Shown here: piece by piece, positions 1-64,000 of the stretch | Layout of the letters: the number at the start of each line of letters is the position of its first letter | Numbering within the stretch: position 1 is the stretch's first letter | Source: a virus | Reading direction: 5' to 3' (one strand) | IMG/VR virus record: IMGVR_UViG_3300032213_002833 | Coordinates: 6,528-70,527 of that record | DNA length: 64,000 bases | Translations under genes and position numbers: made by a program | The notes under the pieces: generated by a model | Told to the model about the DNA's origin: nothing | Seen by the model: the letters and a program-made list of their open reading frames with translations, nothing else | Database searches by the model: none

Positions 1-3000
1 ATTTAGTTCAGGAACTATATATTCAGGAGTAATAATATAAGGTCCTACTGAGTTGATAGGTTTAAATCCTTCAAATACAATTTGTGAAGCATCATCAACA
101 TATCTTCTAATTAAAAAGTGATCTAAATTAAATACTGAGGAGCTAGCACTAACAGGAAGATCAGCATTAAAATGGACTTCAATTGATCCAGTTTGAGTAA
201 TTCTGGCTGATCCACTATCGGCAGGTCCAAATATTTTTCCTACTTGATAAGTAAAATCTTCTCTTCCTTCAAATCTAAATTCATCAGCATATTTTATAGA
301 CCAAGGTAATGCTATAGAATTAAAACCAGATCCAGAGATATCAATTTGTCTAACATTTGAATCATATAATTCAACTAAAGTTTGGTTTGATGATGTTATA
401 ACATATGGATAATTTGTGGTATCAACATATCCCCAAATAGAATTAATTCCGGAAGATGTTATTGGTTGAGTGTATAATGGGTATTGAGTTACTTTTAAAT
501 AAGAATTAGGTGGGTTTATTATAGAAGTAAGGGAAGTGGTTGGAATTCCAGTGTCATAATTATACCATGTCACATATACGTTATAAATATCATTAGCATT
601 AAGTTGAGAGGTATTTACTGTTATTTGTAAATTTATATTTCCTGTTGCTATCTCATATTCAACAGATCCTACTTCAGTATTAGTAGTAGTATTTTTTATA
701 ATGATTTTATAAATAATTCCACTAGATGGGGAATTACCTGTTATAGTATATGTTTGAACATTTAATTGGGTTTCAAAAGTTAAATTAATACCATCCTGTA
801 GAGCATTTAGGGGAACCTGGTATCCGGAAGAAGCTAGATATGAACCACCATATATTGCTGTATTAAAGTTTATTAAATATTCAGTTTCAGGAGAAGGGAG
901 GTTTTGTGATGATTTTCTAAATAATGCTGTATAATTTCCAACAGCTCCTACATCAGAAGGAATAATGTCTTCAAAACTCATTGTAGTATTCCATTGTGCA
1001 CCTGGGGTACTTCCTGATTGGGTGTATAAGATAGGTTCAAGTCGGGCTCCTCCTCTAATTACTTTTCTATATTCTGTTGCTTCTCCACTTCCAGGAATAG
1101 TTGAGTTAATTTTAAATCTTTCTCCTGTAATAAATGTTCCTTGATTTGTTTGGAGTGAATTAGGGGATAAATTTGGAGTAACTATATTTCCTGTTTCATC
1201 TATTAAATATTTAATTTGAAAAGAAGAAGCATTCATTTTTTCGGGTGCCCAACTTCCTCCCATTTCACCATATGCTACATATGATTTTAAGTTTTCAGCA
1301 GTTGGAATTTTACCAAACGTACCTGTATCACCTTTAGTCCATTTATTTATTTTTTGAGATGTTGATTTTGACCCTTTATAACGTGGAATTATATTGCGTT
1401 TTAAAGTGTAATTTGAGTCTTGAACTGCGGCTTTTTGAGCATTATCGTTTATTATTTGAGTAAAATTTGTTGGGGTTAGTAGATTTGTAACATAATCTAC
1501 TTTTTGGAAGTTTTGACTTAAACGATTATCTTCAACATTATTTAATAATGCATTTTCATCACTATTGTAAAAATTAGGAAATGTAACATAAGGTTCAAAA
1601 ATAACAACAGGATCACAACTTGAAGTAATTACTGCTCTACTTTGGGTTACTTCAAATATTCCACTTACAATATCTACAAATCCACTATAATATGAACCCC
1701 TTGTAAGTTTTAAATAGTATTGATCACCTTGAATAGGGTAAACTGAGGAGGAAAGGGAAGAATAAGTTAATGTATTTAAATCGTGAAATTTTGAAGATAA
1801 AGAAGATTCAACTCCATTTCGTAATTGAGTTAAACTTACTTTTCCAAATATTGGAATACTACCACTAGTGGAAAGAGAAGCAGTAATTGAAATAGGTGTA
1901 TTTGGTGTATTTCCAAAAGTTAATATCCCAGAGGATGTATCAAAATATGATAAAGTATCTCCAAATTCTACATTCCAACTATCAATTATCATTTGATTTC
2001 TTCCTGGGGGGAATTGGTAGGAATTACTTAAAAGAGAAAGAGTATAATAATCTAATACTTGATTTGGAAGAGAAGATGAATTATAAAATTTAGTTGTTCC
2101 GTATAAATAATAAGTGGATTTTTCATTTAATAATTCTAAATCATACTCAGTATATGAACTTGAAATTGAGTTATATATTAAAACTTTATTTAAATTTTCT
2201 AGGGCAACATTATTTTCACTTCCACTACAATCTACTTTAGCTATTTTTAAATATTTGGTTGCATAAAAAGAAATAGTAATTGGAGGAGATGGTGGAAAAA
2301 GTGGAATAACTGTTGAAGTTTTTTTATTAAAAAATAAAATTTCTCCACTTTTAGGAGCAGTTTTTGAATTTAAAAAATTATTTTCAAATATTGAATCTTC
2401 AACAGATGAAGTACCATAATAATGTACTTGTTTGTAATTAAAAGATTGAATATTTAATGGGTAAGGTTCATTTAATACTCCATTAGATACTATTATAGTA
2501 GATCCACTATATTCACCGTTGTAAAACTCGTCTTGATCATCATGCAACATTAATACTGTACCTAAAGGAGTATCAAATGTTTCGTTCCAACTTTGAGAAG
2601 TGTTATTAAGATAGTTAAATGGATTTACTACTCCACCAGCACCACCTTCAAAGTGTTCTACTGTTCCTGGTTCATAGTCGTTCCATTGAGGTTTTAAAGT
2701 ACCTGAAATGTCTAAATCTTCCCATTCCATTTGTGGTTGAGGGTATTTGTTTCTTTCAAGTAAATGTTGTTTTATAATAATTCCAGAGGCAAGACTTGTA
2801 CGTGCAGGTACAAAATCTCTAATCATTTTAAATAATGAATTATCGAAAAATTTAATTAAACGTATAAAATCTGTTAAATTGTAATTTTTAGTATATTTTT
2901 CAAAATAATCATTTCTTAATCTATCTAAATCAGGATATGTGTTATATAAATCAAATCTTTGTCTAGGATCACCTATATATTCTCCTATGTTAAAATACCC

Positions 3001-5904
3001 TAATTGGTCAACAATATCTTCATTTATTTCATTTGTAGGTGAAAAAGCTACCTCTAAATAATTAATATTTTGAGTATAACTTTGAGATACATTTGCCATT
3101 TGAGATAAAGCCATAAATGGTGATAAAGTATCTCCTTCAGGCATTACGTTATTTTCTATTCTAATTTTATCAGAAATAGTGTTTCTAATTCCAGCTACAG
3201 GTTGATCTGCAAATGTATATTCTCTATTAGGAATAAAATTAGGTGTAGCATCGTAATAAAAATCACTATCAGAAGCAAATGAGTGGGTTGTTATCCAAGA
3301 ACCTGTTACTTTAGGATGAATTGAAATTGGTGCTATATATTGTTCTCCTCCAACTGAGGCTCTAAAAGCTAATTCATTTGGAGCACTATTTAATGAATTT
3401 CCCTCAATTGAATGAGGATTCATTGTATAATCTACAAAAACATTTTCATTGATAGGAACAGTATAGTATCTAATTTCTTGATATGATCCTGAAAATGGTA
3501 TATAAGAGCCAAAAAGAGATCCAGTTCCATCATATATATCAACATCATATGATGCTATGTCATATCCTGTAAAATTAAGGGCTGAAAAACTAACTGGGAA
3601 ATAACTAGTAAAAGTATTATTCCAATTAGGGGAAGTAAAGGTTACAGAACTAGATTCTTTAAATCCTAATATAGTTCCATTATCTCCTCCTTCATATATT
3701 TTATTTTGAGAATATAATGTGTAAGTATCAGAATTTTTAGTAACCATTACTGACCACCACCCACCATCATAAAATGGTAAGTAAACACTAGCGGTTTGAG
3801 TTGAAACACTAGTATCTGGGAAAAAGGTTAAATGAGCGTACTGATAATATGGATCAATTATTGAACCTGAATGTGAACCACTAATATAAGCAGATCCAGT
3901 GTATGTTAAAGTAACAGCACTACCTCCATCTCCATACCATAAACTTTGAGAATAAGGGATATTTGTTTGAGATAACCCTTCAGTTTTAAATCTAAACATT
4001 AGGGTAGCAGGAACATCATTTGGAGCATTCCAAGAAGTATTTAAACTCCAAGAAGATGAAATAAAATTACTTCCTGAGGTATTGAAGGCATAATTAAATT
4101 CATTTTGCCAGTAATCCCAATCGTTTGTGTTTACTTTATCTTTACCACCATATTCATTAATTCTTAATATAGTATCAGGAACACCATATGAAGTGATTAA
4201 AGCGCGTAAACCAGGTAAAGTACCTTTTGTTTTAAGTAGATATGGTATGTTGTGGTAAATGCGTTTATATAACGATTTATTTACATCATCTAACGGTATA
4301 TAATTGTTAGATGCTGAAATTAAAACATCAACATATTCAAATCCAGAAGGTGTAGGTAAAGATCCTGTTATGTTTGGAAAAGGGAATAAACCACCTTCAG
4401 GAGTTAAACCTAAAAATGCTGTATATAAATCTTCATTTGAAAAATTATTTTGATATAATTTAACACCAAAATCACGAATTGCATCAGCAACTATATCATT
4501 TGAGATACCGTAATATAAACGATTGTCAGCATTATATTTATTGGTTATATCTTTATAATAAATCCAAATGTTATCATAATGTTGGCCAACCATACTAACA
4601 AATAACTCATATGGTTCATTATCTGAGTCATCTCTTAAATATTCTGGGATGGAAAATAACAGATTATCTTTATTATTGTTATCATATGTTGAAGCTGAGA
4701 GGATTATTCCTCCGTAAATTGGGCTGTTTTCGTTTAAACTTCCAAACCAAGAATTTACTTGGGTACTTCCTATTTTAGCTAATTCATATGGTTGTACTGA
4801 TGTTGTTTTAGGCCAAGCATATTGACTATTATCATAGTATAAGAAATACTCATAACCATCAAAATTGGTTATTAAATTGTTTATCTTAGCTTCATATACT
4901 GCTTTACTACTACTTATTTCAGTAGGGGATGAAGTTGTTGAATTTAGTAAAGCTATAGAAGAAGAATATTGTTCTATTAAATCTACTTTATAATAAAAAT
5001 TTTCTAAACGGGTTTGAGCCGAACTAAAATGAATAAAATTTGAAAAATTTGTATAATCTACATTTATATCAATTTCTTTTTCTTCAAGTAAACTATTAAT
5101 TTGATTAACAGAACTAGTTAAAGAAGTTGAAATTAAATCTGAAAATGATAAAGGTAAAGTAGAATTATTAATTTGGTCTTTTAGTGGTAAATTAAAATTA
5201 GGTCCTCCTATTTGAATTGAATCTACTACTTGGATAGGCTCATCTTGAAAATCTACTTGATATGCTAATGGATCTTCTAAAAATGTTGTTATATATAATG
5301 TACTATTTACATTAAAATTAAAAGGAAGAGGTTCATATAATTTAACTAATATAGTAGGATTATTAATATCCTGGTCATCTAGTTGGATATTATTAGCTAT
5401 AATATATTGATTGTCTCCAAACCCTAAATAAAAATCAATAAAGTAAGGAGAATTTTCTCTTTCTCGAACAAAAAGAGTAGTTTGTTCTATTATTCCTAAT
5501 AGATCTAATTCTGTACTATCTAATCTTAATTCTGTTCTATCTGAACTAATTTCAGAGATAAATAAAGAATTTGGGGTAGTACCTATTTTAGGGGTTAAAA
5601 AGTTATAATATGTTATATATTGACCAATATTATATCCTCTATCAAAAAGACTTTTTTCAGGGTCTAATATTAAATTAGATATTACTCCTGGTTGGTTGTT
5701 AAAATTTGTTGGGAGGGTATATTCTTTAAAATCAAAAACAGAAGTTAATACATTTTTATTAACATCTAAAACTATAAATTCAATTTTACTATTAGTACCT
5801 AAAAATGTATCTAAACTAAATTGAGGTATTAAACTTACCTGTGAAGATTGGTAGGTTTGAAGTTGAAATGAGTTTGGGTCAATTTGGGTTATTATGGTTG
5901 CCAT
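1..5904 (-). CDS. Very large (>1968 aa) putative virion structural protein (tail/baseplate-associated), truncated at the window edge
   Basis: ATG at 5904 (MATIITQIDPNSFQLQ...). The same frame reads ...PYIITPEYIVPELN at position 1. The ORF track lists no complete minus-strand ORF here, consistent with a frame running off the edge. S/T/N-rich and next to baseplate genes. Confidence 0.75.
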   Translation of the reverse strand, partial: MATIITQIDPNSFQLQTYQSSQVSLIPQFSLDTFLGTNSKIEFIVLDVNKNVLTSVFDFKEYTLPTNFNNQPGVISNLILDPEKSLFDRGYNIGQYITYYNFLTPKIGTTPNSLFISEISSDRTELRLDSTELDLLGIIEQTTLFVRERENSPYFIDFYLGFGDNQYIIANNIQLDDQDINNPTILVKLYEPLPFNFNVNSTLYITTFLEDPLAYQVDFQDEPIQVVDSIQIGGPNFNLPLKDQINNSTLPLSFSDLISTSLTSSVNQINSLLEEKEIDINVDYTNFSNFIHFSSAQTRLENFYYKVDLIEQYSSSIALLNSTTSSPTEISSSKAVYEAKINNLITNFDGYEYFLYYDNSQYAWPKTTSVQPYELAKIGSTQVNSWFGSLNENSPIYGGIILSASTYDNNNKDNLLFSIPEYLRDDSDNEPYELFVSMVGQHYDNIWIYYKDITNKYNADNRLYYGISNDIVADAIRDFGVKLYQNNFSNEDLYTAFLGLTPEGGLFPFPNITGSLPTPSGFEYVDVLISASNNYIPLDDVNKSLYKRIYHNIPYLLKTKGTLPGLRALITSYGVPDTILRINEYGGKDKVNTNDWDYWQNEFNYAFNTSGSNFISSSWSLNTSWNAPNDVPATLMFRFKTEGLSQTNIPYSQSLWYGDGGSAVTLTYTGSAYISGSHSGSIIDPYYQYAHLTFFPDTSVSTQTASVYLPFYDGGWWSVMVTKNSDTYTLYSQNKIYEGGDNGTILGFKESSSVTFTSPNWNNTFTSYFPVSFSALNFTGYDIASYDVDIYDGTGSLFGSYIPFSGSYQEIRYYTVPINENVFVDYTMNPHSIEGNSLNSAPNELAFRASVGGEQYIAPISIHPKVTGSWITTHSFASDSDFYYDATPNFIPNREYTFADQPVAGIRNTISDKIRIENNVMPEGDTLSPFMALSQMANVSQSYTQNINYLEVAFSPTNEINEDIVDQLGYFNIGEYIGDPRQRFDLYNTYPDLDRLRNDYFEKYTKNYNLTDFIRLIKFFDNSLFKMIRDFVPARTSLASGIIIKQHLLERNKYPQPQMEWEDLDISGTLKPQWNDYEPGTVEHFEGGAGGVVNPFNYLNNTSQSWNETFDTPLGTVLMLHDDQDEFYNGEYSGSTIIVSNGVLNEPYPLNIQSFNYKQVHYYGTSSVEDSIFENNFLNSKTAPKSGEILFFNKKTSTVIPLFPPSPPITISFYATKYLKIAKVDCSGSENNVALENLNKVLIYNSISSSYTEYDLELLNEKSTYYLYGTTKFYNSSSLPNQVLDYYTLSLLSNSYQFPPGRNQMIIDSWNVEFGDTLSYFDTSSGILTFGNTPNTPISITASLSTSGSIPIFGKVSLTQLRNGVESSLSSKFHDLNTLTYSSLSSSVYPIQGDQYYLKLTRGSYYSGFVDIVSGIFEVTQSRAVITSSCDPVVIFEPYVTFPNFYNSDENALLNNVEDNRLSQNFQKVDYVTNLLTPTNFTQIINDNAQKAAVQDSNYTLKRNIIPRYKGSKSTSQKINKWTKGDTGTFGKIPTAENLKSYVAYGEMGGSWAPEKMNASSFQIKYLIDETGNIVTPNLSPNSLQTNQGTFITGERFKINSTIPGSGEATEYRKVIRGGARLEPILYTQSGSTPGAQWNTTMSFEDIIPSDVGAVGNYTALFRKSSQNLPSPETEYLINFNTAIYGGSYLASSGYQVPLNALQDGINLTFETQLNVQTYTITGNSPSSGIIYKIIIKNTTTNTEVGSVEYEIATGNINLQITVNTSQLNANDIYNVYVTWYNYDTGIPTTSLTSIINPPNSYLKVTQYPLYTQPITSSGINSIWGYVDTTNYPYVITSSNQTLVELYDSNVRQIDISGSGFNSIALPWSIKYADEFRFEGREDFTYQVGKIFGPADSGSARITQTGSIEVHFNADLPVSASSSVFNLDHFLIRRYVDDASQIVFEGFKPINSVGPYIITPEYIVPELN

Positions 5905-5907
5905 TTA

Positions 5908-6267
5908 TTAAAAAATAGATGAGGTAACTCCTGTTTGTAATTGGATAACTTGTTTTTGAGAATCTAATAGTTCAATTCTTAATTGAGCTATTTCCTCTTG
6001 TAAAAGTGTAATTTCTTCTAAATTAGAAGAAAAATTAATATATTCACTGCTTTTTTTAATTAAAAATTCATGCGAATTAGATTCTCCAAATTCAGGAATA
6101 ACATAAAATAAATTATTGTAAAGATCAAAAAAATCTTCAATAGTTGGTTGAGTTTGGATTTGTTGTTGGATTGGTTGAATTCCTAATTGAGTAAATGAAG
6201 TATTTATTACTTTAGAGTAATCTTCTTTACTATAAAAAATTTTATTAAACTTTACATTTTCACTCAT
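5908..6267 (-). CDS. hypothetical protein, C-terminal coiled coil, structural module
   Basis: 119-aa ORF, start overlaps the upstream stop codon. Confidence 0.7.
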   Translation of the reverse strand: MSENVKFNKIFYSKEDYSKVINTSFTQLGIQPIQQQIQTQPTIEDFFDLYNNLFYVIPEFGESNSHEFLIKKSSEYINFSSNLEEITLLQEEIAQLRIELLDSQKQVIQLQTGVTSSIF

Positions 6268-7445
6268 TAGTTAATAACTTTAAAATAATAATCATCATCA
6301 AAAATTAATGTAGAACCTCCAATTATAGTTTTAATTAAAATTTTATAATACCTTTCAGGTTCTAATCCACTCATATAAATGTCAAAATAATTCCCATTAT
6401 TATCAGCACTAATTTGAGTATATTGTTCATCAAAGTTAATAACAAATTCATTGGTAGCCAAGTCTTTTACAGCATAATATGAAGAAGTTGGTAAATAATT
6501 TAAATTGGTAAATAATGAAGATGTTTGATATACTCTAGTAGGGTATAAAGGGCTTACATTAACATAAAATCTGTTTACACTATCTGGGAAGAATGACTCT
6601 GGGTTTTCAGATAGGGAGAGTTTTAAATTTGGGGTACTTACTATTGAAGATGATGATAAAGGGATTGAAGTATAATCTCTCCATCTAAATTCTAATTGTG
6701 GGGGGTATATTGTATTTGTATCAACACTATAATATTTTAAAGTAGGTTGAACATATTGGCTAGGATTAAATTCTTGAGAACCTGTTAATTTAACTATAAA
6801 TCCATAATTAGGAATATCACTATTATACCAAGCATCTACTATGCTATTTACATTAGCTTCAATGTCTTTTCTATCTCTAAGGCTAAAAGAACTAAATGAT
6901 CCTGAAAGGGGGTAAATAGAAAAAACATAATCTTCCTCTACATATCCTATTAATACATAAAATGATCCTGAGTTATCTAGGAACCAATTTCCTCCTCCAG
7001 GCATAGAGTAGGTAGGATTATATGAACTAGTATAAGAATAAGGTCCTATACTACCACTTAATGACCATTGAGAAGAACTTGAAAATAAAGAATATCCCCA
7101 AGAAGCACCATCTGAAACTTGAGGGGAGTCTAAATAATGACCTGTTCCATTATTCCATGATTGGGCTAAAGGTAAAATTTCTAAAAAAGTATTTTGATTG
7201 ATTCCTTGTGCAGTAGCAATAAAATTCTTTAAAAATATATCATATTGACTTCCAGATATTTTATTTTCTATAATATCTTGAATTTCATTTTGATCAAATT
7301 GAGTTAAAAACCTTGAAACTCCTGGGTTGCCATCTATTCCTAGAGTATTAGAGGCTTCACATATAGCATCTAATCCTGTATTCATTAAAGGGTAACTAGA
7401 ATATAAGGTAGTGTCCTGGGTAGGGAATATTTTATAAACGGCCAT
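6267..7445 (-). CDS. putative virion structural protein, possibly DNRLRE-like beta domain
   Basis: 392 aa; 'IFPTQDTTLYS', 'SWNNGTG', 'NYGFIVK', 'YPPQLEFRW' resemble DNRLRE-type domains; baseplate context. Confidence 0.55.
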   Translation of the reverse strand: MAVYKIFPTQDTTLYSSYPLMNTGLDAICEASNTLGIDGNPGVSRFLTQFDQNEIQDIIENKISGSQYDIFLKNFIATAQGINQNTFLEILPLAQSWNNGTGHYLDSPQVSDGASWGYSLFSSSSQWSLSGSIGPYSYTSSYNPTYSMPGGGNWFLDNSGSFYVLIGYVEEDYVFSIYPLSGSFSSFSLRDRKDIEANVNSIVDAWYNSDIPNYGFIVKLTGSQEFNPSQYVQPTLKYYSVDTNTIYPPQLEFRWRDYTSIPLSSSSIVSTPNLKLSLSENPESFFPDSVNRFYVNVSPLYPTRVYQTSSLFTNLNYLPTSSYYAVKDLATNEFVINFDEQYTQISADNNGNYFDIYMSGLEPERYYKILIKTIIGGSTLIFDDDYYFKVIN

Positions 7446-7458
7446 TTATAATGTTTTA

Positions 7459-7469
7459 TTATAAATATG
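7459..7469 (-). promoter_or_regulatory. putative late promoter motif ATATTTATA (one example; recurs)
   Basis: + strand ataaatat just upstream of minus-strand starts near 7459, 10077, 14769, 19051, 19313, 39579, 40774, 40877, 41514, 57168, 59193, 60724, 62095. Confidence 0.55.
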
Positions 7470-7472
7470 GTA

Positions 7473-9317
7473 TTATAAAGGAACTACTTTGCCTTTTATG
7501 TCAGTATTAGGGTATCTTAATTCAAAAATACTAGGATCTAATGATGGATATATTACTTGATTTTGAGTAGCAGAAGATATATCATAAGCATATTGAGAAT
7601 ATCCTGTAATTGTTCCAGCTTTATTGGTTATAGAAATATCTTTTACTGTTTGAACTCCTTTAACTTTATCTAAAAGTACATAAAGATCTCTAATCAAAAT
7701 AGGTTGATTAATTTGCCATTTAGATATATTAAAATAATCTTTTAATGCATTTATACAAGATAATAAAACCTCATTATTATTAAATTCAGGTAAAACAATA
7801 ATTGAAAAATCAACAGCGATATTAATTATATAAGCATCTCTAATTTCAATATTATCTCCAATCATTCTATATTGAGATAAATAAGTTCTTAAATTATTCT
7901 TTAATGTTATATTAGCATAATCTAATTGACCTTGAAAATTTTGAGATAAAACGTATAAATTTAAAGTTTCAATTGTTGATACTTGATTATCTGTTAATTT
8001 AGGTTGTTCAATATGGGCTTTAGTAATTGAACCATAATTTGAAGGCATACTTAAAGCTCTAATAAGATAATCATCTGCTGTAACTGAACGTTTTTGGGAT
8101 GATATTAGGGCTAGAGTGTTTTGTCTTATTTCTTCTAATGTGTCTCCGGTTTTTCCTCCAGAAGCAGCAAGTGGGTTTGTTGCTGCTAAAGAATTAAAAA
8201 TATAATTACCTGTGGTTGTATTTAAATTAAATGAATTAAACACAACATTTTCGGTTAAAATATTTGTTAATGTATTTGATTGGATATTTGATGTTACTCC
8301 TCCACCTACTAAATATCTTACAGTTAAAGTTGTATTTGAAGGAGAAATACCATATGTGTTAGTATATAAAAAATTAACAGGTGAATAAGCTGTTGTTAAT
8401 TTATCTTTTAAAAAAGGTAATCCAATTCCAACATTGTTTGGATTTGGAGTTATTTGTTCATCAATATCATTTGGAGAACCTGCACCAAACTGTATTTGAA
8501 GGTTTTGTTGGGATGTAAAACGAGTAGCAAATCTTCTTTGAACTTTTTTTAATCTTAATAGATAAGGTACATCATCTACTTTATTTGGATCATTTATATT
8601 TGTGTTTTTAATTGAATCTAATACCATTTCTTGACCTAAATGATCTACTTCATACCATATATTTCCATCTGAGTCTGTTATATCTAATATTTTAATTATA
8701 TTATTGTCAGACAAATTTATAGTAGTAAATGGTTCAAAGTTATTAAAAGTAAAAGTTTGAGTATTAATAGTTGCTGAAATAGCATTTCTGGATTTTTTTA
8801 ATAAGAAATATTGTGGGGTGTTACCAGCTACTTGATATACAGAAACTTCGGTTGGATCTTGAGAGATTGATATAGAAAAATCAATTTTATCTTCTATAAT
8901 AAAAGATATATTTTCTTGAGTTGAAACTTGAGTATTTTCTTTAACAGTCATAGCATAATCGTAATCTGGGACTACTGATCCACTAACTGTTTTTCCTGGG
9001 AGTTGTTGGTAAAAATCAATGGTTGTTTGGGCAGCTGTTGTTACTTTTGGTTTATATCCAAACATGTATGCTAAATCAAATATATTATTATACTGTTGAG
9101 CATATTGAATAAAATTTTCTTGTAATTGATTATCCAAATAAAAACTTAAAACATCACCTACATATGCAGCTTGTTCCATAAACATCATACCAGGTGATGA
9201 TGGGGAAAAATCATTATATGTGTTTGGAAAATATGTTCTAGAATATTCTATTAATCGTTGTCTTAATTCAGAAAAATCACGATTAATATATTTTATATCT
9301 CTATTTGTGGGTGTCAT
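7473..9317 (-). CDS. baseplate wedge protein (T4 gp6 / baseplate J-like)
   Basis: 'YINRDFSELRQRL', 'AYVGDVLSFYLD', 'AYMFGYKP', 'ASGG...TLEEIR', 'RSVTADDY' are typical gp6-family motifs. Confidence 0.85.
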   Translation of the reverse strand: MTPTNRDIKYINRDFSELRQRLIEYSRTYFPNTYNDFSPSSPGMMFMEQAAYVGDVLSFYLDNQLQENFIQYAQQYNNIFDLAYMFGYKPKVTTAAQTTIDFYQQLPGKTVSGSVVPDYDYAMTVKENTQVSTQENISFIIEDKIDFSISISQDPTEVSVYQVAGNTPQYFLLKKSRNAISATINTQTFTFNNFEPFTTINLSDNNIIKILDITDSDGNIWYEVDHLGQEMVLDSIKNTNINDPNKVDDVPYLLRLKKVQRRFATRFTSQQNLQIQFGAGSPNDIDEQITPNPNNVGIGLPFLKDKLTTAYSPVNFLYTNTYGISPSNTTLTVRYLVGGGVTSNIQSNTLTNILTENVVFNSFNLNTTTGNYIFNSLAATNPLAASGGKTGDTLEEIRQNTLALISSQKRSVTADDYLIRALSMPSNYGSITKAHIEQPKLTDNQVSTIETLNLYVLSQNFQGQLDYANITLKNNLRTYLSQYRMIGDNIEIRDAYIINIAVDFSIIVLPEFNNNEVLLSCINALKDYFNISKWQINQPILIRDLYVLLDKVKGVQTVKDISITNKAGTITGYSQYAYDISSATQNQVIYPSLDPSIFELRYPNTDIKGKVVPL

Positions 9318-9724
9318 TATGTAAATTGAATTTCTAAATTATCAGTTATATTTGTGTTTATCACAGAATATTTCATTATTACTGTAATTTGATTTATATC
9401 ATCTTGGGTAGTAATGTCTAATTCTTCAACATTAACATTAGGAAAATAAAGATCTAATTTTAAAGAAATATCTTCTTTAAGGCTTTCTATATTATCTTCT
9501 GCTATTTGTTCAAAAATAAATTTTCTTAGTCCTCCACCAAAACTAGGATTTAAAAATCTTTCCCCAGGATTAGTTAAAAAAAAATTAATTAGATTATTTT
9601 TAATAGCATCTTTAGTTAAATAATTTGAAATAAATACTGCTGGGCCATTAAAAGGAAGATTTACCCCTACAGCAACGCTATTATCAAAGTCAATAGGATA
9701 TATTTGTTGGGGGTTAAAAGCCAT
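9317..9724 (-). CDS. baseplate wedge subunit, GPW/gp25 family
   Basis: 'AIKNNLINFFLTNPGERFLNPSFGGGLRKFIFE' gp25 signature. Confidence 0.88.
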   Translation of the reverse strand: MAFNPQQIYPIDFDNSVAVGVNLPFNGPAVFISNYLTKDAIKNNLINFFLTNPGERFLNPSFGGGLRKFIFEQIAEDNIESLKEDISLKLDLYFPNVNVEELDITTQDDINQITVIMKYSVINTNITDNLEIQFT

Positions 9725-10071
9725 TATTTAGTATTTAATAAACTCATAATTTGGTCCATTCCTACTTCACCTGCCCCTAAGTTACCATTTATAGGATCAG
9801 TTGATTGAGGTTTAAAAGATTGTTGAACATCGTTTGAAGTAAAACTTAAAGCTGTTTCTCCTAATACATCCATATATTTTGATCTCAAATCCATTGTAGG
9901 TGGAGTAAATGTTGGTTGAGAAGGTTGAATTGGGTTAGTTGTTGGAGCATATGATTCTCTAACAACTGTTTTTGGTGAGCGAACAGCTTCAAGTAAAATA
10001 TCTTTTAATTCTTCTTGAATTGCTTCTCTAACTGCTTCTTTAATTAATTTTTTTAATCCGTCGGTTTTCAT
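9724..10071 (-). CDS. hypothetical protein, possible virion protein
   Basis: 115 aa, N-terminus LKKLIKEAVREAIQEE; preceded by the ATATTTATA motif. Confidence 0.65.
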   Translation of the reverse strand: MKTDGLKKLIKEAVREAIQEELKDILLEAVRSPKTVVRESYAPTTNPIQPSQPTFTPPTMDLRSKYMDVLGETALSFTSNDVQQSFKPQSTDPINGNLGAGEVGMDQIMSLLNTK

Positions 10072-10089
10072 ATGTTTATAAATATAGGG

Positions 10090-11562
10090 TTAATCTGCTT
10101 TTAAATCATTTTGTTGAATATAAAATACTAGTTCATCTATTAATATCTGATCAATAGAACTAAAAGACCATTCTCCTTTTAAAAGGATAACATTTTCTGA
10201 ATTTTTGGCTATTGCTCTTTTTCTTTTTAATGCTTTTTCAGTATTTTCAGTTTCAACATCCATTATAAATCCATTTATTTGAACAATTGGAATAGCTTGA
10301 TTTTGAGAAATAGCAGATTGAGCTAATTGAGCTAATGTAGTATTTAATATAGCCTGAGCTTGAGGAGTATCAGGGTAACAAAAAGACATAGCTTGATCTA
10401 AAAGATTTAAATATTGTATACATTGAATTAAAATATCTCTTATTAGGGTTAATAGTGATGAAATATCACTATTTAATTTTCTTAAATCTACTATAGTTTT
10501 GTCAAATTCTAATTTAAAATCTTCAATATTATTTATTATATTTACTGGGATGCCAGGGACAAAAGGAACTCCTGTTGATGCTGGGAGAGGGATGAGTTTT
10601 AATGTTTGGTAGGCTGTACTTAAAAGTTCAATGACACCTCCAGTTATGCCTATAACTTTAGTTGATGTGTCAATTATTATAAAAAGTCCATTTAAAACAG
10701 ATACTAAATTATTTTTCTTTTTTAATAAAATAGTAAGTTCTTCTTTAGATGGACAGAAATTACTTTCATCAGCAAAATATTCTAAAATTTCACTTTGACC
10801 TCTTTCTAAAAGTTCTTGAGCTTTAATCATGCCAAATTTAGCTAACAAATCTAAAAGAATAGGGATTAAATTTTGTTTTATATTAGAATATGACTTAATT
10901 AAAGTATCTGTTTGAGCATTCCTAGCACTAGAATCTGCTGTGGTTTTTATTTCTTTTTGAGTAGATTGTTTTTGTTTACTTTTTTCTTGGTAAAGTCCTC
11001 TATTTTGGTCAATTAAAATTATATCACCTAAATCACCTAAAGTAGAACCATCTCCTTTTAAAGGAATAATTTTTTTAGTTATATAACCAGGGGCACTTAT
11101 TTTAACTTTAGGAGTTAAAAATGGAAAGGAAGATGGAACTACATCTCTAGGATCAGCATTTAAAAGAAAATTACCATTAACATCTGTAAAAGTTTCAGAA
11201 CATTTAAAAGGGACATATTTTTCTATAAACTCTACATCTGCTGAGGAAGTGATTAGATTCCAATTTAAGCTATTTGGTTGGGGGATTTCAGAAGGTGGAA
11301 CTCTTTTTCTTTGGGGGTTTTTAGTAATAAAATAATACTTTGTTATATCTTGATATTCTATAACATTATAACCAGTAATTGATGAATTTGTTGGAGTACC
11401 TAATAATCCTGTTTGGTTTCCAAGAAGGGGGTCTGGGGGTTGAGTAGATAAAGAAGGGTTAATGGTAGGAGTTTCATATATAGGAACTTCAAGTTCTACT
11501 TCTTTTTTATAAAAGTATTGTTTACTAAAATCACTATTTATACAAATTTGAAAATTTCCCAT
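10090..11562 (-). CDS. hypothetical structural-module protein
   Basis: 490-aa ORF; 'TFTDVNGNF...KISAPGY' resembles a carboxypeptidase-regulatory-like beta domain; helical C-terminal half. Confidence 0.65.
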   Translation of the reverse strand: MGNFQICINSDFSKQYFYKKEVELEVPIYETPTINPSLSTQPPDPLLGNQTGLLGTPTNSSITGYNVIEYQDITKYYFITKNPQRKRVPPSEIPQPNSLNWNLITSSADVEFIEKYVPFKCSETFTDVNGNFLLNADPRDVVPSSFPFLTPKVKISAPGYITKKIIPLKGDGSTLGDLGDIILIDQNRGLYQEKSKQKQSTQKEIKTTADSSARNAQTDTLIKSYSNIKQNLIPILLDLLAKFGMIKAQELLERGQSEILEYFADESNFCPSKEELTILLKKKNNLVSVLNGLFIIIDTSTKVIGITGGVIELLSTAYQTLKLIPLPASTGVPFVPGIPVNIINNIEDFKLEFDKTIVDLRKLNSDISSLLTLIRDILIQCIQYLNLLDQAMSFCYPDTPQAQAILNTTLAQLAQSAISQNQAIPIVQINGFIMDVETENTEKALKRKRAIAKNSENVILLKGEWSFSSIDQILIDELVFYIQQNDLKAD

Positions 11563-11569
11563 GTTTTAT

Positions 11570-13189
11570 TTATAATGATGATGTTTGGTTTGTTGTAAGT
11601 GACTGAAATGAACCAGTTACATTATTATATGAAGTAATTATGTCATTTATATTTTGTTGGCCTTGAAGAATAACACTACCCAAACCAGAATTATTTACAA
11701 ATTGTTCTAACCTAGCTCTAGTTTCAGCATTAAGTAAAGGTTTAAATTTAACTTTAGCATTGTTAAGAAAATCACCAGTATCACTTGCAATTACTCTTCC
11801 TTTTAAAGAAACTGTAGCTATATTTTCTTTAGGAAAACTCCAAAGATTTATACAAGTTAAATTTTTAATTTTATTACTATTTATAAAATCTTTTAAATTT
11901 GTAATATCTTGAGGGGCATTATATTCACTATTATTAACGATTTGATTTAATTGATCCCTATTTCTTGAAAAAACTACTGTGGTTGGGGTTAGAGAAGTAC
12001 TTGCTATTGTAGTTGTACTTTGAAAATTTTGTGATTTATATAAAGAAATAATAAATTGGTCTGTTAAATTAAAAGATGAAGTTTGGTTTTGTTGAGTTTG
12101 ATTAATTGGAGGGTATGTTGAAAATAGTGATTGATATTCAGTTGGTGATGGAACTACTAAATTTTGATCAATGAATGGTGTTACTGATCCAGTTGGAGAT
12201 AAAGGAGCAGTAGGAGAATTTTCTTTTAAAAAATCATTCCCATAAGCTTTCCAAGCGGATTTTGTACTGTTACCACATTCTCCATATCCTGGTTTTGCTT
12301 TGTTTAGTGGTTTTCCACTAGTAGTCCATTTGTATTTTTTATTATCTAACCAATCTTGGAATTTTTTAATACCTTCTTCTCCTCCTGGGGGGCATTCTGT
12401 GTTGTTAGGTGATGGTTGAGTAGATTGGGTTACATTTGATGGAGTGGGTGGGGTAACAGTAGGTTGGGCAATATCAAATGGGTTAAATGATGTTTGGGGT
12501 AAATTTACACCTTCTGGGGTTGGTTGGGAAAATATATTAGTTGAAGAAAATGGGTCTGAGGTTAAAGTAGATTGGGTAAATGTTTCAACTTCTGAATTAG
12601 GGTTTAAAATTGAGGGGTTTGGGTAATAAGCAACTTTATATACTCCTTGTCTAAGAGGTGGATTTGGTAGGGAAGAAGCTATTTGATTAACCTTATTTAT
12701 AATATCAAAAAATTGTTGAGCTTCAGAAGTGTATTGTCCTAATATATTATTAAAACTATTAAGACTGTTATTTAAAGTATTAATATCAGTAGCTATATTA
12801 TCCAATGAAGAAGTTGAATTACTTGAATTAAGATTTTGTTTAGTTTCTTCTAAAAGTTTTTTAAGTTCAGAATCATCTGATTCTGGTTTTTTGAGTAAGT
12901 CATTTATTCGATTAACTCCTTGAGATATTTCATCCGCTAATAAAGTAATATCTTCAACTTTTTCTAAATTTACTATTTGTTCATATGTAAATCCTACTAT
13001 TGAACCAGTATAATATAATGTTCCATAAGCTGAACCATCTGGAGAAAATGTTTCTCTTACTAAAACTAGTTGGTTTAACTGGTTGGCCATTTTTTTAGCC
13101 ATAGAAGGGAAATTCAATTTTGAAACTATATCTTCAGCAGTATAAGTTAAAGCATTTCCAAATATTAAATCAGGATTTATTACACTCAT
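11570..13189 (-). CDS. mosaic hypothetical protein with low-complexity P/T/S linkers and a possible peptidoglycan-binding segment
   Basis: 539 aa; 'GIKKFQDWLD...GYGECGNSTKSAW' resembles PG_binding_1. Confidence 0.6.
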   Translation of the reverse strand: MSVINPDLIFGNALTYTAEDIVSKLNFPSMAKKMANQLNQLVLVRETFSPDGSAYGTLYYTGSIVGFTYEQIVNLEKVEDITLLADEISQGVNRINDLLKKPESDDSELKKLLEETKQNLNSSNSTSSLDNIATDINTLNNSLNSFNNILGQYTSEAQQFFDIINKVNQIASSLPNPPLRQGVYKVAYYPNPSILNPNSEVETFTQSTLTSDPFSSTNIFSQPTPEGVNLPQTSFNPFDIAQPTVTPPTPSNVTQSTQPSPNNTECPPGGEEGIKKFQDWLDNKKYKWTTSGKPLNKAKPGYGECGNSTKSAWKAYGNDFLKENSPTAPLSPTGSVTPFIDQNLVVPSPTEYQSLFSTYPPINQTQQNQTSSFNLTDQFIISLYKSQNFQSTTTIASTSLTPTTVVFSRNRDQLNQIVNNSEYNAPQDITNLKDFINSNKIKNLTCINLWSFPKENIATVSLKGRVIASDTGDFLNNAKVKFKPLLNAETRARLEQFVNNSGLGSVILQGQQNINDIITSYNNVTGSFQSLTTNQTSSL

Positions 13190-13190
13190 A

Positions 13191-14414
13191 TTATTGAATT
13201 TTTACAAATGAAGATTTAATTCCACCTTTTTCTCTATTTAAATATGGGAGAATATCATTATTTAAATATTGAACAGCATTATAACAATGAATTTTTACAC
13301 CAGTTGCTGTGGAATTTTGATAAAGTGTATCTGCTAAATTTCTAAGAGTAACAACTATATTTTTTAAAGTTTCAACAGTATCATTACCTAATAATACAGG
13401 TTGCATTACTTCAGGAGTATTTCCTAAAGTAATATTTGTACTAGAAATATTTACATTATCTGAATATAATGAAATTTTAGGGCTAGATATGTTAATTTGA
13501 TTTTGTCCACTTACAATGATATCATCTTTAGCATTTAAAACTAATCTACTAGAATTAAATAATATTTGTGGATTTTTATATGATGAAGGAGTTGGTAATG
13601 ATTTAGCACTTAACTTTAAATTTACAGATTGATAAGACGTTAAATAAATTGAAGATAAATCTTGGTTTATGTCTTCAGTAACTGGGAGGAAGCCAACAGC
13701 TAAATTATCTTTTCTTTGTCCGTTTCTTAATATAGTAATTGGGTCTCCATTTTCACCTGAGGTAGACCAATTATTTGAATAAATGCTTAAAGACTTAGCC
13801 GTGTTACCTAATCTTATACTATTTCCAAATCTTCCTTCATGTATTACATCCCCAGCAAAAGGCATTAATGGGTGAATATCCTCTTTTTCTACAAAAGTAT
13901 CTTGACTAGCATTAATAGGAGAATTAGGATTTTCAGTTGTTTCTGAGTCTATTCCTGAGATTCTATAAGCACCTGCTTCTACTTGATCATATGTTTGTTG
14001 TTGGAAAAATGGTTGTCCATTATCTAAAAATTGGGGTAAACCATTATAATGGGGTGTATTCCATAAATTAACAGAACTTACATAATAAAATTCCTTTTTT
14101 AAATTTCTTTTTGCCCCTGCTGTAGGGACTGCTAAAAAGAAACATTGAACATATTCTCCAACTAAAGGATAATTTCTAATATTTGGAAAAAATGGTTTTG
14201 CTGTTTTAATCTCACCAGCACTATTTGAACCTAAATTTTCAAAATAAATTAAACCTATTCCATTTAAATCTAAACCAGTTTCATTAAATTTTGGATGATT
14301 TTCATCTAAAATAATATCCACAACCCTTCCCATAACCAAAGACCCCTTTGAAGGGTTGGATGAAAAATTTTTACCTTGGTTAAGACCTGAAAGGCCATTT
14401 CTGAGAATAGGCAT
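13191..14414 (-). CDS. baseplate hub / central spike protein (gp5/gpV-like)
   Basis: OB-fold-like N-terminus ('GRVVDIIL', 'YPLVGEYV'), 'GDVIHEGRFGNSIRLG', beta-repeat C-terminus 'QPVLLGNDT'. Confidence 0.65.
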   Translation of the reverse strand: MPILRNGLSGLNQGKNFSSNPSKGSLVMGRVVDIILDENHPKFNETGLDLNGIGLIYFENLGSNSAGEIKTAKPFFPNIRNYPLVGEYVQCFFLAVPTAGAKRNLKKEFYYVSSVNLWNTPHYNGLPQFLDNGQPFFQQQTYDQVEAGAYRISGIDSETTENPNSPINASQDTFVEKEDIHPLMPFAGDVIHEGRFGNSIRLGNTAKSLSIYSNNWSTSGENGDPITILRNGQRKDNLAVGFLPVTEDINQDLSSIYLTSYQSVNLKLSAKSLPTPSSYKNPQILFNSSRLVLNAKDDIIVSGQNQINISSPKISLYSDNVNISSTNITLGNTPEVMQPVLLGNDTVETLKNIVVTLRNLADTLYQNSTATGVKIHCYNAVQYLNNDILPYLNREKGGIKSSFVKIQ

Positions 14415-14752
14415 TAATTTTTAGGATTAAATTTTTGTACCTCGTTTAGTAATTGTTGTTTTTCTTCTTCAGTCATCCCAAACCCATCTTCTTCAGATTT
14501 ATTTGAAGCTAAAGCACGTTGAACAATAGTAGCCATTTTAACTAATTGTTCATCGTTTTTAATTCCTAATTCCATGTATTCTTTAATTAATGGAACTATT
14601 AAAGTAGCATCACCTATATCATTAATAAGTGGTTTTAATTCACCTATTAAAGCAGTAATTTGAACTTCTTTTTTCTTTTGATTGTCGTATATTTCTTTTA
14701 GTAAGTCAGAAAATTTTTTCTTACCAAATATGTTAGATTCTAAATTACTCAT
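14414..14752 (-). CDS. hypothetical helical protein
   Basis: 112-aa ORF preceded by the ATATTTATA motif. Confidence 0.7.
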   Translation of the reverse strand: MSNLESNIFGKKKFSDLLKEIYDNQKKKEVQITALIGELKPLINDIGDATLIVPLIKEYMELGIKNDEQLVKMATIVQRALASNKSEEDGFGMTEEEKQQLLNEVQKFNPKN

Positions 14753-14792
14753 ATTGTTGTTTTTTGAGTATAAATATGAGGATGTACAAAGA

Positions 14793-15524
14793 TTACAAGT
14801 TTATATACCCATTTTCTAAATAAAACACATAATGTTTTTTAAATACATCATAAAGAGTATTTGCTATTTTTGTAATTTTAGGTGTTTTAGCTTCAGGAAC
14901 CATTTCATGTATGTAAATGTATAAAGCTTTTTTATTGAAAATATCTATTTGATCTCTTTTTCTAAACAATTCTAAAACAGCATCTGCAATTTTAGCATCA
15001 TTTTCTTTTGGGAAAAAATCATATAAATTTACAGTAACATGATTTGTATAATTATCTATAAAATATGAAAGTTTATCTACTTCATTTGATGACTCTAACG
15101 TATAAGAATAAGAATCATCTTTAGATAATTCATCCACTGATGTTTTTTTAATTTTAGATTTATAATTTTTATCGTTATATAAAATACACCATCGTTTAAC
15201 TATAGTCCCAAAATAAGAATATGCTTTAGCTCCATTATTTGGATTAAATAAATGGATTTTAGAGAGTAAAAATACTATAATTTCATGTTGTAAATGTTCT
15301 AAATTTTCTACCTCGGTATGATAAAACTTAAAAGTATGAATTATATTTTGGGTAAGTTTAAAAAAAGCATAATGTATTTTTTCTTCATATATTTTACTTC
15401 TCAATTCTGAATCAGTAGTATTGTTATATAATACAATCGCATCTTCAGTTTCTTGGGTAAAATAATTTTTACTTTTGGGCTTTCTAGTCACTTTTTTAGT
15501 TGAATTTCCTAAGGTTAAACTCAT
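14793..15524 (-). CDS. phage sigma factor, T4 gp55-like late sigma
   Basis: 'KNYFT...AIVLYN' and 'FNPNNGAKAYSYFGTIVKR' resemble gp55 'NYV' and 'FAYFTQI' sigma region 2 motifs. Confidence 0.6.
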   Translation of the reverse strand: MSLTLGNSTKKVTRKPKSKNYFTQETEDAIVLYNNTTDSELRSKIYEEKIHYAFFKLTQNIIHTFKFYHTEVENLEHLQHEIIVFLLSKIHLFNPNNGAKAYSYFGTIVKRWCILYNDKNYKSKIKKTSVDELSKDDSYSYTLESSNEVDKLSYFIDNYTNHVTVNLYDFFPKENDAKIADAVLELFRKRDQIDIFNKKALYIYIHEMVPEAKTPKITKIANTLYDVFKKHYVFYLENGYINL

Positions 15525-15783
15525 TGAGTATGTTTTGAATTTCTAATATTGATTTAAAAATGACTCCTACGTCATCGTCTTTTTCAAAAATACCTGCACG
15601 ATCTACTTCTTTAAGTTTTTTTTCTGAAATTTCAATTACACGAGATAAGCTATCTAGATAATTTAGGTATCCCATCAATATGTCTTCTGATTTTTCTTGT
15701 TTTTTCATCAAATTGAAAGTCGTGAATCCTAAGACCACGACTATAACAGATAAAACACATGTTACAATTATTAATGCTATCAT
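15496..15783 (-). CDS. membrane-anchored hypothetical protein
   Basis: N-terminal TM helix followed by coiled coil. Confidence 0.65.
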   Translation of the reverse strand: MIALIIVTCVLSVIVVVLGFTTFNLMKKQEKSEDILMGYLNYLDSLSRVIEISEKKLKEVDRAGIFEKDDDVGVIFKSILEIQNILNEFNLRKFN

Positions 15784-16574
15784 ATATTATCTAATAAATT
15801 TTTTAAACTATCACTTTTAAATGAACCTAATGCCTTTTCCTTTGTTGAAGTCTTTTTAGACATGTTTGGTTTATTCCCTAATGTATAATTTTCTTTTTTA
15901 ACATCCACGGATTTTTTACCTTCTTTTAATTTAGGTAACCATTCACGTTCAAATTCAATACGTGCCGCCATTAAATCTGCCTGATGTAAGATAAAAGGAA
16001 GAGATGTTCTTGGTTTTTGTTCCGGCATAAAATTTAAAAGGTATTTCTTATTTGCTTCATCATATAAACCATCATGAGTCTGGATAGCAACCATTTCATT
16101 AAATGTATACTGGATACCATGTGATTGTAACATAAATAATCCTCTATCTGGAACAGATGAAAATGGAACTTTTGTATTAAACATGTAATCTTCTCCTAAT
16201 TTATCTTTTCTCCATTGATCAGTCTGAGGTATATATGATTCTTCATCTTCGGACCCCATTTTACCTAGATCATGATTTAAAGCTGAAAATACTAATTCTT
16301 CAGATGTAAAAGTAGACATATCAGCTCCTTCACTTGCCCATAAATCATATTGTTTTAAAGCGCATCTAATAACGCGTAAAACATGTTCTACATACCCTCC
16401 AGGGAAAGCATTATGATATTCTTTTTTATGCGCGGCAGGCATTAACATTAAACGTTCAGAATATTGAGTGTAAAATTCTAAAACTTTTTCTTTACGTGGG
16501 GAAGAAATATAACCATCAATATAAGACATTAATTCTTCCCAATTGTCTTGGATTTGTTCGGCTGTTAAATTCAT
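15780..16574 (-). CDS. HD-domain phosphohydrolase (YhaM/Cbf1-like)
   Basis: 'YHNAFPGGYVEHVLRV', 'LNHDLGK', 'THDG', 'LHQADLMA'. Confidence 0.85.
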   Translation of the reverse strand: MNLTAEQIQDNWEELMSYIDGYISSPRKEKVLEFYTQYSERLMLMPAAHKKEYHNAFPGGYVEHVLRVIRCALKQYDLWASEGADMSTFTSEELVFSALNHDLGKMGSEDEESYIPQTDQWRKDKLGEDYMFNTKVPFSSVPDRGLFMLQSHGIQYTFNEMVAIQTHDGLYDEANKKYLLNFMPEQKPRTSLPFILHQADLMAARIEFEREWLPKLKEGKKSVDVKKENYTLGNKPNMSKKTSTKEKALGSFKSDSLKNLLDNI

Positions 16575-16590
16575 AACTTTTATTTATTAA

Positions 16591-16764
16591 TTAATTTTCG
16601 TTTTCTCTTTCTACAATTGATTGGGTATCATCCCTTACTTCAAGAACTTCTTGTAAGATTTCTCTAGCTGCTTCTATATTTCTTTCGTTTAAAGCATTTC
16701 TTAAACGTTTTAATTTACCTTCCATAGACTCCAAGCGTCTCAATACTAATTCTTTATATTTCAT
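16591..16764 (-). CDS. small coiled-coil hypothetical protein (57 aa), not in ORF track
   Basis: MKYKELVLRRLESMEGKLKRLRNAL...ERENEN read by hand. Confidence 0.55.
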   Translation of the reverse strand: MKYKELVLRRLESMEGKLKRLRNALNERNIEAAREILQEVLEVRDDTQSIVERENEN

Positions 16765-16858
16765 TTTTATTTATTTACTTATTTTATTATAACATTTTAT
16801 ATTCTAAATATTTTTTAAATTAAAATATAATTAAAGGTAATAACTTTCTTTTGGGGAG

Positions 16859-17311
16859 TCACGCTTCTTTAAAAGAAGCTTTAAGAATTTCTTTTTCTAT
16901 AAATTTCTGGATTTTGATTAAAAAAGCACATTTTTCATAATCCTCTATACTTTCAAAATACTTTATGCTCGATTTTACACAAAATAACATTTCAGATGTA
17001 GAATTATATTGTAAAGCCTCCTTCCAATCTTTTTTTCTTACATTACATTCACTTATCCAAAACCAAGCCCTATTAAACATCATAAAATCCCCAGCTTCAT
17101 CAATTCCTAAAATATCTAAATCTTTATCAGCTTTAGAAAAAAACCCTACTACTTGTTTTTTAAAGTTCATCCCATTCAGAATCATTTTAGTAAACATCCC
17201 AATCCTAAAATGTGGGGTTTCTTTAAATTCGTCAAGATTTTTTTTGGTTTTCTTATCTAATTTATTTTCATCATCAAACCCAAATAATGCAAATATTCCC
17301 CCTAATCCCAT
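16859..17311 (-). CDS. hypothetical protein, C-terminal UVR-like motif
   Basis: 150 aa, 'FESIEDYEKCAFL'. Confidence 0.65.
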   Translation of the reverse strand: MGLGGIFALFGFDDENKLDKKTKKNLDEFKETPHFRIGMFTKMILNGMNFKKQVVGFFSKADKDLDILGIDEAGDFMMFNRAWFWISECNVRKKDWKEALQYNSTSEMLFCVKSSIKYFESIEDYEKCAFLIKIQKFIEKEILKASFKEA

Positions 17312-17352
17312 ATGCCTATATGTATATACAATTACTTAATTAAATACGCGCG

Positions 17353-17592
17353 TTAATTCGTTGATCTTAAATGTTTAATTTTTAATCCTAAATTATTTAA
17401 TTCATCTTCCAATAATGAAATTGATTTTTTTAATTCATCATATGCTCTAATCGGATTTAAAAAATCCGGATTTGCAGGATGGTATTGCCATACTTCATCA
17501 AGCATTATATTATAACCTATCAATTCATTTTGAATATTAGATATTTTTTGCTCTAATTGATGTAGTTCCATGGCTACAATTTGTTCATACAT
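17353..17592 (-). CDS. hypothetical protein
   Basis: 79 aa, coiled coil around 'WQYHPANP'. Confidence 0.6.
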   Translation of the reverse strand: MYEQIVAMELHQLEQKISNIQNELIGYNIMLDEVWQYHPANPDFLNPIRAYDELKKSISLLEDELNNLGLKIKHLRSTN

Positions 17593-18037
17593 ATTTTGCT
17601 CCTATTTGTTCTATAATTTGTTTAGCTTCTTCCAACGATATTCTAAAAAATTCTCTTTGAGGATTAACTCTTTGTTTTTTAAAATATTTGTGAACCTCTT
17701 GTTCTATACGTTCACCTTTAAAACATTTAAAGGCCCATTCCACTTCATAACCCATAGGAACCCCAGTTCCTCGAGATACTTGAGTTGCTCTAGCAAATGG
17801 ATCTTTTTTAGTATAACCTATTTTTATCATATTTGGGATTGCGGGATTAGACAAGATATAAACCCATTCATCACCTTCGCGGCCAACAAATAGACCTCGT
17901 TTTTTACCCGTGTAATACGTTATTTTATCCCAACCATCTTCTTGCTCTTGAACCGTAAAATATGTAGGTGGATTATTTGAGTAATCTTCAGAACAAGGAA
18001 TAAATTTTTTAGCTTCTTCATATGTAATACGTTCCAT
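17585..18037 (-). CDS. T5orf172/MUG113-like GIY-YIG-related protein
   Basis: 'WVYILSNPAIPNMIKIGYT...IEQEVHKYF...REFF'. Confidence 0.85.
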   Translation of the reverse strand: MERITYEEAKKFIPCSEDYSNNPPTYFTVQEQEDGWDKITYYTGKKRGLFVGREGDEWVYILSNPAIPNMIKIGYTKKDPFARATQVSRGTGVPMGYEVEWAFKCFKGERIEQEVHKYFKKQRVNPQREFFRISLEEAKQIIEQIGAKYV

Positions 18038-18040
18038 AAT

Positions 18041-18280
18041 TTAAAATCTAGCTTTAGCACCCGATCCTTTATACCAAGGTAAACCTTCTCTTTCTTTTAA
18101 AATTTTACTATATTGTGCCTCCGTATATTTGATTCCATTCAAATAATACTCACGTTTTTTATAATTCCCTCCAGGAATCAAAGCAGGACCTTCCCAATTA
18201 TGTAACTTACCATCAAAGGTATACATTATAGTTCCGTCTGCTGTTGTTAATTTTCTTGGTTTTTGATAAGTGTTGCTCAT
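18041..18280 (-). CDS. hypothetical protein with LHxxxGPA repeat unit
   Basis: 'DGKLHNWEGPALI...EYYLNG', a common phage repeat. Confidence 0.7.
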   Translation of the reverse strand: MSNTYQKPRKLTTADGTIMYTFDGKLHNWEGPALIPGGNYKKREYYLNGIKYTEAQYSKILKEREGLPWYKGSGAKARF

Positions 18281-18543
18281 GTATTTTTATTTAGATTTTC
18301 CAAAATTACTAATATTCTTGCTTTTATTCTTGCAGATTTAAATTGCAAATAAAATACTACAGTCAATCCTATAAGTCCTAAAATATTAATCAAATTAAGT
18401 GTTAACACATTATAAGACATTAAAATAATTTCCAACAGGAAAAAACCTGTTATAATCATCAATGTATTAACAACAATACTTAATTCACTATCCAATTTTT
18501 GGATTTGAGCCTCAATTTCTTTTTTGTCTACTAATTCTAACAT
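18277..18543 (-). CDS. membrane protein (2 TM)
   Basis: two hydrophobic stretches; own promoter motif at about 18563. Confidence 0.65.
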   Translation of the reverse strand: MLELVDKKEIEAQIQKLDSELSIVVNTLMIITGFFLLEIILMSYNVLTLNLINILGLIGLTVVFYLQFKSARIKARILVILENLNKNT

Positions 18544-18598
18544 AACCTTTATTTTTATATCCCAATATACGAATCAAAAATCCAATAACCAAGGATTT

Positions 18599-19036
18599 TT
18601 AATAAATTGGTTGCTCCCAAGAAGAAGTTACATTATTCCATAATTGTGAAATTAAATTCCAGCTTCCACTAGGATAAGTTCCTCCATTTATAATAAATGG
18701 GTTTAATATACCTGGACCATATAATTCTTCAGGGGTTAGGGAAGGATTTGAATTAACTGTAACAATTAAAGGTCCTGTTCCTCTTAAATATACATTATCG
18801 GGGTTAATTGGTATAGTTGGAGTAAAGTCAAAGCTTGAATTTCCCGGGGGAATAACAGCACCTAAAATGTAAGAAGAGGTAACTACCCAATTAGGGTCAA
18901 TGTTTACAAAATTTTCAAGAGTACCAACTATATTTTGTAATGAAGTTGAATCGTATACTTGTTGAAAGTTACGAATAGTTTCAATTACAAAGTAAACTGA
19001 TCCTGATGATGGGTTTGAGAATGTAAAAGTAGACAT
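18599..19036 (-). CDS. hypothetical beta-rich protein, possibly virion-associated
   Basis: 145 aa, S/T/P/N-rich; upstream ATATTTAT motif. Confidence 0.6.
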   Translation of the reverse strand: MSTFTFSNPSSGSVYFVIETIRNFQQVYDSTSLQNIVGTLENFVNIDPNWVVTSSYILGAVIPPGNSSFDFTPTIPINPDNVYLRGTGPLIVTVNSNPSLTPEELYGPGILNPFIINGGTYPSGSWNLISQLWNNVTSSWEQPIY

Positions 19037-19057
19037 TTATCGTTTTGACGATAAATA

Positions 19058-19300
19058 TTATTTTTTTACGTTCCAACTAAAGAAGTTGTTAAGCCATTTT
19101 TTACGGCCCGTACAATTACATTCTTGTAAACCAAACCATTCTTTGTATCGTTCTTGGGTAATACCAAATCTAGTTAATGTTGATTCAACAACATCACCCA
19201 AACCACGTCTTTGAAGTTCTTCTTGGGTCATTTCGTGGTTAATTCCTTTTGATTGTAATTCATTGATTACTTGGTCCATTTCTTGTCTTACGTCACTCAT
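19058..19300 (-). CDS. hypothetical protein (GLGD...CxC..RK..LN type)
   Basis: 'GLGDVVE...ECNCTGRKKWLN', a recurrent small phage protein pattern. Confidence 0.65.
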   Translation of the reverse strand: MSDVRQEMDQVINELQSKGINHEMTQEELQRRGLGDVVESTLTRFGITQERYKEWFGLQECNCTGRKKWLNNFFSWNVKK

Positions 19301-19454
19301 AATTTTTATTTATTATAAATATGTTTGACTTAAGTCTAGTTCGTGCTCGTAAAAATAAAGACAACACCACTTTGGGTTGTCACATTTTAGTTTTACCATT
19401 TTCCCACCATAACATCCTACTTGAAGTACGGTTGCCATGCCTGAAAATCTGGTT

Positions 19455-19667
19455 TTAACTCTGTCTCCTACTTTTAGTTTTTCCATATTTTTCCTTTATT
19501 TCGTCTAATATGTTGGTTAAAACGCCTTTCTTAAACGCATCATAGTCCTCCTGGTTGTCCTTAGGAAACGCACTTAAATACGTATTATCTATTGGATCTA
19601 ACGGGTAAAGATAAAATCCTTCCCTAATTTTTTTCTTTTGTTTTCTTGGTATTCTAAATTTTGTCAT
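19455..19667 (-). CDS. hypothetical protein
   Basis: 70-aa ORF abutting the upstream gene. Confidence 0.55.
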   Translation of the reverse strand: MTKFRIPRKQKKKIREGFYLYPLDPIDNTYLSAFPKDNQEDYDAFKKGVLTNILDEIKEKYGKTKSRRQS

Positions 19668-19931
19668 TTAAAGACTATTAAATTCATTTTGTAATTCATC
19701 TCTCTCAAGTTTGGCTCTCTCTAGTTCTTTAGTTAACATTTCCTTTACAAAATCTTTAGATGAATATCTTAATTCCATTTCACTGTTTCTCCCACATGAC
19801 CCTACTGAATAACTGATTTTAACTAATCTAGAACAAGTGGCTTTTGCACGGATTAAATTATTTATATACTTGGTAAGTTCATCAATTTGATCATTTAATT
19901 TTTTTGCTTGGTAAAATGTTTCATTTTTCAT
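19668..19931 (-). CDS. hypothetical protein
   Basis: 87-aa ORF with promoter motif at about 19950. Confidence 0.6.
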   Translation of the reverse strand: MKNETFYQAKKLNDQIDELTKYINNLIRAKATCSRLVKISYSVGSCGRNSEMELRYSSKDFVKEMLTKELERAKLERDELQNEFNSL

Positions 19932-20515
19932 ATAACCTGTTTTATTTTAAATATACGTATATCCCTTATCGATGCCAAAGATTCTTATAAAAAAAGAGAT
20001 TTGATTTTTATGGGTTTTTATCCCCCTTTTTCATTTTGGAAAATGTGAGTGTGTTGTGGGGATATATAGTTATATACAATGTCGATGGGTAAAGATCGTT
20101 TACGATCTGTGAAGTGGTCTAAGTGGCGTTCCTCACCACCCCACCCCGTATTGACATCGGCGCGCGTGGGGCCATATGGCTATATCCATACCATATATAT
20201 ACGGCCGTACGGCACCAGGAATACCACCCTTACACCTTGGATCTCTAAAACCACAGACTCACCATCTCACAGGCTCCATGGTCTGTGATCTTGCCACCAT
20301 ACCATTTTCAAACCAGTAAAACGCCAATTTACCCTCCGGTGTCAATATTGTGATTGTGGCTGTATCAGTTAAGCACCCATCGACATTTTGGATGCGTGAT
20401 TGGTTTAATTGGATAAATGTGTCTATACTCATGGCCTCCGAAAACCCGATTGCTCGGGCTCACAGGGCTGTATAATTAAAAAAGATAAAACCGTTATGAA
20501 GCGGTATCTTAATCG

Positions 20516-20584
20516 TTGTCAGGACAGGATTCGAACCTGTTTATAGCACGCTCCGCATATAGGCACCAATTCCGCCACCTGACT
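20516..20584 (-). ncRNA. tRNA-like element 1 (no canonical anticodon arm)
   Basis: AGTCAGG-TGGCGGAATTGGTGCC-TATATGCGGAGCGTGCTATAA-ACAGGTTCGAATCCTGT-CCTGACA: acceptor, D-like and T arms present. Confidence 0.7.
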
Positions 20585-20592
20585 ATATTTTT

Positions 20593-20700
20593 CTAAATCA
20601 CATTTACCATCAATCCATAAATCACAAATCCAATCATCCCACCTATTACCAAAGCACCAATCCCTACTTGCCCTATATTTTCAAACCCTAACTTTTTCAT
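20593..20700 (-). CDS. small membrane peptide (35 aa)
   Basis: MKKLGFENIGQVGIGALVIGGMIGFVIYGLMVNVI read by hand. Confidence 0.5.
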   Translation of the reverse strand: MKKLGFENIGQVGIGALVIGGMIGFVIYGLMVNVI

Positions 20701-20701
20701 A

Positions 20702-20809
20702 TTACAATATAATATTTTTCAATACATTAAATAAAAGTACCCCTGCAATTCCACCTAGTATAATCGCAATTCCCCAAGCTTGTGTTTCAGTTAATCTCAT
20801 TTTCATCAT
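20702..20809 (-). CDS. small membrane peptide (35 aa)
   Basis: MMKMRLTETQAWGIAIILGGIAGVLLFNVLKNIIL; promoter motif at about 20825. Confidence 0.5.
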   Translation of the reverse strand: MMKMRLTETQAWGIAIILGGIAGVLLFNVLKNIIL

Positions 20810-20838
20810 TTTTATTTATACTACAATATACGAATTTC

Positions 20839-21009
20839 TTATTTACTCTCCAATTCCAAACTTAATTTAACAGCTAAACTATTTATCACTTTAATTTTTT
20901 CTAATTTAGCCTTAAAACCTCTTCTACTATCTAATTCTTTATTGGTTTGACTTAATACTAAATCTAAACCGTCAACCAATAAATCTAATTCTTCTAAACT
21001 TAATTTCAT
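20839..21009 (-). CDS. small hypothetical protein (56 aa)
   Basis: MKLSLEELDLLVDGLDLVL...LELESK; own promoter motif. Confidence 0.55.
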   Translation of the reverse strand: MKLSLEELDLLVDGLDLVLSQTNKELDSRRGFKAKLEKIKVINSLAVKLSLELESK

Positions 21010-21064
21010 ATTTACCTTTTTAATTATACTGAAATATACGAATTAAATGTTAAATGAGGTAGTC

Positions 21065-21388
21065 CTAAGCTGCTACCTCATTATTATCAGTTTTATTCAT
21101 TTTAGGTCGTCCTCGTTTAACTAAACCTAACTCTCTTTTCATTTCTAACTCCTTAATCCTTAACTGTCTTACACTATTTTCATTTACAGGTCGTCCTAAT
21201 TTTAACTCCCCATTTATCTTTTTACTCTCTAACTCTTTAATCCTTAACTGTCTTACACTATTACTTTCAACAGGTCGTCCTCGTTTTAACTCTCCATTAC
21301 TTCTTTTTAACTCTAATTCTTTTAATCTTAATTGTCTTACACTGTTCTCATTTACAGGACGTCCTAATACTTTTACTTCATTTTTCAT
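21065..21388 (-). CDS. AT-hook tandem-repeat DNA-binding protein
   Basis: three ~29-aa repeats (GRPVNENSVRQLRIKELE...) plus a final KRGRPK. Confidence 0.75.
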   Translation of the reverse strand: MKNEVKVLGRPVNENSVRQLRLKELELKRSNGELKRGRPVESNSVRQLRIKELESKKINGELKLGRPVNENSVRQLRIKELEMKRELGLVKRGRPKMNKTDNNEVAA

Positions 21389-21474
21389 AACTTTACTTTT
21401 TTTAATTTAACTTATTTTCTTAACTTATTTATACTACAATATACGAATTACTTATTTATTTTACTATTCCTTAA

Positions 21475-21681
21475 CTATTCAACAATAAAATTTAACTCAC
21501 AATCACCTTTAATTTCAATAATTTCATAACTTCCATCTAATTTCATTTCATTAACCAATTCATCAAAATCAAATAATTCAAACATATCACCAAAATTTTC
21601 AACAAATTCCTCTTTAGAGTCATAAACAGTCATACCAAAATTTTCCTCTAAATAACAACAAATAAATTTACTTTTTTTCAT
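21475..21681 (-). CDS. acidic hypothetical protein, C-poor coding strand
   Basis: 68 aa, no Ala/Pro/Gln/His; own promoter. Confidence 0.65.
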   Translation of the reverse strand: MKKSKFICCYLEENFGMTVYDSKEEFVENFGDMFELFDFDELVNEMKLDGSYEIIEIKGDCELNFIVE

Positions 21682-21940
21682 TTTTTTTACCTTTTTAATT
21701 ATAATACAATATACGAATTACTTATTAATTATACTATTCCTTAATTAATTAGGTCTAATAATACAATCTTCAAATCTAAATAAAGGATTATACATTATTT
21801 CACAAGCCATTTCCTGAATTAAAAGTAATCCCATTAACCTTAATTCCATTTGTTCTTTTTTACTCATCTTATCTTATTTTAATTATACTGAAATATACGA
21901 AAGCCCTTTTAATTAAGGGCTTCCATTTATTATTATTTTA

Positions 21941-22357
21941 TTAACACTCCCATTTAATCTTTAATATACAAATTCCTTCATTATATATACTTTCTTCTTT
22001 ATAATCTAAAAAACTACCTTCAAAACCACTTTCTTTCATATATCTATAACTCCTCCAACTATAATCATTTAATTTATTAAATTCAATTTTAAAACCTTCA
22101 AATTCTAAATTTTCTAAATATTCTTTAACTTTATTAAATACTTCATTATATAATTTTACTCCAAAATCATTTCTCTCTCTCATTTCATTACTCACAATAC
22201 CTCCCTTCAATCTTCTAACAACCCCTTCTTTAACACCATATAAATCATTAAAACTATAACCAAATCTAACTCCTAATTCTTTATATAATTTTTCAATTAT
22301 TTCATTTCTTACTATTAAACTTCCTTTAGTTTTTTCAACATCAATTTTACCAAACAT
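21941..22357 (-). CDS. hypothetical protein; coding strand has one cytosine
   Basis: 138 aa; the only + strand G is at 22329; promoter and GTTATG start. Confidence 0.75.
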   Translation of the reverse strand: MFGKIDVEKTKGSLIVRNEIIEKLYKELGVRFGYSFNDLYGVKEGVVRRLKGGIVSNEMRERNDFGVKLYNEVFNKVKEYLENLEFEGFKIEFNKLNDYSWRSYRYMKESGFEGSFLDYKEESIYNEGICILKIKWEC

Positions 22358-22444
22358 AACTTTTACTTTTTTAATTATTTATCTTTTTAATTATAATACA
22401 ATATACAAATTATTTTTTAATATTAATAGTCCTTTATTAAACTA

Positions 22445-22466
22445 AAAAACCCCTATAAAAGGGGTC
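22445..22466 (-). terminator. intrinsic terminator
   Basis: ACCCC-TTTTATA-GGGGT followed by a T run on the minus strand. Confidence 0.6.
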
Positions 22467-22491
22467 CTTTAATTAATATTTTATATATTAT

Positions 22492-22905
22492 TTATTTAAA
22501 CTTCTCTATTAAATCCTTTATTAATTCTTTAATATTCATATCCTCTAAACTACTTAATATAATTTCTTTTTCAATATCTTTATATAAACTAAAACTATTT
22601 CCTTTACCATCTTTTAAACTAATATTAAATAATTTTCCTTTATCATTAAAATTTCTATTATTTTTATTAATATAAAATACTCTTATATCATCTTCATCAA
22701 ATTTATTTTCTATTTTTCTAATTTCTTCTTTTAATAAATCTACTTTCTCTTCTAATTCACTAATTTCTTTTACTTTATTTAAAAATAAATCTTTATTTTC
22801 ACTTTTTTCAAATAATTCTTTACTTTTATTAACTTCAATTAATTTAATATTATTAACTACTTCATTAACAACTACATCTAATTCAATTTTACTTAACTTT
22901 TTCAT
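22492..22905 (-). CDS. hypothetical coiled-coil protein; coding strand has no cytosine
   Basis: 137 aa with no A/P/Q/H/T; no G on the + strand across the ORF. Confidence 0.75.
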   Translation of the reverse strand: MKKLSKIELDVVVNEVVNNIKLIEVNKSKELFEKSENKDLFLNKVKEISELEEKVDLLKEEIRKIENKFDEDDIRVFYINKNNRNFNDKGKLFNISLKDGKGNSFSLYKDIEKEIILSSLEDMNIKELIKDLIEKFK

Positions 22906-22981
22906 AACTTTACTTTTTTTAATTTAACTTTTTTAATTATAATACAATATACAAATTTCTTTTTAAATAACCTATTCCTTT

Positions 22982-23293
22982 TTACCATCTAGGTTCAACC
23001 CAACTACACTCAATATCACTTCCTATTACTTTAAAAGTATATTCTAAAGGTTCATCATTAAATTCTCCCATATACTTTATTTCACCACCTTCATTTTTAA
23101 TAAACTCTCTTACTTCAAAAAAGTTTTTAACATCTTCTTCATCATATAAATCATCATCTCCTTTTTCACATTCTTCAAACAAAAAACTTACTTTACTACC
23201 TACTTTATATTCATTATCATTCCCACAACAAAAATCATAAATCATTTCTTCAAAATAATTAATAACTTTTTCATTTAATTTTTCATTTTTCAT
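22982..23293 (-). CDS. acidic hypothetical protein, C-poor
   Basis: 103 aa; own promoter at about 23320. Confidence 0.7.
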   Translation of the reverse strand: MKNEKLNEKVINYFEEMIYDFCCGNDNEYKVGSKVSFLFEECEKGDDDLYDEEDVKNFFEVREFIKNEGGEIKYMGEFNDEPLEYTFKVIGSDIECSWVEPRW

Positions 23294-23859
23294 CTTTTAT
23301 CTTTTTTTAATTATACTACAATATACGAATTAACTTTAATAATTACTATTCCTGTGTTTAGTTTTTCTAGTATATTTCTTTCTATTCCTATAGATGTTAG
23401 GTCTAGTAGCTTTGATAATTTCTTCCTGAGTGATAATAATTGTTTTCATTTTTCTTACTTGTAATATACGAAAGACATTTTAATAAGCCAAGTCCTGAGC
23501 AGAGAGATGGCCGACAAGTAATTGTCAGCTTCTTTTAAAGTTCATTATGTTAGACAATTGAACGTTGCGTTGTGGTTACTGGAGGTTCTTTCTGTGCCCT
23601 AAGTCTGTTGCGTTCCCTGTTCTATTTCTAGCGTGTTCACTGATACATATGTGAAGGTAATGCCCTTTTACCGCTTTTCCAACCACTTTTTAATTTATTT
23701 TTAATTACTTTTACCCCCCCTCCCCCCATTTTACCGCAAGGGGGACGGGGGGTTCATGTTTTTTGTATATATTTTTGGAAAAAGGTACAAAAGGACGTGG
23801 TTGATGAATGGGAGGGTTAGACCCTGACAATTCTCGTCCCCTATTTAGTGATCTGTATT

Positions 23860-24120
23860 TTCCACATATTATAATTTTCATTTCTTGACAATTGACATTC
23901 CTCATTTGGTAATTGATATTCTTTGACGATTTCTATTCCCATGACGATTTTCATTATTTATTGGTGATTTCCATTGGTAATTTATATTTCCATTTTATAT
24001 TTACAAAACATAAATACAATTCATATTTACATTTTCCCATTATAATTTTCATTTACTTTTGATAATTGACATTTCCCATGTTGATTTTCATTCCACACAT
24101 TGACGATTTTCATTTTGCGT
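23860..24120. repeat. degenerate direct repeats in a non-coding region
   Basis: attataattttcattt...aattgacatt twice (about 23868 and 24039); tgacgattt three times. Confidence 0.55.
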
Positions 24121-24196
24121 TTATCTGTTGATAATTTCCGTTTTGGCTTAAGCTAAACTAATGTTTAGATTAGTTCATGATAATCGTTGTTGATTT

Positions 24197-24310
24197 CTAT
24201 TCTTCGTTGTTTACACGTTCACTTTCATTATTTCTAACATCATACCTTACATACAATATAACCATCACTAAACAAAACACATTCCAAACCATAACTAATT
24301 CTCCTTCCAT
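24197..24310 (-). CDS. small membrane peptide (37 aa)
   Basis: MEGELVMVWNVFCLVMVILYVRYD...EE; AAGGTTATG start. Confidence 0.5.
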   Translation of the reverse strand: MEGELVMVWNVFCLVMVILYVRYDVRNNESERVNNEE

Positions 24311-24315
24311 AACCT

Positions 24316-24408
24316 TTATTTATATTTTCTTCTTTTATTTCTTTTATTTATTTCATTCCCCACCAACCCAATCAACAACACTAAATTAATAATTTCTATT
24401 ATTAACAT
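24316..24408 (-). CDS. small membrane peptide (30 aa), C-free coding strand
   Basis: MLIIEIINLVLLIGLVGNEINKRNKRRKYK; promoter at about 24435. Confidence 0.45.
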   Translation of the reverse strand: MLIIEIINLVLLIGLVGNEINKRNKRRKYK

Positions 24409-24460
24409 TTTTTTCTTTATTTATATTATACTGAAATATACGATCTCTATTTTATATCTG

Positions 24461-24652
24461 TTAGTCCTCTAATGTTTCTTCTACTGTAATTACTTCACTT
24501 CCCCAATCATATTGTTCATCAAATGTTATTCCTTCACTTCGATGTTCTCCGGTTTGTAATTTTTCAAGTGCTTCCTCTAGTGAATCCGCTTCAATAAGAT
24601 ATTCTATTGTTGCTTTTACTTGTACCTCTGTTTCAAATCTGAATTGTCCCAT
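24461..24652 (-). CDS. hypothetical protein
   Basis: 63 aa 'IEADSLEEALEK'; own promoter. Confidence 0.65.
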   Translation of the reverse strand: MGQFRFETEVQVKATIEYLIEADSLEEALEKLQTGEHRSEGITFDEQYDWGSEVITVEETLED

Positions 24653-24699
24653 GTTTTTCTTTATTTATACCTTAATATACGAAATCTCTTTAAATAATC

Positions 24700-24936
24700 T
24701 TAGTCCTTTAACCAAACATTTTCATAAAATTCTCTTAACATTTTACCATGTTCTGTTTTAACATAGTTTCTTCTTAAATCAAATAAATGTTGTAAACATC
24801 TATTATATGTCCAAAACTTCTCTACTGATTTATTTGTTTTACTATTGTAGAATCCCGCTTCACTTTCACCCCATTCTTCAACTAAACATTTAACTATTTC
24901 TAATTTTGATTCAAATATATCTTTTAATTCTTTCAT
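24700..24936 (-). CDS. hypothetical protein
   Basis: 78 aa; own promoter. Confidence 0.65.
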   Translation of the reverse strand: MKELKDIFESKLEIVKCLVEEWGESEAGFYNSKTNKSVEKFWTYNRCLQHLFDLRRNYVKTEHGKMLREFYENVWLKD

Positions 24937-24992
24937 TTTCTTAATTTATACTACAATATACGAAATTTATTTTAATAAGCTTAGTCCTTAAT

Positions 24993-25223
24993 TTAAAAAT
25001 CCTTATGTTTAGATACTTGTATTAGAGTAATAAGTTCTTTTTCACTTTCTTTTACCTCAAATCCACCATTGTTGTGTGTTGTTACTCCTATTCTGGAGTG
25101 TTTTGGTTTATCTACTGATCCGTAGCTTCTTGTTTCTTCTACTTCATAAAAATGTCCTATCATATCTACATTTATATAAATAGGAGTATTTCCTTTTAAT
25201 GGTGTTACCTTAATCAATCTCAT
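24993..25223 (-). CDS. hypothetical protein, weakly FlbD-like
   Basis: 'MRLIKVT...IYINVDMI...FEVKES'. Confidence 0.6.
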   Translation of the reverse strand: MRLIKVTPLKGNTPIYINVDMIGHFYEVEETRSYGSVDKPKHSRIGVTTHNNGGFEVKESEKELITLIQVSKHKDF

Positions 25224-25682
25224 AACCTTTATTTTCTTAATTTATACTTTAATATACGAAATCTTTTTTATATTTTTTATTCCCCTAAAATTTCATCTAA
25301 TTGATCAGTAATATATTCCTTTACATCACTATATTCAAACCCATCCTCTAACATTTGATCTGTTATGTCATTAATTGCTTCTTTTAAATTTACAAATGAA
25401 ACAAAGCTCAACATGTTTTCAATTCGTTCTCTTTTTTCAAAATCCATAATCTTTATTTATTTAATTTTAACTTCAATTTCAAATCATTAATAGTCATTTC
25501 TACAAAACCTGCAGTCATAATAGGTGTTTTCCCATTCTGCTCTGCTTTTTCAATCTCAGCAACCATGTTTGCTTGTACTTTATCTAATCCATCACTGATT
25601 AAAAACTTCTCAAAACCATTTAATTTACTCATAACCTTTATTTTTTTTCTCTTTATTTATACTGTAATATACGAAAGCAGCT

Positions 25683-25925
25683 TTAATTAGCTGCTTCCTC
25701 TTTTACTTTTTCTATAATCATCCTTATCGCTTCTTGATTTTCGGGTAATGAATTATCTGGTTTAATTTTCAATTCTGTCATTAAATCGTTTATTTTTGCC
25801 CATTCCCCTCTTGATTTTGAAGTAATGGTATGTTCTTTTCCGAACAATTTTTCATCTACTTTTACTTGTAAAAATGCTTCTGCTTCTTTTTGTTGAATTA
25901 CTTCAATCATTTGTTTTTTTGTCAT
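25683..25925 (-). CDS. hypothetical protein
   Basis: 80 aa; own promoter. Confidence 0.65.
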   Translation of the reverse strand: MTKKQMIEVIQQKEAEAFLQVKVDEKLFGKEHTITSKSRGEWAKINDLMTELKIKPDNSLPENQEAIRMIIEKVKEEAAN

Positions 25926-25975
25926 AACTTTCTTTTTTATTTATACTGTAATATACGAAATCTTTTTTATATCTT

Positions 25976-26362
25976 CTATTCCTCTATTGAATCAGTATCA
26001 TCTGCAGGATAAAATTCACTACTTACAACAACATCATCTTCCTCTTCCTCTTCAACAAATTCACTCAAAATATCTGTGATGTGATCCATTACCCCATGAA
26101 CATCAATTTGAATATCATCAATTGAAATTGTGTTCCCATAATCAATACTAAACGTAACATCATCTTTATCAACCAACTCATCACTATTACGATCCAAACA
26201 ACGCTCAATTTTACCTGAAATTTCATCTGCTAATTCCTGAGTAATGCCTGTTTGTTTCTCGGGTGTGATTTGTTCAATCAATAAAATTATTTTATCAATA
26301 TCAACTGTTGATGATAATGCTTTTACTGTTGTTAGCTGTGCTACTAATTCTTCTTTTTTCAT
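25976..26362 (-). CDS. acidic hypothetical protein
   Basis: 128 aa; own promoter. Confidence 0.7.
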   Translation of the reverse strand: MKKEELVAQLTTVKALSSTVDIDKIILLIEQITPEKQTGITQELADEISGKIERCLDRNSDELVDKDDVTFSIDYGNTISIDDIQIDVHGVMDHITDILSEFVEEEEEDDVVVSSEFYPADDTDSIEE

Positions 26363-26415
26363 AACTTTTTTTTAATTTATTTTCTTTATTTATACTGTAA
26401 TATACGAAAGGGAGC

Positions 26416-26799
26416 TTACGCTCCCTCTTCCTCTAATACATTTTGTAAATAATTAACCATTGGAGATTCAACTCTACCTACTAACCAAATACCATGTCTA
26501 GTTAAACAATAAACATACTCTATTCCACTACCAAAACCATCTTCAAACAATTCCTCTACATCGTTAAATGATTGAAATTTTAAATCTTCACCTCTATCTC
26601 TATGATATGCTACTGTATCTATAGTTGATTCTCCTAGTGAACTGATATCACCTAGTTCTAGTAATTTCTCTAATTTTTCTTGATCGTAGTGTTCAAATAA
26701 CTTTTTACCTACTGAATCTACATACCCATCAAAATGACAATAAATTGAATCTACTGTTTCGTCTTGATTTTCAATTGCTATTCTACTTCTTGTTGCCAT
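26416..26799 (-). CDS. conserved phage protein (YCHxDGY type)
   Basis: 'MATRSRI...SIYCHFDGY...GDISSL...EYVY'. Confidence 0.75.
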   Translation of the reverse strand: MATRSRIAIENQDETVDSIYCHFDGYVDSVGKKLFEHYDQEKLEKLLELGDISSLGESTIDTVAYHRDRGEDLKFQSFNDVEELFEDGFGSGIEYVYCLTRHGIWLVGRVESPMVNYLQNVLEEEGA

Positions 26800-26860
26800 A
26801 ATTTTTCTCTTTATTTATACTATAATATACGAAATTTCTTTAATATCTTCTATTCCTCTG

Positions 26861-27439
26861 TTAATCTTCTCTTGTTATACTTTCTAAACCAAACAATTCA
26901 GTTAATACTGTTTCTTCCATTTCTTCATAACATGTAAGCTCCATTGATGCTAATATCTCAGCTACAGTTGATGAATTTTGTACCTTTTCAATAGCTTTCA
27001 TACAATGGTTAGTGTTAGTTTTGATTGTTTTAATAATATCTTCAATTGTATCAACTTTTTCCTCTCGATCTTCATTGATTACTATTCTGATATCTTGTAA
27101 CATGTCAAATTCAAAGTTTTCAATATGATTTTCTAACATATCAATTACTCGTTGCTTACCTTCTTTAAAATTAAACTTCATAACTTTTTCTTTTTTTATT
27201 TCTTCAAATATACGATCTTCTTTTTGCTGAGAAACTTCCTCTACTTTTGTAAATTGATATTCAAAATAACCACCATCTGCTTGTTCACCTGATAATTCAT
27301 CTCTAATCCATTTTACAAAAACATATTCCTCATCATTCCATCCAATGTAATACTCTTCAACTATAGCTGTTGCTCCTTTTTTAGCTGCGTATGTACCTTC
27401 TCCTTCAAATTCTACTATGTCTCCTTTTTTAAATTTCAT
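26861..27439 (-). CDS. hypothetical protein, probably two fused modules (second begins MKFNFKEG)
   Basis: 192 aa; SH3-like 'KFKKGDIVEF' N-terminus; internal promoter-like aatatacg at about 27206. Confidence 0.6.
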   Translation of the reverse strand: MKFKKGDIVEFEGEGTYAAKKGATAIVEEYYIGWNDEEYVFVKWIRDELSGEQADGGYFEYQFTKVEEVSQQKEDRIFEEIKKEKVMKFNFKEGKQRVIDMLENHIENFEFDMLQDIRIVINEDREEKVDTIEDIIKTIKTNTNHCMKAIEKVQNSSTVAEILASMELTCYEEMEETVLTELFGLESITRED

Positions 27440-27479
27440 AACCTTTATTTCTTTTATACTGTAATATACGAAAGCCCTT

Positions 27480-28244
27480 TTATTTAAGGGCTTCCTGTTT
27501 TGAAAATTTATCTAACAATTTATCTAATCCTAATGTTTCAATCTCAGCATCATGTTTTTTATATAGGTATTCTACATTTCTGTAAGTATCTAACTTAAAT
27601 TGAACATAACTACCTGATTCAAATTTAACTTCAATAACATCAAATGTACCACTATGTTTTCCCCAATCACTTTTAACAGTTATTGTAGCATTTGGATACA
27701 ATTTTGTATACTTTTCAACTGTACTTAGTTTTAAACCGTTTTTCCTTTTATATTCCTCCAACAATTGTTCTTGACGGGAATCAAATGTTTTTAGTTTTTC
27801 AAGTAATGTTGCAGGTTTAATGTAGCGATAATTATCTTGAATAGTACTACAATTAACTTTATCTCTTTCAAATTCAATATTGAATGTAGAATCACGCAAT
27901 TCATTTGGGTTTGAATATGTACCAAATCGTTTTCCTTTCAAAAAAATACCCCCATCAATTGTTTTATATGTTATTTCAGCTTTAAAGTCAGTTTTGTTAT
28001 AGGTATAACCTATTGTCATTTCATTAGTAACAATTTCTATTTTAAATGTATTAACAAAATGAACATCCTTAACAAAACCATTGTTGATAAGTAATTGTTC
28101 GCGTTGCTTATTTATACTTTCATTTGTATTAGCAATATCTTCTCTAATTTTGATAAATTCTGCTATTTTTTGTTCTTGTTCAGGTGTAAATAATATACCT
28201 GCAAACATGTCTAGTTGATTTGGGTCTTTAATTTCTTCGTTCAT
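27480..28244 (-). CDS. hypothetical protein
   Basis: 254 aa; own promoter. Confidence 0.7.
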   Translation of the reverse strand: MNEEIKDPNQLDMFAGILFTPEQEQKIAEFIKIREDIANTNESINKQREQLLINNGFVKDVHFVNTFKIEIVTNEMTIGYTYNKTDFKAEITYKTIDGGIFLKGKRFGTYSNPNELRDSTFNIEFERDKVNCSTIQDNYRYIKPATLLEKLKTFDSRQEQLLEEYKRKNGLKLSTVEKYTKLYPNATITVKSDWGKHSGTFDVIEVKFESGSYVQFKLDTYRNVEYLYKKHDAEIETLGLDKLLDKFSKQEALK

Positions 28245-28297
28245 AACTTTTATTTTCTTAATTTATACTTTAATATACGAAATTTCTTTTAAATTAA

Positions 28298-28537
28298 CTA
28301 TTCCTCTTCTAAATAAGTTAGGGTAACTGACATATAATTAGGTATCCAAAATGTTTGTCCTGCACAATGAGCATATTGATCATTTGATTCGTGTTTTGTT
28401 ACTTCAAAGTAACTTCGTTCACTATCATAGTACAACAATCTCCCACGCATTGTAGGAGATATATTTGTTGAAACGAGTCTACCTATAGCTGATTCTAAAT
28501 TAGGTATAGTAGCTTCTCGTGGTGTGTTTCGTCTCAT
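28298..28537 (-). CDS. hypothetical protein
   Basis: 79-aa ORF. Confidence 0.6.
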   Translation of the reverse strand: MRRNTPREATIPNLESAIGRLVSTNISPTMRGRLLYYDSERSYFEVTKHESNDQYAHCAGQTFWIPNYMSVTLTYLEEE

Positions 28538-28641
28538 TTTCTAAGACTTTTTATAACTGCAACAACTATATTACCACAAACGGATAATAAAATTACTGTT
28601 CCCATAAATGTCCAAAATGAACTAAATATTGTTTCTATCAT

Positions 28642-28845
28642 TTATTTTTTATTTTTATATGATGCATATGCAACTAAAAGCGCTATTCCCCCAATCAATA
28701 CAACTGCTATAATTGGTATCCAAAGCGGGGCTGTAACCCACCACCAACTCCAAGTAATGTTGTTTGTTAATTTTAGAACCATGAATATAAGGAATAGTAT
28801 CATACCAATTCCAATTCCGCCTGATGTGTTTTGTTTGTTGCTCAT
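28642..28845 (-). CDS. small membrane protein (WSWWWVTAPLWIP type)
   Basis: 'LKLT..ITWSWWWVTAPLWIP', common in phages. Confidence 0.75.
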   Translation of the reverse strand: MSNKQNTSGGIGIGMILFLIFMVLKLTNNITWSWWWVTAPLWIPIIAVVLIGGIALLVAYASYKNKK

Positions 28846-28850
28846 TTTAT

Positions 28851-29246
28851 TTATTTATTTTCTTTAATTAACCAACCTACTTTAATCAAATGAAGTAAAA
28901 ATGCTCTAAATTCCTCTAAACCTTGTTTATCAAACATTTCATTTGCATCCTTCATTGAGTCAGGATTACCTTCTAACACGCCCCACATAAAATTTGGATT
29001 ATCTATTTCATCTTCTACCCAATCTTCCCTATCGTCAGAGCGTTTATCTGTTATGTTAATATATGGATCCGGGTAATGATCATCTAATGTTTCAGCATCA
29101 TCTTTCATGATTATATTTGCTGTAAAACACCAATCACTTGATTCCCAGGTGCGTTCCATACTAACAGTAATTTCTTTATCTTCAATTTCTGTTTCAGGTG
29201 TTTCTCTAACATACCACACACCATTTACTTGAATTCTTTCTTCCAT
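28851..29246 (-). CDS. hypothetical protein
   Basis: 131 aa; own promoter. Confidence 0.65.
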   Translation of the reverse strand: MEERIQVNGVWYVRETPETEIEDKEITVSMERTWESSDWCFTANIIMKDDAETLDDHYPDPYINITDKRSDDREDWVEDEIDNPNFMWGVLEGNPDSMKDANEMFDKQGLEEFRAFLLHLIKVGWLIKENK

Positions 29247-29302
29247 TTTTTTAATTTATGCTTTAATATACGAAATCTCTTTTGCTAATAAACGTCCTTT
29301 TT

Positions 29303-29339
29303 TAAAAAACCTACCGTGTGTTTGTAGCCACACGGTAGG
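29303..29339 (-). terminator. intrinsic terminator downstream of tRNA-like element 2
   Basis: CCTACCGTGTG-GCTACAAA-CACACGGTAGG-TTTTTT. Confidence 0.8.
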
Positions 29340-29365
29340 AAAAGAAACGGTTATGAAGCGTTTTG

Positions 29366-29448
29366 TAGTCAGGGCAGGACTCGAACCTGCACTACACCTG
29401 GTATACACCATATTAAACTAGGAGCGTGTTTCATTACACCACCTGACT
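29366..29448 (-). ncRNA. tRNA-like element 2
   Basis: AGTCAGG/CCTGACT-A acceptor, GTGT/ACAC D stem, GCAGG-TTCGAGT-CCTGC T arm; non-canonical centre. Confidence 0.7.
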
Positions 29449-29603
29449 AACCCCGAATTTTCTAGTAGCGGCACCTTTACGCGGCCGTCGGTTCTACTTG
29501 CGATGATCGTTGTTCCTTATTCTCCTACCCTTTTATTTCGGAACTAACCTGCTTATCTTTAAATACGAGTTTCTCAAGGGTACAGGTTATGTTTGTTTTT
29601 TGC

Positions 29604-30407
29604 TTAGGCAGCTATAAATTCAGCTGCCATTGCAAATAGTTTTTGGTTAATTTCTAGGTCTTGTTTGAAATTCTTCACTTTACGTGCTTTTCTAATTCTA
29701 GTACCTGACATGTATTGGAAATCACCTTCCAATATTTTCTCTTGAATCACATTGAACACTGACCATAAATCACTACCTTTATCTTCAGGTCGTGTTGGTT
29801 CAAGTAACAAATCTAAATCAATTTTAACTGAATCAATTTGTTCTTCTGTGAAGCGAGTTGACAATGCTTTTTTAGCTAATTCTTTTGCTTGCTCTTCACT
29901 CAATTTGATTGCTTTCATTTTATTCATTGATTCAACTGTCAAAGGCAATTGTTCAACCATTTCACGGATTTGTGATTGCAACTCTTCAAATGTATAGCCC
30001 ATATGGCGAATTCGAACATTTTCAAATTCTTGAGTGGAAATAACTAAACCGTTTTCACACACAATTCGGAAAATTCCGGCTGTAAATGTAAATGCATTCT
30101 TTCCATCATTGCTATTGGTAACAAGAATTTGGGGAAAAACATCATCTCCATCCGCTCCATTGATTACAATGTCTGGGTTACGGAATACAACTAGGTGTTT
30201 TTGGAAACCTTGCCCTTTACGTGCTTTAACTTGTTTAGCATCTACCACTTTGAATCCCAATTTTTCCATATCCTCAATTACTTTAAATGTTGGGATGTGT
30301 GTAAACTTGCTTGATACACTTGGACTTGTTGTTTCAGTGAAAATTGAATTTGCTCTTTCTTTAATCTCACTTGTTTTTAAAAAACCATCTTTGCTTAAAT
30401 CTAACAT
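29604..30407 (-). CDS. DUF932/DUF945-family protein
   Basis: 'SSKFTHIPT', 'FQKHLVVFR', 'NSNDGKNAF...GIFRIVCENGLV', 'LWSVFNVIQE'. Confidence 0.8.
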   Translation of the reverse strand: MLDLSKDGFLKTSEIKERANSIFTETTSPSVSSKFTHIPTFKVIEDMEKLGFKVVDAKQVKARKGQGFQKHLVVFRNPDIVINGADGDDVFPQILVTNSNDGKNAFTFTAGIFRIVCENGLVISTQEFENVRIRHMGYTFEELQSQIREMVEQLPLTVESMNKMKAIKLSEEQAKELAKKALSTRFTEEQIDSVKIDLDLLLEPTRPEDKGSDLWSVFNVIQEKILEGDFQYMSGTRIRKARKVKNFKQDLEINQKLFAMAAEFIAA

Positions 30408-30486
30408 AACTTTTCTTTTTATTTAACTTATTTTCTTAATTTATACTTCAATATACGAACTTTCTCCTGTGAAGCCAATTCCTCTT

Positions 30487-30825
30487 TTATTTGTAAAACT
30501 TACTGTCGTCTATTTCAAAATCATCTTCGTCATCTACCTTGTAGTAGTCATCTTCTTCATCCAAATCATCTTCAATATCATCTTCTTCATCTCGGTATGG
30601 AGGTAATAGACCTGCCTTCTCCACAATCCAGAAAACTCTATCCTTGTATAAATCAATTGATACACCATTTATTTCAGTGATACCATTTATAGTTAATAAG
30701 GCCAATTCAGCTATTAGTTTACATGTGATTTGATCAACTTGTTCTGTTGTTAATTGATTTGCTTTAAATTTATTTTTTAAATCTAAATAATCTACTTCAA
30801 TTGTGTGTTTTTGTTTTTTTGCCAT
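30487..30825 (-). CDS. hypothetical protein with acidic tail
   Basis: 112-aa ORF. Confidence 0.65.
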   Translation of the reverse strand: MAKKQKHTIEVDYLDLKNKFKANQLTTEQVDQITCKLIAELALLTINGITEINGVSIDLYKDRVFWIVEKAGLLPPYRDEEDDIEDDLDEEDDYYKVDDEDDFEIDDSKFYK

Positions 30826-30830
30826 AACCT

Positions 30831-31079
30831 TTATTTTACTATTCTACTTGTTAACAAATTAATTAATGCTTGTACTTCACCAAATTCAGTGAAACGTATT
30901 GCTGGGTCTGTATTGAATACTTCTACATACCAATTATCGTCTTTAATTTCGTCATTTGATCTAGTAATGAATGCTAAACCATCTACAATATCTAAAGCAT
31001 AATAGTATGATTCATCTTCTTCATGTTCTTTCATTTCTTCCTTTTGGAATCTTAAAAGTTGTATTTCTCGTTCTGTCAT
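30831..31079 (-). CDS. hypothetical protein
   Basis: 82-aa ORF. Confidence 0.6.
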   Translation of the reverse strand: MTEREIQLLRFQKEEMKEHEEDESYYYALDIVDGLAFITRSNDEIKDDNWYVEVFNTDPAIRFTEFGEVQALINLLTSRIVK

Positions 31080-31309
31080 AATTTATTATTTAATTCGTCT
31101 CTAATAATTGCTGCTAATTCGTAATCTTCTTCTTCAATAACATGTTGTAATATATCATCTATTAATGCTCTAAAATCACCATTAAATTCTGTTTCTAATA
31201 GAAATTGAAATGCTAATTTATCGTCAATACACAATTTACTATCTCTAATAATTGGGTGGAAATCAATATTGCTTCTTGCTATTTGATTTAAAATTCTTCT
31301 TTCGTTCAT
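31076..31309 (-). CDS. hypothetical protein with UVR-like motif
   Basis: 'EEEDYELAAIIRDEL'. Confidence 0.65.
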   Translation of the reverse strand: MNERRILNQIARSNIDFHPIIRDSKLCIDDKLAFQFLLETEFNGDFRALIDDILQHVIEEEDYELAAIIRDELNNKL

Positions 31310-31365
31310 AACCTTTTTTCTTACTTGAAATATACGAAAGCCCTCTTACGAGGGCTATTCCTCTT

Positions 31366-32121
31366 TTAAATTGCTATTGCATATTGATTTACTAAGCTGA
31401 ATAATTGTTTATTTAATCTAATATCTTCATTCATGTTATTAACATCATGTGTTAAGTTTTCTTGGATTCTGTTGAATACCGTCCATAAATCGTTACTTTC
31501 ATCTTCAACTCTATTAACTGTAAGTAAATCATCAATGTTAATATCTTCTAAATCATTATATCTTAAACGAGCTGCTTCAGTAGCTAACTTACGCATATCT
31601 TCAATTGATAATCCTTTATGTTTCATTTCATTAACTTCAGTTAATAATTTATCAGTTTTATTAGTTACTGAGGCAATGAAGTGATCTAGATTCATATAGT
31701 TAACTTCAATATGTTTGATATTCTCTGATTCAGCGTGTTGATCAAATCTTACTAAACCATTTGTACATACCTGTCTAAACATACCTAAACTCATTTGTAA
31801 TGGTTTTGCTCCGTTACAACTATTTGAAATAGTAATTGATGTATATGCTTCATCTTTACCTTTACTATTTTTAATAGCAAAATCAGGATGATGCATCTGA
31901 ACGTAATTATTTAATATTTTACGATTTCTACCTCGTTGTTCATCAACTCCTTTTAGTTGCCATCCTTCATGTTGTAGTTTTGTAATTACATCTAATGTTG
32001 GAATATAAAATTCCTTTGTTTTAATTTTTTGAACGTTTCTGATGTTGTTTACATCTAACGAATTAGCAAACGCAATTGCTTTGTTGATATCATTATCAAC
32101 GGGGATAAATTTGTACTTCAT
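31366..32121 (-). CDS. DUF932/DUF945-family protein (second paralog)
   Basis: 'NSCNG...GMFRQVCTNGLV', 'DLWTVFNRIQENL'. Confidence 0.8.
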   Translation of the reverse strand: MKYKFIPVDNDINKAIAFANSLDVNNIRNVQKIKTKEFYIPTLDVITKLQHEGWQLKGVDEQRGRNRKILNNYVQMHHPDFAIKNSKGKDEAYTSITISNSCNGAKPLQMSLGMFRQVCTNGLVRFDQHAESENIKHIEVNYMNLDHFIASVTNKTDKLLTEVNEMKHKGLSIEDMRKLATEAARLRYNDLEDINIDDLLTVNRVEDESNDLWTVFNRIQENLTHDVNNMNEDIRLNKQLFSLVNQYAIAI

Positions 32122-32180
32122 ATTTCTTTTTTTTAATTATACTTTAATATACGAAAGGGAGATTGCTCTACCTCTTCCTC

Positions 32181-32984
32181 TTATTCATCTTGATTAAATG
32201 CGTAAAACACTCCGTCTTGATAGATTGAAAAGAATATTTTAAAATCTTTATCGCAATCACGATTCTTTTCGAAATGTAATGAACGCTCTAATCCGTCTTT
32301 ACTACGTTCTACTTTGCAAAATGCTTCCATCATATGTTTCAATCGGTTTGATCCTGCAAATTCATCTGATTTAGTTACTTGTTGAATGTTAATAAATGAT
32401 GTATAGTAATTTAATTTGTTTTTACCTTTTTTAACATCATCTTGTAATTTCAAAAACCATGATTCAGCTTGTTTTGATGTACCTCCGTTTTGATCTTTGT
32501 ACATATCTAATATTTCTGCTACTGAATCAACTGCAATTACATCGTAACCTAAGCTAAATACATGTTCAACTGTTTCTTTGATGTTATCCATATGATCTTT
32601 CAAAAACAACGTTTGAACACAACCAAACGCAGGTATTCTTCTACAGTATTTGTAATGTCCGATTTGATCCATTTCGCCTTGTACTAACAAACATTTCAAA
32701 CCTTGTTTAGTAAATCTAGATAACATATCCATTACTATAGTTGATTTACCTGAACCTGGTCCACCTGCAATCATCATTGATGTACCAGGCATTAAACCTC
32801 CTTCAGTAGATAAAATAATATCTATTTCTGTTTGTGTTTTTAAAGGTATAAACAATGATTCGTTAAAATTCAAATCATTACCTCTAAATAATTTAACCGA
32901 TTCAGGGTTAAATTCAACTACTTGTTTTTGTTTTGCAGGACGACCTCTACGTTCTTGTTTCATTTCTCTAACTTCAATTTTCAT
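32181..32984 (-). CDS. RecA-superfamily ATPase (RadA/Sms-like) with N-terminal AT-hook
   Basis: Walker A 'GGPGSGKST', Walker B 'VIAVDS', 'QVTKSDEFAGSNRLKHM', 'KNR'; N-terminal RRGRPAK. Confidence 0.8.
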   Translation of the reverse strand: MKIEVREMKQERRGRPAKQKQVVEFNPESVKLFRGNDLNFNESLFIPLKTQTEIDIILSTEGGLMPGTSMMIAGGPGSGKSTIVMDMLSRFTKQGLKCLLVQGEMDQIGHYKYCRRIPAFGCVQTLFLKDHMDNIKETVEHVFSLGYDVIAVDSVAEILDMYKDQNGGTSKQAESWFLKLQDDVKKGKNKLNYYTSFINIQQVTKSDEFAGSNRLKHMMEAFCKVERSKDGLERSLHFEKNRDCDKDFKIFFSIYQDGVFYAFNQDE

Positions 32985-33048
32985 AACTTTTCTTTTTTTA
33001 TTTATACTATAATATACGAATTTCTTTTTACTTAAAATATTCCTCTAA

Positions 33049-33282
33049 TTAAATATTACTGTTATAATCTTCTCTAATCTCTTGCATTTCTTTTTTATAT
33101 AAATCTTTATCAAAATAAATTATAACCATAATTAATCCAAATAAAATCTGTATAATAACACCCCATATAATAAAACGTTTAATCAACTTAATATTTGTTG
33201 GATTTTTTAATATTTCAGTTATTAATATAAATAAACCAAATCTAACCCCAACCGCTAAAATAAATTTTTCTACTTTATTCAT
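33049..33282 (-). CDS. membrane protein
   Basis: two hydrophobic stretches. Confidence 0.6.
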   Translation of the reverse strand: MNKVEKFILAVGVRFGLFILITEILKNPTNIKLIKRFIIWGVIIQILFGLIMVIIYFDKDLYKKEMQEIREDYNSNI

Positions 33283-33335
33283 CTTTCTAATTTTATACTA
33301 TAATATACGAATTTTCTTTTAAATATCTTATTCCC

Positions 33336-33545
33336 TCAAAGAAAATATTTTTCTAATTTAAATGAAGTCCCTTGTTGAATAAGTTTAATTTGAGAGTCTC
33401 TATGTAACGGTTTTGCTTCCTCCAATTCATCACTAAATGCTGGGTAACCACCTTGTAAACCACAGAAAACCTGAGCAGCTTCATTTAATAATATGAATGC
33501 TGGTTCAGGTTTTTCTATTAATTTTTTATCTAATAATACTTTCAT
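33336..33545 (-). CDS. hypothetical protein (start moved to MKVLLDKK)
   Basis: a promoter motif at about 33566 lies inside the longer ORF call. Confidence 0.6.
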   Translation of the reverse strand: MKVLLDKKLIEKPEPAFILLNEAAQVFCGLQGGYPAFSDELEEAKPLHRDSQIKLIQQGTSFKLEKYFL

Positions 33546-33597
33546 TCCCTTTGTTTTGCAGGGAATATACGAAAAGAATTTTGGGTATCCTATTCCT

Positions 33598-33855
33598 TTA
33601 GAACCTTGCAAGGGGATCACATGGTGGTAGGTTTTTTGTTGACTCACCCCTTGAATTGAATATTTTTTCTTCAGGCATCACTGAAACTAAAATTCCATTG
33701 ATTTTGAATGAGCCGCCTTGTTTAAGTAATTTTTTGAATAGTGTTTCGTGATTGGTACTCCACTCTTCACTTGCTTTAATTACGGTTTGTTTATCTACTA
33801 TTTGACCATCAAATTTGATGATGATTCCTTTTCTAATTGATTGTGGTGATATCAT
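33598..33855 (-). CDS. hypothetical protein
   Basis: 85-aa ORF. Confidence 0.6.
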   Translation of the reverse strand: MISPQSIRKGIIIKFDGQIVDKQTVIKASEEWSTNHETLFKKLLKQGGSFKINGILVSVMPEEKIFNSRGESTKNLPPCDPLARF

Positions 33856-34063
33856 TTTCTTCTATTATTTCTACTTCTTGAATTGTTTCTACAAACATAA
33901 AATGTGTTCCATTGTTTAAAACGTGATCAACATTTGGTAATACATCTCTACATTCTTTTACCATTTCCATATTTACAACTCCATTTTTACCTGAAAAGTC
34001 GGCTATTTTAATTTGGCGATGAACTATATAGTAATTGTCATTATGTCTATACCACTGTCTCAT
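33833..34063 (-). CDS. hypothetical protein
   Basis: 76-aa ORF. Confidence 0.6.
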   Translation of the reverse strand: MRQWYRHNDNYYIVHRQIKIADFSGKNGVVNMEMVKECRDVLPNVDHVLNNGTHFMFVETIQEVEIIEENDITTIN

Positions 34064-34320
34064 TTTATGTTGTATTGTTTTTTATATTTTTCTATAAATG
34101 ATTCTCCAATTCCAATTTCAACTATTTCATAGTTATTTGGTAATACAGGTTTACGTTTTGAAGCATCTATTATTGTATCAATATCTGATTCTGTAATTAA
34201 CATGTAGTATTTTTTACCTGTTGGTTTTCTATAAATTACCACTGTTGGTATTTTATTTTCGCTTGGTCTTCCTTTGTTTTCGTACTTCATTTCTTGATAT
34301 TTGGATACGAAACGTATCAT
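34060..34320 (-). CDS. hypothetical protein
   Basis: 86-aa ORF, start uncertain. Confidence 0.55.
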   Translation of the reverse strand: MIRFVSKYQEMKYENKGRPSENKIPTVVIYRKPTGKKYYMLITESDIDTIIDASKRKPVLPNNYEIVEIGIGESFIEKYKKQYNIK

Positions 34321-34528
34321 TTATAACATATGTTTCAGAGGGAAGCCAACTACATAGTTGTTCTTCATCTAAATGGACATGTTCCTCTTCTAAGTGTAGA
34401 GTATCATTTGTAATTACTAGTAAGTCAAAATATTCATAATCAATATTTGAACCATAAGCATCACAATCAGCATTTTTAGTTGATTTACAGGCAATCAATA
34501 GCGGTAAAATAAACAGTAATTTTTTCAT
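34253..34528 (-). CDS. putative lipoprotein
   Basis: 'MKKLLFILPLLIAC' lipobox-like; 'CDAYG'. Confidence 0.6.
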   Translation of the reverse strand: MKKLLFILPLLIACKSTKNADCDAYGSNIDYEYFDLLVITNDTLHLEEEHVHLDEEQLCSWLPSETYVINDTFRIQISRNEVRKQRKTKRK

Positions 34529-34529
34529 T

Positions 34530-35123
34530 TTAGATATTTTTTCTTAATATTAAATCATAATAATTAGTTGTTTCTTCCCCTTCTTTTGTGTGTCTAACCC
34601 AAGTATTTGGAAATTCTGTTTTACATTGCTCAATACGCTCTGCTTTTGACTTTGTTTTATCAGTGTAATATTCATAAAATACCCATGATTCCCAATAATG
34701 AGTCTGCTCAGGTGCATTCCATGTAATTGCTATTTGATATCCAAAAAATACAAATGACCAAATTGGAGCCCATTCAAAGCGAATATCTTTATCTGTCCAT
34801 TTTGTTTTCCATCCCAATTCAACAAAGTCAATACCAATACGTTTGTTTTTTGGATAGGTATATCTCATTGCGCGAGAATATGCAGTGTCATAATCGGGTA
34901 CTGTTTGGGGTGATCCATATTTTGCATTGCGTTCATTAAAATCTTCTACACGTTTTATCTGGCGTAATGCATCTTCGTGAGCTAATGCCGGAGTTGCTTT
35001 AACCCATCTACGTGGGTAGAAATATGGGGTACCAATAGCTGTTTTTCCAATATAAAACCTTGGTTTAAGTGGTTTAAATGGGGAGAAATATGCTTTTAAA
35101 TATCTAAAATCTTTCATTTTCAT
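34530..35123 (-). CDS. hypothetical protein
   Basis: start moved to MKMKDFRY, downstream of a promoter-like motif at about 35132. Confidence 0.65.
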   Translation of the reverse strand: MKMKDFRYLKAYFSPFKPLKPRFYIGKTAIGTPYFYPRRWVKATPALAHEDALRQIKRVEDFNERNAKYGSPQTVPDYDTAYSRAMRYTYPKNKRIGIDFVELGWKTKWTDKDIRFEWAPIWSFVFFGYQIAITWNAPEQTHYWESWVFYEYYTDKTKSKAERIEQCKTEFPNTWVRHTKEGEETTNYYDLILRKNI

Positions 35124-35166
35124 TTTTATTATAATATACAAAACATTTTTTAAATAACCTAGTCCC

Positions 35167-35643
35167 TTAATCCCACCAAGATTCAATATTTTGCTCTATT
35201 ATTTTAAACAATAATCTACGTGAACGATCTTGATTTTTATAGGCTATACGCATTGCAATAACAAAATCGTCTTTATCTGTTTTATCTATTAAATCATATT
35301 GTTTTCTATATTTTTTAAAGTATTCATCTAAATTGTCTTCTTCTGAGTAGTCTGTATATTCAAATGCATATAGACCTTCTTGTTGAATCTCAATTAAACG
35401 AGCACATAAAAGCATTTTTTCAGCGTCACGATGAGCATCATTATGTACTCCATTGTTGTGGATATATTTTGCTTGGAATTCTAGTTTTGTTTTAAGTACT
35501 TCATAGATGAAATGCTGATCCCAATCTCTATCGTTCCAAATAGTAGGATACCATCTTAGCATGTTCCTAACACCTTCAGTACAATCATAATACCATTCTC
35601 TAACTTTAGTGTAACGCCACCAACGTATTATTTTGTCTTTCAT
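35167..35643 (-). CDS. conserved phage protein (DRDWD...WWD type)
   Basis: 'IWNDRDWD' and C-terminal 'WWD'. Confidence 0.7.
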   Translation of the reverse strand: MKDKIIRWWRYTKVREWYYDCTEGVRNMLRWYPTIWNDRDWDQHFIYEVLKTKLEFQAKYIHNNGVHNDAHRDAEKMLLCARLIEIQQEGLYAFEYTDYSEEDNLDEYFKKYRKQYDLIDKTDKDDFVIAMRIAYKNQDRSRRLLFKIIEQNIESWWD

Positions 35644-35966
35644 ATTTTAAATAATTCGTAATTACTATTTTCTGTTTTGAACTTGATATAGTCTTCTCTT
35701 TGCTCTACAATTTCAGTTACAACTGTTGTTTGCCAAGTGAAGAATGGGCTGAATGGAGACATTAACAATGATCTACCTATTGCTGGTTCTGTATGTTTTT
35801 CTTTGAAAAATCCATCATCTCCAAATTCCAACCACATTATATCTTCTGATTGTTTTGTTAATCCATCTCTTTCTCTAACCAATTTCCAATTGGGAGTTGG
35901 TTGTGTAAGTTCCTCTGCTAACTCTTCTAAGTTAATTGGTAGTTTAATTTGATTTAATTTGCTCAT
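35640..35966 (-). CDS. hypothetical protein
   Basis: 'WQTTVVTEI...FKTENSNYEL'. Confidence 0.65.
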   Translation of the reverse strand: MSKLNQIKLPINLEELAEELTQPTPNWKLVRERDGLTKQSEDIMWLEFGDDGFFKEKHTEPAIGRSLLMSPFSPFFTWQTTVVTEIVEQREDYIKFKTENSNYELFKI

Positions 35967-36240
35967 TTTGTTTTGTTTTTAGTCCCCACATCAATCCAAC
36001 CCATTCCATTTCTTTTTCAGCACGTGCAGCGTATAGATCTAATTTTTTCATTAAATATTTTTTGCCCCATTTTTTCCATTCATCACGTTGTTCTTCAGTC
36101 ATTTCATATTGATTAAACCAATTTTCTTGATTTTGAATATCATCAAACGTGACGTTATGTCCGGCAATGCGAAACATTTCATTAATCAAATCAACTACTG
36201 CTTGTTCTCGTTTTTCTTCTCTTGTTAATCTCTTTGCCAT
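35944..36240 (-). CDS. hypothetical protein
   Basis: 98-aa ORF. Confidence 0.65.
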   Translation of the reverse strand: MAKRLTREEKREQAVVDLINEMFRIAGHNVTFDDIQNQENWFNQYEMTEEQRDEWKKWGKKYLMKKLDLYAARAEKEMEWVGLMWGLKTKQNEQIKSN

Positions 36241-36241
36241 T

Positions 36242-36466
36242 TTATTCTAAAGTTAAACCACTATCATTTTTCAATTCATGTAGATGTTTTCTAATTCTCT
36301 CTAGAGCATCATATACATCTCCAGTTATTTTGTCATTGTACTTTAATTCAGATCGTAAATGTTGATCTAAATCCCACACTAACATTTTCCATTTAGCTCC
36401 ATTGATTGCTGATTCCATTTCTTCTCTATCTTCAAACGGATCAAATTCTATTGTTACTTTTGCCAT
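36242..36466 (-). CDS. hypothetical protein
   Basis: 74 aa; own promoter. Confidence 0.65.
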   Translation of the reverse strand: MAKVTIEFDPFEDREEMESAINGAKWKMLVWDLDQHLRSELKYNDKITGDVYDALERIRKHLHELKNDSGLTLE

Positions 36467-36577
36467 AACTTATTTTCTTTAATTTATACTTTAATATACG
36501 AAATTTCTATTATAAAAACTAGTCCCTTTGTTTTGAATTCCAAAAAGCTAACCCAATAATTATCCAAATTGTTATTA

Positions 36578-37294
36578 TTATAGCCATATTATTTCATTTG
36601 TTATATTATCCCATTCAAATGATAATGGTAAGTTTGTATATGCATATCGCTCATTTAAAACAGATGCGTTTATAAAATGGGTATGTCCGTTAAAATAATA
36701 ACCTGCACTACCATGAATATGACCAAACACGTGAATTTTTGGTTTAATTTGATCTACTCGATAACGTAACATTTCACAACCAACTCGCAAACTTGAACCA
36801 CCTGGTATATCTAAATGTCCGTAAGGTGGACCATGTGTGATCAATATGTCTGTATTGTCAGGTATAGCATCCCAACGTGCTTTCATTTCATCCCCATTTC
36901 GAGGTAAATTGAACGCCCAATTGTAGAATTCAGGTTGCCACGGTGAACCGTAAATGCGAATATTATCTTCTGGTATGTCTCCATTTGGTCCATCAAAGTA
37001 ATCAACCAATTCTTCATCCTGCAAGTATTCTATTGTTTCAAACTCGTCTAGAATCATTTTTTTCCATTCAGGGTCATTTTCAAATAAACGATCGTGGTTT
37101 CCAGCAATGAATGTTTTGTTTTTGTAGTTGTCTATTTTATCAAACCATTCTAGAAATTGAGTTGCCTCTGTTTGGTGATAACCTGTATTCATAAAGTCAC
37201 CAGCATGAATCAATATGTCTCCACCTGGTAGATCTTTATTTAATAGATGGTGTTTACCGTGAGTATCTGATATGAATGTGATGGTTAATTTCAT
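36578..37294 (-). CDS. calcineurin-like metallophosphoesterase (MPPED/239FB-like)
   Basis: 'SDTH', 'HAGD', 'AGNHD', 'THGPP', 'FGHIH'. Confidence 0.9.
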   Translation of the reverse strand: MKLTITFISDTHGKHHLLNKDLPGGDILIHAGDFMNTGYHQTEATQFLEWFDKIDNYKNKTFIAGNHDRLFENDPEWKKMILDEFETIEYLQDEELVDYFDGPNGDIPEDNIRIYGSPWQPEFYNWAFNLPRNGDEMKARWDAIPDNTDILITHGPPYGHLDIPGGSSLRVGCEMLRYRVDQIKPKIHVFGHIHGSAGYYFNGHTHFINASVLNERYAYTNLPLSFEWDNITNEIIWL

Positions 37295-37431
37295 CCAAAT
37301 ACAATTGCAATTAATAATGTGATTGTAAACCAAGCAGATACTACTAGAATAGGTAATAGATTTTTTTTAAGTGTTTCCATAACTTTTATTTTTTTAATTT
37401 TAATATACGAAAAGAAAATCTAAAATCCAAA

Positions 37432-39504
37432 TTATCTTATAATTTTCTTTGAAGTACCATCTTCGTACACCTCAAACACAACCCCTTTAACTTCAGGGCC
37501 TACTTCTTGCCCCATTAGATTAACATATTTAACCACTTTTTTTACTTTAATAGTATTATCTAAAGCAATTGGACCATATACTTTAAATTGTCCATCTATA
37601 TCATGTTGAACTAATCTATAGTAATTTAAACCAAAATAATCAATATTATCCAAATAATAATAATTGATATTTTCAGTTGAATTACCTGCTGATGGTTTAT
37701 TTGCTATTTCTCTCCAAGTTTCACCATTAATTGATTTCTCAACTATAAAATGAGATGAATTTTGTTCAGATGCTGTAGCCCATTTTAAATTATTGAATGT
37801 TGGGTATTCTATTCCTTCAAAATATAGAAGTTCTACTGGTAATGCTTGTGGGGAAGTTATTGATATTTTAAAGGTTCCTGTTGTTCCACCTCCATATTCC
37901 CAAACACGAATGTATATTGTTTCATATTGATTAAAATCTGATCTAGTAATATAAGACATTGCACCATTTGGGCTATCATCATCATCACATTCAATTTCTA
38001 TTAATGCACCAATTGTTCCCCTATATATTGCCATACCAGCATCTGTTATATTCCCAGTTTGTGTATCAAAATCTAAAGCATATATGTGTTGAGGTACTAT
38101 AATTTTAAACCAAACATCTTCACCAATGTATGAAGCACATGATGGTGTGGATTCTGTTGTTGTATTTGAAGAATATAAATTTGTATATGTTACATAATTA
38201 ATACCATTAGTTATAGTTAATTCAATGGCTTCACTAGGATTATCATTTGTAGGAGGGGAGGGTGGAGCAGTACAAGTTCTACTTATAGTAAATGTACCTG
38301 TAGTAGTATTACCTGTTGAATAATGGGCAATCCAAACGTAATATTGTTGTAAATTTGTTGTAGTAAATGTATAACTTTCAACGGAATTTGATAGAGCATC
38401 ATCTTTAGAAGCGATAATTGAAAACGAACCACAAGATATCCCAGATAAAATGACCATTTCATGATCAAACACTGCTGTTGAGGATATTGTTGTTTGCTGT
38501 CCATCCCCAGTAAATTTATACCATACACCAAAGCTAGAAGTTACTGAACTTGCTGGTGGTGTTTCGGATACAGAATTTAATGTTGTACCAGCTAAATTAG
38601 ATGTTGCACAAGGTAAAGATGTTGCTCCTGAGCAGAGATCATTTGAGGGGGGAGTTAATGTTGTAAAAGACCAAGTAGAACATCCAGTTGCTAAACCAAC
38701 TGAGTTTTGAGGAACAATTTTCCAATAATAAGTTGTTCCAGTAGAAAGAGTTGGAGTATATGAAGTACCAGCTTGGTTTGTTGATACTAAGGGAGGTGTT
38801 GGTGAATTACCAAAATATACATCATATCCAGTTGCTCCACTAGCAGCTGCCCAAGATAAAATTTGATTTGTTGCTATATTTGTTGCACTATTTGTAGGGG
38901 ATGTTGGGGACGCTATACATGAAGGAGCAGTTGTAGATGGAGTATATGTTACTGTAATGTTGTCAAGTAAAGCGGGTGGGGAAACTCCACCACTAGCATC
39001 ATTTCTCCACGTAAATATTATTCTACGGGTTGTTCCTGCAATTGTGTTTGGTAAATTATATGTTGTTGTAGCACATACTGTTTGTCCTTGTAAAGTTCCT
39101 AAAAGTACACGACTCGCATTTGAAGTAATTAATGTTCCTGCTGTTGGGGAAAATGAATTTATACAAGACCAAGTTTGTAAATAATCAAAACTAGCTTCTC
39201 CATTTAATTTTCTATTAAAAGAAAGTTGAATATTTGTAGCACCTGAGGGGATAACTACATCTAAATAGGCATGAACAGTAGATGCTGATGTAATAGTATA
39301 TGCGTAAGATGAATTATTGTTACTAATATATAAAGCAGAAAGTCCATTACATTGATTAGATGAACCTCTAAACCATTTATTCGTTTGGGTTCCATTAGTT
39401 AGAGTTAATGAATTAGCAGATTCAAATGTTTCACTAAATGCTGTGGTTTGAGCATCTAGAAATAAATTTACTGAAAGGGAAATAAATAAAATTAAGTTTT
39501 TCAT
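37432..39504 (-). CDS. secreted multidomain protein resembling Bacteroidota T9SS cargo (FN3 / beta-sandwich domains)
   Basis: signal-peptide-like MKNLILFISL...AQ; FN3 'LSW...GYDVYFG...TYYWKIVP'; 'PSNDLC', 'DVWF', 'LPVELLYF', 'YYRLVQHDIDG'; CTD-like 'YVNLMGQEV...KKII'. Confidence 0.7.
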   Translation of the reverse strand: MKNLILFISLSVNLFLDAQTTAFSETFESANSLTLTNGTQTNKWFRGSSNQCNGLSALYISNNNSSYAYTITSASTVHAYLDVVIPSGATNIQLSFNRKLNGEASFDYLQTWSCINSFSPTAGTLITSNASRVLLGTLQGQTVCATTTYNLPNTIAGTTRRIIFTWRNDASGGVSPPALLDNITVTYTPSTTAPSCIASPTSPTNSATNIATNQILSWAAASGATGYDVYFGNSPTPPLVSTNQAGTSYTPTLSTGTTYYWKIVPQNSVGLATGCSTWSFTTLTPPSNDLCSGATSLPCATSNLAGTTLNSVSETPPASSVTSSFGVWYKFTGDGQQTTISSTAVFDHEMVILSGISCGSFSIIASKDDALSNSVESYTFTTTNLQQYYVWIAHYSTGNTTTGTFTISRTCTAPPSPPTNDNPSEAIELTITNGINYVTYTNLYSSNTTTESTPSCASYIGEDVWFKIIVPQHIYALDFDTQTGNITDAGMAIYRGTIGALIEIECDDDDSPNGAMSYITRSDFNQYETIYIRVWEYGGGTTGTFKISITSPQALPVELLYFEGIEYPTFNNLKWATASEQNSSHFIVEKSINGETWREIANKPSAGNSTENINYYYLDNIDYFGLNYYRLVQHDIDGQFKVYGPIALDNTIKVKKVVKYVNLMGQEVGPEVKGVVFEVYEDGTSKKIIR

Positions 39505-39639
39505 ATTAAAAAAATTAATACTCACTTGAAGAACCTTTATAAGAAACCCCCATCTACCATGGGCCGGTCGAGTTTTGTTTATAAATATTTTAAATTAAAA
39601 TAAAACGTAGGAGGTTTGACGGTTATTTACTATTTATCG

Positions 39640-40032
39640 TTATCCTTTGAGTATTTGTTTGGATCCTTCCCAAGATCCTTTTAACACGACTTTATCTATT
39701 CGAGAGTCAATGTAGCTTTTTGCTTCACCAATGGCACGATGAAGTTCTTCTTCGTGTTTGTGGTGTTCTCTATCGATGTGGTCGATTTGATTTAATATGG
39801 TTTTTTCAACCATTGATACATCGCGGCCTGTAATTTCAAATTGTTTCCAAACTTCGCGATTTTTGTCTTCGATTTCTCGTCTTAAATCACCTTCAATGGC
39901 AGCACATAGCTGTTGAAGTGATTCTGTTTTTCTAGTTAATTGATTAATCTTAGCCAAACCTACAACAATAGAAGCAGATATTCCTGCTGCCACAATCGTA
40001 AGCATACCTAAAACAAATGATGTTATTTCCAT
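39640..40032 (-). CDS. membrane-anchored coiled-coil protein
   Basis: N-terminal TM helix, coiled coil, 'SYIDSRIDK'. Confidence 0.65.
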   Translation of the reverse strand: MEITSFVLGMLTIVAAGISASIVVGLAKINQLTRKTESLQQLCAAIEGDLRREIEDKNREVWKQFEITGRDVSMVEKTILNQIDHIDREHHKHEEELHRAIGEAKSYIDSRIDKVVLKGSWEGSKQILKG

Positions 40033-40108
40033 GTTTTCTAATTTTTATATGTCAAAGAACTCCTACGTTTGCCCTTAATATAATATTCCTTTTTTAAATA
40101 ACCAAGGA

Positions 40109-40137
40109 AAAATAAACCCTACTGTAAAGTAGGGTTG
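40109..40137 (-). terminator. terminator hairpin after tRNA-Ala
   Basis: AACCCTAC-TTTACA-GTAGGGTT-TATTTTT. Confidence 0.65.
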
Positions 40138-40140
40138 AAG

Positions 40141-40214
40141 TGGAGGATAACGGATTCGAACCGTTGACCCTTTGCGTGCAAGGCAAATGCTCTAGCCAAC
40201 TGAGCTAATCCCCC
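40141..40214 (-). tRNA. tRNA-Ala(TGC)
   Basis: GGGGGATTAGCTCAG...CTTGCAC...GGTTCGAATCC...ATCCTCCA; G3:U70 pair. Confidence 0.95.
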
Positions 40215-40591
40215 AACAATTTATAAAATAGAGTAAATGTTAAACCAAATATAATTCTAGTCACTATTACCCATAAAATAACCAACCATATACTATTACA
40301 TGGAATAGCTATAAACAACACCCCAGCAAATATAAATAAATTTCTCAAAAGCTTAAATAAATGCCAAGCATCTGTTAAACCTACAAATATTGTTGTTGAT
40401 CCTGGGAATTTGGCTCCTTCTGTTGGATCTCCATTTTTATATTTGTTTCTCCAAGACAGGGTTGGGTCCCAAAATCTTTTATTTCTAAAACAATAAAATA
40501 TAGAATATGAATAGTGGAACTGTAAAGTATCCATTATTGCTTCAAATAAACCAGCAAAAGCAAAAAACAATATGCCTATTAAGGGAATCAA
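40205..40591 (-). CDS. membrane protein
   Basis: 'SWRNKYKNGDP', 'LTDAWHLFK', several TM helices; 3' end overlaps tRNA-Ala by about 10 nt. Confidence 0.7.
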   Translation of the reverse strand: MIPLIGILFFAFAGLFEAIMDTLQFHYSYSIFYCFRNKRFWDPTLSWRNKYKNGDPTEGAKFPGSTTIFVGLTDAWHLFKLLRNLFIFAGVLFIAIPCNSIWLVILWVIVTRIIFGLTFTLFYKLLGD

Positions 40592-40770
40592 TGTTTTTTT
40601 CTATTTTGAATGTAGTAAACTAAATTTGCTACAAAACCTCCATACACTGCAATAAAAGTGGAGATTTTTAAGTACCAACTATCAAGATATCCATTTGCTA
40701 ACCAAAATGGCCATAAAATACACATTACACCTAAAAATACAATTGCTAATATGCTAGTTATGTTATTCAT
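40588..40770 (-). CDS. small membrane protein
   Basis: start moved to MNNITSIL after the ATATTTATA motif; two TM helices. Confidence 0.55.
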   Translation of the reverse strand: MNNITSILAIVFLGVMCILWPFWLANGYLDSWYLKISTFIAVYGGFVANLVYYIQNRKKH

Positions 40771-40786
40771 GTTTATAAATATTAAG

Positions 40787-40873
40787 CGGAAGTGGTAGGA
40801 TTCGAACCTACGGAACCCTTTCGAGTTCACTAGTTTTCAAGACTAGCCTTTTAAGCCGCTCAAGCACACTTCC
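40787..40873 (-). tRNA. tRNA-Ser(TGA)
   Basis: CTAGT-CTTGAAA-ACTAG anticodon arm, long variable arm, GGTTCGAATCC. Confidence 0.93.
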
Positions 40874-40890
40874 ATTTATAAATATGTTAG

Positions 40891-40974
40891 TACTCGGAGT
40901 GGGACTTGAACCCACACGACCAACTGGCCAACAGATTTTAAGTCTGTCTTGTCTACCATTTCCAACATCCGAGC
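40891..40974 (-). tRNA. tRNA-Leu(TAA)
   Basis: ACAGA-CTTAAAA-TCTGT anticodon arm, variable arm, GGTTCAAGTCC. Confidence 0.93.
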
Positions 40975-40979
40975 ATTTG

Positions 40980-41053
40980 CGGTGCGTATGGGATTCGAAC
41001 CCATGACCCCTTGCGTGACAGGCAAGTATTCTAACCAACTGAACTAACGCACC
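40980..41053 (-). tRNA. tRNA-Asp(GTC)
   Basis: CTTGC-CTGTCAC-GCAAG; complete cloverleaf. Confidence 0.95.
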
Positions 41054-41057
41054 TTTG

Positions 41058-41130
41058 AGCCGATGGAGGGATTCGAACCCCCGACCTACTGATTACAAAT
41101 CAGTTGCTCTACCAGCTGAGCTACATCGGC
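41058..41130 (-). tRNA. tRNA-Thr(TGT)
   Basis: ACTGA-TTTGTAA-TCAGT; complete cloverleaf. Confidence 0.95.
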
Positions 41131-41510
41131 AAAAAACCCCTAGTAGTATTCCAAGCGTCCTTGGCACTTGCTAGGGGGTGATACTTGGTTATAGGGTTGT
41201 CTATGAAGGCACCGTCGCGCACCCATAAAGCAGATCCCATTTCCCAATATCGAGAAAGACCATCTGAGTGAGCAGATCTAACGGTATGCCCGATGGTACT
41301 TGGCCTACGTCTATCTCAACGCAGGGGGGAGTGTTACATTGATTTGGGTTCAATGTAAAAAACCTTTGTAGACTCCAAACCATAAGGTAAAGAGCAACTC
41401 TAGAACCGGAGAACTAGAGGATCCCAATGTTTCCATTGGTGGGGTAAAAGACCTACCCTGGTACGCTCGATCGGGGGCACCCCAGTCCAGAAGCGTGGTA
41501 GGTACTGTCA
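41131..41510 (-). ncRNA. unassigned large structured RNA (about 380 nt)
   Basis: GC-rich island with at least 7 clear hairpins, upstream ATATTTATA motif and a 3' hairpin plus T6. Confidence 0.6.
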
Positions 41511-41512
41511 AA

Positions 41513-41866
41513 CTATAAATATTGTTTAAGTAATTCTCCTTTATAGTGTTTTTCATATGTTCCTCGAGGATCATCATAATATATTGCCATATACTTTGCC
41601 AATTTATCAAATGATTCAAATACAAATGTTTGACAACCAACACTAACAATAAACCCATTATGTACGTGTTTAATGGTTACATCATACTGGGCTAATTTAT
41701 CATTCATGTCTACAACAGGCATTGGTCTGCAATCTTCTTCTCTCTCATATGCTTCAAGTGCTGGTGTTTCATCTTGAGCAGATTCCTCCAGGTTGATAAT
41801 GTCTGCAATTGCGTCTTGAAATGCTCTTCCTAGATCTGCTACTTGTTCTTGTTGTCTTCTGTTCAT
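41513..41866 (-). CDS. hypothetical protein (start moved to MNRRQQEQ)
   Basis: 'VTIKHVHNGFIVSVGCQTFVFES'; the longer ORF call overlaps a tRNA-like element. Confidence 0.65.
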   Translation of the reverse strand: MNRRQQEQVADLGRAFQDAIADIINLEESAQDETPALEAYEREEDCRPMPVVDMNDKLAQYDVTIKHVHNGFIVSVGCQTFVFESFDKLAKYMAIYYDDPRGTYEKHYKGELLKQYL

Positions 41867-41945
41867 ATAACTTATTTTATTTAAAAAAGGACTTGTAAAA
41901 CCCATCTCCATTGAGGTAAGGAAACTCCATCCAATGTTTTTTGCG

Positions 41946-42069
41946 TAGTCAGGACAGGATTCGAACCTGTAATGGTTGTTAGTGGCTTTGTTGACGGGCG
42001 GTACAGCTTCCACACTGCATCTCCCAATACCAATTCTAACTCAGCGTCTACCAATTACGCCACCTGACT
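41946..42069 (-). ncRNA. tRNA-like element 3 with an extended (~70 nt) anticodon-position hairpin
   Basis: AGTCAGG-TGGCGTAATTGGTAGACGC...ACAGGTTCGAATCCTGT-CCTGACT-A. Confidence 0.72.
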
Positions 42070-42168
42070 ATAAAAACACACTCTTTAGCCTTCTACTCCC
42101 AGCCCCGAGAAATTGTATATAGCTTAGCCCGCCTCACCGCTGTGTGGGAACTGAAGTTTATGTGTTTG

Positions 42169-42233
42169 TAACCAGGAAGGGACTCGAACCCTTTGCAGCA
42201 TTAGGACGTTTCCCCGTACGCCAAACCCTGGTT
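42169..42233 (-). ncRNA. tRNA-like element 4 (acceptor and T arm, no D stem)
   Basis: AACCAGG...AAGGG-TTCGAGT-CCCTT-CCTGGTT-A. Confidence 0.6.
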
Positions 42234-42398
42234 GGGGGGTGGAGATTTGTAAACCAACGCATGATCACCCTTACGTCTTGTTTCTTTTGTCTTCGGCACT
42301 CCACCATTGTAAGTACAACTTAACTTGCGCCGCCGTTCACGAATCTTCCGAAATTCTAACGGCTGTTACTGTTAACTATCGGAATCAAGTAACTGCTG

Positions 42399-42470
42399 TA
42401 TTCGGTATGGGGTTCGAACCCATGCTTCCGCCGTGAAAGGGCGGCGTGTTAACCACTTCACTAACCGAAC
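42399..42470 (-). tRNA. tRNA-Glu(TTC)
   Basis: CCGCC-CTTTCAC-GGCGG; GGTTCGAACCC. Confidence 0.92.
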
Positions 42471-42599
42471 ATAGTTTTATTTCCTTTGTTTGTTTTTTCT
42501 GCTTGCTTCTGTTTTTACAAACGTTATCCAACCTTGTAATTGTTCTACTCTTTGTTTTGCACTTACTTTACTCATGTTTTTTATTTAAATCTACTAATT

Positions 42600-43070
42600 T
42601 TATTTTACTACTCCAAGTTCTTTTTCTACTTCTTTGATATGTTTGCATTTTCTATCACGAGCTCTCCATACACCAGGACAATCACAACGTAAAAATCCAT
42701 TTTTTGTTTCTTTTACAAGATATGTTCCACCCCCACTTGAACTTTCAAAACTCCAACTTTTTAATTCTGGTTGTTTTGGTTTTAATTGCGTTTCCTCTAC
42801 TTTAATTTTAGGTAAATTATCAATTACTATAATGTCATCTAAAGTTGTTTCAGGGTGGCATTCTATACCTGCTGGCATAATAACTGTCTTATTAAATAGT
42901 CTAGCTATTGCTAATGGTAAATATGTATGTTTTTCAACCTTGTATTTGAATGGCCTACAATGGCAAAATGTTATATCATCTTGGTTTGGGTAAACAACAG
43001 CATCTTTATTTAATACTATTTTTGTTTCTTTTCTACCATCACCGTACTCTATAACTAATTCCTTTAACAT
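42600..43070 (-). CDS. SWIM zinc-finger protein
   Basis: 'YLVK...CDCPG...CKHI'. Confidence 0.75.
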   Translation of the reverse strand: MLKELVIEYGDGRKETKIVLNKDAVVYPNQDDITFCHCRPFKYKVEKHTYLPLAIARLFNKTVIMPAGIECHPETTLDDIIVIDNLPKIKVEETQLKPKQPELKSWSFESSSGGGTYLVKETKNGFLRCDCPGVWRARDRKCKHIKEVEKELGVVK

Positions 43071-43118
43071 AACCTTTCTTTTGAATTAAATATACGAAAG
43101 AAAAATTTAAAAGCCAAA

Positions 43119-43472
43119 TTACTTTTTGGTTCTTTTTTTACTGTCCTTTACATCATTAAGTAATTGTTTTGTCTTTAAAAATTTTATTGCCTTAACAATT
43201 TCGGCACATCCTTCATATAGCTCATTGTCTTCATATATAGACAAGTTACTTTCCAACGTTTCAATAAAATCTTGTCTATCAACTGTTACGTCATATATCG
43301 TTTCTTCATTTTCCACTAGTATTGAAAGAGCATGGAGATAACGCTTTCTTCCAGTTAAATTTTTTAAAATAGTTTCAACTAACGCTTTTGAAATTCTCAA
43401 ATCACGCTGAGCAACCATTTTCTCAAACTCCTCACTATCAAATACACTAATTTCTATTGCCATGTCTGTCAT
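43119..43472 (-). CDS. hypothetical protein, UVR-like motif
   Basis: 'YEDNELYEGCAEI'. Confidence 0.65.
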   Translation of the reverse strand: MTDMAIEISVFDSEEFEKMVAQRDLRISKALVETILKNLTGRKRYLHALSILVENEETIYDVTVDRQDFIETLESNLSIYEDNELYEGCAEIVKAIKFLKTKQLLNDVKDSKKRTKK

Positions 43473-43643
43473 ATTAAAATAAATTTAAAAACTTAGGATC
43501 AATTTCTTTTCCCTTTAATTTACTATTTCTCTCGTCATTCTCCAACATCTTTGTAGCGATTTTTTCAAGATGTTTTTCCTTTTGTTTATCGTAGTCTCTA
43601 ACTATTTTACTATGTTTTTTGCTTTTCATTTCAGTTATACATA

Positions 43644-44291
43644 TTATTTTTTTCTTGAAACTAAATCATATGGGTCATCACTTACTTTTCCATTAAATCC
43701 CCCTAGTTCCTCTAAACGTTTAGCTGTATATGAGTCTATTTGAAAATCAACTTTTTCAGTTGTATTGTATACGGCATGTCCCTCAATTGATTCAATATCT
43801 TTGTCAGTGAATACATTTCCTATATTCATAAAATAACAGTTATAACAAGATAATTGAGCATTTCCATTTGTATAGTCGTGTTTATGGTTATTTAAAAACG
43901 TCATCAACAATGGTGTTTTACCATCAACATCTCTTCTTTCATCAAACCCACAATAGTAACATTGCTCTAACATATAACCTGATTCAATTAATTTGAATTT
44001 AAGTTTTTCAGCATTAAATGAAGAAGCATCTACTGTCCCATTTACAATTTCCTCTATTGGGGCTATTTTATCTAAATGACTACTGGTGATAAATTTTGGG
44101 ATACCTTTACCACTTTGATTTTTATGTAATTCAAACAAAGACAAACCTGTTTCCTCGTCTTTGTAAGCTTTCATAAATGGCTTCAAATGCTGGTAAGAAC
44201 AATTTAAATATCTAGCTGCTGCTCTAACTGAGCGAGTATATTTCATTGCTCTGACACAATCTTCTTTTGATATGGGTTTGGGTTGGGCCAT
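43644..44291 (-). CDS. HTH plus degenerate HNH-like zinc-binding protein
   Basis: 'SVRAAARYLNCSY'; 'CYYCG...NAQLSCYNCY'. Confidence 0.6.
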   Translation of the reverse strand: MAQPKPISKEDCVRAMKYTRSVRAAARYLNCSYQHLKPFMKAYKDEETGLSLFELHKNQSGKGIPKFITSSHLDKIAPIEEIVNGTVDASSFNAEKLKFKLIESGYMLEQCYYCGFDERRDVDGKTPLLMTFLNNHKHDYTNGNAQLSCYNCYFMNIGNVFTDKDIESIEGHAVYNTTEKVDFQIDSYTAKRLEELGGFNGKVSDDPYDLVSRKK

Positions 44292-44292
44292 A

Positions 44293-44601
44293 CTATAGAT
44301 CTTCTATTCCATCCAATAATGTATTATCCCAAAGTTTCATATCATCATCTGCATCATCATTTAATTCTACTTTATCAAATGATATGTTTTTAGGTTGTTT
44401 AATGCGTTCCATTCTATCTGCTTCATTTGCGTCTAAAATTACCATATCATTCCAAGTATGGTCTTTTTCACCATAAACCATTGACATACCTTTTTTAGCT
44501 CCAACTGTAGAGCAATCAACACATGTTTTTGTGTTTGGAAGTGCTTTTACCCTTAAAGGATTAATTTCTTCTTTACATTTAATGCACATTCTACTTTCCA
44601 T
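44293..44601 (-). CDS. TraR/DksA C4-type zinc-finger protein
   Basis: 'CIKCKEEINPLRVKALPNTKTCVDC'. Confidence 0.8.
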   Translation of the reverse strand: MESRMCIKCKEEINPLRVKALPNTKTCVDCSTVGAKKGMSMVYGEKDHTWNDMVILDANEADRMERIKQPKNISFDKVELNDDADDDMKLWDNTLLDGIEDL

Positions 44602-44974
44602 CGTATCGTTTTAAAAATTTATATAATTGTACAGGAGTTTCAATTTTATGTTTAACTCCATCTTCATCCATTAAAGGATATACCCCACCTTCAGAGGAAA
44701 TACTATCAAATACCCACCATAAAATAATTTCAGTTTTTAATTCACCAAAATATTTTTCCATAAGTAGTCTTATTGATATTATGTATGGATTATCATATTT
44801 TTCTATATGAACACCAACTGTGCCTAAAACAGCACTTACTGCCTCAATTTGACACATGTTTTCAAGTAACTCAAAGAAAAATTTCTCCTCTTTTTTCCCT
44901 AATGACTTTTCACTTTCTTTTACCCTACCATGTTTTCCAACCAGTTCAGATAAATTTTTAAACTTTTCGCTCAT
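44591..44974 (-). CDS. hypothetical protein
   Basis: 127-aa ORF. Confidence 0.65.
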   Translation of the reverse strand: MSEKFKNLSELVGKHGRVKESEKSLGKKEEKFFFELLENMCQIEAVSAVLGTVGVHIEKYDNPYIISIRLLMEKYFGELKTEIILWWVFDSISSEGGVYPLMDEDGVKHKIETPVQLYKFLKRYDGK

Positions 44975-45096
44975 ATTTTTTAATATTGAATATTTTTACA
45001 AAATCATCAATTTCAATTCGTTTTGTAATAGCTGCTTTTTTAATAGCTTCAGTTATATTATCTGCTTGAATTTTACCTTGTGCCTCTTGGGATGAA

Positions 45097-46299
45097 TCAC
45101 GCTTGTTGTAGTAAATATAGGTTTTCATTTTTTATGTTTATTAAATTATTTTGATATTCTTCTAAATGACTTATTGTAAGTTTAAATATGTCAAGACTGA
45201 ATTCACCTATCTCTCCACTATCTTTTATAATTTCAGGCAATTGTTGAAGTAATTGGAAGTTTTGGTTTGTTAGTTGGGTAATATCAAATTCAATTACTAT
45301 ATCATTTTCACCAATTGGGTCGTTATGCCCTATATGAAATACTCGTTTGGTTAAATCAAATGAAGTATTTGGTTGTTCTTGTTCTATATAAGAATCAATT
45401 ATAATATGCATATCATCTTCAATATAAATTCTATCACACCATGGTTCTAGTACTCCAAGTAATTGTAAATTACAATTTTTAACTACATAAGCAATGTTGT
45501 ATTTTGGAGAAATTATTGGATGTTGATAAGCATCGTTTTTAATCCAACTACCCCATTTACGTAAATAATGACGATAAGATTTATTTTTCATATTATGGAA
45601 ATAAGGGTTTGTAGTTATATTTTCTATTCCATCTTGAAATTGGCCTCCTCTACATGTTAAATGATATACTAATGAATCTCTACTTTGTATGCAAGTCATT
45701 CCATTTAATATCATCCTATTAAAAATATCTGAATCTTCATAATATGAATGGAGATATTCATCATGCAAATCAGTATCTAGTAGATCGTTTTTATAACATA
45801 TCCAAGGGGCGAATATTCCATTAGTTATTTGATCTTTATATTCTATTAAAGATTTTTCAACAAATTTATTAAATTCTTCAAGTTTAAAATCCTCAGGGTA
45901 CATCCCAAAATCTTGAATTATTTTTTCCAATCCTGGTGGGTGAAGAGGTGGTTCAATTCTAGTTGCTGAAATAATTGTTTTGGGTTGGAGGTGTTTAAGT
46001 AAATTAATATCAAATCCTTTAGCCATATACATATCAGCGTGGAACATACATACTATTTCTGTTGATGCTGCTTTAATACATCTATTATATCCTGCCGCAA
46101 TTCCTTGAGGGGAAGTTTCTTGGTTTACAAGATATTTAATATTATTTTCTTTTAACCATTCTATAGTTCCATCATTACTTGAATCAACCCACACTATAAT
46201 TTGGTTATCATATGTTGAATTGTTTTGGATACTTTGAATAGAAGATTTTAGATATCTAAGATTATCCTTACTTGGGATACAAAACGTTATTTTTTCCAT
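45097..46299 (-). CDS. glycosyltransferase family 2
   Basis: 'ITFCIPS', 'VDSSNDGT', 'YNRCI', 'HADM', 'EDSD'. Confidence 0.85.
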   Translation of the reverse strand: MEKITFCIPSKDNLRYLKSSIQSIQNNSTYDNQIIVWVDSSNDGTIEWLKENNIKYLVNQETSPQGIAAGYNRCIKAASTEIVCMFHADMYMAKGFDINLLKHLQPKTIISATRIEPPLHPPGLEKIIQDFGMYPEDFKLEEFNKFVEKSLIEYKDQITNGIFAPWICYKNDLLDTDLHDEYLHSYYEDSDIFNRMILNGMTCIQSRDSLVYHLTCRGGQFQDGIENITTNPYFHNMKNKSYRHYLRKWGSWIKNDAYQHPIISPKYNIAYVVKNCNLQLLGVLEPWCDRIYIEDDMHIIIDSYIEQEQPNTSFDLTKRVFHIGHNDPIGENDIVIEFDITQLTNQNFQLLQQLPEIIKDSGEIGEFSLDIFKLTISHLEEYQNNLINIKNENLYLLQQA

Positions 46300-47033
46300 T
46301 TCATTTGAGTTTGAGTTTCAATAAATTTTATTTCATCTTGATGTTTCTCAGGGATAACTAAAATACAATCTTCAAGATGTTCAGTACATAGTAATCTATA
46401 TGTTACATATCCCCATTCTTCTAATAATTTGATTACTTGTTGATCATTTTCTTGGTTAGGATAATTCTCAAGAAATATTATTGGATAGTTTGACTTAATT
46501 GTTTTTTCACCACCTATAAGAGCATTTAATTCAGATCCCTGAACATCTAGTTTTATTAAGTTTAGTTTGGGTAAATTTAAAGAGTCTATTGTTATTGTTT
46601 CTACTTCTTCTTCTCCTTTATCTAGATCTGTTAATCCTCTTCCCCCATAATTGATGCAATTTTCTGAGAAATGCTGTTCACTGGTGGGGGACATTTTTAA
46701 GGTACTAAATGAATTACTTAAACCTAACCTATACTGTTTGATTATATTAGATGCCCCATTTAATAAAACGTTTGTAGATAAAATGTTAAATATTAAAGGT
46801 TGAGGTTCAAAACTATATACTATTCCTTTATCAGCTAAGGAGGCGAAGCAAATTGAATGAAAACCTAAATTAGCTCCTCCATCTAATATAATATAATCTT
46901 CTTTAATAAATTGACTATAAAAATAAAATAAATGTTGTTCCCAATACCCGTAGTTTGCTATACAATTACTAATTAAATCTTTTTCTAATAAGCAAAAATT
47001 TCCATAATTAGTTTCTTTAAAATATATGTTCAT
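46287..47033 (-). CDS. FkbM-family methyltransferase
   Basis: 'LDGGANLGFHS', 'FEPQ', 'IKLDVQGSE'. Confidence 0.9.
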   Translation of the reverse strand: MNIYFKETNYGNFCLLEKDLISNCIANYGYWEQHLFYFYSQFIKEDYIILDGGANLGFHSICFASLADKGIVYSFEPQPLIFNILSTNVLLNGASNIIKQYRLGLSNSFSTLKMSPTSEQHFSENCINYGGRGLTDLDKGEEEVETITIDSLNLPKLNLIKLDVQGSELNALIGGEKTIKSNYPIIFLENYPNQENDQQVIKLLEEWGYVTYRLLCTEHLEDCILVIPEKHQDEIKFIETQTQMKWKK

Positions 47034-47054
47034 ACTCTTATTATCTGTTGATTG

Positions 47055-47897
47055 TTATTTAAGGAAATTTTGAATTGCTGTATAACTTTCTTGTTCATAT
47101 GTTTTATATAAATTATCTTCCCTAGTAGATAAAGTATTGGTTCTTTTTAATGGGTGTTGGTAATTATGCCCTTTTATTCTATTTTTAATGATATATTGAG
47201 GGATTTTATTTTTTAAAAATACTAAATTAGCACAATAATCTTCCCTAGAAAAATGTAAATCATTAGGAATAAACTTGGGAAGATTAGGAGATAAAGCTAA
47301 TAATGCTCCATCTATTTTAGGTGAACCATTTTTAATTATTTTTATGTCTCCCATATCATTTACATTGTTTAAAGCTTCATAATTTATGTAATCATCACAA
47401 AACAAATATGGTGGAAGGGCATTATTTCTTTTAGGCCAACTTCTTTCATACAAATCCAACCCTTCAAATTCAACTACCCCCCATGAATCGTCCCCCATTT
47501 TTCTAGAGGCTAAACTTAATATATGAGGTTCTTGAATTTCTATATTAGATAAAATATAAAAATAATCTTCAGGAACTAAACAATCACTTTCTCCCCATAC
47601 TGTATACTTGTAATCATTTGAGTATGTCTCTCTTCTCCAATCCCCTATATTATAAAAAGGATCATTATCTGTTTTATAAATAATCTCAGCATCTTTTAAT
47701 ACAGGATGATCAATGAATTCATTAAACATATCCTCAGATTTCCCTTCTATAGGTTTTTCTAGATATGTCTGGGAATTTAGGCAAAGGAGTAATTTTATGG
47801 GGAGTGAAGAGTGTTTTAATGAATATTGAAGGGAATCTAATGTTTCATTTAGTATTTTAGATTCATACCACATTATATGTTGTTGATATAATATCAT
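47055..47897 (-). CDS. putative GT-A-fold glycosyltransferase-like protein
   Basis: 'WGESD' DxD-like motif, 'REDY'; cluster context. Confidence 0.5.
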   Translation of the reverse strand: MILYQQHIMWYESKILNETLDSLQYSLKHSSLPIKLLLCLNSQTYLEKPIEGKSEDMFNEFIDHPVLKDAEIIYKTDNDPFYNIGDWRRETYSNDYKYTVWGESDCLVPEDYFYILSNIEIQEPHILSLASRKMGDDSWGVVEFEGLDLYERSWPKRNNALPPYLFCDDYINYEALNNVNDMGDIKIIKNGSPKIDGALLALSPNLPKFIPNDLHFSREDYCANLVFLKNKIPQYIIKNRIKGHNYQHPLKRTNTLSTREDNLYKTYEQESYTAIQNFLK

Positions 47898-48604
47898 AAT
47901 TGATAATTTTTAGCTAAATTTCGATAATGGTTTAATATATGAATAGAATTTATTTTTTCAAAGTACTTATACATTCCTCTTTCAGCTAAAGTATTATAAC
48001 TGCTTGAATTAGTTTCTTTTATTGTTGCACTCCCTAAATGAACTGCAGTTACTACATCTAATACTCCTACTTTCCATTCATTTTGTTCACATACATACCC
48101 AGAATAAACATCATTTCCCCAACCATATGTTAGATCATCATCATATTGTTTTAAATACTCTATAAAATCTCTATGGATTAAAGGACATTGAAAATCAACC
48201 CAAGGAACTTGTCTAATATCTTTTGAATACCAATTATTCATTGTTGGCCAATAACATTGATTCTCTTCAGGTTGGATGATTGAAGGAGATATAATTTTAT
48301 ATTCATGAAGTTCATTTCTAAGAGTTTTTACAAAATCTTTTCCATGGACTACTAAATCACTGTTTAAAAATAATAAAGAATCATATTCTGGGTTGTCTAA
48401 TATCCATTGGAAAGCTAAGTTAAGTCCTCCCCCAAACATTAAGTTTTGGTCTACTCTGATAGAGGGGTTATCAGGTTTTATTTCACTTCCATTATCTAAT
48501 ATAACTAAATCATAATCTTGATTTTCATATGGTTTAAGTTGTCTATATAAACGATCAGTAAAATGTTTTGTATTATAGTGGAGGATAACTGCTAATGTTT
48601 TCAT
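47894..48604 (-). CDS. glycosyltransferase family 2
   Basis: 'VILHYN', 'LDNGS', 'NLMFGGGLN', 'LNSD'. Confidence 0.85.
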   Translation of the reverse strand: MKTLAVILHYNTKHFTDRLYRQLKPYENQDYDLVILDNGSEIKPDNPSIRVDQNLMFGGGLNLAFQWILDNPEYDSLLFLNSDLVVHGKDFVKTLRNELHEYKIISPSIIQPEENQCYWPTMNNWYSKDIRQVPWVDFQCPLIHRDFIEYLKQYDDDLTYGWGNDVYSGYVCEQNEWKVGVLDVVTAVHLGSATIKETNSSSYNTLAERGMYKYFEKINSIHILNHYRNLAKNYQL

Positions 48605-48636
48605 CTTAAAGAAATATATAATGTTATTTATACTTT

Positions 48637-49194
48637 TTATTTTTTAAACCCATAAAAATATAAATCATGTAATTCTACACCTAAACATTCACCATATTCT
48701 ATATCATATTGTTCATATTGATGAATAAATTCTTTAAAATTATTTATATCATCTATACTTAGATTTCTGTAATAATCAGACCATTCTTCTGAGATTTGTA
48801 ATAATAATGGGGCAGCATATGATCCGTCACTGCCTCTAGTTCCATGTTCTTGCCTATTAGGGGCGGCGCATGTAAATAAAAATAAACCTCCTGGTTTGAG
48901 CATTCTAGTAATGTTTAAAAGGCTTTTTTCCCAAAACATATCATGTTCAAAAACCTCAGTACTTATAATTACATCATAACTATTATCAGGGGCTTGATAT
49001 TGATGAGATATACTAATAATGTCTACATTAGGCCCCTCAGCAACATCTAATCCAGTATATTCACAATTGGTAAATAAATGTTTATTACTTCCGTTTATAT
49101 CTAATGAACCTACATCCAAAACTTTTTTTCCTATAAAATACTCTGGGAATTGTGATTTAATTTTGTTACAATAATTTACTACGGTAAAATGCAT
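48637..49194 (-). CDS. class I SAM-dependent methyltransferase
   Basis: 'VLDVGS', 'YDVIISTEVFEHD', 'LKPGG'. Confidence 0.88.
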   Translation of the reverse strand: MHFTVVNYCNKIKSQFPEYFIGKKVLDVGSLDINGSNKHLFTNCEYTGLDVAEGPNVDIISISHQYQAPDNSYDVIISTEVFEHDMFWEKSLLNITRMLKPGGLFLFTCAAPNRQEHGTRGSDGSYAAPLLLQISEEWSDYYRNLSIDDINNFKEFIHQYEQYDIEYGECLGVELHDLYFYGFKK

Positions 49195-49219
49195 AATTTT
49201 AATTTTTTATTAGTTAATA

Positions 49220-50011
49220 TTAATATATAATGTTTGTACTCCAATTTGATTGTAAAATAACTCCTAAATAATATTTAGATAACTTATCATTATCTAACTT
49301 ATAATGTTTATCATATTCATATTGTGATGAATAATGGTAAACTTTAAATAATGGGCCCCTAGGGTATATTGGGATTGTGTTATCATGTAATAACCATTCT
49401 CCATACCATGTAAACTCTGATGGGGTTGTTTTGAATAAATCTGTAAAATTTAAATTATTTGGTTGTAAATATTTTTCATATAATGACTTCCAAACAGAAG
49501 CAGACCAAATAACAGGTGAAGGACCAAAGTCATAAATAACTCCATCTCTTTGAAAGAACTCCATTATAGATAAACGGTCATTTTTATATTCTTTATACGG
49601 ATCAAAACCTGGTTGATGTTTATCCATAAATTCAAAAAGTTCTCGATGCTCATGACATATAGTATATGGAGTATTATCATTATACATGAAATCTTTAACA
49701 TAAAAAGGTTTAATAAAAACACTATCTGAATCTATACAAACATAATTTTCACATAATTGTAGTTTCCAAAATTGACTTTTTACTACTTGTTGGCCTAACC
49801 AACCTTGATTAGTAGAGTCAATATCTTCATCTGGGATCAATGTGTATAGATTGTCACCTAATATATTAGAAAATAATTCTAAATCTTCTTTTGGGGTTGA
49901 AATAAAAAATGGGATAGAGTCTCTATTATATAGTGTTATACTGTCTAAAAGAGATTTTACTCTATATACATCATTTTTATATGATTTACAATATAAAACT
50001 ATTTTTTCCAT
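49220..50011 (-). CDS. DUF6492-like putative glycosyltransferase
   Basis: 'GWLGQQVVK', 'YVCIDSD', 'SEFTWYG'. Confidence 0.65.
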   Translation of the reverse strand: MEKIVLYCKSYKNDVYRVKSLLDSITLYNRDSIPFFISTPKEDLELFSNILGDNLYTLIPDEDIDSTNQGWLGQQVVKSQFWKLQLCENYVCIDSDSVFIKPFYVKDFMYNDNTPYTICHEHRELFEFMDKHQPGFDPYKEYKNDRLSIMEFFQRDGVIYDFGPSPVIWSASVWKSLYEKYLQPNNLNFTDLFKTTPSEFTWYGEWLLHDNTIPIYPRGPLFKVYHYSSQYEYDKHYKLDNDKLSKYYLGVILQSNWSTNIIY

Positions 50012-50037
50012 TAATTATAATTTTTTATTGTTTTGAA

Positions 50038-50661
50038 TTAAATATTTGTATAAAATTCATTTTGTTTCTCTTGTCTTTCTATTGTTTTTGGGTGGTTTAA
50101 AGCAAAATACTCTACATCAGGTAATGCTGTATATATTTTAAAGCCATCTAAACGCTCATGTACTTTGTTTACCCATTGAATTTCCGGTTTATTTTTCCAA
50201 ATACGCCATTGGTAATCAGGCCAATTAACCCATCCAGCATCATTTACTTTCCAACCCCATTTTGCAATGTGTTCCGGAGTTAAACCCTCTACTGTATTTA
50301 CTCGTGGAACTAGGAAAACATCTATATCTTCGTTTTCAACTAGTATATCGGGTAAAACTGCTATTAGATTTTCATTTGGTATTTCATCAGCATCAATTTG
50401 AAAAATATAATCTCCAGTACAAAATGAAGATAGTTTATTTTTCCAATCAGCAAAATGCCCTTCAAATTTTGCTTTATACCATGAAAACTCTCCATTCACT
50501 GAATGGGAACGGAGGAAATCCTCAATTTCAGGGTCACCATTTGTTTCATCATATAAGATCACTATGTTGTCTTGTAAACGTTTATGTTGAAGCAAAAACC
50601 CCACTAAACGTTGAATTTCAATAAATTCGTTACAGACTGTGATTGCGTACGTAATTTTCAT
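50038..50661 (-). CDS. glycosyltransferase family 2
   Basis: 'ITVCNE', 'FQIDADE', 'WPDYQWRI', 'VHE'. Confidence 0.85.
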   Translation of the reverse strand: MKITYAITVCNEFIEIQRLVGFLLQHKRLQDNIVILYDETNGDPEIEDFLRSHSVNGEFSWYKAKFEGHFADWKNKLSSFCTGDYIFQIDADEIPNENLIAVLPDILVENEDIDVFLVPRVNTVEGLTPEHIAKWGWKVNDAGWVNWPDYQWRIWKNKPEIQWVNKVHERLDGFKIYTALPDVEYFALNHPKTIERQEKQNEFYTNI

Positions 50662-50871
50662 ATACCTTTTATTTTTTCGTTGTTGTATTAATTTTAGTAG
50701 GTAAATCTATTCCGTTACCTAATTCTAATAGTTTAAAATATTTTTCATCTCCAACTACACCATCAACAGTCCATTCTGTTTTTACCCCATTTTCGTAAAT
50801 GGGAATGGAATATGTTTCTTTATTCATATAACTTTTATTTTATTGAATATAATAATGGTTTTGGAGGTATC

Positions 50872-51537
50872 CTAGTTATTTTGGTATTTCCAAATAAAAC
50901 CCCCTGAGGTTTTGCTTGAACCTGTTAAAGCTCCTGAAAGGGTGCCTTGGGCTACTCCTATATATTGAGATGCTTCATTTACAGAAGGAAAAATTTTTAA
51001 TATTTCTTTAGTATGTTTATCTAACATCATAACAGGTTTTTTATTTTTTTCTTTAGGAACCCCTTTTGTAATTTCAGATCGTTTTTGGCGGGATTGTTCT
51101 GAATGATTTTTATATCCAGCATTTGGTTTTTTCTTTCCTTTATTTCCTTCTCTTCTCTTTTGGTTAATTATTTCTTTCTCTTCATTTGTTTTCAATGACC
51201 AAATTTTTTTTAAATTATTTTTAAATTCTTCACTTTTAGGTCCTCCTCCTTGGTCATGTAAACTACAAAATAAAACCTTTTTCCAATTCCCTTTAAATTG
51301 ATCCAAGTAATATTGTTTCCAATATGTTTCTCTTTCATTAAGTTGTTCTATAGAACATTCTTCTATAACATCATGAATATGATTTTCCCAACCATATTTT
51401 TTAATAGAATTTAAAATAATATTTCCTATTGAATTCATGTATTTATAATGTTGTTTTCTTCCCAAAACATCAATGCTTTGCCCTATATAAATCTTTCCAG
51501 AAGGAGACGTAATTTTGTATATTCCAATAATTTTCAT
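50872..51537 (-). CDS. GIY-YIG homing endonuclease with NUMOD domains
   Basis: 'GIYKITSPSGKIYIGQS'; C-terminal NUMOD1-like 'FPSVNEAS...GGFIWKY'. Confidence 0.88.
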   Translation of the reverse strand: MKIIGIYKITSPSGKIYIGQSIDVLGRKQHYKYMNSIGNIILNSIKKYGWENHIHDVIEECSIEQLNERETYWKQYYLDQFKGNWKKVLFCSLHDQGGGPKSEEFKNNLKKIWSLKTNEEKEIINQKRREGNKGKKKPNAGYKNHSEQSRQKRSEITKGVPKEKNKKPVMMLDKHTKEILKIFPSVNEASQYIGVAQGTLSGALTGSSKTSGGFIWKYQNN

Positions 51538-51671
51538 TTGAAAAAAGAACCTCAACGGATTTTGAGGTTACGGGCTCTACTTTCCATTGAGGTTTTGTTT
51601 AAATATTTTACATCGTAGCCGTAACTCTACGGTTATACATATTGGAAAAATATGGAAAGATACAAAATATT

Positions 51672-52139
51672 TTAACTATTCTGGAAGATGTTTATGTAAT
51701 CTAATGCCTCAATATAATCACGCTCGTCAAACAATTTCATATTAGCCATATCCATTTTATATTCCATAAACCCACCTGGTTTACCGGGGATTGGGTGATT
51801 GACTCTTTCTCTTTCAGGGATTTTAATTGATTTTACTGCTGCCCACCCCCAACTTTGAGCATTTGAACCATTAGCAAATACCATACCTAATCCAGATTCA
51901 TTGATTGTGTTTGGAATCCAAGTTAAACCTGTTTTTTCATCTTTCCAAGCTAAATCTTTATATAATTCAGGTAAAGTTTCCATTTGAGTTTCATAAAACT
52001 CTTCACCTTCTTTCATTAAGCTGTTAGTCCAAAAACCACAAGATAAACTTAGGTAATTTGATATATCAGGGGTAACCTGTGTTTTATAACACAAGTCACC
52101 TCCTGATTTTGGGCAATTTATTATTTCTTCGTATTGCAT
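51672..52139 (-). CDS. hypothetical protein
   Basis: 155-aa ORF. Confidence 0.7.
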   Translation of the reverse strand: MQYEEIINCPKSGGDLCYKTQVTPDISNYLSLSCGFWTNSLMKEGEEFYETQMETLPELYKDLAWKDEKTGLTWIPNTINESGLGMVFANGSNAQSWGWAAVKSIKIPERERVNHPIPGKPGGFMEYKMDMANMKLFDERDYIEALDYINIFQNS

Positions 52140-52141
52140 AT

Positions 52142-53446
52142 TTATTTTGTTTCTGTTGTTTCTACTTTTTTAAGTTTTGGGAGCTCTATTTTAGAAAGTT
52201 TTGGTAATTGAAGTTGGACATGTTTTGGAAATTCAGGTATTTTTTCTTCAAATACTTTACCTAGTTTTTCTTTCATATTGTCAAATGAAAATTTAGATCT
52301 TGATTGAAAACCTTGTCTTTTTGCTTTTTCAGCATATCCTTTATAGTTTTCAAATACATCTTTTAAATAATGTCCTACGTGACCAGTATCAACTGAGAAC
52401 CATTGTGCTTCTTTTAATAACATGTTATTTGCAGCACTCGGGTGTACATTGGTTAATTCACCAGGTAACAACGTAGTAAATTCAGGGTTTAAATAGTCAA
52501 TATGGCCACTCCAATTTGTTGTAATAATTGGTTTATTAACCATAGAAAACTCAAGTAATGGACGACCAAACCCTTCTCCTTTAGTTAAATTAACCATTGC
52601 TTTAACTTTAGAGTGATTATAGATTTCATTCATTTCCTCGTCTGTAAATTCACCATGTAGTAAATAAACATTTGGTAAATTATTTGATTTACAAGAATCT
52701 TTAATTGCTTTAATTTTTTTCAATAATTCATCTCTATCCATATAAGATGATCCTACTTGAGATGTTTTTAAAATTAATGCTGGTTTTTTAGATTTGTTTT
52801 TAAATGTTTCAAAAAATGCTTTAATAAGCAATCCTACATTTTTTCTATCCTCACCTAATTGACCTTGCATCCAATGTCCTACAAACAAATAAGCAAATTC
52901 TTCTTTAATTGAAGATAAATCAAAAGTTGATTTAACTGGTTTATATGTTTCAATGTTTGCACCCTCAAATATTACCTCACTATCTCCATTCCACTCAATG
53001 GTTCCCATTGGTTGGTTGGTTCTTTGGTCGCGTTTTTCAAATTTACTATTTTTAAGTACTTCAATTGTATGTTTTGAGGAACCTAAAATTAAATCCATTC
53101 TACCACATCCTTCAACCCATTCAGCTGGGGAAATTGTAGTTTCAATTCCAGCGGTGCAACCAATGTTATATTTTCCAATTGGTTGAAATTCATTTGGAAC
53201 GGTAATTTGCATCCAGATTTCTGGTTGAGATGGTAATTGTGGTGAGGTTAATAGGTGTGAAGTTAAAAATGACCATTCCGGATTATCTTTAATAAATCCT
53301 TTTGGTGTTGCACCCCATCGTTGAGGTAAAACTTTAACATCGTATTTATCTAATTCAATAATCGCTTTAACGATATCGCGAGAACGTGCTCCATAACCAC
53401 TATAAGTGTCAATTGGGCAACTAATTACAAAAACTGGTTTGCTCAT
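52142..53446 (-). CDS. glycosyltransferase, GT-B fold (GT4-like)
   Basis: 'SGYG', 'DRKN', 'GEGFGRPLLEF', 'TNWSGH'. Confidence 0.85.
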   Translation of the reverse strand: MSKPVFVISCPIDTYSGYGARSRDIVKAIIELDKYDVKVLPQRWGATPKGFIKDNPEWSFLTSHLLTSPQLPSQPEIWMQITVPNEFQPIGKYNIGCTAGIETTISPAEWVEGCGRMDLILGSSKHTIEVLKNSKFEKRDQRTNQPMGTIEWNGDSEVIFEGANIETYKPVKSTFDLSSIKEEFAYLFVGHWMQGQLGEDRKNVGLLIKAFFETFKNKSKKPALILKTSQVGSSYMDRDELLKKIKAIKDSCKSNNLPNVYLLHGEFTDEEMNEIYNHSKVKAMVNLTKGEGFGRPLLEFSMVNKPIITTNWSGHIDYLNPEFTTLLPGELTNVHPSAANNMLLKEAQWFSVDTGHVGHYLKDVFENYKGYAEKAKRQGFQSRSKFSFDNMKEKLGKVFEEKIPEFPKHVQLQLPKLSKIELPKLKKVETTETK

Positions 53447-53450
53447 AATT

Positions 53451-54890
53451 TTAATATAATAATTCGTGTTTAATTGTATCTTCTTTTATCTCATTGCAAT
53501 TGATTAACTCATACTTTACTCGTGGAATCCACGTGTCAAATAATTTATCTATCGCGTTAATTGCTCTAACTCCCATATGCTCACCAGTTAATCCTGCTTC
53601 ATTTACAGCCCAATGTCTTCCTGTTTTACCAAGTGATTTTCTTGTTTCTCTATCCATTGCATATACTTCCGAAATTCGAGCGGCTGCATCTTCGGCTGTA
53701 CATCTATCATCCCAAATATAAGGTGTTTTAGGTGAACCTTGAATTGAACGATTTGTTGGATAAACCGGAAATGCCCATGAACCATGGTTTTTCAATCTAC
53801 CAGTGTGGTTTGAAGGTAATTTTGGGGTTGGTGTAAACCAATTACCATATTCGTCTTCAAATCGCATTTGATCTTGCATTCCACCTGTTACGTTAGCTAT
53901 AATTACAGTTCCCGCTAAAATTGCCTCTGTTAATGATAGACCCCATCCTTCATTTGAAGTTAACAAAATCTGAGTGTCTGCAATGTTATACAAATAGTTC
54001 AAATGTTTGTGGTCTAATTTATTAGTTGAAAAATAAATTGCATTTGGATAATCTTGAAACAATATTTTTCTAACTGCATCTAGATCCGTTCCATGCTCAC
54101 TTATTACCTCGGTGTGTAAAACCATAGCACATTTTTGAGCTTTCTCTTTTGGTAATGTGTCTAAAAAGAATCTAAACGCAAGCATTGTATCCGGAATTTG
54201 TTTACGTCTAATATTTCTTGAATTAAAAAATACTACAAAATCTTTTTCCTCTCCCGAAAATAAATTTTTCTTAAATGCCTCTAATTCTTTTAGTTCATTT
54301 TCGTTTTCAATCGGATAAAAATGATTTTCATTTAAACCATGAGGAACATACTCTATAATTTTACCTTCTGCTTTCTCACCCAATACAAGTTCATTTATCA
54401 ATTTTGTTTGTTTTGAAATTGCTAGTAACGCATCACACGACTCGTAAAATGCTTTGTTGTACAATGGTGCTGGGTAATCATCCCAGATGTTTAAATAAAT
54501 GATTGGGGTTGTTTTTCTAATCTCGTTTTCAATCATAAATAACCACTCAAAGTATCTTGGGTCCGTAATCAACATGATTGCATCTGGTTTTTCAATTTCA
54601 ATCATGTGTCTAATCAAATCTGCATCACCGTAACCGTTTGTTGGGTATAAAAACACTGATGTATCTGTTAGGCCTGTACTTGAGTTTGTGTCTTGAGATA
54701 AATCAAAACGTTTGCCTTGTTCTGGATGATTAATTGCTCCTGCAATATTGACCCAATTGAAATGTTGTGCTGTGTGTAAAACTAGTTCACGTGCTACTGT
54801 TGCTACACCCGAATGGACTCTAATGTCGTCGCAAATCAATAGGATTTTTTTTCTCTCGTTTTGAGGTAAATAACCGAATTTGTCTTTCAT
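53451..54890 (-). CDS. glycosyltransferase family 4
   Basis: 'VPHG', 'RNIRRKQ', 'EGWGLSLTEA', 'TGGMQDQ'. Confidence 0.87.
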   Translation of the reverse strand: MKDKFGYLPQNERKKILLICDDIRVHSGVATVARELVLHTAQHFNWVNIAGAINHPEQGKRFDLSQDTNSSTGLTDTSVFLYPTNGYGDADLIRHMIEIEKPDAIMLITDPRYFEWLFMIENEIRKTTPIIYLNIWDDYPAPLYNKAFYESCDALLAISKQTKLINELVLGEKAEGKIIEYVPHGLNENHFYPIENENELKELEAFKKNLFSGEEKDFVVFFNSRNIRRKQIPDTMLAFRFFLDTLPKEKAQKCAMVLHTEVISEHGTDLDAVRKILFQDYPNAIYFSTNKLDHKHLNYLYNIADTQILLTSNEGWGLSLTEAILAGTVIIANVTGGMQDQMRFEDEYGNWFTPTPKLPSNHTGRLKNHGSWAFPVYPTNRSIQGSPKTPYIWDDRCTAEDAAARISEVYAMDRETRKSLGKTGRHWAVNEAGLTGEHMGVRAINAIDKLFDTWIPRVKYELINCNEIKEDTIKHELLY

Positions 54891-54921
54891 ATATAACTTT
54901 ATTTTGTTTAAATGTAAAAAA

Positions 54922-55119
54922 TTAATCTTCGCTTTCCAAGCTTAGATCATTGTGATTGTGTACTTTTTTTCTAAAGTCCTCGTCTGTTAAATAAAGGTGA
55001 ATTGCTCGTTCACTTAGTTTTTGAAACGAAAACTTGCGTTTAATACACTCGATTTTAAATTTGTCGAATAGGTCCGTATCTATTTTTACGGAGGTTAATT
55101 GTTGGTTTTTTTCACTCAT
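54922..55119 (-). CDS. small ribbon-helix-helix-like DNA-binding protein
   Basis: 'LTSVKIDTDLFDKFK...SFQKLSERAIHLY'. Confidence 0.55.
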   Translation of the reverse strand: MSEKNQQLTSVKIDTDLFDKFKIECIKRKFSFQKLSERAIHLYLTDEDFRKKVHNHNDLSLESED

Positions 55120-55162
55120 ATGTTTTTAATTTTATGTTATCATATATACATATGGTGGTATA

Positions 55163-56098
55163 TTAATAGGTTGCAGAGCATAAGTGAGTTTTATGAAAAG
55201 GACAATACTTGCAATTATCGTTTATTTTAGGTTGGTGTTCAACTTGTTTAAAACCATTTCGATCAAATGCTTGTTCTATAAATTCCTCTATTGATTTTGT
55301 TACTTTATTTAGTTTTACTTTACCTGCTGCTGGTTTGTGGATTTGTACACGTTTGATAACAAAATTTTCGCTTTCAAATATTTTACGTTTTACAATCAAA
55401 AATTCAACTTCAATATTTTCTAATGGGATATTGTAAATCTCGGAGAAATATTTTTTATATGCTATGAGTTGAAATTGTTTATTTTCATCCGATTTTTGTT
55501 TTTTATTCCAACCATTATAAGATGTTTTAATATCTATAATTCTAATTTTATTTGTTGGTTCGTGATATAAAACAACATCAATGAATCCTTGAAGTAATAC
55601 GTTTTGGTATTTTGAATGTGGGGTTAGTACAATAGGTATTTCACATCCAACTAAATGCCATCCTCGTTTACCAAAATATTTTGTTTTGTCTTTAGATAGT
55701 TCTCTTATTATTTCAACTCCATCTTCGTAAAATTCTCTTAGTTCTCCAGGTTCAGAGAAATGTTGGTTGTTGTTTGATTTGTATTGTTTTTTATATTCTT
55801 CACGGAGTTTTTCCTCTAGCATTTCAGATGTGTTAAGTCTGTCTGCTTCGGCTCCACTTTGTTCATAAAATACAGTTAGGTAATGCTGGAGTGTTTCGTG
55901 GAATGCTGTTCCAAAAACAGTGTGAATGGTTGAAGTGAATTGTTTGTGTCCTTCCTTGTATTGTAGTGACCATTTTTTAGGGCAATCATTGAACATTGAA
56001 AGTTGAGAGTAGGAAATGGACTTTTGAGTTGCAAAGTCTATTTGAGGTAGAACTTTTTCTTTTATTTCCTTTAATACGGAAGGTACCTTTTTTTTCAT
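55163..56098 (-). CDS. PD-(D/E)XK nuclease (RecB/Cas4-like)
   Basis: 'SYSQLSMFNDCP', 'FGTAFHE', 'GFID', 'IIDIKT', 'QLIAY', 'CKYCPF...C'. Confidence 0.85.
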   Translation of the reverse strand: MKKKVPSVLKEIKEKVLPQIDFATQKSISYSQLSMFNDCPKKWSLQYKEGHKQFTSTIHTVFGTAFHETLQHYLTVFYEQSGAEADRLNTSEMLEEKLREEYKKQYKSNNNQHFSEPGELREFYEDGVEIIRELSKDKTKYFGKRGWHLVGCEIPIVLTPHSKYQNVLLQGFIDVVLYHEPTNKIRIIDIKTSYNGWNKKQKSDENKQFQLIAYKKYFSEIYNIPLENIEVEFLIVKRKIFESENFVIKRVQIHKPAAGKVKLNKVTKSIEEFIEQAFDRNGFKQVEHQPKINDNCKYCPFHKTHLCSATY

Positions 56099-56112
56099 TG
56101 TATAAAGATACA

Positions 56113-56140
56113 AAAAAAGCCTGCCAAAGGCAAGCTTTCT
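56113..56140 (-). terminator. terminator hairpin
   Basis: AGCTTGCC-TTT-GGCAGGCT-TTTTTT. Confidence 0.6.
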
Positions 56141-56223
56141 TTAAATTTTTGAAATTATCTTGATAGCGACAATAAGATAATCTCTTGCTATAACTAGCAA
56201 ACGGTCCTAAGCCGTGTCGTAAG

Positions 56224-56457
56224 TTACTTAATGATACCGGCTCTTAACTGCCAAAGTTTCATTTCTTCAATATTTTCTTGAGGTCCAACTATGTTTTCGT
56301 AATCAATCATTCCTAATGTTCCTCCGATACGAGATAAATCTATAGCGTTTTCAGCAACACGATGTAAATCCATATCGTCTTTGGCATCTTCTCTAGCATA
56401 TTCGAGTAATCGAATAAATAGAGGAACATCTAATTTAATCGTGTCTTTTGGGTTCAT
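56224..56457 (-). CDS. conserved phage protein, possible head protein
   Basis: 'DVPLFIRLLEYAREDAKDDMDLH'; C-terminal 'QLRAGIIK'. Confidence 0.7.
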   Translation of the reverse strand: MNPKDTIKLDVPLFIRLLEYAREDAKDDMDLHRVAENAIDLSRIGGTLGMIDYENIVGPQENIEEMKLWQLRAGIIK

Positions 56458-56458
56458 G

Positions 56459-57007
56459 TTAGTAGTTATTTGGTTCTTCTACTTCTTTTCCTTCGTCTAA
56501 ATCTTCATCATCTTTTTCTTCCCCTTCTTCTAGGTCTTGTTCTCTGTTTTCAAATTTAGTTTCGTATCTTTCACTTAAGAAATGTTCAAAAGCATCTTCG
56601 TATGATTCTTTTTCACGTTTAGCAAATGGGCTATTAATAGCACCCATTCCAACAAAGTTTTCGTTTATTGATTCTTTGTTTTCTTTTTCTTCGTTTTCTT
56701 GCAATTTAGCTTTATATTCACCTTCTGTGATTACACCTGCTAACATTTGCATACGTAATTGTTCGTTTGTCATAATTGTGGTTTCTAAAATTGTGTTATA
56801 TCTAAATTCATAAGCATTGAATAATCTATTTAATTCTTTACTTACAATACGTTGTTGTTCTAAACTTGAGGAAGAATTTATTATGGATAAAAAAGCATCT
56901 AAAATGTCTTTCATGACCCATATATCCTCAGGATGATCCGTTTTTAATTTTTTATTTAAATTATCTAAACGTTTTCCTATAGGTTGAAAAGAATCATTTT
57001 TTTCCAT
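56459..57007 (-). CDS. acidic hypothetical protein with internal RMQMLAG module (possible internal start at 56773)
   Basis: 'MTNEQLRMQMLAGVITEGEYK'. Confidence 0.6.
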   Translation of the reverse strand: MEKNDSFQPIGKRLDNLNKKLKTDHPEDIWVMKDILDAFLSIINSSSSLEQQRIVSKELNRLFNAYEFRYNTILETTIMTNEQLRMQMLAGVITEGEYKAKLQENEEKENKESINENFVGMGAINSPFAKREKESYEDAFEHFLSERYETKFENREQDLEEGEEKDDEDLDEGKEVEEPNNY

Positions 57008-57175
57008 TTCTCCAATAATTTACAGCAACATCTACAGCGGTTCTCAATTGCTCAATTAAATCATCAACTTTCTTCTTTTCTTCAGGGTTTATCTCACTTT
57101 CATTTAAAGTGTTTTTCCACTCTAAATTTTCAAATTTAATATCCTTGTATTTACCTTCCATGTTTATTATAAATA

Positions 57176-57457
57176 TTATAGAGTTTTTGATTTACGCAAT
57201 ACTGTTAAAGCTTTCTGCATGTATAGAATATCATCTAATTTTTCCTGGATACTATGTTCGAGCCAATCTTCTAGAGATAGGTCGGATCTATCCAAATCTG
57301 TGTTGTATTTCTGTTTTCCTATAGTGGCTCTTTCAATAAATTTATCAATGATAGAATCTACGATTGAATCTGTTGTTGAAATTATTCGTTCGTTTTTTCC
57401 AATTGATATTCCGTATGGTTTACCTGTTAAAGGATCTTTTTGTGGTACAAATGTCAT
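57176..57457 (-). CDS. hypothetical protein, possible NTP-pyrophosphatase (MazG-like) fold
   Basis: 'RATIGKQKY...WLEHSIQEKLDDILY'. Confidence 0.55.
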   Translation of the reverse strand: MTFVPQKDPLTGKPYGISIGKNERIISTTDSIVDSIIDKFIERATIGKQKYNTDLDRSDLSLEDWLEHSIQEKLDDILYMQKALTVLRKSKTL

Positions 57458-57882
57458 TTCATTAATTTTTTGGCTTCTTTTTCATCTACTCCCATTTCAT
57501 ATAAAATAGAGCGTACTCCATGTTCACGTAAAATGTCAATGTATTCTTCTGCTTCTCCTAATCCGCATTCAAAATATTTTGCTACATATTCTACCAATGT
57601 AGTTGGTTTTTTCTTAGTGTTTGATTTAATCCACTTGAAAAACATTTTACGTTTTGGAATCATTTCTTTGTAAATTGAATATATTTGTTTCTTTTGATCA
57701 TATGGTACAGTTTGGACAAAATTAACCAATTCAATAAAATTTTGATTCATTGAAATAGAACGGTTAACTGTATAGCTATTCCAATTGTCCCAAGACTCCT
57801 CTGAAATATCTTCAACAGGAGTCTTAAAATAGACAATTTCATCTAACCATTTCCAAACTGTAGGGATATGTTTTTTAGACAT
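57454..57882 (-). CDS. clamp loader small subunit (T4 gp62-like)
   Basis: 'WNSYTVNRSIS...LVN', 'IPKRKMFFKWIK', 'VAKYFEC...EAEEYIDIL'. Confidence 0.7.
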   Translation of the reverse strand: MSKKHIPTVWKWLDEIVYFKTPVEDISEESWDNWNSYTVNRSISMNQNFIELVNFVQTVPYDQKKQIYSIYKEMIPKRKMFFKWIKSNTKKKPTTLVEYVAKYFECGLGEAEEYIDILREHGVRSILYEMGVDEKEAKKLMK

Positions 57883-58117
57883 CTAAAGTAATATCTTTAT
57901 ATTCGTCACGGATTTCTTTTGGGAGTGAATCTGCTAAGATTTTTTTAGATTCCAAATCGTAAAATACAGGGATAGGCATAAGCATATCTTCGTCTGTTCC
58001 TGTAATGAATTTAGATACTTTACGAATTACTACTGCTTGTCCGAATAATTTACCTCCATCAAATCCTTCTATGGATGTTGTGTTTTGGAAGTCAATGTTC
58101 ATTTTTGGTTGTTCCAT
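57875..58117 (-). CDS. hypothetical protein
   Basis: 'IRKVSKFITGT...PIPVF'. Confidence 0.65.
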   Translation of the reverse strand: MEQPKMNIDFQNTTSIEGFDGGKLFGQAVVIRKVSKFITGTDEDMLMPIPVFYDLESKKILADSLPKEIRDEYKDITLDV

Positions 58118-58302
58118 TTTTATTTGTTTTTAACGGTTAATAAATCTTCTAACATCGTGTTATATACATCATTTAATACAGGTTGCCCGTGAAATTCTTT
58201 AGCAGCATCAACTGTTGATTTTTTAATTGTAGATGAAATTAATACATTGTTTTGTTCATCTAAGATTTGGATTTTAATTTTTAAATTTTCCATTTTTATT
58301 TA

Positions 58303-58506
58303 TTATTTATTTGTTTTTTCTTTTTTATATTCTATAAAGTCATGTATAAACCCAGCTGCAACTATTATGTTCATTCCAAGCGATACTATTATTTCATGTA
58401 TGTCTTGGTAAACAGTTGTCATTAAATGAATATGTCCTACTGTCCAAAAAGGTACGGACAAATTTTGAGATACCCACGAAAGAGTGTATTTTAAAAAATA
58501 TTTCAT
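58303..58506 (-). CDS. small membrane protein
   Basis: 67-aa ORF. Confidence 0.55.
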   Translation of the reverse strand: MKYFLKYTLSWVSQNLSVPFWTVGHIHLMTTVYQDIHEIIVSLGMNIIVAAGFIHDFIEYKKEKTNK

Positions 58507-58524
58507 ATTGCTTAAATATACTAA

Positions 58525-59187
58525 CTATTCTTTAAATCTCCAAAAATAACCACCTATTCTATACCCTTTTTTAATTCCTTTACTAACTGTGCCTTTTGCA
58601 ATATTTAAATCTTTTTCTGCTTCTATCTGGGAAGTATATTCTTTAATTATATTTCTATTATCGTCCATGCATATAACTGGTTTGTAGTTGGATGTATGGG
58701 GTTTTCCTTTTAATGGGCTAATTTTTCCTTTTCGTTGTTTTGAAAGTTTTTCCCCAAATCCTGATGGTTTGGGTTTTCCTTTATTTGAATTTCCTAAATT
58801 TTTTCCATGTTCTTTTAATTGGAGGCTATTTTTCCAGTACTCTGGTTTTGATTTGCCTTTGTTCGATTTGCTAATTTTCTCTCCTCTATTTTGGTATGCC
58901 TCAGTTTTAGTAAATTTATCTGTTCTTCCATAACTCTTATTGGTTTTATTGTAAAATAGTGGGTTTAAAGCAGCATCAAAATATTCTAACCAATATATTT
59001 CTCTTTGATTTAGTTCTTCTATAGATAAACAATTCTCCAAAATTTCTTTTTTAAAATTATTTCTTCCATATTTTTTAATATCTCTGTTAAGATCTGTTCC
59101 ACCTCCCAAATATGATTTAAGATTGTTTCTATCTTTGCCTATATATTTTTTCCCATTAATGGTATTAGTTGTTAAATAAATTATCAT
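58525..59187 (-). CDS. GIY-YIG homing endonuclease (Seg-like) with NUMOD repeats
   Basis: 'IIYLTTNTINGKKYIGK', 'YLGGG', 'REIYW', repeated 'NKGK', NUMOD1-like end. Confidence 0.87.
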   Translation of the reverse strand: MIIYLTTNTINGKKYIGKDRNNLKSYLGGGTDLNRDIKKYGRNNFKKEILENCLSIEELNQREIYWLEYFDAALNPLFYNKTNKSYGRTDKFTKTEAYQNRGEKISKSNKGKSKPEYWKNSLQLKEHGKNLGNSNKGKPKPSGFGEKLSKQRKGKISPLKGKPHTSNYKPVICMDDNRNIIKEYTSQIEAEKDLNIAKGTVSKGIKKGYRIGGYFWRFKE

Positions 59188-59251
59188 TTTATTATAAATA
59201 TTTAATCAGTGTCTGTTATTAGCTGTCTAAATATTACTTTTATATGACGTT

Positions 59252-60166
59252 TTATGATTTTAATTCAATAATTTTAGCTATACAAGAAGCTATATTAATC
59301 TCTTTATCTATTCGAAAATTAGCTTGATATAAATGTTCATTTAATATGATAGCAACAGAACCCTCCCTCCCAGGAATATATTTTGAAGCATAGTCAAATA
59401 AGTTTCGGTACAATTCTTCAAAATCTTTCGTATTCGAGTCAATAATTGTCTGACGGATTTTTGTAAAGTTAGGTTTAATTTGGGCTAGTTCTTTCAATAC
59501 CTCTTTAATATAGTTATTTGAGGTTAAAACGGTTTCGTCAAGTACAATAGCATCATCTTTTACAGACATTTGTAAAACGTTTAACATTTTACGCATGTCA
59601 GGATAGTACTTAACGATTAGATTTTTTATATCATCTTGCTCATAAGACACATTAAGTTGATCTGTTAAAATCCAAGTCAAATGGTTATACACATCCATTT
59701 TAGTTGGAGGTACAATTTTAAGAGTATGGCATCTGGATTGTAAAGGATCAATAATTCGCTCTATAAAGTTACAAGTTAAAATAAAACGTGTTGAGCGGGA
59801 AAATGTTTCAATTACATTACGTAATGCGGCTTGTCCTTGAACAGTAATGAAATCGGCTTCATCTAGAATTACTACTTTGATACCTTTCCAAGATGCAGCA
59901 CTAGCAAATCCCTTTACTTTTTCTCGGATTGCATCTATACCATTTTCATCACTTGCATTTAAAAAAAGATAGTCACAATCCAAATTTTTGACTATAATTT
60001 TGGCCAATGTTGTTTTTCCGCAGCCAGGTGGACCATAGAAGATAAAATTTTGCATATCACCTTGGTCAATGTATTTTTGGATAGTGTCTTTAACGGTTTC
60101 GTTTCCAACATATGACTCTAAAGATGTAGGACGAAAACGCTCTACATATAACGTATTTTCTTTCAT
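59252..60166 (-). CDS. clamp loader large subunit (RFC / T4 gp44-like AAA+ ATPase)
   Basis: 'VERFRP', 'GPPGCGKTT', 'NASDENG', 'LDEAD', 'LQSRC'. Confidence 0.92.
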   Translation of the reverse strand: MKENTLYVERFRPTSLESYVGNETVKDTIQKYIDQGDMQNFIFYGPPGCGKTTLAKIIVKNLDCDYLFLNASDENGIDAIREKVKGFASAASWKGIKVVILDEADFITVQGQAALRNVIETFSRSTRFILTCNFIERIIDPLQSRCHTLKIVPPTKMDVYNHLTWILTDQLNVSYEQDDIKNLIVKYYPDMRKMLNVLQMSVKDDAIVLDETVLTSNNYIKEVLKELAQIKPNFTKIRQTIIDSNTKDFEELYRNLFDYASKYIPGREGSVAIILNEHLYQANFRIDKEINIASCIAKIIELKS

Positions 60167-60179
60167 AACCATAATATAC

Positions 60180-60208
60180 AAAAAAAGCTTGCACTAGGCA
60201 AGCTTTTT
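60180..60208. terminator. bidirectional-type terminator hairpin
   Basis: aaaaaagcttgc-actag-gcaagcttttt. Confidence 0.65.
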
Positions 60209-60228
60209 ATTTAAGTATTTTATTTTGT

Positions 60229-60690
60229 TTAATCAAAAGCAGCTTTTACCCAAGATTGAATATTTTGAATTTTAGGATTATTTGTATTCCCTCGGGAGAT
60301 CTCTCTCTCTAGACCATCAGTATAATTCTCAAATTCATTCAGGTCTATTCCTTTATCTGTTAAAGCTTCTTCACGCTCACTATCTCCATCCCAATATTCA
60401 TTTGGTTTTCTTCCTGTAAGGATATTTGCTAAAATATCTCTAGTAGCATAAGGAAGATCGTACACAGCTTCTTCGGGTCCATCTTCTTTCTTCATTTCCT
60501 TAAATCTTTTAACTATAGCATCTTCAAAATCTTTTCGATGTTTAGAAGCTAATGTTACTTCAGTATTCCCAGGAGCAGGGTAAGATTTTCCAACTCTACC
60601 CATAATTTCTTCTTCTTCCATTTTTTCTTTATATTGGCTCTCTGTGATAATACCAGCCAACATTTGCATACGTAATTGTTCTTTTGTCAT
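60229..60690 (-). CDS. probable internal head protein with RMQMLAG leader
   Basis: 'MTKEQLRMQMLAGIITESQY'. Confidence 0.6.
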   Translation of the reverse strand: MTKEQLRMQMLAGIITESQYKEKMEEEEIMGRVGKSYPAPGNTEVTLASKHRKDFEDAIVKRFKEMKKEDGPEEAVYDLPYATRDILANILTGRKPNEYWDGDSEREEALTDKGIDLNEFENYTDGLEREISRGNTNNPKIQNIQSWVKAAFD

Positions 60691-60760
60691 TTTATTTTAA
60701 TTAAATTAATTTTCGTTTCTAGTGATAAATATATAAAAAAAATTAAGGTTTCCAAGGATT

Positions 60761-61132
60761 TTAATATCTTTGTGATCTCATATATGCTTTTTCTAGAGTT
60801 TCACCTGGTCCTCTATCTCTATATTTTCCACCTACATCACCAACTGCAACTCGATACATTGGATCGTTCATCAATTCATCAAATGTTGCTTTTATTTTAG
60901 CTAAATAGTCCTTGTATCCTTCTGAAATTTTGATTAGTTCTTCTCTTTCTTCTGGGGTGTCATAGAAGCGTCCTAGATTTCCATCTCCTTCTGCATCCAT
61001 TTTGTCAGCATTTTCTCTAGTGAATAAACCAACTTGTGAAATCATTTGGCCTGCATCGTAGTACAAATCTGTTCCTTCTGCTTCGTTTATCTTGTTTTCA
61101 GCTAAATATTTTTTTAAATCGAAATTGTCCAT
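60761..61132 (-). CDS. probable internal head protein
   Basis: 'MDNFDLKKYLAENKINE' leader. Confidence 0.6.
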   Translation of the reverse strand: MDNFDLKKYLAENKINEAEGTDLYYDAGQMISQVGLFTRENADKMDAEGDGNLGRFYDTPEEREELIKISEGYKDYLAKIKATFDELMNDPMYRVAVGDVGGKYRDRGPGETLEKAYMRSQRY

Positions 61133-62091
61133 TACAGTCCTGCTATTTTTCTCATTCTATACATTCCATAATCAAAATCAACTTCTTCTTTCAATGTTGA
61201 TTTTTTAATTAAAAGTTTTTGTCTTTGGTCTTTTGAAATGCCTGTTACAGTTACTTTATATTTTCTTTCACCGTTTACTTCAACTGGTTCAACTTCATAT
61301 TTAGCTGTTGGAACTTCTCCAATTTCTTTACGTAGCAAATCTCTAAATTTATCGGCTTTGTCTTTTGTATCTGCAGTTACAGTTAGAGGTGGTACCTCTT
61401 CTGCTTTTGGTTTTTCTACCGTTTTAGGTGCTTCACCTGCATCTTGTTCTACATCAACTAAAGTATATTCAACTCCGGCATTGTCCATAATTGTTTTCAA
61501 TACTTTAGACAAATATGGTTTTGTTTTGTATGGGTTTTCAAGTGTGTAAGGAAAAACAATTTTTCCATCTTTTACTACATAGTGAATATCTTGTTCCAAT
61601 TTACCACCATACTTTTTCAAATTGTCAGGTGTTTTCATTGGGTAATAGTTTTTACCATATGTTCCAACTAAACTTTTTGGAAGTGATTTACCTGATAAAG
61701 TATATAGGTAATCGTTTAAGCTACCATCGTTTCCTTCAGCTTGCCATTTTTCATATCCATCTTGAGCTTCTTTTTCAGTAGCAGCCCATGCATCTGGTAC
61801 TCTGTTTTTGATATCAATTATTTTAAATGCTTTTTCGTCATCTGAGCGGGAATCCCAATCTTTCCAAGCAGCTCCAGCTTTTTGTGCAGGAATTGAAGGT
61901 CCAAATGCTTTTTTAATAGCTTCAGGATTTCGCATGTTTTGTGCGTAAATACCGTAGTTTTTAACGTCATCCATTGCTTGCAACGCAGCATCTAAATTTG
62001 TGGGTTGAATGGCAAGATCGTAACGAACCTTTAATTGGTTCATTCCATCTTCTTCTCCTTCAATTTCACGTAGTATATCAGTTAATTTCAT
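61132..62091 (-). CDS. hypothetical protein, probable virion protein
   Basis: 'MKLTDILREIE' start, 'RMRKIAGL' end; upstream ATATTTATA. Confidence 0.65.
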   Translation of the reverse strand: MKLTDILREIEGEEDGMNQLKVRYDLAIQPTNLDAALQAMDDVKNYGIYAQNMRNPEAIKKAFGPSIPAQKAGAAWKDWDSRSDDEKAFKIIDIKNRVPDAWAATEKEAQDGYEKWQAEGNDGSLNDYLYTLSGKSLPKSLVGTYGKNYYPMKTPDNLKKYGGKLEQDIHYVVKDGKIVFPYTLENPYKTKPYLSKVLKTIMDNAGVEYTLVDVEQDAGEAPKTVEKPKAEEVPPLTVTADTKDKADKFRDLLRKEIGEVPTAKYEVEPVEVNGERKYKVTVTGISKDQRQKLLIKKSTLKEEVDFDYGMYRMRKIAGL

Positions 62092-62120
62092 AATTATAAA
62101 TATGTAAAAAAAGGGACCTG

Positions 62121-62387
62121 CTATAGCATGTCCCCATAAATATTATAGCGTTTAACAGGTTCAGGTTGAATTTCTTTTTCCTCGCTTCGTATAACATAAA
62201 GTTTACTATCTAAAGGAGCTAAACGAAATTCTACGTTTTCTTGATTTACCTCAAACCATGCCTCTAGAGCATCTGTAAGGGATTTGTGGACTACTTTGTT
62301 TTTGTCTTCTACTAGGATCCAAGTGTCACCTTGTCCTTTTACTCTGGTTGCAATTAACTCGTTATATTCTTCTATTTTTACTTGCAT
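62121..62387 (-). CDS. hypothetical protein
   Basis: 88 aa, start overlaps the groEL stop. Confidence 0.6.
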   Translation of the reverse strand: MQVKIEEYNELIATRVKGQGDTWILVEDKNKVVHKSLTDALEAWFEVNQENVEFRLAPLDSKLYVIRSEEKEIQPEPVKRYNIYGDML

Positions 62388-64000
62388 TACATCATCATTG
62401 AAGGATCATACATTGGTTGCTCTGATTTTTTGTCTTCAGGTTTATCAACTACAACACATTCTGTTAATAGAATAGTTCCAGCAATTGAAGCAGCATTCAC
62501 TAATGCGTTTTTAGTTACTTTTTGTGGGTCAATGATACCAGATTTTTTCATATCAACGATAGTTTCTGTTTTAATATTATATCCACTCCAAGTACCTTTT
62601 TGTTTTCCAATTTCCATTTTAATTGGATACATATCACTTTCAGCATATCCTGCATTTGATAAAATTTGCTCAAATGGTTTACCACATGCTCTATGAACTA
62701 AACGTTTTCCATAATTGAAATCGTCTGAATCGTTTTTAGAGGTAGTAATACCTTCACGAGCATATAATAAAGCAGAACCACCACCTGGTACAATACCATC
62801 TTCTAAAGCACATTGTGTAGCGTGAAGTGCATCATCTACTCTATCTTTTTTCTCTTTCATTTCAGTTTCTGTACTTCCACCTACGTGAACCAAAGCAACT
62901 CCACCTACAAATTTAGATAAACGTTCTTGTAGTTTTTCTACCTCAAAGGGTGTTTGTGCTTTTTCAATTTGTGCTTGTAATTCTTCTGCTCTAGCTGTAA
63001 TTGTTTCTGCATTTCCACTTCCGTCAATAATAGTGGTTTTTTCTTTAGTTACAGTAACTGTTTTAGCTTCACCAAACCATTCCCAATTGAATTTGTCTAG
63101 TTTCATACCTTTGTCTTTATCAAATACTGTTCCACCAGTTAAGATAGCAATATCTTCCAAAATTAATTTTCTACGCTCACCAAAGTCAGGTGCTTTAACA
63201 GCACATACTTTAAGTGTACCTCTCATTTTGTTTACAATAAGTGTAGCTAATGCTTCGCTGTCTACATCTTCTGCTATAATCAACAATGATTTTCCTTTTT
63301 GCGATACACCCTCTAAAATTGGAAGTAATTCTTTTACTTGAGTAAAACGGTAATCTGCAATCAAAACATAAGTATCTTGAAGTAATGCTGACATATTATT
63401 ATTGTTTGTAACAAAGTAAGGGGATTTATAACCACGATCAAATTGCATTCCCTCTACTACTTCTAAATATGTTTCATCTGTTTTAGATTCTTCAATGTAA
63501 ACTACACCTTCACGTCCTACTTTTTCCATAGCACGAGCAATTAATTTTCCTATTTCAGGATCATTGTTTGCTGAAATAGTGGCAATTTGTTCAAGTTGTT
63601 CTTCAGATGTGATTTTTTCTGAATTTTCTTTTAAAGTGGATAATACTTCTTTTACTCCAGAATCAATTCCTCTTTTAATTTCAACTGCATTTGCTCCTTC
63701 ATTCAATTTAGCTAGACCCCATTTAACTAATTCACGTGCTAATAAAGTTGATGTTGTCGTACCGTCTCCAGCATGGTCAGCTGTTTTAATAGCGGCTTGT
63801 TTTACTAATTGTGCTCCTAAATTTTCAATTGGATCTTCCAATTCTGAAATTGTTTTTGCAACTGAAACACCATCTTTTGTTGAAACAACCATTCCATTTT
63901 CAACATATACAACATTTCGTCCATTAGGTCCCAATGTTGCTACTACTGCATCTGCTAAAGTGTCAATACCTTTAACTAATTTTTTACGAGCCTCTGCTCC
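62387..64000 (-). CDS. groEL: chaperonin GroEL (Cpn60), 5'-truncated by the window edge
   Basis: 'TLGPNGRNV', 'TKDGVSVAK', 'AGDGTTT', 'GMQFDRGY', 'GIVPGGG'; frame continues to 64000 (GAEARKKLVKGIDTLADAV...). Confidence 0.95.
   Translation of the reverse strand, partial: GAEARKKLVKGIDTLADAVVATLGPNGRNVVYVENGMVVSTKDGVSVAKTISELEDPIENLGAQLVKQAAIKTADHAGDGTTTSTLLARELVKWGLAKLNEGANAVEIKRGIDSGVKEVLSTLKENSEKITSEEQLEQIATISANNDPEIGKLIARAMEKVGREGVVYIEESKTDETYLEVVEGMQFDRGYKSPYFVTNNNNMSALLQDTYVLIADYRFTQVKELLPILEGVSQKGKSLLIIAEDVDSEALATLIVNKMRGTLKVCAVKAPDFGERRKLILEDIAILTGGTVFDKDKGMKLDKFNWEWFGEAKTVTVTKEKTTIIDGSGNAETITARAEELQAQIEKAQTPFEVEKLQERLSKFVGGVALVHVGGSTETEMKEKKDRVDDALHATQCALEDGIVPGGGSALLYAREGITTSKNDSDDFNYGKRLVHRACGKPFEQILSNAGYAESDMYPIKMEIGKQKGTWSGYNIKTETIVDMKKSGIIDPQKVTKNALVNAASIAGTILLTECVVVDKPEDKKSEQPMYDPSMMM

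Follow-up and report, generated by a model that had tools for sequence, protein, structure and literature searches.

The window, i.e., the whole 64,000-nt stretch of viral DNA that was analysed, carries four tRNA-like elements on its minus strand, which is also home to nearly all of its long ORFs. All four had been proposed in a sequence-only reading and were confirmed at their coordinates. Elements 1 (20516..20584), 2 (29366..29448), and 3 (41946..42069) are built on one frame: acceptor stem AGUCAGG/CCUGACU, A73, a D arm of Leu type, and a T arm. The middles are mutually unrelated, and none of the three has a usable anticodon loop. This description, first made in the sequence-only reading, is borne out by the positions and by counts of the shared sequences: the common 3′ half (CAGGTTCGARTCCTGYCCTGAC) and the common 5′ end (TAGTCAGGTGGYG) each occur three times in the window, versus zero times in 100 shuffles. 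With R1, a covariance model of the scaffold, elements 1–3 are the sole family copies in the whole 70.5-kb virus record. Their source is a freshwater phage.

Element 1, a 69-nt member (R1 score, 52.1 bits), has a short insert. The insert is a hairpin with the loop GGAGCGU, without U33, and is identical in three other contigs (L196, L197, and L198), with flanks that differ among the four. The common acceptor stem claimed earlier is paired in elements 2 and 3, but element 1 has an A1/A72 mismatch; its relatives in L196, L197, and L198 have A1-U72. Element 2, an 83-nt member (66.4 bits), has a core, CCUAGUUUAAUAUGGUGUAUACCAGG, that is conserved across many phages. In element 3, a 124-nt member (63.5 bits), the anticodon and variable region gives way to a predicted 73-nt irregular hairpin. 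Four pattern scans with the element 3 insert returned no relatives, so selection on this orphan insert is not demonstrable. Element 4 (42169..42233, minus strand) is a 65-nt, D-armless tRNA-like RNA with acceptor AACCAGG/CCUGGUU, G8, and T arm AAGGG/CCCUU, and it is conserved in L229 and L230 with one to three changes. It had been counted as a fourth member of the AGUCAGG frame, an assignment that we reject: its R1 score of 29.4 bits is in the range of ordinary tRNAs, versus 52–66 bits for elements 1–3.

The Rfam tRNA model scores elements 2 and 3 at 44.1 and 37.1 bits, both above its gathering score of 29, and element 1 at 24.2 bits, below it; element 4 has no match at E ≤ 1. ARAGORN calls element 2 alone, as “tRNA-???” with a 2-nt anticodon, the kind of result that the sequence-only reading had expected.

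A DUF932 gene (29604..30407, minus strand; Pfam PF06067, E 6e-32) lies immediately upstream of element 2. Downstream by 27 nt, the terminator scan called an intrinsic-terminator-like hairpin (29310..29339, minus strand) with 11 bp, seven of them G-C, and a U run. Between element 2 and this terminator-like hairpin, a small hairpin with the loop CUUCAUAA (29347..29361, minus strand) was read from the sequence, and the same motif lies 3′ of element 2-type copies in L160 and L181. A similar hairpin, ACCG-CUUCAUAA-CGGU (20490..20505, minus strand), was read 3′ of element 1; beyond it is a weak hairpin with U4 (20445–20458), which the terminator scan did not call. Genuine tRNA genes for Ala, Ser, Leu-UAA, Asp, and Thr (40140..41130, minus strand; ARAGORN and Rfam) are transcribed in the same direction as the elements. 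The window's ordinary tRNA-Leu(UAA) is at 40890–40974 (ARAGORN), and a tRNA-Glu is at 42398–42470 (ARAGORN and Rfam).

A large phage family with one constant tRNA frame

The dispersed family described in the sequence-only reading is real, but its three-member, local scale is not: the 3′-half pattern has matches in at least 120 viral contigs, placing the frame in well over 100 phage contigs. Among the matches listed, the 5′ half is present in 153 of 171, and there are 150 distinct elements of 69–191 nt (median, 104.5 nt). A covariance model, a check that the sequence-only reading had suggested, separates the family, whose members score ~48–76 bits with R1 versus ≤47 bits for ordinary tRNAs; the best-scoring ordinary type is tRNA-Leu, at 42–47 bits. 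The family is phage-restricted: 185,579 species genomes yielded only 30 family stretches, all on MAG contigs. One locus, L014, has a 3.8-kb array of family members and tRNAs without long ORFs. A literature search found no publications describing what is a very large, previously undescribed phage family, with one constant tRNA frame and hundreds of exchangeable inserts.

The constant frame comprises AGUCAGG/CCUGACU, A73, U8, a D arm with A14, A15, G18, and G19, U48, and the T loop UUCGAAU. An insert of ~20–130 nt, which differs between members, replaces the anticodon arm and variable region. A73 is present in 160 of 174 family members, U48 in 147, and the Leu-like D region in 112. The D arm is common to the family and the ARAGORN-called tRNA-Leu genes of the same loci, and the frame is clearly derived from a leucine tRNA. 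The flanks also resemble those of genuine tRNAs at the same loci, with U-1 in 148/174 members (versus 121/164 tRNAs), C74 in 171/174 (versus 164/164), and an encoded CCA in 5/174 (versus 11/164). These frequencies lend indirect support to the earlier suggestion that the frame is a tRNA-processing handle.

The D, T, and acceptor stems covary, a check that had been proposed in advance. Across an alignment of 128 distinct sequences, which leans toward structure because it was fitted to R1, two-sided changes occur in 12 of the 16 scaffold pairs and 95.7% of cells are paired; 0 of 500 shuffles equalled this. The D stem is the most variable, with two-sided changes per pair in 8–24 of the 128 sequences; covariation in the acceptor and T stems rests on a minority of variants because the frame is so constant. 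The T-stem change pointed out earlier (ACAGG/CCTGT versus GCAGG/CCTGC) is real: pair 49-65 is A49-U65 in elements 1 and 3 and G49-C65 in element 2. It behaves as a pair family-wide, with A-U in 120, G-U in 23, G-C in five, U-U in two, and A-C in none of the 150 distinct elements of the matches listed.

Variable inserts

The inserts of the 150 distinct elements of the matches listed fall into 128 clusters, 110 of which are singletons. They are heterogeneous, with no common motif and no match to an Rfam family, and they have no antisense targets within the window beyond chance; we therefore infer a payload function from conservation only. The inserts fold better than their shuffled versions (mean z −0.79, n = 165, p = 6e-18), and their stems show compensatory swaps with loops kept (e.g., L016 versus L059). 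Among 16 distinct relatives of the element 2 type, all seven acceptor pairs and four of five T pairs covary, and the central core is invariant. This core recurs on five or more different acceptor/T frames; hence, the AGUCAGG frame is not essential to the element 2 payload. Contigs from RNA libraries, in which DNA contamination is possible, carry the frame with other inserts (depth 10–29 for X18 and 10.7 for X20), and none covers the element 3 insert.

Different inserts occupy equivalent positions. In relatives with the DUF932 gene, a family member is located downstream in 24 of 26 cases, 22 of these within ~170 nt, and at least 12 unrelated inserts were identified by reading behind this gene. 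The element 3 locus has conserved flanks in the window, L229, and L230, but each of the three holds its own insert within the same frame. Insert boundaries are sharp at both of these syntenic loci. Units of the element 1 and element 2 types also occur in differing genomic contexts in different phages. The stem covariation, the invariant element 2 core, and the identical element 1 insert uphold the proposal of non-decoding RNAs with a fixed frame and a variable payload, under selection rather than in decay.

Possible roles

We favor, with moderate confidence, the explanation that elements 1–3 are scaffold RNAs that are processed like tRNAs, take no part in decoding, present a variable domain, and are possibly leucylatable, judging from sequence features. 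The elements would be co-transcribed with their neighbors. RNase P would cut at U-1/A+1, the 3′ end would be trimmed, and the CCA-adding enzyme would complete it; these steps are suggested because the flanks are those of real tRNA genes. The product would adopt an L-shaped fold, with the elbow and acceptor end conferring stability and access to tRNA-binding proteins, and the insert would be the working domain. The pattern of insert exchange is observed, and recombination within the constant arms is its likely route. Charging with leucine is possible, since the frame retains the full E. coli-type LeuRS identity set, no part of which is in the anticodon arm.

It is unlikely that the elements are instead cis-acting punctuation, i.e., RNase P/3′-processing sites that cut or stabilize polycistronic mRNAs, comparable to mitochondrial tRNAs, with inserts that are tolerated filler. 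Such a role would fit the tRNA-like flanks, the predominance of singleton inserts, and the position of elements 1 and 2 at operon ends, just ahead of terminator-like hairpins. Across the family, a terminator-like site is found ≤90 nt downstream of 30/185 elements, versus 5/185 random positions, and the nearest ORF is co-oriented with the element in 142 of 169 cases (142 versus 27). Both figures also count in favor of the scaffold-RNA explanation. However, filler would be expected to shrink, and elements among the matches listed still have a median length of 104.5 nt. Nor would filler be expected to include a core invariant on at least five frames, an insert identical in four contigs with different flanks, compensatory changes in stems, or more structure than shuffles, and arrays like L014 offer no long ORF to punctuate.

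A second alternative, which we consider quite improbable, is that the elements are DNA-level recombination modules, the constant halves being short homology arms or a recombinase or homing-enzyme site that moves cassettes, and the RNA shape being ancestral baggage. The sharply bounded, different inserts between identical arms at two syntenic loci, the differing contexts of element 1-type and element 2-type units, and a frame nearly invariant in nucleotides across many contigs are all consistent with this, and for the PeSL cassettes of T4-type phages, such movement between phages has reportedly been proposed. The nucleotides that are kept, however, coincide exactly with the ones on which tRNA tertiary structure and processing depend (U8, A14, G18G19, U48, UUCGAAU, A73, U-1, and C74). 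The two-sided D-stem changes and the covariation of acceptor and T stems in the element 2 type also argue against it, and no recombinase consistently adjoins the elements among the 40 of 93 listed ORFs scanned in the window. Moreover, recombination in the arms is compatible with the scaffold-RNA explanation and does not compete with it.

The elements could also be decoys or sponges: their constant upper body would sequester a host factor recognizing the tRNA body (e.g., LeuRS, a defence nuclease that cleaves tRNAs, or an enzyme that modifies or processes them), and, having no anticodon loop, they would not be productively used or cut. Phage restriction, several copies per genome (~11 members in 5 kb of L014), fast turnover at conserved loci, typical of arms-race genes, and the retained LeuRS identity set would all suit a decoy, but we give this possibility little credence. 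A pure decoy leaves the conserved, structured, type-specific inserts unexplained, and no defence or counter-defence gene was found adjoining the elements among the same 40 ORFs. The more specific suggestion of a decoy for anticodon nucleases is not supported: there is no anticodon loop to mimic, which known nucleases of this kind require, the inserts are heterogeneous, and no link to defence genes was found.

We reject, as very improbable, decayed tRNA pseudogenes or intron-bearing tRNAs spliced to ordinary tRNAs: the frame is clearly of tRNA-Leu origin, and ARAGORN in intron mode types 95/174 members (73 with an “intron”), but an identical run on shuffled inserts gave 86/174 (75 with an “intron”), which puts the calls at the level of chance; in the window, this mode calls element 2 alone, and the Tyr(AUA) that it assigns is spurious; neither a group I intron nor any other Rfam family was detected in the inserts, whose 20–130 nt fall short of the length of a group I intron; and conservation and covariation oppose decay.

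Resemblance to known RNAs

Canonical class II tRNA-Leu of phages and bacteria has the D arm, A73, U8, U48, T loop, and flanks of the family. By contrast, the family has neither a Leu anticodon nor the 5-bp anticodon stem and 7-nt loop with U33, and its acceptor starts with A1-U72. As in the family, the two ends of tmRNA together make up a tRNA-like acceptor/T domain, with another domain taking the place of the interior. The family frame, however, has U3-A70 instead of the G3-U70 alanine identity pair, and there is no room for a tag frame because inserts can be as short as ~20 nt; neither ARAGORN nor Rfam calls the window elements as tmRNA.

Phage T5 RNA1, RNA2, and RNA3 (NC_005859 misc_RNA 30501–30644, 32959–33083, and 33877–33949) are annotated as “tRNA-like stable RNA with unknown functions”. 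Like the family, they are phage-encoded, located among tRNA genes, and have an acceptor-like stem and T arm at their ends with a large insert for the anticodon arm; RNA1 also has a Leu-type D region (UGCCGGAAUUGGUAGACGG). Unlike the family, which has a multi-phage frame with exchangeable inserts, they are single genes belonging to one group of phages. With filters off, R1 does not match RNA1 at E ≤ 1, and its match to part of RNA2 scores 30 bits, within the ordinary-tRNA range, so the T5 RNAs are not members by sequence. Phage T4 rnaC (species 1; NC_000866 70908–71046) and rnaD (species 2; 71053–71171) are described as small, stable transcripts of the phage tRNA region whose role is unknown (PMC3014915, PMC9697503). 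A terminal T-arm-like hairpin in rnaC (CCGGG-UUCGAAU-CCCGG) recalls the family, but neither RNA has an evident Leu-type D arm or the common frame, and R1 matches rnaC only in part (20.7 bits) and does not match rnaD.

In the engineered “tRNA scaffold,” a foreign structured RNA is placed where the anticodon arm would be, and the cell processes and stabilizes the product like a tRNA. This scaffold is used for recombinant RNA expression in E. coli (PMC3401473, PMC3753655). Its architecture is like that of the family; the scaffold is man-made, whereas the family is natural, phage-borne, and built on one Leu-derived frame.

A constant tRNA-like frame in three window elements

Three elements on the minus strand of the window, el1 (20516–20584), el2 (29366–29448) and el3 (41946–42069), are members of a large, uncatalogued family of phage RNAs with a constant, tRNA-Leu-derived frame and exchangeable, selected inserts. 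We use “frame” for the constant upper body, i.e., the AGUCAGG/CCUGACU acceptor stem, A73, a Leu-type D arm and the T arm, and “insert” for the replaced middle. An earlier sequence-only reading had proposed a family of tRNA mimics with a fixed scaffold and swapped anticodon arms, in which a fourth element keeps only the acceptor and T arm; its positions are correct for all four, which lie on the minus strand. The shared frame stands for el1–el3 and fails for the fourth element, el4 (42169–42233, minus strand), which has the acceptor word AACCAGG and scores 29.4 bits with R1, a covariance model of the frame that we built from 75 members. By contrast, R1 gives 66.4 bits for el2, 63.5 for el3 and 52.1 for el1; all three belong to the model's seed, which accounts for part of their scores, and members outside the seed score alike.

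Two sequences are common to el1, el2 and el3: UAGUCAGGUGGYG at the 5′ end and CAGGUUCGARUCCUGYCCUGAC as the 3′ half. Each has three copies in the window and none in 100 shuffles. The acceptor stem and A73 are exact in el2 and el3; el1 has A72 for U72. The Rfam tRNA model (RF00005) recognizes el2 (44.1 bits) and el3 (37.1 bits) above its gathering score and el1 (24.2 bits) below it, with no match to el4. At the place of the anticodon arm, the Rfam alignments show insertions of 20 and 64 nt, or the arm is missing. A canonical 7-nt U33 loop on a 5-bp stem is absent from all four elements, as had been noted from the sequence for el1–el3, and ARAGORN reports only el2, with an undetermined anticodon (2 nt), leaving el1, el3 and el4 untyped. 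Folding yields the acceptor stem and T arm in el2, el3 and el4, and the D arm in el2 and el3, while the minimum-energy fold of el1 retains the acceptor stem alone. It also reproduces the long irregular hairpin that had been described for the el3 insert.

The virus record (70.5 kb, with bases 6528–70527 forming the window) is judged about 44% complete. The window has ~30% G+C, and nearly all its long ORFs lie on the minus strand. Pfam searches of 40 ORFs identified a clamp-loader-like AAA ATPase, a PD-(D/E)XK nuclease, GroEL, glycosyl- and methyltransferases, GIY-YIG and NUMOD homing-endonuclease-like proteins, and two DUF932 paralogs 1 kb apart on the minus strand (29604–30407 and 31366–32121). 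The recognizable ORFs look typical of a large lytic phage. Several studies have sampled metagenomes of freshwater, lakes and rivers that contain DNA nearly identical to the window. The DUF932 gene at 29604–30407 lies 155 nt upstream of el2, with a strong terminator-like hairpin 27 nt downstream of the element, and ARAGORN places six ordinary tRNA genes (Ala, Ser, Leu-UAA, Asp, Thr and Glu) near the elements in the window. For comparison with the PeSL-type recombination cassettes of T4-like phages, in which small ORF cassettes are flanked by an early promoter and a stem-loop, the analysis covered the pattern of exchange; a promoter scan returned fewer sigma-70-like sites than shuffled sequences did.

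Scanning viral contigs with the 3′ half alone revealed at least 120 loci. The 5′ acceptor word is found within 220 nt in 153 of the 171 matches listed, from the scanned loci and the window. Among the matches listed, there are at least 150 distinct elements of 69–191 nt (median 104.5); their 5′ half is nearly constant, UGGCGGAAU(U)GGUAGACGC, even though it lay outside the query, and their inserts fall by sequence into 128 clusters, 110 of them singletons. R1 separates members, at about 48–76 bits, from ordinary tRNAs, which reach at most 47 bits, with tRNA-Leu genes the best among them. Across 185,579 bacterial and archaeal species, each represented by one genome, the pattern has just 30 hits, every one on a MAG contig; clear members account for 23 of them. 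Seventeen of the 30 records are labelled Bacteroidota, a majority that hints at Bacteroidota as the host without proving it.

We found no published description of the AGUCAGG-frame family in the literature. A survey of IMG/VR for structured RNAs counts five of its candidates as tRNA or tRNA-like, with no such frame described in the sections available, and these may overlap with the family (PMC10690425); the available portion of a 2026 preprint on bacterial tRNA mimics deals with other RNAs. A blastn search of GenBank phages with el3 gave only T-arm matches of 21–31 nt to ordinary tRNAs. Across 170 family loci, 33 of 174 members receive a full-length amino-acid type from ARAGORN by chance, covering many amino acids and anticodons, and such elements probably appear under the name of ordinary tRNAs in automatic annotations of phages. 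As a consequence of this chance typing, phage tRNA counts and codon-usage arguments would be inflated.

Insert exchange and selection on the RNA

At conserved loci, the frame stays and the insert changes. For 26 relatives identified through the DUF932 protein (59–88% identity), a family member lies downstream of the gene in 24, within ~170 nt in 22. Together they carry at least 12 inserts that are unrelated on reading their sequences; in addition, one type occurs in both a short and a long version. Similarly, at the el3 locus, two other viral contigs (L229 and L230) share with the window the upstream block, consisting of el4 and its adjoining spacer Y, and the 3′ flank; each has a different insert within the same frame. 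Divergence between L229 and L230 begins directly after AGUCAGGU and ends at the T stem. In contigs L127 and L131, the gene upstream of the el2-type element is a different one. We infer that recombination within the constant arms is the simplest route to this pattern of exchange. Turnover of the frame at conserved loci is as fast as that of arms-race genes.

Stem covariation, which had been proposed as a check, is evident at two levels. Among 128 distinct sequences aligned to R1, both partners vary in 12 of the 16 scaffold pairs, and the paired fraction of cells is 95.7%, a level reached by none of 500 shuffles (slid controls, 30–41% paired); these figures come from an alignment fitted to the model and are thus biased in favor of structure. 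Most of the variation in this alignment is in the D stem. The el2 type provides a case independent of the R1 alignment. A scan with the el2 core found 20 loci with 16 distinct sequences, and MAFFT/RNAalifold analysis of the 16 revealed compensatory changes at all seven acceptor pairs and four of the five T pairs. Besides AGUCAGG and its close variants, this type has four further acceptor words, GAAGUGG, AGCUCUA, AGCAAGG and GGCCUUA, and across all of them the 26-nt core CCUA(A/G)UUUAAUAUGGUGNAUACCAGG is invariant (16 distinct sequences).

Other inserts are conserved too. Three further contigs carry the el1 insert unchanged but between different flanks, and their elements form a proper A1-U72 pair. 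In other insert types, loops are kept while whole stems are swapped (e.g., contigs L016 and L059). Overall, the inserts form better folds than their shuffled counterparts (mean z −0.79, n = 165). For the el3 insert, exact patterns, which miss diverged relatives, had no match in two viral scans and one metagenome scan, and a second metagenome scan returned a single chance match within a coding region. The inserts have no detectable motif in common: among 131 non-redundant inserts, no 5- to 7-mer is enriched beyond carry-over from the D arm, nor is there any Shine-Dalgarno or anti-Shine-Dalgarno enrichment. Rfam searches of the window and 12 array loci (85 kb) reported only tRNAs and one phage tmRNA.

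Probable tRNA-like maturation, leucine features and possible roles

Family members have the same flanks as ordinary tRNAs of the same loci. U precedes the element at position −1 in 148 of 174 members, compared with 121 of 164 ARAGORN-typed tRNAs; C is at position 74 in 171/174 and 164/164, respectively, and CCA is encoded in 5/174 and 11/164. Bacterial RNase P is known to contact U−1 and C74, and where CCA is not encoded, 3′ trimming and CCA addition are implied. Judged by sequence, el1–el3 most likely mature the way tRNAs do. In 40 of the 93 ORFs of ≥80 aa, Pfam detected neither a CCA-adding enzyme nor an RNA ligase, aaRS or L/F-transferase, a negative of limited weight in a record ~44% complete.

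Members are oriented like the nearest ORF in 142 of 169 cases. Within 500 nt, another member is found for 65/185 and an ordinary tRNA for 31/185, and a terminator-like site lies within 90 nt downstream of 30/185 members, versus 5/185 random positions. In one contig (L014), ~11 members and five tRNAs occupy a 3.8-kb stretch with no long ORF. Contigs from two RNA libraries match the two halves of the el3 frame with other letters between them, i.e., they represent other family members; one of these libraries has figures identical to a run flagged as probably DNA. The el3 insert is uncovered by any RNA-library contig, and the contigs show neither ends nor abundance. We take them as a weak sign of expression.

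The frame D region is that of the ARAGORN-called tRNA-Leu genes in the same loci. Of 174 members family-wide, 160 have A73, 147 have U48 and 112 have a Leu-like D region. The el3 sequence contains A73, A15-U48, G18G19, A20a and the D/T elbow features; in el2, the D stem is 4 bp long and the D loop is shorter. According to the portions available of a review, E. coli LeuRS needs A73, the A15-U48 pair, G18G19 and A20a, while the anticodon and long arm are dispensable, and a minimal tRNA-Leu without either of these two loses charging only on destruction of A73 or of the D/T contacts (PMC9976931). Because the frame keeps these identity features, and the anticodon is not one of them, it may be leucine-chargeable by E. 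coli-type rules, which may not be those of the host. Alternatively, the same features may reflect mere ancestry.

Other readings fare less well. The sequence-only reading had suggested a decoy for anticodon nucleases, which is disfavored by the absence of both an anticodon loop and a defence context. Decoding tRNAs would account for the cloverleaf upper body, with el2 and el3 passing Rfam, and are rejected since a readable anticodon arm is absent. Nor do the inserts behave as group I or bulge-helix-bulge introns: the intron mode of ARAGORN (-i) types 95 of 174 real elements and 86 of 174 with shuffled inserts, and Rfam has no intron-family match in the window and 12 array loci. The proposal that these RNAs are non-decoding therefore holds, rather than splicing to leave ordinary tRNAs. 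Antisense action on the phage’s own genes is unsupported, with el1–el4 inserts complementing at most 9–11 nt of minus-strand transcripts of the window, within the range of 300 shuffles. Conservation and covariation speak against pseudogenes. The elements are not tmRNAs, as ARAGORN and Rfam make no tmRNA call in the window and position 3-70 of el1–el3 is U-A, not G3-U70.

A broader reading, which we consider rather unlikely, is that the frame is a natural tRNA scaffold: a ribosome-blind, Leu-derived carrier that would express, stabilize and perhaps leucylate hundreds of RNA domains, traded as cassettes by recombination. Such domains could include protein- or ligand-binding aptamers and RNA counter-defence decoys. 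Phage annotation rests almost wholly on proteins, and here a single RNA frame, in at least 120 uncultured phage contigs, bears >100 unrelated inserts. If processed and stable, these RNAs would form a large unexplored class of phage non-coding RNAs, and a natural precedent of the engineered tRNA scaffold. The frame is a direct handle for finding and testing them.

Phage T5 has three annotated tRNA-like stable RNAs (RNA1, RNA2 and RNA3) with no assigned function. RNA1 resembles the frame family in its Leu-type D region and large insert; with filters off, however, R1 has no match to RNA1 and a partial one to RNA2 (30 bits). The T4 tRNA region produces the stable RNAs rnaC and rnaD, whose roles are left unexplained in the available parts of the literature (PMC3014915, PMC9697503); the match of R1 to rnaC is also partial (20.7 bits, filters off). 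R1 recognizes neither set, and we do not count T5 RNA1, T5 RNA2 or T4 rnaC as members. Comparison across the family may at last help to explain what the stable RNAs of T4 and T5 do.

Other tRNA-like and spacer elements

Several further elements lie near family members. Minus-strand hairpins at 20490–20505 and 29347–29361, 3′ of el1 and el2, are small and have the loop CUUCAUAA, which resembles a CAU (Met/Ile2) anticodon loop; the hairpin also occurs in contigs L160 and L181. Among the matches listed, this motif lies within 60 nt downstream of 4 of 150 family members.

A conserved block of ~230 nt recurs in three contigs: the window, L229 (12471–12704, minus strand) and L230 (212–441, plus strand). 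It consists of Y (42234–42398, minus strand), a structured spacer, followed by el4, which is tRNA-like and lacks a D arm. In all three, the block has a tRNA or tRNA-like gene on one side and an element of the AGUCAGG family on the other. Rfam has no match to it, and positions 42215–42388 are covered by an RNA-library contig. RNAalifold on the three sequences gave three compensatory pairs and proposed an alternative el4 fold. The el3–el4 spacer (42080–42161, minus strand) is covered by short RNA-library contigs at depths of 91.5 and 17.6 in two runs, with 3–5 differences; L229 and L230 show little conservation of this spacer, which folds no better than expected (z −0.72). Fold z-scores are likewise unremarkable, about −0.7 to 0, for the spacers labelled X and Y and the spacer upstream of el2.

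Tenacibaculum phage pT24 (L124; LC168164, 192032–192477), a cultured flavobacterial phage, has genes annotated as tRNA-Undet and tRNA-Pro whose anticodon arms are abnormal, with a 5-nt loop and with 7-bp stems. At 32–36 bits with R1, these odd tRNA-like genes are not family members, but the phage that carries them is culturable. Contigs L018, L049, L066 and L112 hold a second tRNA-like family of 156–176 nt, separate from the AGUCAGG frame, with G73, covarying acceptor stems (UGUCAGG, UGUAAGG, UGACAGG and UGUAGAG) and a long conserved insert. Lastly, contig L093 carries a phage-borne tmRNA gene (5724–6218, plus strand; Rfam, 68.5 bits) along with several members of the frame family and a large tRNA array.

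What the first reader, a model, noticed from the sequence alone, without database searches (positions are those of the whole stretch)
21920..22991. Cytosine-free genes: about 1 kb of coding strand written almost entirely in A/G/T
Seen: the + strand has only 6 G in 1072 nt (22329, 22429, 22461-22464), with G-free runs of 409 nt (21920-22328) and 527 nt (22465-22991). ORF 22492-22905 (137 aa) has no C in its mRNA and no Ala/Pro/Gln/His/Thr; ORF 21941-22357 has a single C. The two promoter copies inside the block change CGTATATT to TGTATATT, losing their C too. The remaining Cs sit at apparently constrained sites (one Thr codon, a GGACT box, a terminator stem). Flanking ORFs 21475 and 22982 are also C-depleted. 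The coding strand keeps plenty of G, so low GC content does not explain it. Inference, three options: (a) a strand with no G cannot hold any palindromic restriction site containing a G:C pair, which would suit first-injected DNA as in the site-depleted leading ends of T7 and T5; (b) C-less transcripts need no CTP and would escape ddhCTP chain termination by prokaryotic viperins or C-requiring RNases such as MazF (ACA); (c) a G-free template evades guanine modification such as DarT1 ADP-ribosylation. The encoded proteins are then candidate first-wave anti-defence factors.
Basis: partly seen in the sequence, partly recalled or inferred. Interest (0 to 1): 0.9.

Follow-up and report, generated by a model that had tools for sequence, protein, structure and literature searches.

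The report
Phage genes written without cytosine
A freshwater phage carries a small block of early genes whose messages contain almost no cytosine and whose proteins therefore use only 15 amino acids, a rule that related phages have kept through long divergence and whose cause is still unknown.

Summary
The + strand of 21920-22991 has 6 G in 1072 nt, with G-free runs of 527 and 409 nt. Shuffles give at most 106-152 nt.

It is the core of a sharply bounded module of nine consecutive minus-strand genes (20593-23328). Synonymous C there is 5 of 308, against 18% elsewhere.

Selection maintains it:
- 11 of 12 orthologues of ORF 22492 have 0 C despite at least 276 substitutions.
- 118 of 120 database homologues lack Ala, Pro, Gln, His and Thr.
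- Distant homologues of the ORF 21941 family with normal composition exist.

The phage belongs to an Immutovirus-like group. A near-identical contig carries DpdA, QueC, QueD and FolE. In the cultured relative every guanine is replaced by a 7-deazaguanine (PMC10516641).

My best reading, at 0.35, is a template strand kept free of hypermodified G, so that expression cannot be stopped by G-directed damage. C-less RNA explanations remain close rivals. Restriction-site avoidance is disfavoured. The protein functions are unknown.

The parts
20593..23328 (-). C-minimised early-gene module: nine consecutive small genes with their own promoter copies.
   Evidence: Third-position C/(C+T) is 0-0.095 in each gene (5 of 308 in all), against 0.181 (1000 of 5520) in ORFs of 150 aa or more elsewhere. 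The neighbouring genes 23336-23449 (0.24) and 20259-20432 (0.48) are normal. Ser codons are AGT in 36 of 37 cases, against 153 of 752 in the background.
22492..22905 (-). Family A gene, 137 aa. It has 0 C and no Ala, Pro, Gln, His or Thr.
   Evidence: There are 278 database homologues, and 118 of the best 120 lack A/P/Q/H/T. Of 12 orthologous DNA copies, 11 have 0 C and one has 1 C. AlphaFold2 gives pLDDT 76: two long helices plus a small alpha/beta part.
21941..22357 (-). Family B gene, 138 aa. Its single C is in a Thr10 ACT codon at 22329.
   Evidence: There are 147 database homologues. Among the best 120 the only recurring C-requiring residue is about one Thr. Nine orthologous DNA copies have 0-2 C. 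AlphaFold2 gives pLDDT 93 and pTM 0.84. No fold match at E<0.001 in PDB or BFVD.
22982..23293 (-). First gene of the module, 103 aa, acidic (pI 4.2), 6 C.
   Evidence: Five of the six Cs sit at amino-acid-determining positions in two Pro codons and one Thr codon; the sixth is the third position of an AAC codon.
21475..21681 (-). 68-aa acidic gene (pI 4.1), 3 C.
21745..21867 (-). 40-aa gene with 8 C, none at a third codon position.
21065..21388 (-). 107-aa basic protein with GRPVxxNSVRQLRxKELE repeats. It has 21 C, of which 1 is at a third position.
   Evidence: In relatives the in-module copies have 16-26 C, while a paralogue outside the C-poor stretch has 44-48 C.
20593..21009 (-). Three short genes: 56 aa, and two hydrophobic 35-aa genes, at the downstream end of the module.
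   Evidence: Third-position C/T is 2/19, 0/11 and 0/12.
22925..22981 (-). Promoter copy in front of family A: AGGAAT, then TTTGTATATT, then TATAAT. The consensus C is replaced by T.
   Evidence: The same T form occurs in 10 of 12 relatives. Coordinates are approximate; the core motif ends at 22954.
22379..22435 (-). Promoter copy in front of family B: AGGACT, then TTTGTATATT, then TATAAT.
   Evidence: The T form occurs in 9 of 9 relatives. The C at 22429 is in the AGGACT box.
22444..22467 (-). Intrinsic-terminator-like hairpin (CCCC...GGGG followed by a T-run) after family A. It holds 4 of the 6 Cs in the finding.
   Evidence: Read from the sequence. In several relatives an equivalent GCCC/GGGC hairpin overlaps the next promoter.
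21900..21923 (-). Hairpin GCCCTT...AAGGGC after family B, overlapping the next promoter copy.
23880..24145 (.). Array of about eight iteron-like direct repeats just upstream of the module.
   Evidence: Families D1 (4 copies of 20 nt) and D2 (4 copies of 19 nt). A comparable stretch lies upstream of the C-free gene of relative G002.
23713..23753 (.). G/C hairpin with 14-nt arms (93% complementary) in a GC-rich non-coding island.
   Evidence: Inverted repeat I5; composition.
20516..20584 (-). Degenerate tRNA-like element with a shortened anticodon arm, at the downstream edge of the module.
   Evidence: Rfam tRNA model at 24.2 bits, below the gathering score of 29, E 0.09. ARAGORN did not call it.
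33049..33282 (-). Isolated second C-poor gene, 77 aa, with its own promoter copy.
   Evidence: 9 C; third-position C/T is 1/35.

Best explanation
Shown:
- 20593-23328 is a discrete module of small early genes on the minus strand. Each gene sits behind a copy of a repeated promoter.
- The module is under strong, long-lasting purifying selection against C in the sense strand, which is the same as G in the template strand.
- The pressure acts on nucleotides. It removes every synonymous C. In the two most extreme genes it has also removed the five amino acids whose codons need C.

Inferred, most likely mechanism:
- The phage belongs to a lineage that replaces the guanines of its DNA with a bulky 7-deazaguanine derivative.
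- In injected DNA the template strand of this module would then be the only long stretch made entirely of ordinary A, C and T.
- A template with no G, and so no modified G, cannot be cut, de-based or otherwise marked by host enzymes that act on guanine or on deazaguanine. Examples are deazaguanine-specific glycosylases, guanine ADP-ribosyltransferases and modification-dependent nucleases. It also offers RNA polymerase no modified base to read.
- The module could therefore still be transcribed end to end while the rest of the genome is under attack. On this reading it supplies the first-wave proteins, possibly inhibitors of that attack.
- Each template G carries its own risk of ending the transcript. 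That would explain why Cs are purged one by one down to zero, and why they are tolerated only in terminator stems after the stop codon.

The confidence of 0.35 is for this specific mechanism. I put the general statement, that selection acts on the nucleotide, at about 0.9.
For: Nucleotide-level selection:
- Family A: 12 orthologues, 411 aligned columns, 234 variable, at least 276 changes, and only 1 variable column contains C. Family B: 9 orthologues, 208 variable columns, 2 with C. In control genes from the same loci, 52 of 156 and 46 of 95 variable columns contain C.
- All 13 related loci have 0 C (one has 1 C) over the match to the family A gene.
- 118 of the best 120 family A homologues have no A/P/Q/H/T.
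- The residual Cs in the module sit almost only at first and second codon positions.
- These are real genes. An open frame of 137 codons in C-free sequence has a chance of about 1e-9 (my arithmetic from the composition). Family B folds at pLDDT 93.
- The constraint is not intrinsic to the fold. One search examined 47 profile hits. I dropped 11 hits under 100 aa and one 2307-aa hit. Of the remaining 35, 20 have at most 1% A/P/Q/H/T, 8 have 1-7% and 7 have 10-17.5%.

Link to deazaguanine:
- Contig G004 overlaps window 61131-64000 at 95.9% nucleotide identity. It carries a DpdA homologue (E 8e-42 to the immuto DpdA), QueC (Pfam 8e-63), QueD/PTPS and FolE.
- DpdA homologues are present in 4 of 5 related records searched.
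- In cultured Flavobacterium phage immuto the dG peak is absent and fdPreQ1 makes up 345,000 per million nucleotides (PMC10516641, passages read).
- Immuto itself has one non-homologous C-minimised gene at the syntenic place: third-position C/T is 0/61.
- Host glycosylases that excise 7-deazaguanines and break the DNA are described in a preprint (10.1101/2025.10.29.685425, passages read).

The promoter C is also lost in front of the zero-C genes: 19 of 21 promoter copies in relatives and 2 of 2 here. In immuto gp127 the consensus Cs of the promoter are lost too.
Against: - Complete G replacement is not sufficient. Campylobacter phage CP220 has no G- or C-free run of 152 nt or more. Cellulophaga phage phiST has no C-minimised gene; its longest runs are 63-83 nt.
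- Within the same group, the complete 173.8-kb genome G001 carries DpdA but its longest C-free run is 85 nt. G007 has no run of 152 nt or more.
- The pathway genes were seen in a 96%-identical contig, not in this contig, which ends at GroEL. No chemistry is known for this phage.
- Templates carrying 7-substituted 7-deazaguanines inhibited bacterial RNA polymerases in vitro mainly at the promoter, with no sign of an elongation block (PMC4838386, passages read). This weakens the 'polymerase reads unmodified template better' variant.
- Other early genes behind the same promoter family have ordinary template G.
- The loss of the promoter C is ambiguous. Those positions can lie in read-through transcripts or in a terminator U-tract.
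- Nothing shows that the encoded proteins counter any defence.
Confidence: 0.35

Rival explanations
1. The constraint acts on the RNA. The transcripts need no CTP and contain no C, so they can be made when CTP is scarce. They also cannot be ended by ddhCTP from viperin-like enzymes or cut by C-requiring RNases such as MazF-type toxins. The module would encode the countermeasures.
For: - A cost per C explains purging down to zero, and also why Cs are tolerated in terminator stems beyond the stop codon.
- The module is discrete, as expected for a set of 'antidote' messages.
- CTP supply and viperin have been proposed to drive C loss in a coronavirus (bioRxiv 10.1101/2020.06.20.162933; search listing and start of the abstract only).
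Against: - There is no lineage-specific reason. Such threats face most phages, yet four literature searches found no report of C-free phage genes.
- The promoters look like host Bacteroidota -33/-7 promoters. As I recall, without checking here, prokaryotic viperin products were shown to act on phage-encoded polymerase.
- Neighbouring early genes behind the same promoter family use C normally.
- All Cs are avoided rather than any one motif. An ACA codon remains in gene 20702-20809.
Confidence: 0.25
2. The aim is Rho-proof or structure-poor messages. Rho loads on C-rich, G-poor RNA, and an RNA without C can form no G-C pairs. The transcripts would then escape premature termination and stay open for Shine-Dalgarno-independent initiation in a Bacteroidota host.
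For: - The sense strand keeps G at 16-25% while C falls to 0.
- Predicted folding energy is -0.09 to -0.12 kcal/mol per nt for five module genes, against a mean of -0.155 for 13 other genes.
- The leaders are A-rich with no clear Shine-Dalgarno sequence.
Against: - Both effects depend on many Cs acting together. The last few Cs should then be nearly neutral, yet they are purged even at the cost of five amino acids.
- The drop in predicted structure is modest and overlaps the range of ordinary genes.
- Other early genes manage with 6-12% C.
Confidence: 0.1
3. The cause is mutation, not selection for C-lessness. Very heavy transcription, or R-loop formation beside a replication origin, leaves the non-template strand single-stranded. 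Cytosine deamination would then drive C to T until only the Cs that the proteins need are left.
For: - Relative to neighbouring early DNA, the lost G on the + strand is mostly replaced by A.
- The boundaries coincide with transcription units.
- Residual Cs are the ones that determine amino acids.
- An iteron array lies just upstream.
Against: - Near-zero C at free sites would need a local C-to-T bias more than a hundred-fold above the rest of the genome: 5 of 308 here against 18% elsewhere.
- Two conserved, well-folding protein families have given up five amino acids entirely across more than 100 diverged members. Mutation pressure alone does not achieve this even in the most AT-rich genomes (established knowledge, not tested here).
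- C content is a mosaic that follows gene families.
Confidence: 0.1
4. This is first-injected DNA kept free of restriction sites. A strand without G cannot hold a palindromic site with a G:C pair, as proposed for the leading ends of T7 and T5.
For: The block cannot contain such sites, as follows directly from the sequence. A GC-rich non-coding island with repeats lies just upstream and could mark a special place in the genome.
Against: - The block is internal in this contig and in a relative's contig.
- C content follows gene families.
- The lineage carries a guanine-replacement pathway. In immuto that pathway already blocks enzymes with G in their site (PMC10516641).
- Avoiding sites does not require removing every C or giving up five amino acids.
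Confidence: 0.03

Closest known systems
Complete guanine replacement by 7-deazaguanines in phage DNA (DpdA3 phages: Flavobacterium phage immuto, Cellulophaga phage phiST, Campylobacter phage CP220)
   Same: Same phage group as immuto: the baseplate wedge protein is 46% identical and the gene order is syntenic. A 96%-identical contig carries DpdA, QueC, QueD and FolE.
   Different: The known system is a genome-wide chemical change. Nothing in the passages I read of PMC10516641 mentions genes whose template strand lacks G. CP220 and phiST do not have them.
Virus genome composition shaped by a host attack on one base or motif (C loss in coronaviruses ascribed to CTP supply, viperin or deaminases; CpG avoidance; restriction-site avoidance)
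   Same: A nucleotide-level pressure overrides codon choice, and partly amino-acid choice.
   Different: Those cases are statistical depletions over whole genomes. Here one base is excluded completely from a 0.4-1 kb stretch of coding sequence, in a discrete module, on one strand only.
ACA-less messages that survive MazF (a motif-free mRNA as an escape from an mRNA interferase)
   Same: The logic is the same: a message that lacks the target cannot be cut.
   Different: A single trinucleotide is avoided there. Here every C is avoided, including in untranslated parts.
G-less cassette of in vitro transcription and the G-poor omega leader of tobacco mosaic virus
   Same: These are stretches of nucleic acid written with three bases.
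   Different: The cassette is synthetic. The leader is a 68-nt untranslated region. Neither encodes a folded protein. Both are recalled from memory, not checked here.
Szybalski's transcription-direction rule, or purine loading of the sense strand
   Same: Sense strand has G over C and A over T; module messages are 57-71% purine.
   Different: The usual skew is a few percent. Here the G/C skew is 1.0 and it ends abruptly at the module borders. The rule itself is recalled from memory.

Membership tests
7-deazaguanine DNA modification system (DpdA plus the preQ0 pathway) | A DpdA-family DNA transglycosylase gene in the genome. | tested here: inconclusive
   Not present in the 70.5-kb record, which ends at GroEL. 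It is present in G004, which overlaps the window at 95.9% nucleotide identity (E 8e-42 to the immuto DpdA), and in 4 of 5 related records.
7-deazaguanine DNA modification system (DpdA plus the preQ0 pathway) | FolE, QueD, QueE and QueC genes. | tested here: inconclusive
   G004 has QueC (Pfam 8e-63), QueD/PTPS (4e-15) and FolE (62% identical to immuto's). QueE was not detected in G004, but it is present in other close relatives. No QueF or DpdN was found.
7-deazaguanine DNA modification system (DpdA plus the preQ0 pathway) | Modified base present in virion DNA. | not testable with these tools
   Known only for cultured immuto (PMC10516641).
Restriction-site-poor leading end (T7 or T5 type) | Lies at the genome end that enters first. 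| tested here: inconclusive
   The block is internal in two contigs. The assembled contigs that were laid cannot show molecule ends.
Restriction-site-poor leading end (T7 or T5 type) | Depletion is of recognition sites, not of a whole base. | tested here: not met
   All Cs are removed, including non-palindromic contexts and codon third positions.
Motif-free message escaping an mRNA interferase (ACA-less type) | One short motif is absent while the base is otherwise used. | tested here: not met
   The base itself is absent: 0 and 1 C in the two genes. A residual ACA codon is tolerated in gene 20702-20809.
Transcription-associated strand asymmetry | Moderate G-over-C skew that scales smoothly with expression. 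| tested here: not met
   The skew is complete, the borders are sharp and the pattern follows gene families.
Bacteroidota-type host promoter (-33 TTG, -7 TAnnTTTG) | Two boxes with the right sequence and spacing. | tested here: inconclusive
   Immuto copies read GTTGC, a spacer, then TATATTTAG, which is close to the recalled consensus. Copies in this window have TATATT(G/A/T) but AGGAAT/AGGACT in place of TTG. No transcription start data.
Small acidic DNA-mimic anti-defence proteins (Ocr or Ugi type) | Strongly acidic small early protein with a DNA-mimic fold. | tested here: inconclusive
   Two of the nine module proteins have pI 4.1-4.2, while families A and B have pI 5.5 and 6.4. Models of A and B match nothing at E<0.001. 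The acidic ones were not modelled.

The most novel reading that the evidence does not exclude
These would be 'lesion-proof genes'. A phage that rewrites all its guanines keeps a small set of first-wave genes in a three-letter code, so that their template strand contains no guanine of any kind. Host enzymes that hunt guanine or deazaguanine could then shred the genome but could not stop these messages. The 15-amino-acid proteins they encode would be the inhibitors of those enzymes. This would be a new principle of counter-defence that works through the composition of the gene rather than through its product.
Probability: 0.2. Interest if true: 0.95.

Novelty: categorically new. Interest (0 to 1): 0.86.

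Why it matters
- **A nucleotide rule that overrides the protein alphabet.** Two conserved protein families are built from 15 amino acids, and one of them folds with high predicted confidence. I know of no described case where one base is wholly excluded from natural protein-coding genes and that exclusion is kept through hundreds of substitutions. Four full-text searches found none.
- **An unknown cost per base.** Something in these infections makes each single C in the message, or each G in the template, costly. Finding out what would reveal either a new layer of the arms race around modified DNA or a new RNA-level vulnerability.
- **It can be tested.** The cultured phage immuto and its Flavobacterium host carry a milder version, so the question is open to experiment.
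- **Natural reduced-alphabet proteins.** The families are ready material for work on how few amino acids a fold needs.
- **A search criterion.** Single-base-free runs on the sense strand could be used to look for further such modules.

Tried and rejected
**Function of the proteins.** Pfam and PHROGs gave nothing below E 0.001 for ten small ORFs of the region. The best were 0.006-0.007 to an unknown-function family and to a spanin model. Foldseek of both models against PDB, and of model B against BFVD, gave no match at E<0.001; all TM scores were 0.43 or lower. The ESM Atlas gave no hit at 0.9 or above. Immuto gp127 is not related to family A or B.

**A tRNA-supply explanation** (avoiding codons whose tRNAs are depleted) is rejected. 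NNC codons read by the same tRNA as NNT are avoided too, and so are Cs in untranslated parts.

**A DNA cytosine-deaminase-proof gene** is rejected as an expression-level explanation, because the template strand is itself rich in C.

**Nearest records.** Megablast of 20500-25500 against the phage collection found no match. tblastn of family A against phages found no match.

**Context of the normal-composition homologues** could not be recovered. Two scans of viral contigs found no locus. The cluster members lie mostly on short unnamed contigs, except one contig of 135 kb that I could not fetch.

**Sequencing runs.** Only assembled contigs were available, so no molecule ends, transcript starts or strand could be read. 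An RNA-library run holds contigs 85-95% identical to parts of ORF 21941 and neighbouring genes. This is a weak hint of expression of relatives, and DNA carry-over is not excluded. Parts without cover mean nothing.

**Null model.** The 1-kb block shuffle keeps the depletion and was dropped as a null.

Full report
**1. The observation**

The + strand of 21920-22991 contains 6 G in 1072 nt (A 367, C 188, T 511). The G-free runs are 527 and 409 nt. The next longest G-free runs (215, 203, 171 nt) lie beside them, and no other base is absent for more than 77 nt anywhere in the window. Whole-window shuffles give a longest G-free run of 68 on average (maximum 106 in 500). Shuffles within 5-kb blocks give 85 (maximum 152).

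All long ORFs lie on the minus strand, so G-free here means a C-free sense strand. ORF 22492-22905 has 0 C and ORF 21941-22357 has 1 C.

**2. The real extent**

Per-gene counts show that the finding is the core of a sharply bounded unit. Nine consecutive genes from 23293 down to 20593 have C at 5 of 308 pyrimidine-ending third codon positions. The ratio is 0.181 (1000 of 5520) in ORFs of 150 aa or more elsewhere. The gene just upstream (0.24) and the gene just downstream (0.48) are ordinary.

Within the module, Ser is AGT in 36 of 37 codons, against 153 of 752 in the background. Leu is TTA or TTG in 76 of 79 codons. Genes that still hold 6.5% C carry it almost only in Pro, Arg, Gln, Thr and Ala codons. 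One further isolated gene, 33049-33282, shows the same habit.

**3. These are genes, and the rule is conserved**

An open frame of 137 codons in sequence with this composition has a chance of about 1e-9 (my arithmetic). Both proteins have large families: 278 and 147 database hits. Family B folds with pLDDT 93 and pTM 0.84, and family A with pLDDT 76.
- Among the best 120 of each family, 118 family A members contain no Ala, Pro, Gln, His or Thr at all. Family B members carry only about one Thr.
- At the DNA level, 13 related loci were recovered. The match to family A holds 0 C in 12 of them and 1 C in the most distant, which is 39% identical. C-free runs reach 952 nt.
- In codon alignments, family A (12 copies) has 234 variable columns of 411 and at least 276 changes, with C in one column. 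Family B (9 copies) has 208 variable columns, 2 with C. Control genes from the same loci have C in 52 of 156 and 46 of 95 variable columns.
- C content goes with the gene family, not with position. The repeat protein 21065-21388 has in-module copies with 16-26 C and an out-of-module paralogue with 44-48 C.
- A profile search over 1.84 billion representatives gave 47 hits. I dropped 11 hits under 100 aa and one 2307-aa protein. Of the remaining 35, 20 have at most 1% of the five residues, 8 have 1-7% and 7 have 10-17.5%. The fold therefore does not forbid these residues. The C-less state is imposed from the nucleotide side, and only in some lineages.

**4. Context**

The record is a 70.5-kb viral contig, estimated 44% complete.
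[quoted passage not shown] Gene order is shared from GroEL through the glycosyltransferases to the baseplate.
- The group is abundant: at least 592 viral contigs encode a related GroEL. Near-identical DNA occurs in many lake and freshwater runs.
- A repeated promoter precedes about 30 small genes between 18.5 and 37.4 kb. It reads AGGA(A/C)T, about 17 nt, TTCGTATATT, 3-4 nt, then TATAAT or TATAAAT.
- Immuto has the counterpart GTTGC, a spacer, then TTCnTATATTTAGGTATCAATAATTAAAAC. This resembles the Bacteroidota -33/-7 promoter as I recall it, and suggests host polymerase.
- Upstream of the module lies a GC-rich non-coding island with about eight iteron-like repeats and a 14-bp G/C hairpin. A degenerate tRNA-like element lies at the downstream edge.

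**5. The deazaguanine lead**

Immuto encodes FolE, QueD, QueE, QueC, QueF, DpdA and a formyltransferase. Its virion DNA has no dG peak; all G is fdPreQ1 (PMC10516641, passages read).

Our contig stops just short of where those genes lie. Contig G004 overlaps the window's last 2.9 kb at 95.9% identity. It carries a DpdA homologue, QueC, QueD and FolE. Other close relatives carry QueE as well.

In such a phage the G-free strand of the module would be the only long stretch of wholly unmodified DNA strand, and it is the template strand.
- A preprint reports many host glycosylases that excise 7-deazaguanines and break the DNA.
- Immuto itself has one strongly C-minimised gene at the syntenic place: gp127, with 5 C and third-position C/T of 0/61. 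It is unrelated to families A and B, and its promoter copy has lost consensus Cs.
- Two further relatives, G002 and G006, each have an unrelated 63-aa gene with 0 C in the same neighbourhood.

**6. What speaks against that lead**
- CP220 and phiST, both reported as fully G-replaced, have no such genes.
- The complete relative G001 has DpdA but no C-free run above 85 nt.
- In vitro, substituted deazaguanines hindered bacterial polymerases at promoters, not during elongation.
- The two strands are complementary, so every sequence observation fits 'no C in the RNA' as well as 'no G in the template'.
- The one asymmetric clue is the loss of the promoter C in front of the zero-C genes: 19 of 21 copies in relatives and 2 of 2 here, against 29 of 34 C forms overall. 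This clue is weakened by possible read-through and by overlap with terminator U-tracts.

**7. Weighing**

That selection acts on the nucleotide is, in my judgement, about 0.9 likely.

For the agent, I put 0.35 on a guanine-free template that cannot be damaged or misread. It is the only reading with a lineage-specific reason, and it predicts a cost per site.

| Reading | Weight |
|---|---|
| Guanine-free template | 0.35 |
| C-less RNA (CTP independence, ddhCTP, C-requiring RNases) | 0.25 |
| Rho or RNA structure | 0.10 |
| Mutation alone | 0.10 |
| Site-free leading end | 0.03 |
| Something not yet thought of | the rest |

Predicted folding energy of module messages is only about a third weaker than that of other genes. 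The proteins have no recognisable relatives. Two of the nine are small and very acidic.

**8. Novelty**

Four full-text searches found no description of natural C-free genes in phages. The nearest ideas are whole-genome base or motif depletion in viruses, motif-free messages that escape MazF, and the synthetic G-less cassette. None of these combines complete exclusion of a base, a discrete gene module and a reduced protein alphabet. I therefore rate it categorically new as a phenomenon. The mechanism remains open.

Noticed in passing
window 18572-37410 (minus strand), also 43097: About 30 copies of one promoter-like unit (AGGAAT/AGGACT, about 17 nt, TTCGTATATT, 3-4 nt, TATAAT or TATAAAT) stand before small genes. 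In several copies the spacer is a G/C hairpin that looks like the previous gene's terminator. Copies inside the C-poor module mostly end in GTATAATTAAAAA; copies upstream mostly end in GTATAAATAAAG.
   Followed up: partly
window 23880-24145 and 23713-23753: There are two families of four iteron-like repeats and a 14-bp G/C hairpin in a GC-rich non-coding island just upstream of the module. This may be a replication origin or a regulator-binding array. A similar stretch precedes the C-free gene in relative G002.
   Followed up: partly
window 20516-20584 (minus strand): A tRNA-like element has good acceptor, D and T arms but a shortened anticodon arm. Rfam scores it at 24.2 bits, below threshold, and ARAGORN does not call it. 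It sits at the 3' edge of the module, before a terminator-like hairpin.
   Followed up: partly
window 20080-20260: A GC-rich stretch without a convincing ORF lies downstream of a conserved 57-aa gene (20259-20432) that has orthologues in three relatives. No Rfam match.
   Followed up: no
window 21065-21388; L011, L012, L015, L019, L023: A basic protein is built of GRPVxxNSVRQLRxKELE repeats. Relatives hold two paralogues that differ two-fold in C content according to where they lie.
   Followed up: partly
window 29365-29448 and 41946-42069 (minus strand): ARAGORN reports an odd tRNA with a two-base anticodon loop call at 29365-29448. Rfam also finds a 124-nt tRNA match at 41946-42069, possibly intron-bearing. 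Six ordinary tRNA genes (Ala, Ser, Leu, Asp, Thr, Glu) lie at 40140-42470.
   Followed up: no
window 33049-33282 (minus strand): An isolated 77-aa gene has 9 C and third-position C/T of 1/35. It lies 10 kb away from the module, behind its own promoter copy.
   Followed up: partly
window 1-5904 (minus strand): An open frame of at least 1968 aa runs off the window. It has no Pfam match at E<1e-5. It lies among baseplate and tail genes.
   Followed up: no
window 45097-54890 and 62387-63934 (minus strand): A cluster of glycosyltransferases (GT2 and two GT1) and a phage GroEL, syntenic with immuto.
   Followed up: partly
window 21972: In three lake metagenome runs the contigs read G instead of A here. 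This restores the Thr found at that place in most family B members. The window's phage has therefore lost one more C than its close relatives.
   Followed up: partly

Follow-up and report, generated by a model that had tools for sequence, protein, structure and literature searches.

The two invariant modules of a structured RNA encoded in a phage tRNA cluster are, as judged from covariance models and shared architecture, homologues of the hairpin noncoding RNAs (ncRNAs) that precede AbiF (Abi_2) genes in Bacteroidota. AbiF/Abi_2 is a common abortive-infection system. In published accounts, AbiF (Abi_2/AbiD/F family) is an HEPN RNase toxin of type III toxin-antitoxin and abortive-infection systems, and a hairpin ncRNA from just upstream of abiF binds to both subunits of dimeric AbiF, thereby blocking the active site. 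Published accounts also describe PbAbiF (PDB 8VZ6) as a dimeric toxin that is neutralized by its upstream ncRNA (PMC12737573, PMC12373285, PMC13064643). The homology of the modules to AbiF ncRNAs points to a concrete likely function for the phage RNA. Because its two hairpins closely match Bacteroidota AbiF antitoxin RNAs, we consider it fairly probable that the RNA is an orphan, bivalent antitoxin mimic, or decoy, acting against AbiF. Such a role presupposes a host that carries AbiF.

The window is the whole 64,000-nt stretch of DNA that was analyzed. The RNA island occupies positions 41131-41510 on its minus strand, in agreement with the original prediction. GC content is 0.46-0.50 in the island versus about 0.30 in the flanks, and the only open reading frames (ORFs) within it are short and overlapping. 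The island starts directly downstream of a 117-aa ORF (41513-41866), whose TAG stop lies at 41513-41515, and ends in a hairpin and T6 adjoining a tRNA-Thr gene (41057-41130). The fold has a minimum free energy of -129.7 kcal/mol (z = -3.32), a value not reached by any of 100 shuffles. The predicted GC-rich, ORF-poor, structured ncRNA in a phage tRNA cluster is thus borne out by composition, by the folding z-score, and by homologues with compensatory changes. A second GC-rich island, at 42070-42397, is conserved with another locus (L002), and its fold is not better than that of shuffles (z = +1.16). The elements of the RNA are listed below, from its 5' to its 3' end.

41514-41522, minus strand: AT-rich box ATATTTATA, overlapping the stop codon of the 117-aa ORF
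41438-41508, minus strand: 5' module, a hairpin like the 'type 2' AbiF ncRNAs, matched by the bacteria-only model R2
41424-41439, minus strand: accessory hairpin CCAAUG-GAAA-CAUUGG, with compensatory changes at 3 of 5 pairs; absent from ~220-nt forms
41398-41419, minus strand: accessory hairpin CUCUAG...CUAGAG, with compensatory changes at 5 of 6 pairs; absent from ~220-nt forms
41362-41388, minus strand: accessory hairpin ACCUU/AAGGU; only 7 of 14 aligned forms have the 41334-41388 region
41334-41358, minus strand: accessory hairpin UUACAUUGA-ACCCAAA-UCAAUGUAA, 96.8% paired with 2 covarying pairs; in only 7 of 14 aligned forms
41304-41325, minus strand: hairpin CCUGCGUU-GAGAUA-GACGUAGG, immediately 5' of the central hairpin, with 4 of 8 pairs altered on both sides; kept in 14 of 14 forms
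41259-41297, minus strand: central hairpin, like the 'type 1' AbiF ncRNAs, matched by the bacteria-only model R1
41180-41251, minus strand: 3' domain with conserved GGGAA and UAUAACC segments, enclosed by the long-range helix GAUAUUGG/CCAAGUAUC
41131-41178, minus strand: intrinsic terminator CCCCUAG...CUAGGGG plus U6, one base short of tRNA-Thr, with 4 of 7 pairs covarying

Boxes resembling ATATTTATA precede the AGTACC start of the RNA by 8-12 nt at other phage loci, and the box is likely a phage promoter element. At the other end, the inner part of the terminator hairpin varies among family members. Within the tRNA cluster, the RNA probably relies on a promoter and a terminator of its own.

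The 5' module consists of a 7-bp outer stem (41497-41503 with 41451-41457) and a 5-bp inner stem (41492-41496 with 41463-41467), together with an ACAGUAC leader, a 3' bulge ACCAG (41458-41462), and a CUUUU tail. Its apical part is a 22-nt insert with a GGGG/CCCC stem of its own, which replaces the 12-nt loop of the bacterial hairpins. Some phage relatives (L019 and L028) have a 15-nt apical loop at this place that begins UCCC and finishes GAUC. The stems and bulge are invariant across 14 phage forms, and the 17-nt 3' strand of the module has an exact match in 32 viral contigs. In the central hairpin, ACCAUC/GAUGGU forms the outer stem and GCA/UGC the inner stem, capped by a 12-nt apical loop, UACCGUUAGAUC; the flanks AGU (41298-41300) and C (41258) are likewise conserved. 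Among phages, 7 of 7 outer pairs covary in an alignment fitted to the R1 model, and an inner A-U pair is changed to U-A in three. A hairpin comparable to that at 41304-41325 stands ahead of the loop hairpin at locus L142. In the 3' domain, RNAalifold pairs 294-301 with 358-366, with covariation present; the helix becomes GUUA..UGG/CCA..UAAC in the short forms.

RNAalifold predicts 78 pairs for 14 long and medium phage homologues, and 31 of these show compensatory change, so that the call of an ncRNA stands when checked for covariation. The proposed helices ACCTACC/GGTAGGT with ACGCT/AGCGT, CCAATG/CATTGG, CTCTAG/CTAGAG, CCTGCGTT/GACGTAGG, and CCCCTAG/CTAGGGG all fall within this comparison-backed set. 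Helix TTACATTGA/TCAATGTAA, which is 96.8% paired with 2 pairs altered on both sides, is likewise upheld. ACCTT/AAGGT is invariant in all seven sequences that have it and hence uninformative, its low pairing count arising because the window row is offset in the alignment. Three other suggested pairings did not survive comparison. The long-range helix GGCA..ACCGTT/GACGGTGCC is 74.6% paired, and 5 of its 9 pairs deviate by unpaired cells only; the loop-loop contact TTTGG/CCAAA has two pairs broken in 4-6 of 7 sequences; and GGAGT/ACTCC has zero covariation and 2 pairs broken in 4-5 of 7 sequences.

Rfam 15 at gathering score returned only tRNAs in the window and in six phage loci, and no match in 17 bacterial loci. 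At E <= 10, no family matches the RNA over 40000-43000, consistent with the prediction that it belongs to no known Rfam family. ARAGORN and Rfam find neither tmRNA nor RNase P in the RNA, as had been anticipated. The Rfam abiF motif (RF03085) is absent at E <= 10 from 40000-43000 and from seven hairpin-bearing bacterial loci. A tRNA-adjacent position in a phage and a length of several hundred nucleotides are features that the RNA has in common with GOLLD and ROOL, to which it had been proposed to be related. However, neither model matches at gathering score or at E <= 10, and the core of the RNA is only ~220 nt of simple hairpins, which makes such kinship extremely improbable.

Homologues occur in more than 25 distinct uncultured phage contigs. 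Across three phages, the RNA is 92% identical versus 74-79% for a flanking protein. A single 'ornate' fold of ~380 nt had been envisaged; instead, the family is modular, with forms that carry both AbiF-like hairpins, the 5' one only, or the central one only. The ~220-nt forms are without four of the hairpins originally described, and the smallest form is a bare hairpin followed by a U run. Loci differ in their flanking genes, and downstream of the RNA lie various tRNAs or other genes. Among cultured phages, blastn with the RNA and megablast with the surrounding 12 kb gave only matches to tRNA genes. Contigs from four metatranscriptome runs (four studies; labelled freshwater and riverine) span 41187-41499, although contigs alone are no proof of transcription; one example is 334 nt long and covers 41190-41499. 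Another RNA-library contig connects 41330 to 41398, corresponding to a form minus the 41334-41388 hairpins. The contigs end near 41476-41499, which does not fix the transcript ends. The upstream ORF (41513-41866) has nearly no coverage in the four RNA runs; coverage depths in these runs do not rank expression. Sequencing runs containing the RNA mostly carry lake-water, freshwater, or riverine labels, from which no habitat claim is drawn.

The link to AbiF was examined in bacterial genomes. The pattern of the central loop occurs 105 times, in 102 stretches of a species-representative genome set that are mostly Bacteroidota by record titles. Five occurrences were chance matches with no hairpin and were dropped, leaving 100 real type 1 hairpins, 66 of which are followed on the same strand by an Abi_2 homologue that starts within 450 nt. 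No Abi_2 homologue lies within 450 nt downstream of 31 of the 100, and of their 30 loci only L066 has one anywhere; hairpins without Abi_2 are solitary or stand ahead of type I hsdR, DUF3800, or unrelated genes. The type 1 hairpin is therefore not exclusive to abiF. Bacteroidota hairpins sit 20-95 nt upstream of Abi_2/AbiD/F genes. Each of seven type 1-linked proteins that were tested has matches to Pfam Abi_2 (E 1e-46 to 2e-56) and PADLOC AbiD, and hairpin-linked Abi_2 proteins match PDB 8VZ6, annotated as 'Abi family protein', with E values of 6e-40 to 1e-70. Of 401 sampled Bacteroidota genomes, 14 have the type 2 pattern, taken from the 5' module, against 0 reversed controls; an Abi_2 homologue lies 45-95 nt downstream in 12 of 15 occurrences. 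A sample of 151 genomes not chosen by the RNA contains Abi_2 genes in 10, and in 6 of these the gene is preceded by a hairpin whose apical loop is of the same kind. The bacterial structures are themselves conserved: pairing reaches 98.7% in type 1, where 6 of 7 outer pairs covary and 0 of 500 shuffles attain the score, and 98.2% in type 2, where 5 of 12 pairs covary.

Two covariance models were built from bacterial sequences only, R1 from 82 type 1 hairpins and R2 from 14 type 2 hairpins. On the window, R1 matches 41251-41302 (25.7 bits, E 2e-4) and R2 matches 41438-41513 (44.9 bits, E 3.9e-10); R2 also detects the type 1 hairpin, at 20.5 bits. R1 matches 22 of 22 phage sources searched at E <= 0.01. 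Secondary matches of the two models at 62108-62167, 19189-19236, 60177-60216, and 50096-50135 (E 0.18-1.7) were discarded; of the first two, one is a gene-end terminator and the other lies within coding sequence. Loop identity is partly circular because the bacterial sets were gathered with patterns from the phage RNA, and the evidence that is independent of phage-derived patterns comprises just the Abi_2 linkage, the flanks, and the 151-genome sample. The flanks outside every search pattern that are common to phage and bacteria are an AGUAC leader and a GUC-U tail.

The central hairpin agrees with the definition of type 1 drawn from 82 copies in its covarying outer stem, 3-bp GCA/UGC stem, 12-nt loop, AGUAC leader, and GUC-U tail, and its loop letters fall inside the bacterial range. 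Its outer stem is 6 bp, versus 7 bp in the definition, and its 3' internal loop is longer than in bacterial type 1. The 5' module shares with type 2 the 7-bp outer stem stacked on a 5-bp ACGCU/AGCGU stem, the 3' bulge (A/C)CCAG, and the UUUUGC tail. The type 2 apical loop (12 nt, YCCCGUNAGAWC) is not found in the window. Hairpin type tracks AbiF clade, with 22 of 23 type 1 proteins in one clade (98/99) and 7 of 7 type 2 proteins in another (100/98). The whole RNA, compared by BLAST with the 401 Bacteroidota genomes, gave pieces of 23-35 nt in only eight genomes and nothing informative beyond the hairpins. These data retain the original prediction of a real, conserved, structured ncRNA without an Rfam family and replace its suggested GOLLD/ROOL kinship with the AbiF-type hairpins that it had overlooked.

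The RNA could instead be a stable structural RNA of the tRNA cluster, unrelated to AbiF, that acts for example in tRNA processing or in a role like that of phage T4 species 1 and 2, its hairpins being shared building blocks or chance gains. The T4 stable RNAs species 1 and 2 (rnaC and rnaD) are non-tRNA stable RNAs in the tRNA cluster of a large phage; we know of no sequence relation between them and the phage RNA, nor of a defense-system link assigned to them. A same-strand tRNA lies within 600 nt of the RNA in 31 of 37 locus rows, and for about half of the 380 nt (the four hairpins and the 3' domain) the comparison turned up no AbiF counterpart, so that AbiF mimicry leaves this part unexplained. 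However, what the RNA has in common with Abi_2-linked bacterial hairpins is precisely its two invariant modules, whereas the accessory parts are dispensable in the ~220-nt forms. Minimal forms consist of an AbiF-type hairpin alone, as at L040 (49.8 bits with R1), and no tRNA-related family or motif matches the RNA. A structural role unrelated to AbiF is thus unlikely.

The RNA might also be a nonfunctional remnant of host abiF leader DNA gained by recombination, much as phage PhiTE can capture toxI by that route (PMC3475682). Retention in the many distinct phage contigs, compensatory change at 31 of 78 pairs, and stronger conservation than that of the neighboring protein all argue against decay. 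The joining of the two hairpin types is moreover specific to the phages; Rhodonellum (L078/L151) is the only bacterial genome in which the two were seen next to each other. We regard a remnant as highly improbable.

Abi_2 was not found at E <= 0.01 in the record containing the window or in 10 further viral records, one of them 96% and one 100% complete, and tblastn detected none in 450,799 nt of viral loci plus the window. With no Abi_2 gene and with tRNA-Thr following the RNA, the phage RNA is an orphan copy rather than a complete AbiF type III system. A toxin too divergent for Abi_2 recognition would alter this picture: the RNA would be its cognate antitoxin, and the phage would carry its own type III system for superinfection exclusion or addiction. 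Phages can carry AbiF systems; in Clostridioides difficile, AbiF/RCd22 lies in a prophage (PMC12373285). Eight neighboring proteins were compared with Pfam; seven have no family, leaving room for such a toxin, and one has a DksA/TraR zinc finger. Against this possibility, the searches above are empty, flanking genes vary between loci, and the terminator directly precedes tRNA genes rather than an ORF. The 117-aa ORF, the only conserved neighbor tested, is present in three of five related loci that have no RNA homologue by nhmmer. A phage-encoded cognate toxin therefore seems quite unlikely.

Our proposed mechanism for the orphan decoy is as follows. The phage RNA displays two antitoxin-type hairpins, each of the type that precedes one of two AbiF clades in Bacteroidota. 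During infection, it could bind AbiF and keep it occupied once the host antitoxin RNA declines, provided that it is expressed in time. The neutralized toxin would then stay silent, and the phage cycle would be completed. The extra hairpins and the 3' domain may serve stability, spacing, or other partners. If the apical loop is what blocks AbiF, the 5' module, with its 12-nt loop replaced by a longer insert, may not inhibit. Binding of AbiF could also have the opposite purpose, with the RNA recruiting host AbiF to redirect the RNase against host or competitor RNAs or to process a phage tRNA precursor. AbiF is reported to cut and process the ncRNA that belongs to it and is regarded as the ancestor of RNA-guided Cas13 (PMC12737573), and the phage RNA lies within tRNA transcription units. 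However, it contains no guide-like or variable-spacer sequence, and the conserved parts are the antitoxin hairpin itself. Recruitment is thus distinctly unlikely.

The proposed decoy resembles several known systems. One is the Bacteroidota AbiF antitoxin ncRNA (AbiFr of Prevotellaceae PbAbiF, PDB 8VZ6; Zilberzwige-Tal et al., Cell 2025), for which the comparison runs through the hairpins upstream of PbAbiF homologues. Both phage hairpins share with these a leader, stems, a bulge or apical loop, and a U-rich tail. In contrast to them, no abiF gene follows the phage copies, and one RNA of ~380 nt fuses two clade-specific hairpin types and adds four hairpins and a 3' domain; the 5' module also has an expanded apical loop relative to bacterial type 2. 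Pseudo-ToxI of Pectobacterium phage PhiTE (Blower et al. 2012, PMC3475682) is likewise a phage ncRNA that resembles a host type III antitoxin RNA and has no toxin gene attached. ToxI, however, is a tandem 36-nt repeat cut by ToxN, which is non-HEPN, whereas the phage RNA consists of single structured hairpins of two types. Pseudo-ToxI arose as an expansion in laboratory escape, in contrast to a fixed, widespread gene of uncultured phages with a putative function. RNA anti-CRISPRs (Racrs; Camara-Wilpert et al. 2023, PMC10651486) are solitary viral copies of the RNA partner of a defense nuclease and act by molecular mimicry, a logic that is parallel here because AbiF is regarded as a Cas13 ancestor. 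Racrs mimic CRISPR repeats and trap Cas proteins; the phage RNA would mimic the antitoxin of a toxin-antitoxin system. RCd22 of C. difficile (abiF motif, RF03085; PMC12373285) has two AbiF-binding hairpins and a terminator, matching a dimeric toxin. Unlike the phage RNA, it lies in cis before abiF, and RF03085 matches neither the phage RNA nor the Bacteroidota hairpins at E <= 10. The literature searched contains no phage countermeasure that copies the AbiF antitoxin RNA, and the word AbiF is absent from a review of such countermeasures dated November 2026; that search did not extend to the original Cell 2025 report with its supplements, where an earlier mention may be present.

If the decoy assignment is true, it would give a function to a phage RNA family so far without one and would widen RNA mimicry as an anti-defense strategy from ToxIN and CRISPR to HEPN toxins. 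The RNA would also be a source of simple, testable AbiF inhibitors. The covariation of hairpin type with AbiF clade in Bacteroidota would aid annotation because the Rfam abiF model misses these systems. Because the RNA sits among phage tRNA genes, the tRNA cluster may be an RNA-level counter-defense island in which decoys stand beside spare tRNAs, and the RNA a natural, widespread, bivalent sponge that, with hairpins for two AbiF clades, disarms at once several versions of this putative Cas13 ancestor. It would then be the first anti-defense RNA against AbiF and a natural inhibitor scaffold for AbiF and Cas13-like enzymes, a broader reading that could equally well prove right or wrong.

The structured RNA in this phage's tRNA cluster is probably an orphan, bivalent copy of the antitoxin of AbiF, a toxin of the Abi_2/AbiD/F family, which the phage would make to keep AbiF silent. 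This reading draws on comparison of two hairpins within the RNA with bacterial counterparts. The features concerned are as follows:

41131-41510, minus strand: the whole RNA, approximately 380 nt
41438-41508, minus strand: 5' module, a type 2 hairpin resembling those of AbiF noncoding RNAs
41259-41297, minus strand: central hairpin, type 1

The RNA begins two bases past the TAG stop codon (41513-41515) of a 117-aa ORF and terminates with a GC-rich hairpin and a run of six T, tRNA-Thr (41057-41130) lying one base further on. Four tRNAs (Thr, Asp, Leu and Ser) lie downstream and tRNA-Glu lies upstream. The original prediction of a structured noncoding RNA in a tRNA cluster was borne out: the GC content is 0.46-0.50 versus approximately 0.30 in the surroundings, only short ORFs overlap the stretch, none of 100 shuffles folded as well (-129.7 kcal/mol, z = -3.32), and homologues display compensatory changes. 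Boxes similar to the AT-rich box ATATTTATA of the window are found 8-12 nt upstream of the RNA in many loci. At gathering score, tRNAs were the sole Rfam 15 families reported in the window. The proposed Rfam search for a known family, run at E<=10 over 40000-43000, returned none within the RNA; the abiF motif was absent, as were RNase P and tmRNA, in agreement with the predicted lack of their hallmarks. GOLLD and ROOL also went unmatched at this threshold, which makes the suggested kinship with these families extremely improbable.

The proposed comparison of homologues could be carried out. Scanning IMG/VR three times for exact copies of invariant 17-18-mers retrieved 6, 32 and 16 stretches. 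In 31 of 37 locus rows, the RNA has a tRNA on its own strand no more than 600 nt away. Relatives of the 117-aa ORF occur in 5 viral contigs, two of which have the RNA adjoining (nhmmer); across three phages compared, the RNA is 92% identical versus 74-79% for the ORF product. An HMM built on the first seven sequences revealed a modular family. Long forms (~380 nt) include the window's RNA, medium forms (~320 nt) lack two hairpins, and short forms (~220 nt) lack four. In some loci the 5' module occurs alone: followed by a terminator (L031), immediately ahead of a tRNA (L024) or in a different context (L022, L029). Others carry only the central and 3' parts, after a tRNA (L041, L039), an AT-rich stretch (L045) or a TAnnTTTG promoter box of the Bacteroidetes type (L044). 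Still others consist of a single hairpin with a U run (L040, L043, L046).

RNAalifold analysis of 14 long and medium forms gave 78 pairs, 31 of them with compensatory change. Seven of the eight helices originally drawn are supported, and the remaining one is invariant; the long-range pairing and the two loop pairings drawn with them fail the comparative counts. A long-range helix newly revealed by RNAalifold, GAUAUUGG with CCAAGUAUC, closes the 3' domain. Conservation is highest in a hairpin with a covarying stem and an invariant loop of ~20 nt. Contigs from four metatranscriptome runs (four studies, three with a common year and habitat label) span most of the RNA, attesting only to its presence in RNA libraries; they include contigs of 334 nt over 41190-41499, 299 nt over 41187-41476 and 275 nt over 41219-41489, and one contig represents a form without 41331-41397. 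Beside the compensatory changes, a dead remnant appears highly improbable.

The source IMG/VR record (70.5 kb, estimated 44% complete) encodes baseplate-wedge and other phage proteins within the window, and no Pfam Abi_2 match was found in it at E<=0.01. Abi_2 was likewise absent from 10 further viral records with the RNA or 5' module (one 96% and one 100% complete), and tblastn with six Abi_2 proteins against 450,799 nt of viral loci plus the window gave no match. The RNA might be the antitoxin of a phage toxin that escapes recognition, which we regard as quite unlikely.

A linkage of the hairpins to bacterial Abi_2 emerged when a degenerate 19-mer of the invariant loop was searched for in a set with one genome for each prokaryote species. 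The 19-mer occurred 105 times in 102 stretches, mostly Bacteroidota going by record titles (Prevotella, Porphyromonas, Chitinophaga, Algoriphagus, Flavobacteriales, Saprospiraceae and others); five matches had no hairpin and were set aside as chance. In bacteria, a TAnnTTTG box precedes the hairpin, a U run closes it, and ~20-30 nt separate it from a downstream gene for a protein of ~300 aa. Seven of seven downstream proteins matched Pfam Abi_2 (E 1e-46 to 2e-56), with PADLOC AbiD matches as well and homology to the 'Abi family protein' of PDB 8VZ6 (E 6e-40 to 1e-70). By tblastn, an Abi_2 homologue starts within 450 nt downstream of 66 of 100 real type 1 hairpins; 31 have none starting within that distance, and three are truncated by a contig end. 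Hairpins lacking Abi_2 are either solitary or located before type I hsdR, DUF3800 or unrelated genes.

Several bacterial hairpins stand immediately ahead of type I restriction hsdR genes and one DUF3800 / PDC-M04A gene (L118, L104, L107, L138, L066 second copy, L155; L099). In L066, a second hairpin, with an hsdR-like ORF, comes after a hairpin and Abi_2 unit. Other defence genes may thus also make use of the hairpin leader. Upstream of two PbAbiF-like genes (L168, E 1e-68 against 8VZ6, and L169) lies a hairpin of another kind, 'type 3', whose loop differs.

In one bacterial locus, L078, a second hairpin built like the phage 5' module comes after the loop hairpin. A gapped pattern for this type 2 hairpin had 15 matches, spread over 14 of the 401 Bacteroidota genomes sampled (reversed controls, 0), with an Abi_2 homologue 45-95 nt downstream in 12 of the 15. 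In type 2, the outer stem has 7 bp and stacks on ACGCU/AGCGU, the 3' side carries the bulge (A/C)CCAG, and the 12-nt apical loop is similar in kind to that of type 1, which GCA/UGC closes. The tandem type 1 and type 2 hairpins of Rhodonellum psychrophilum (L078 ~6045-6165, equivalent to L151 ~1440-1560) each follow a TAnnTTTG-like box, with a GmrSD_N fragment behind. No Abi_2 match was obtained in this genome at E<=1e-10, suggesting that bacteria, too, keep orphan copies.

The bacterial sets were collected by patterns derived from the phage RNA, so the independent evidence is the Abi_2 linkage, the flanks outside the patterns and a protein-first sample. In that sample, Abi_2 genes occurred in 10 of 151 genomes, preceded by type 2 (three), type 2 variants (three), other hairpins (two) or nothing evident (two), in agreement with the pattern-based picture. 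Among 82 bacterial type 1 copies (65 distinct), 98.7% of cells are paired and 6/7 outer pairs covary; the 14 type 2 copies have 98.2% of cells paired and 5/12 pairs covarying. For each type, 0/500 shuffles reached the covariation score, and slid controls left 31-47% (type 1) and 25-45% (type 2) of cells paired. Covariance models from the bacterial type 1 (R1) or type 2 (R2) hairpins alone matched the phage RNA. R2 scored 44.9 bits (E 3.9e-10) on 41438-41513 and 20.5 bits on the window's type 1 hairpin. R1 scored 25.7 bits (E 2e-4) on 41251-41302 and, at E<=0.01, matched 22/22 phage sources searched. The phage-only alignment, fitted to R1, has 7/7 outer pairs covarying, and in three phages U-A replaces the inner A-U pair of type 1. 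In a maximum-likelihood tree of 36 Abi_2 proteins, 22/23 of those linked to type 1 fall into one clade (98/99) and 7/7 of those linked to type 2 into another (100/98), a clustering inflated by near-copies among the proteins. The AbiF reading does not account for the 3' domain, the four accessory hairpins or the expansion of the 5' module's apical part in the window, nor for the third of bacterial hairpins without abiF. Weighed against the linkage and model matches, a stable RNA unrelated to AbiF is unlikely.

Two phage variants concern individual hairpins. In one phage form (L014, ~470-500), the central hairpin is intact except for its apical loop, CCCAACGAAC replacing CCCGUNAGAUC. The hairpin UUACAUUGA (41334-41358, minus strand) has the loop ACCCAAA in the window versus ACCCGUAA in loci L007 and L012. 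Given the likeness of ACCCGUAA to the beginning of the AbiF-type apical loop, this hairpin could, judging by sequence, be a degenerate third mimic; neither R1 nor R2 matched it.

Other features of the window were recorded:

41946-42069, minus strand: Rfam tRNA (124 nt, 37.1 bits; no ARAGORN call) with tRNA-like acceptor, D and T arms and a ~50-nt insert, overlapping the neighbouring ORF when this is read at its longest (41513-42013)
29365-29448, minus strand: ARAGORN 'tRNA-???' with a two-base anticodon (tt), Rfam tRNA 44.1 bits; with a similar 'tRNA-???' gene in a related phage (L002, 3664-3749), possibly a tRNA with an unusual anticodon loop
42070-42397, minus strand: second GC-rich stretch (0.44-0.50) between tRNA-Glu and the odd tRNA, without a long ORF, ~160 nt nearly identical in L002, a tRNA-like acceptor/T-arm pair near 42175-42240, a fold not better than shuffles (z +1.16) and no Rfam match
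62387-63934, minus strand: full-length GroEL-type chaperonin (phrog_5725, E 7e-142)
37432-39525, minus strand: 697-aa ORF with a signal-peptide-like start and repeats rich in T, S and N, without Pfam or PHROG match; its C-terminal region resembles a Bacteroidota secretion-sorting domain

A review (PMC12737573) describes AbiF as a type III toxin that acts as a single-strand RNase and has a cis-encoded antitoxin ncRNA, AbiFr. The PbAbiF dimer binds one ncRNA per monomer, unpaired nucleotides block the active site, and Cas13 is proposed as an AbiF descendant. A second report (PMC12373285 and its preprint) gives a Prevotellaceae bacterium as the source of PbAbiF and describes C. difficile RCd22, which has two abiF motifs (RF03085) and neutralises AbiF in cis and trans, its hairpin stems being required. 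That the phage RNA recruits AbiF instead of inhibiting it is very unlikely. As an antitoxin copy, a phage-made RNA with two antitoxin-type hairpins would hold AbiF silent. The literature searched, a scope outside which the primary Cell 2025 paper and its supplements fall, contained no link between this RNA family and AbiF. Pseudo-ToxI (PMC3475682) follows the same logic of an antitoxin RNA copy, and RNA anti-CRISPRs (PMC10651486) a similar logic of mimicry. Antitoxin RNA mimicry is already known as a kind of mechanism; the new variants here would be the extension of such mimicry to AbiF, the joining of two clade-specific hairpins in one RNA and a fixed place in tRNA clusters.
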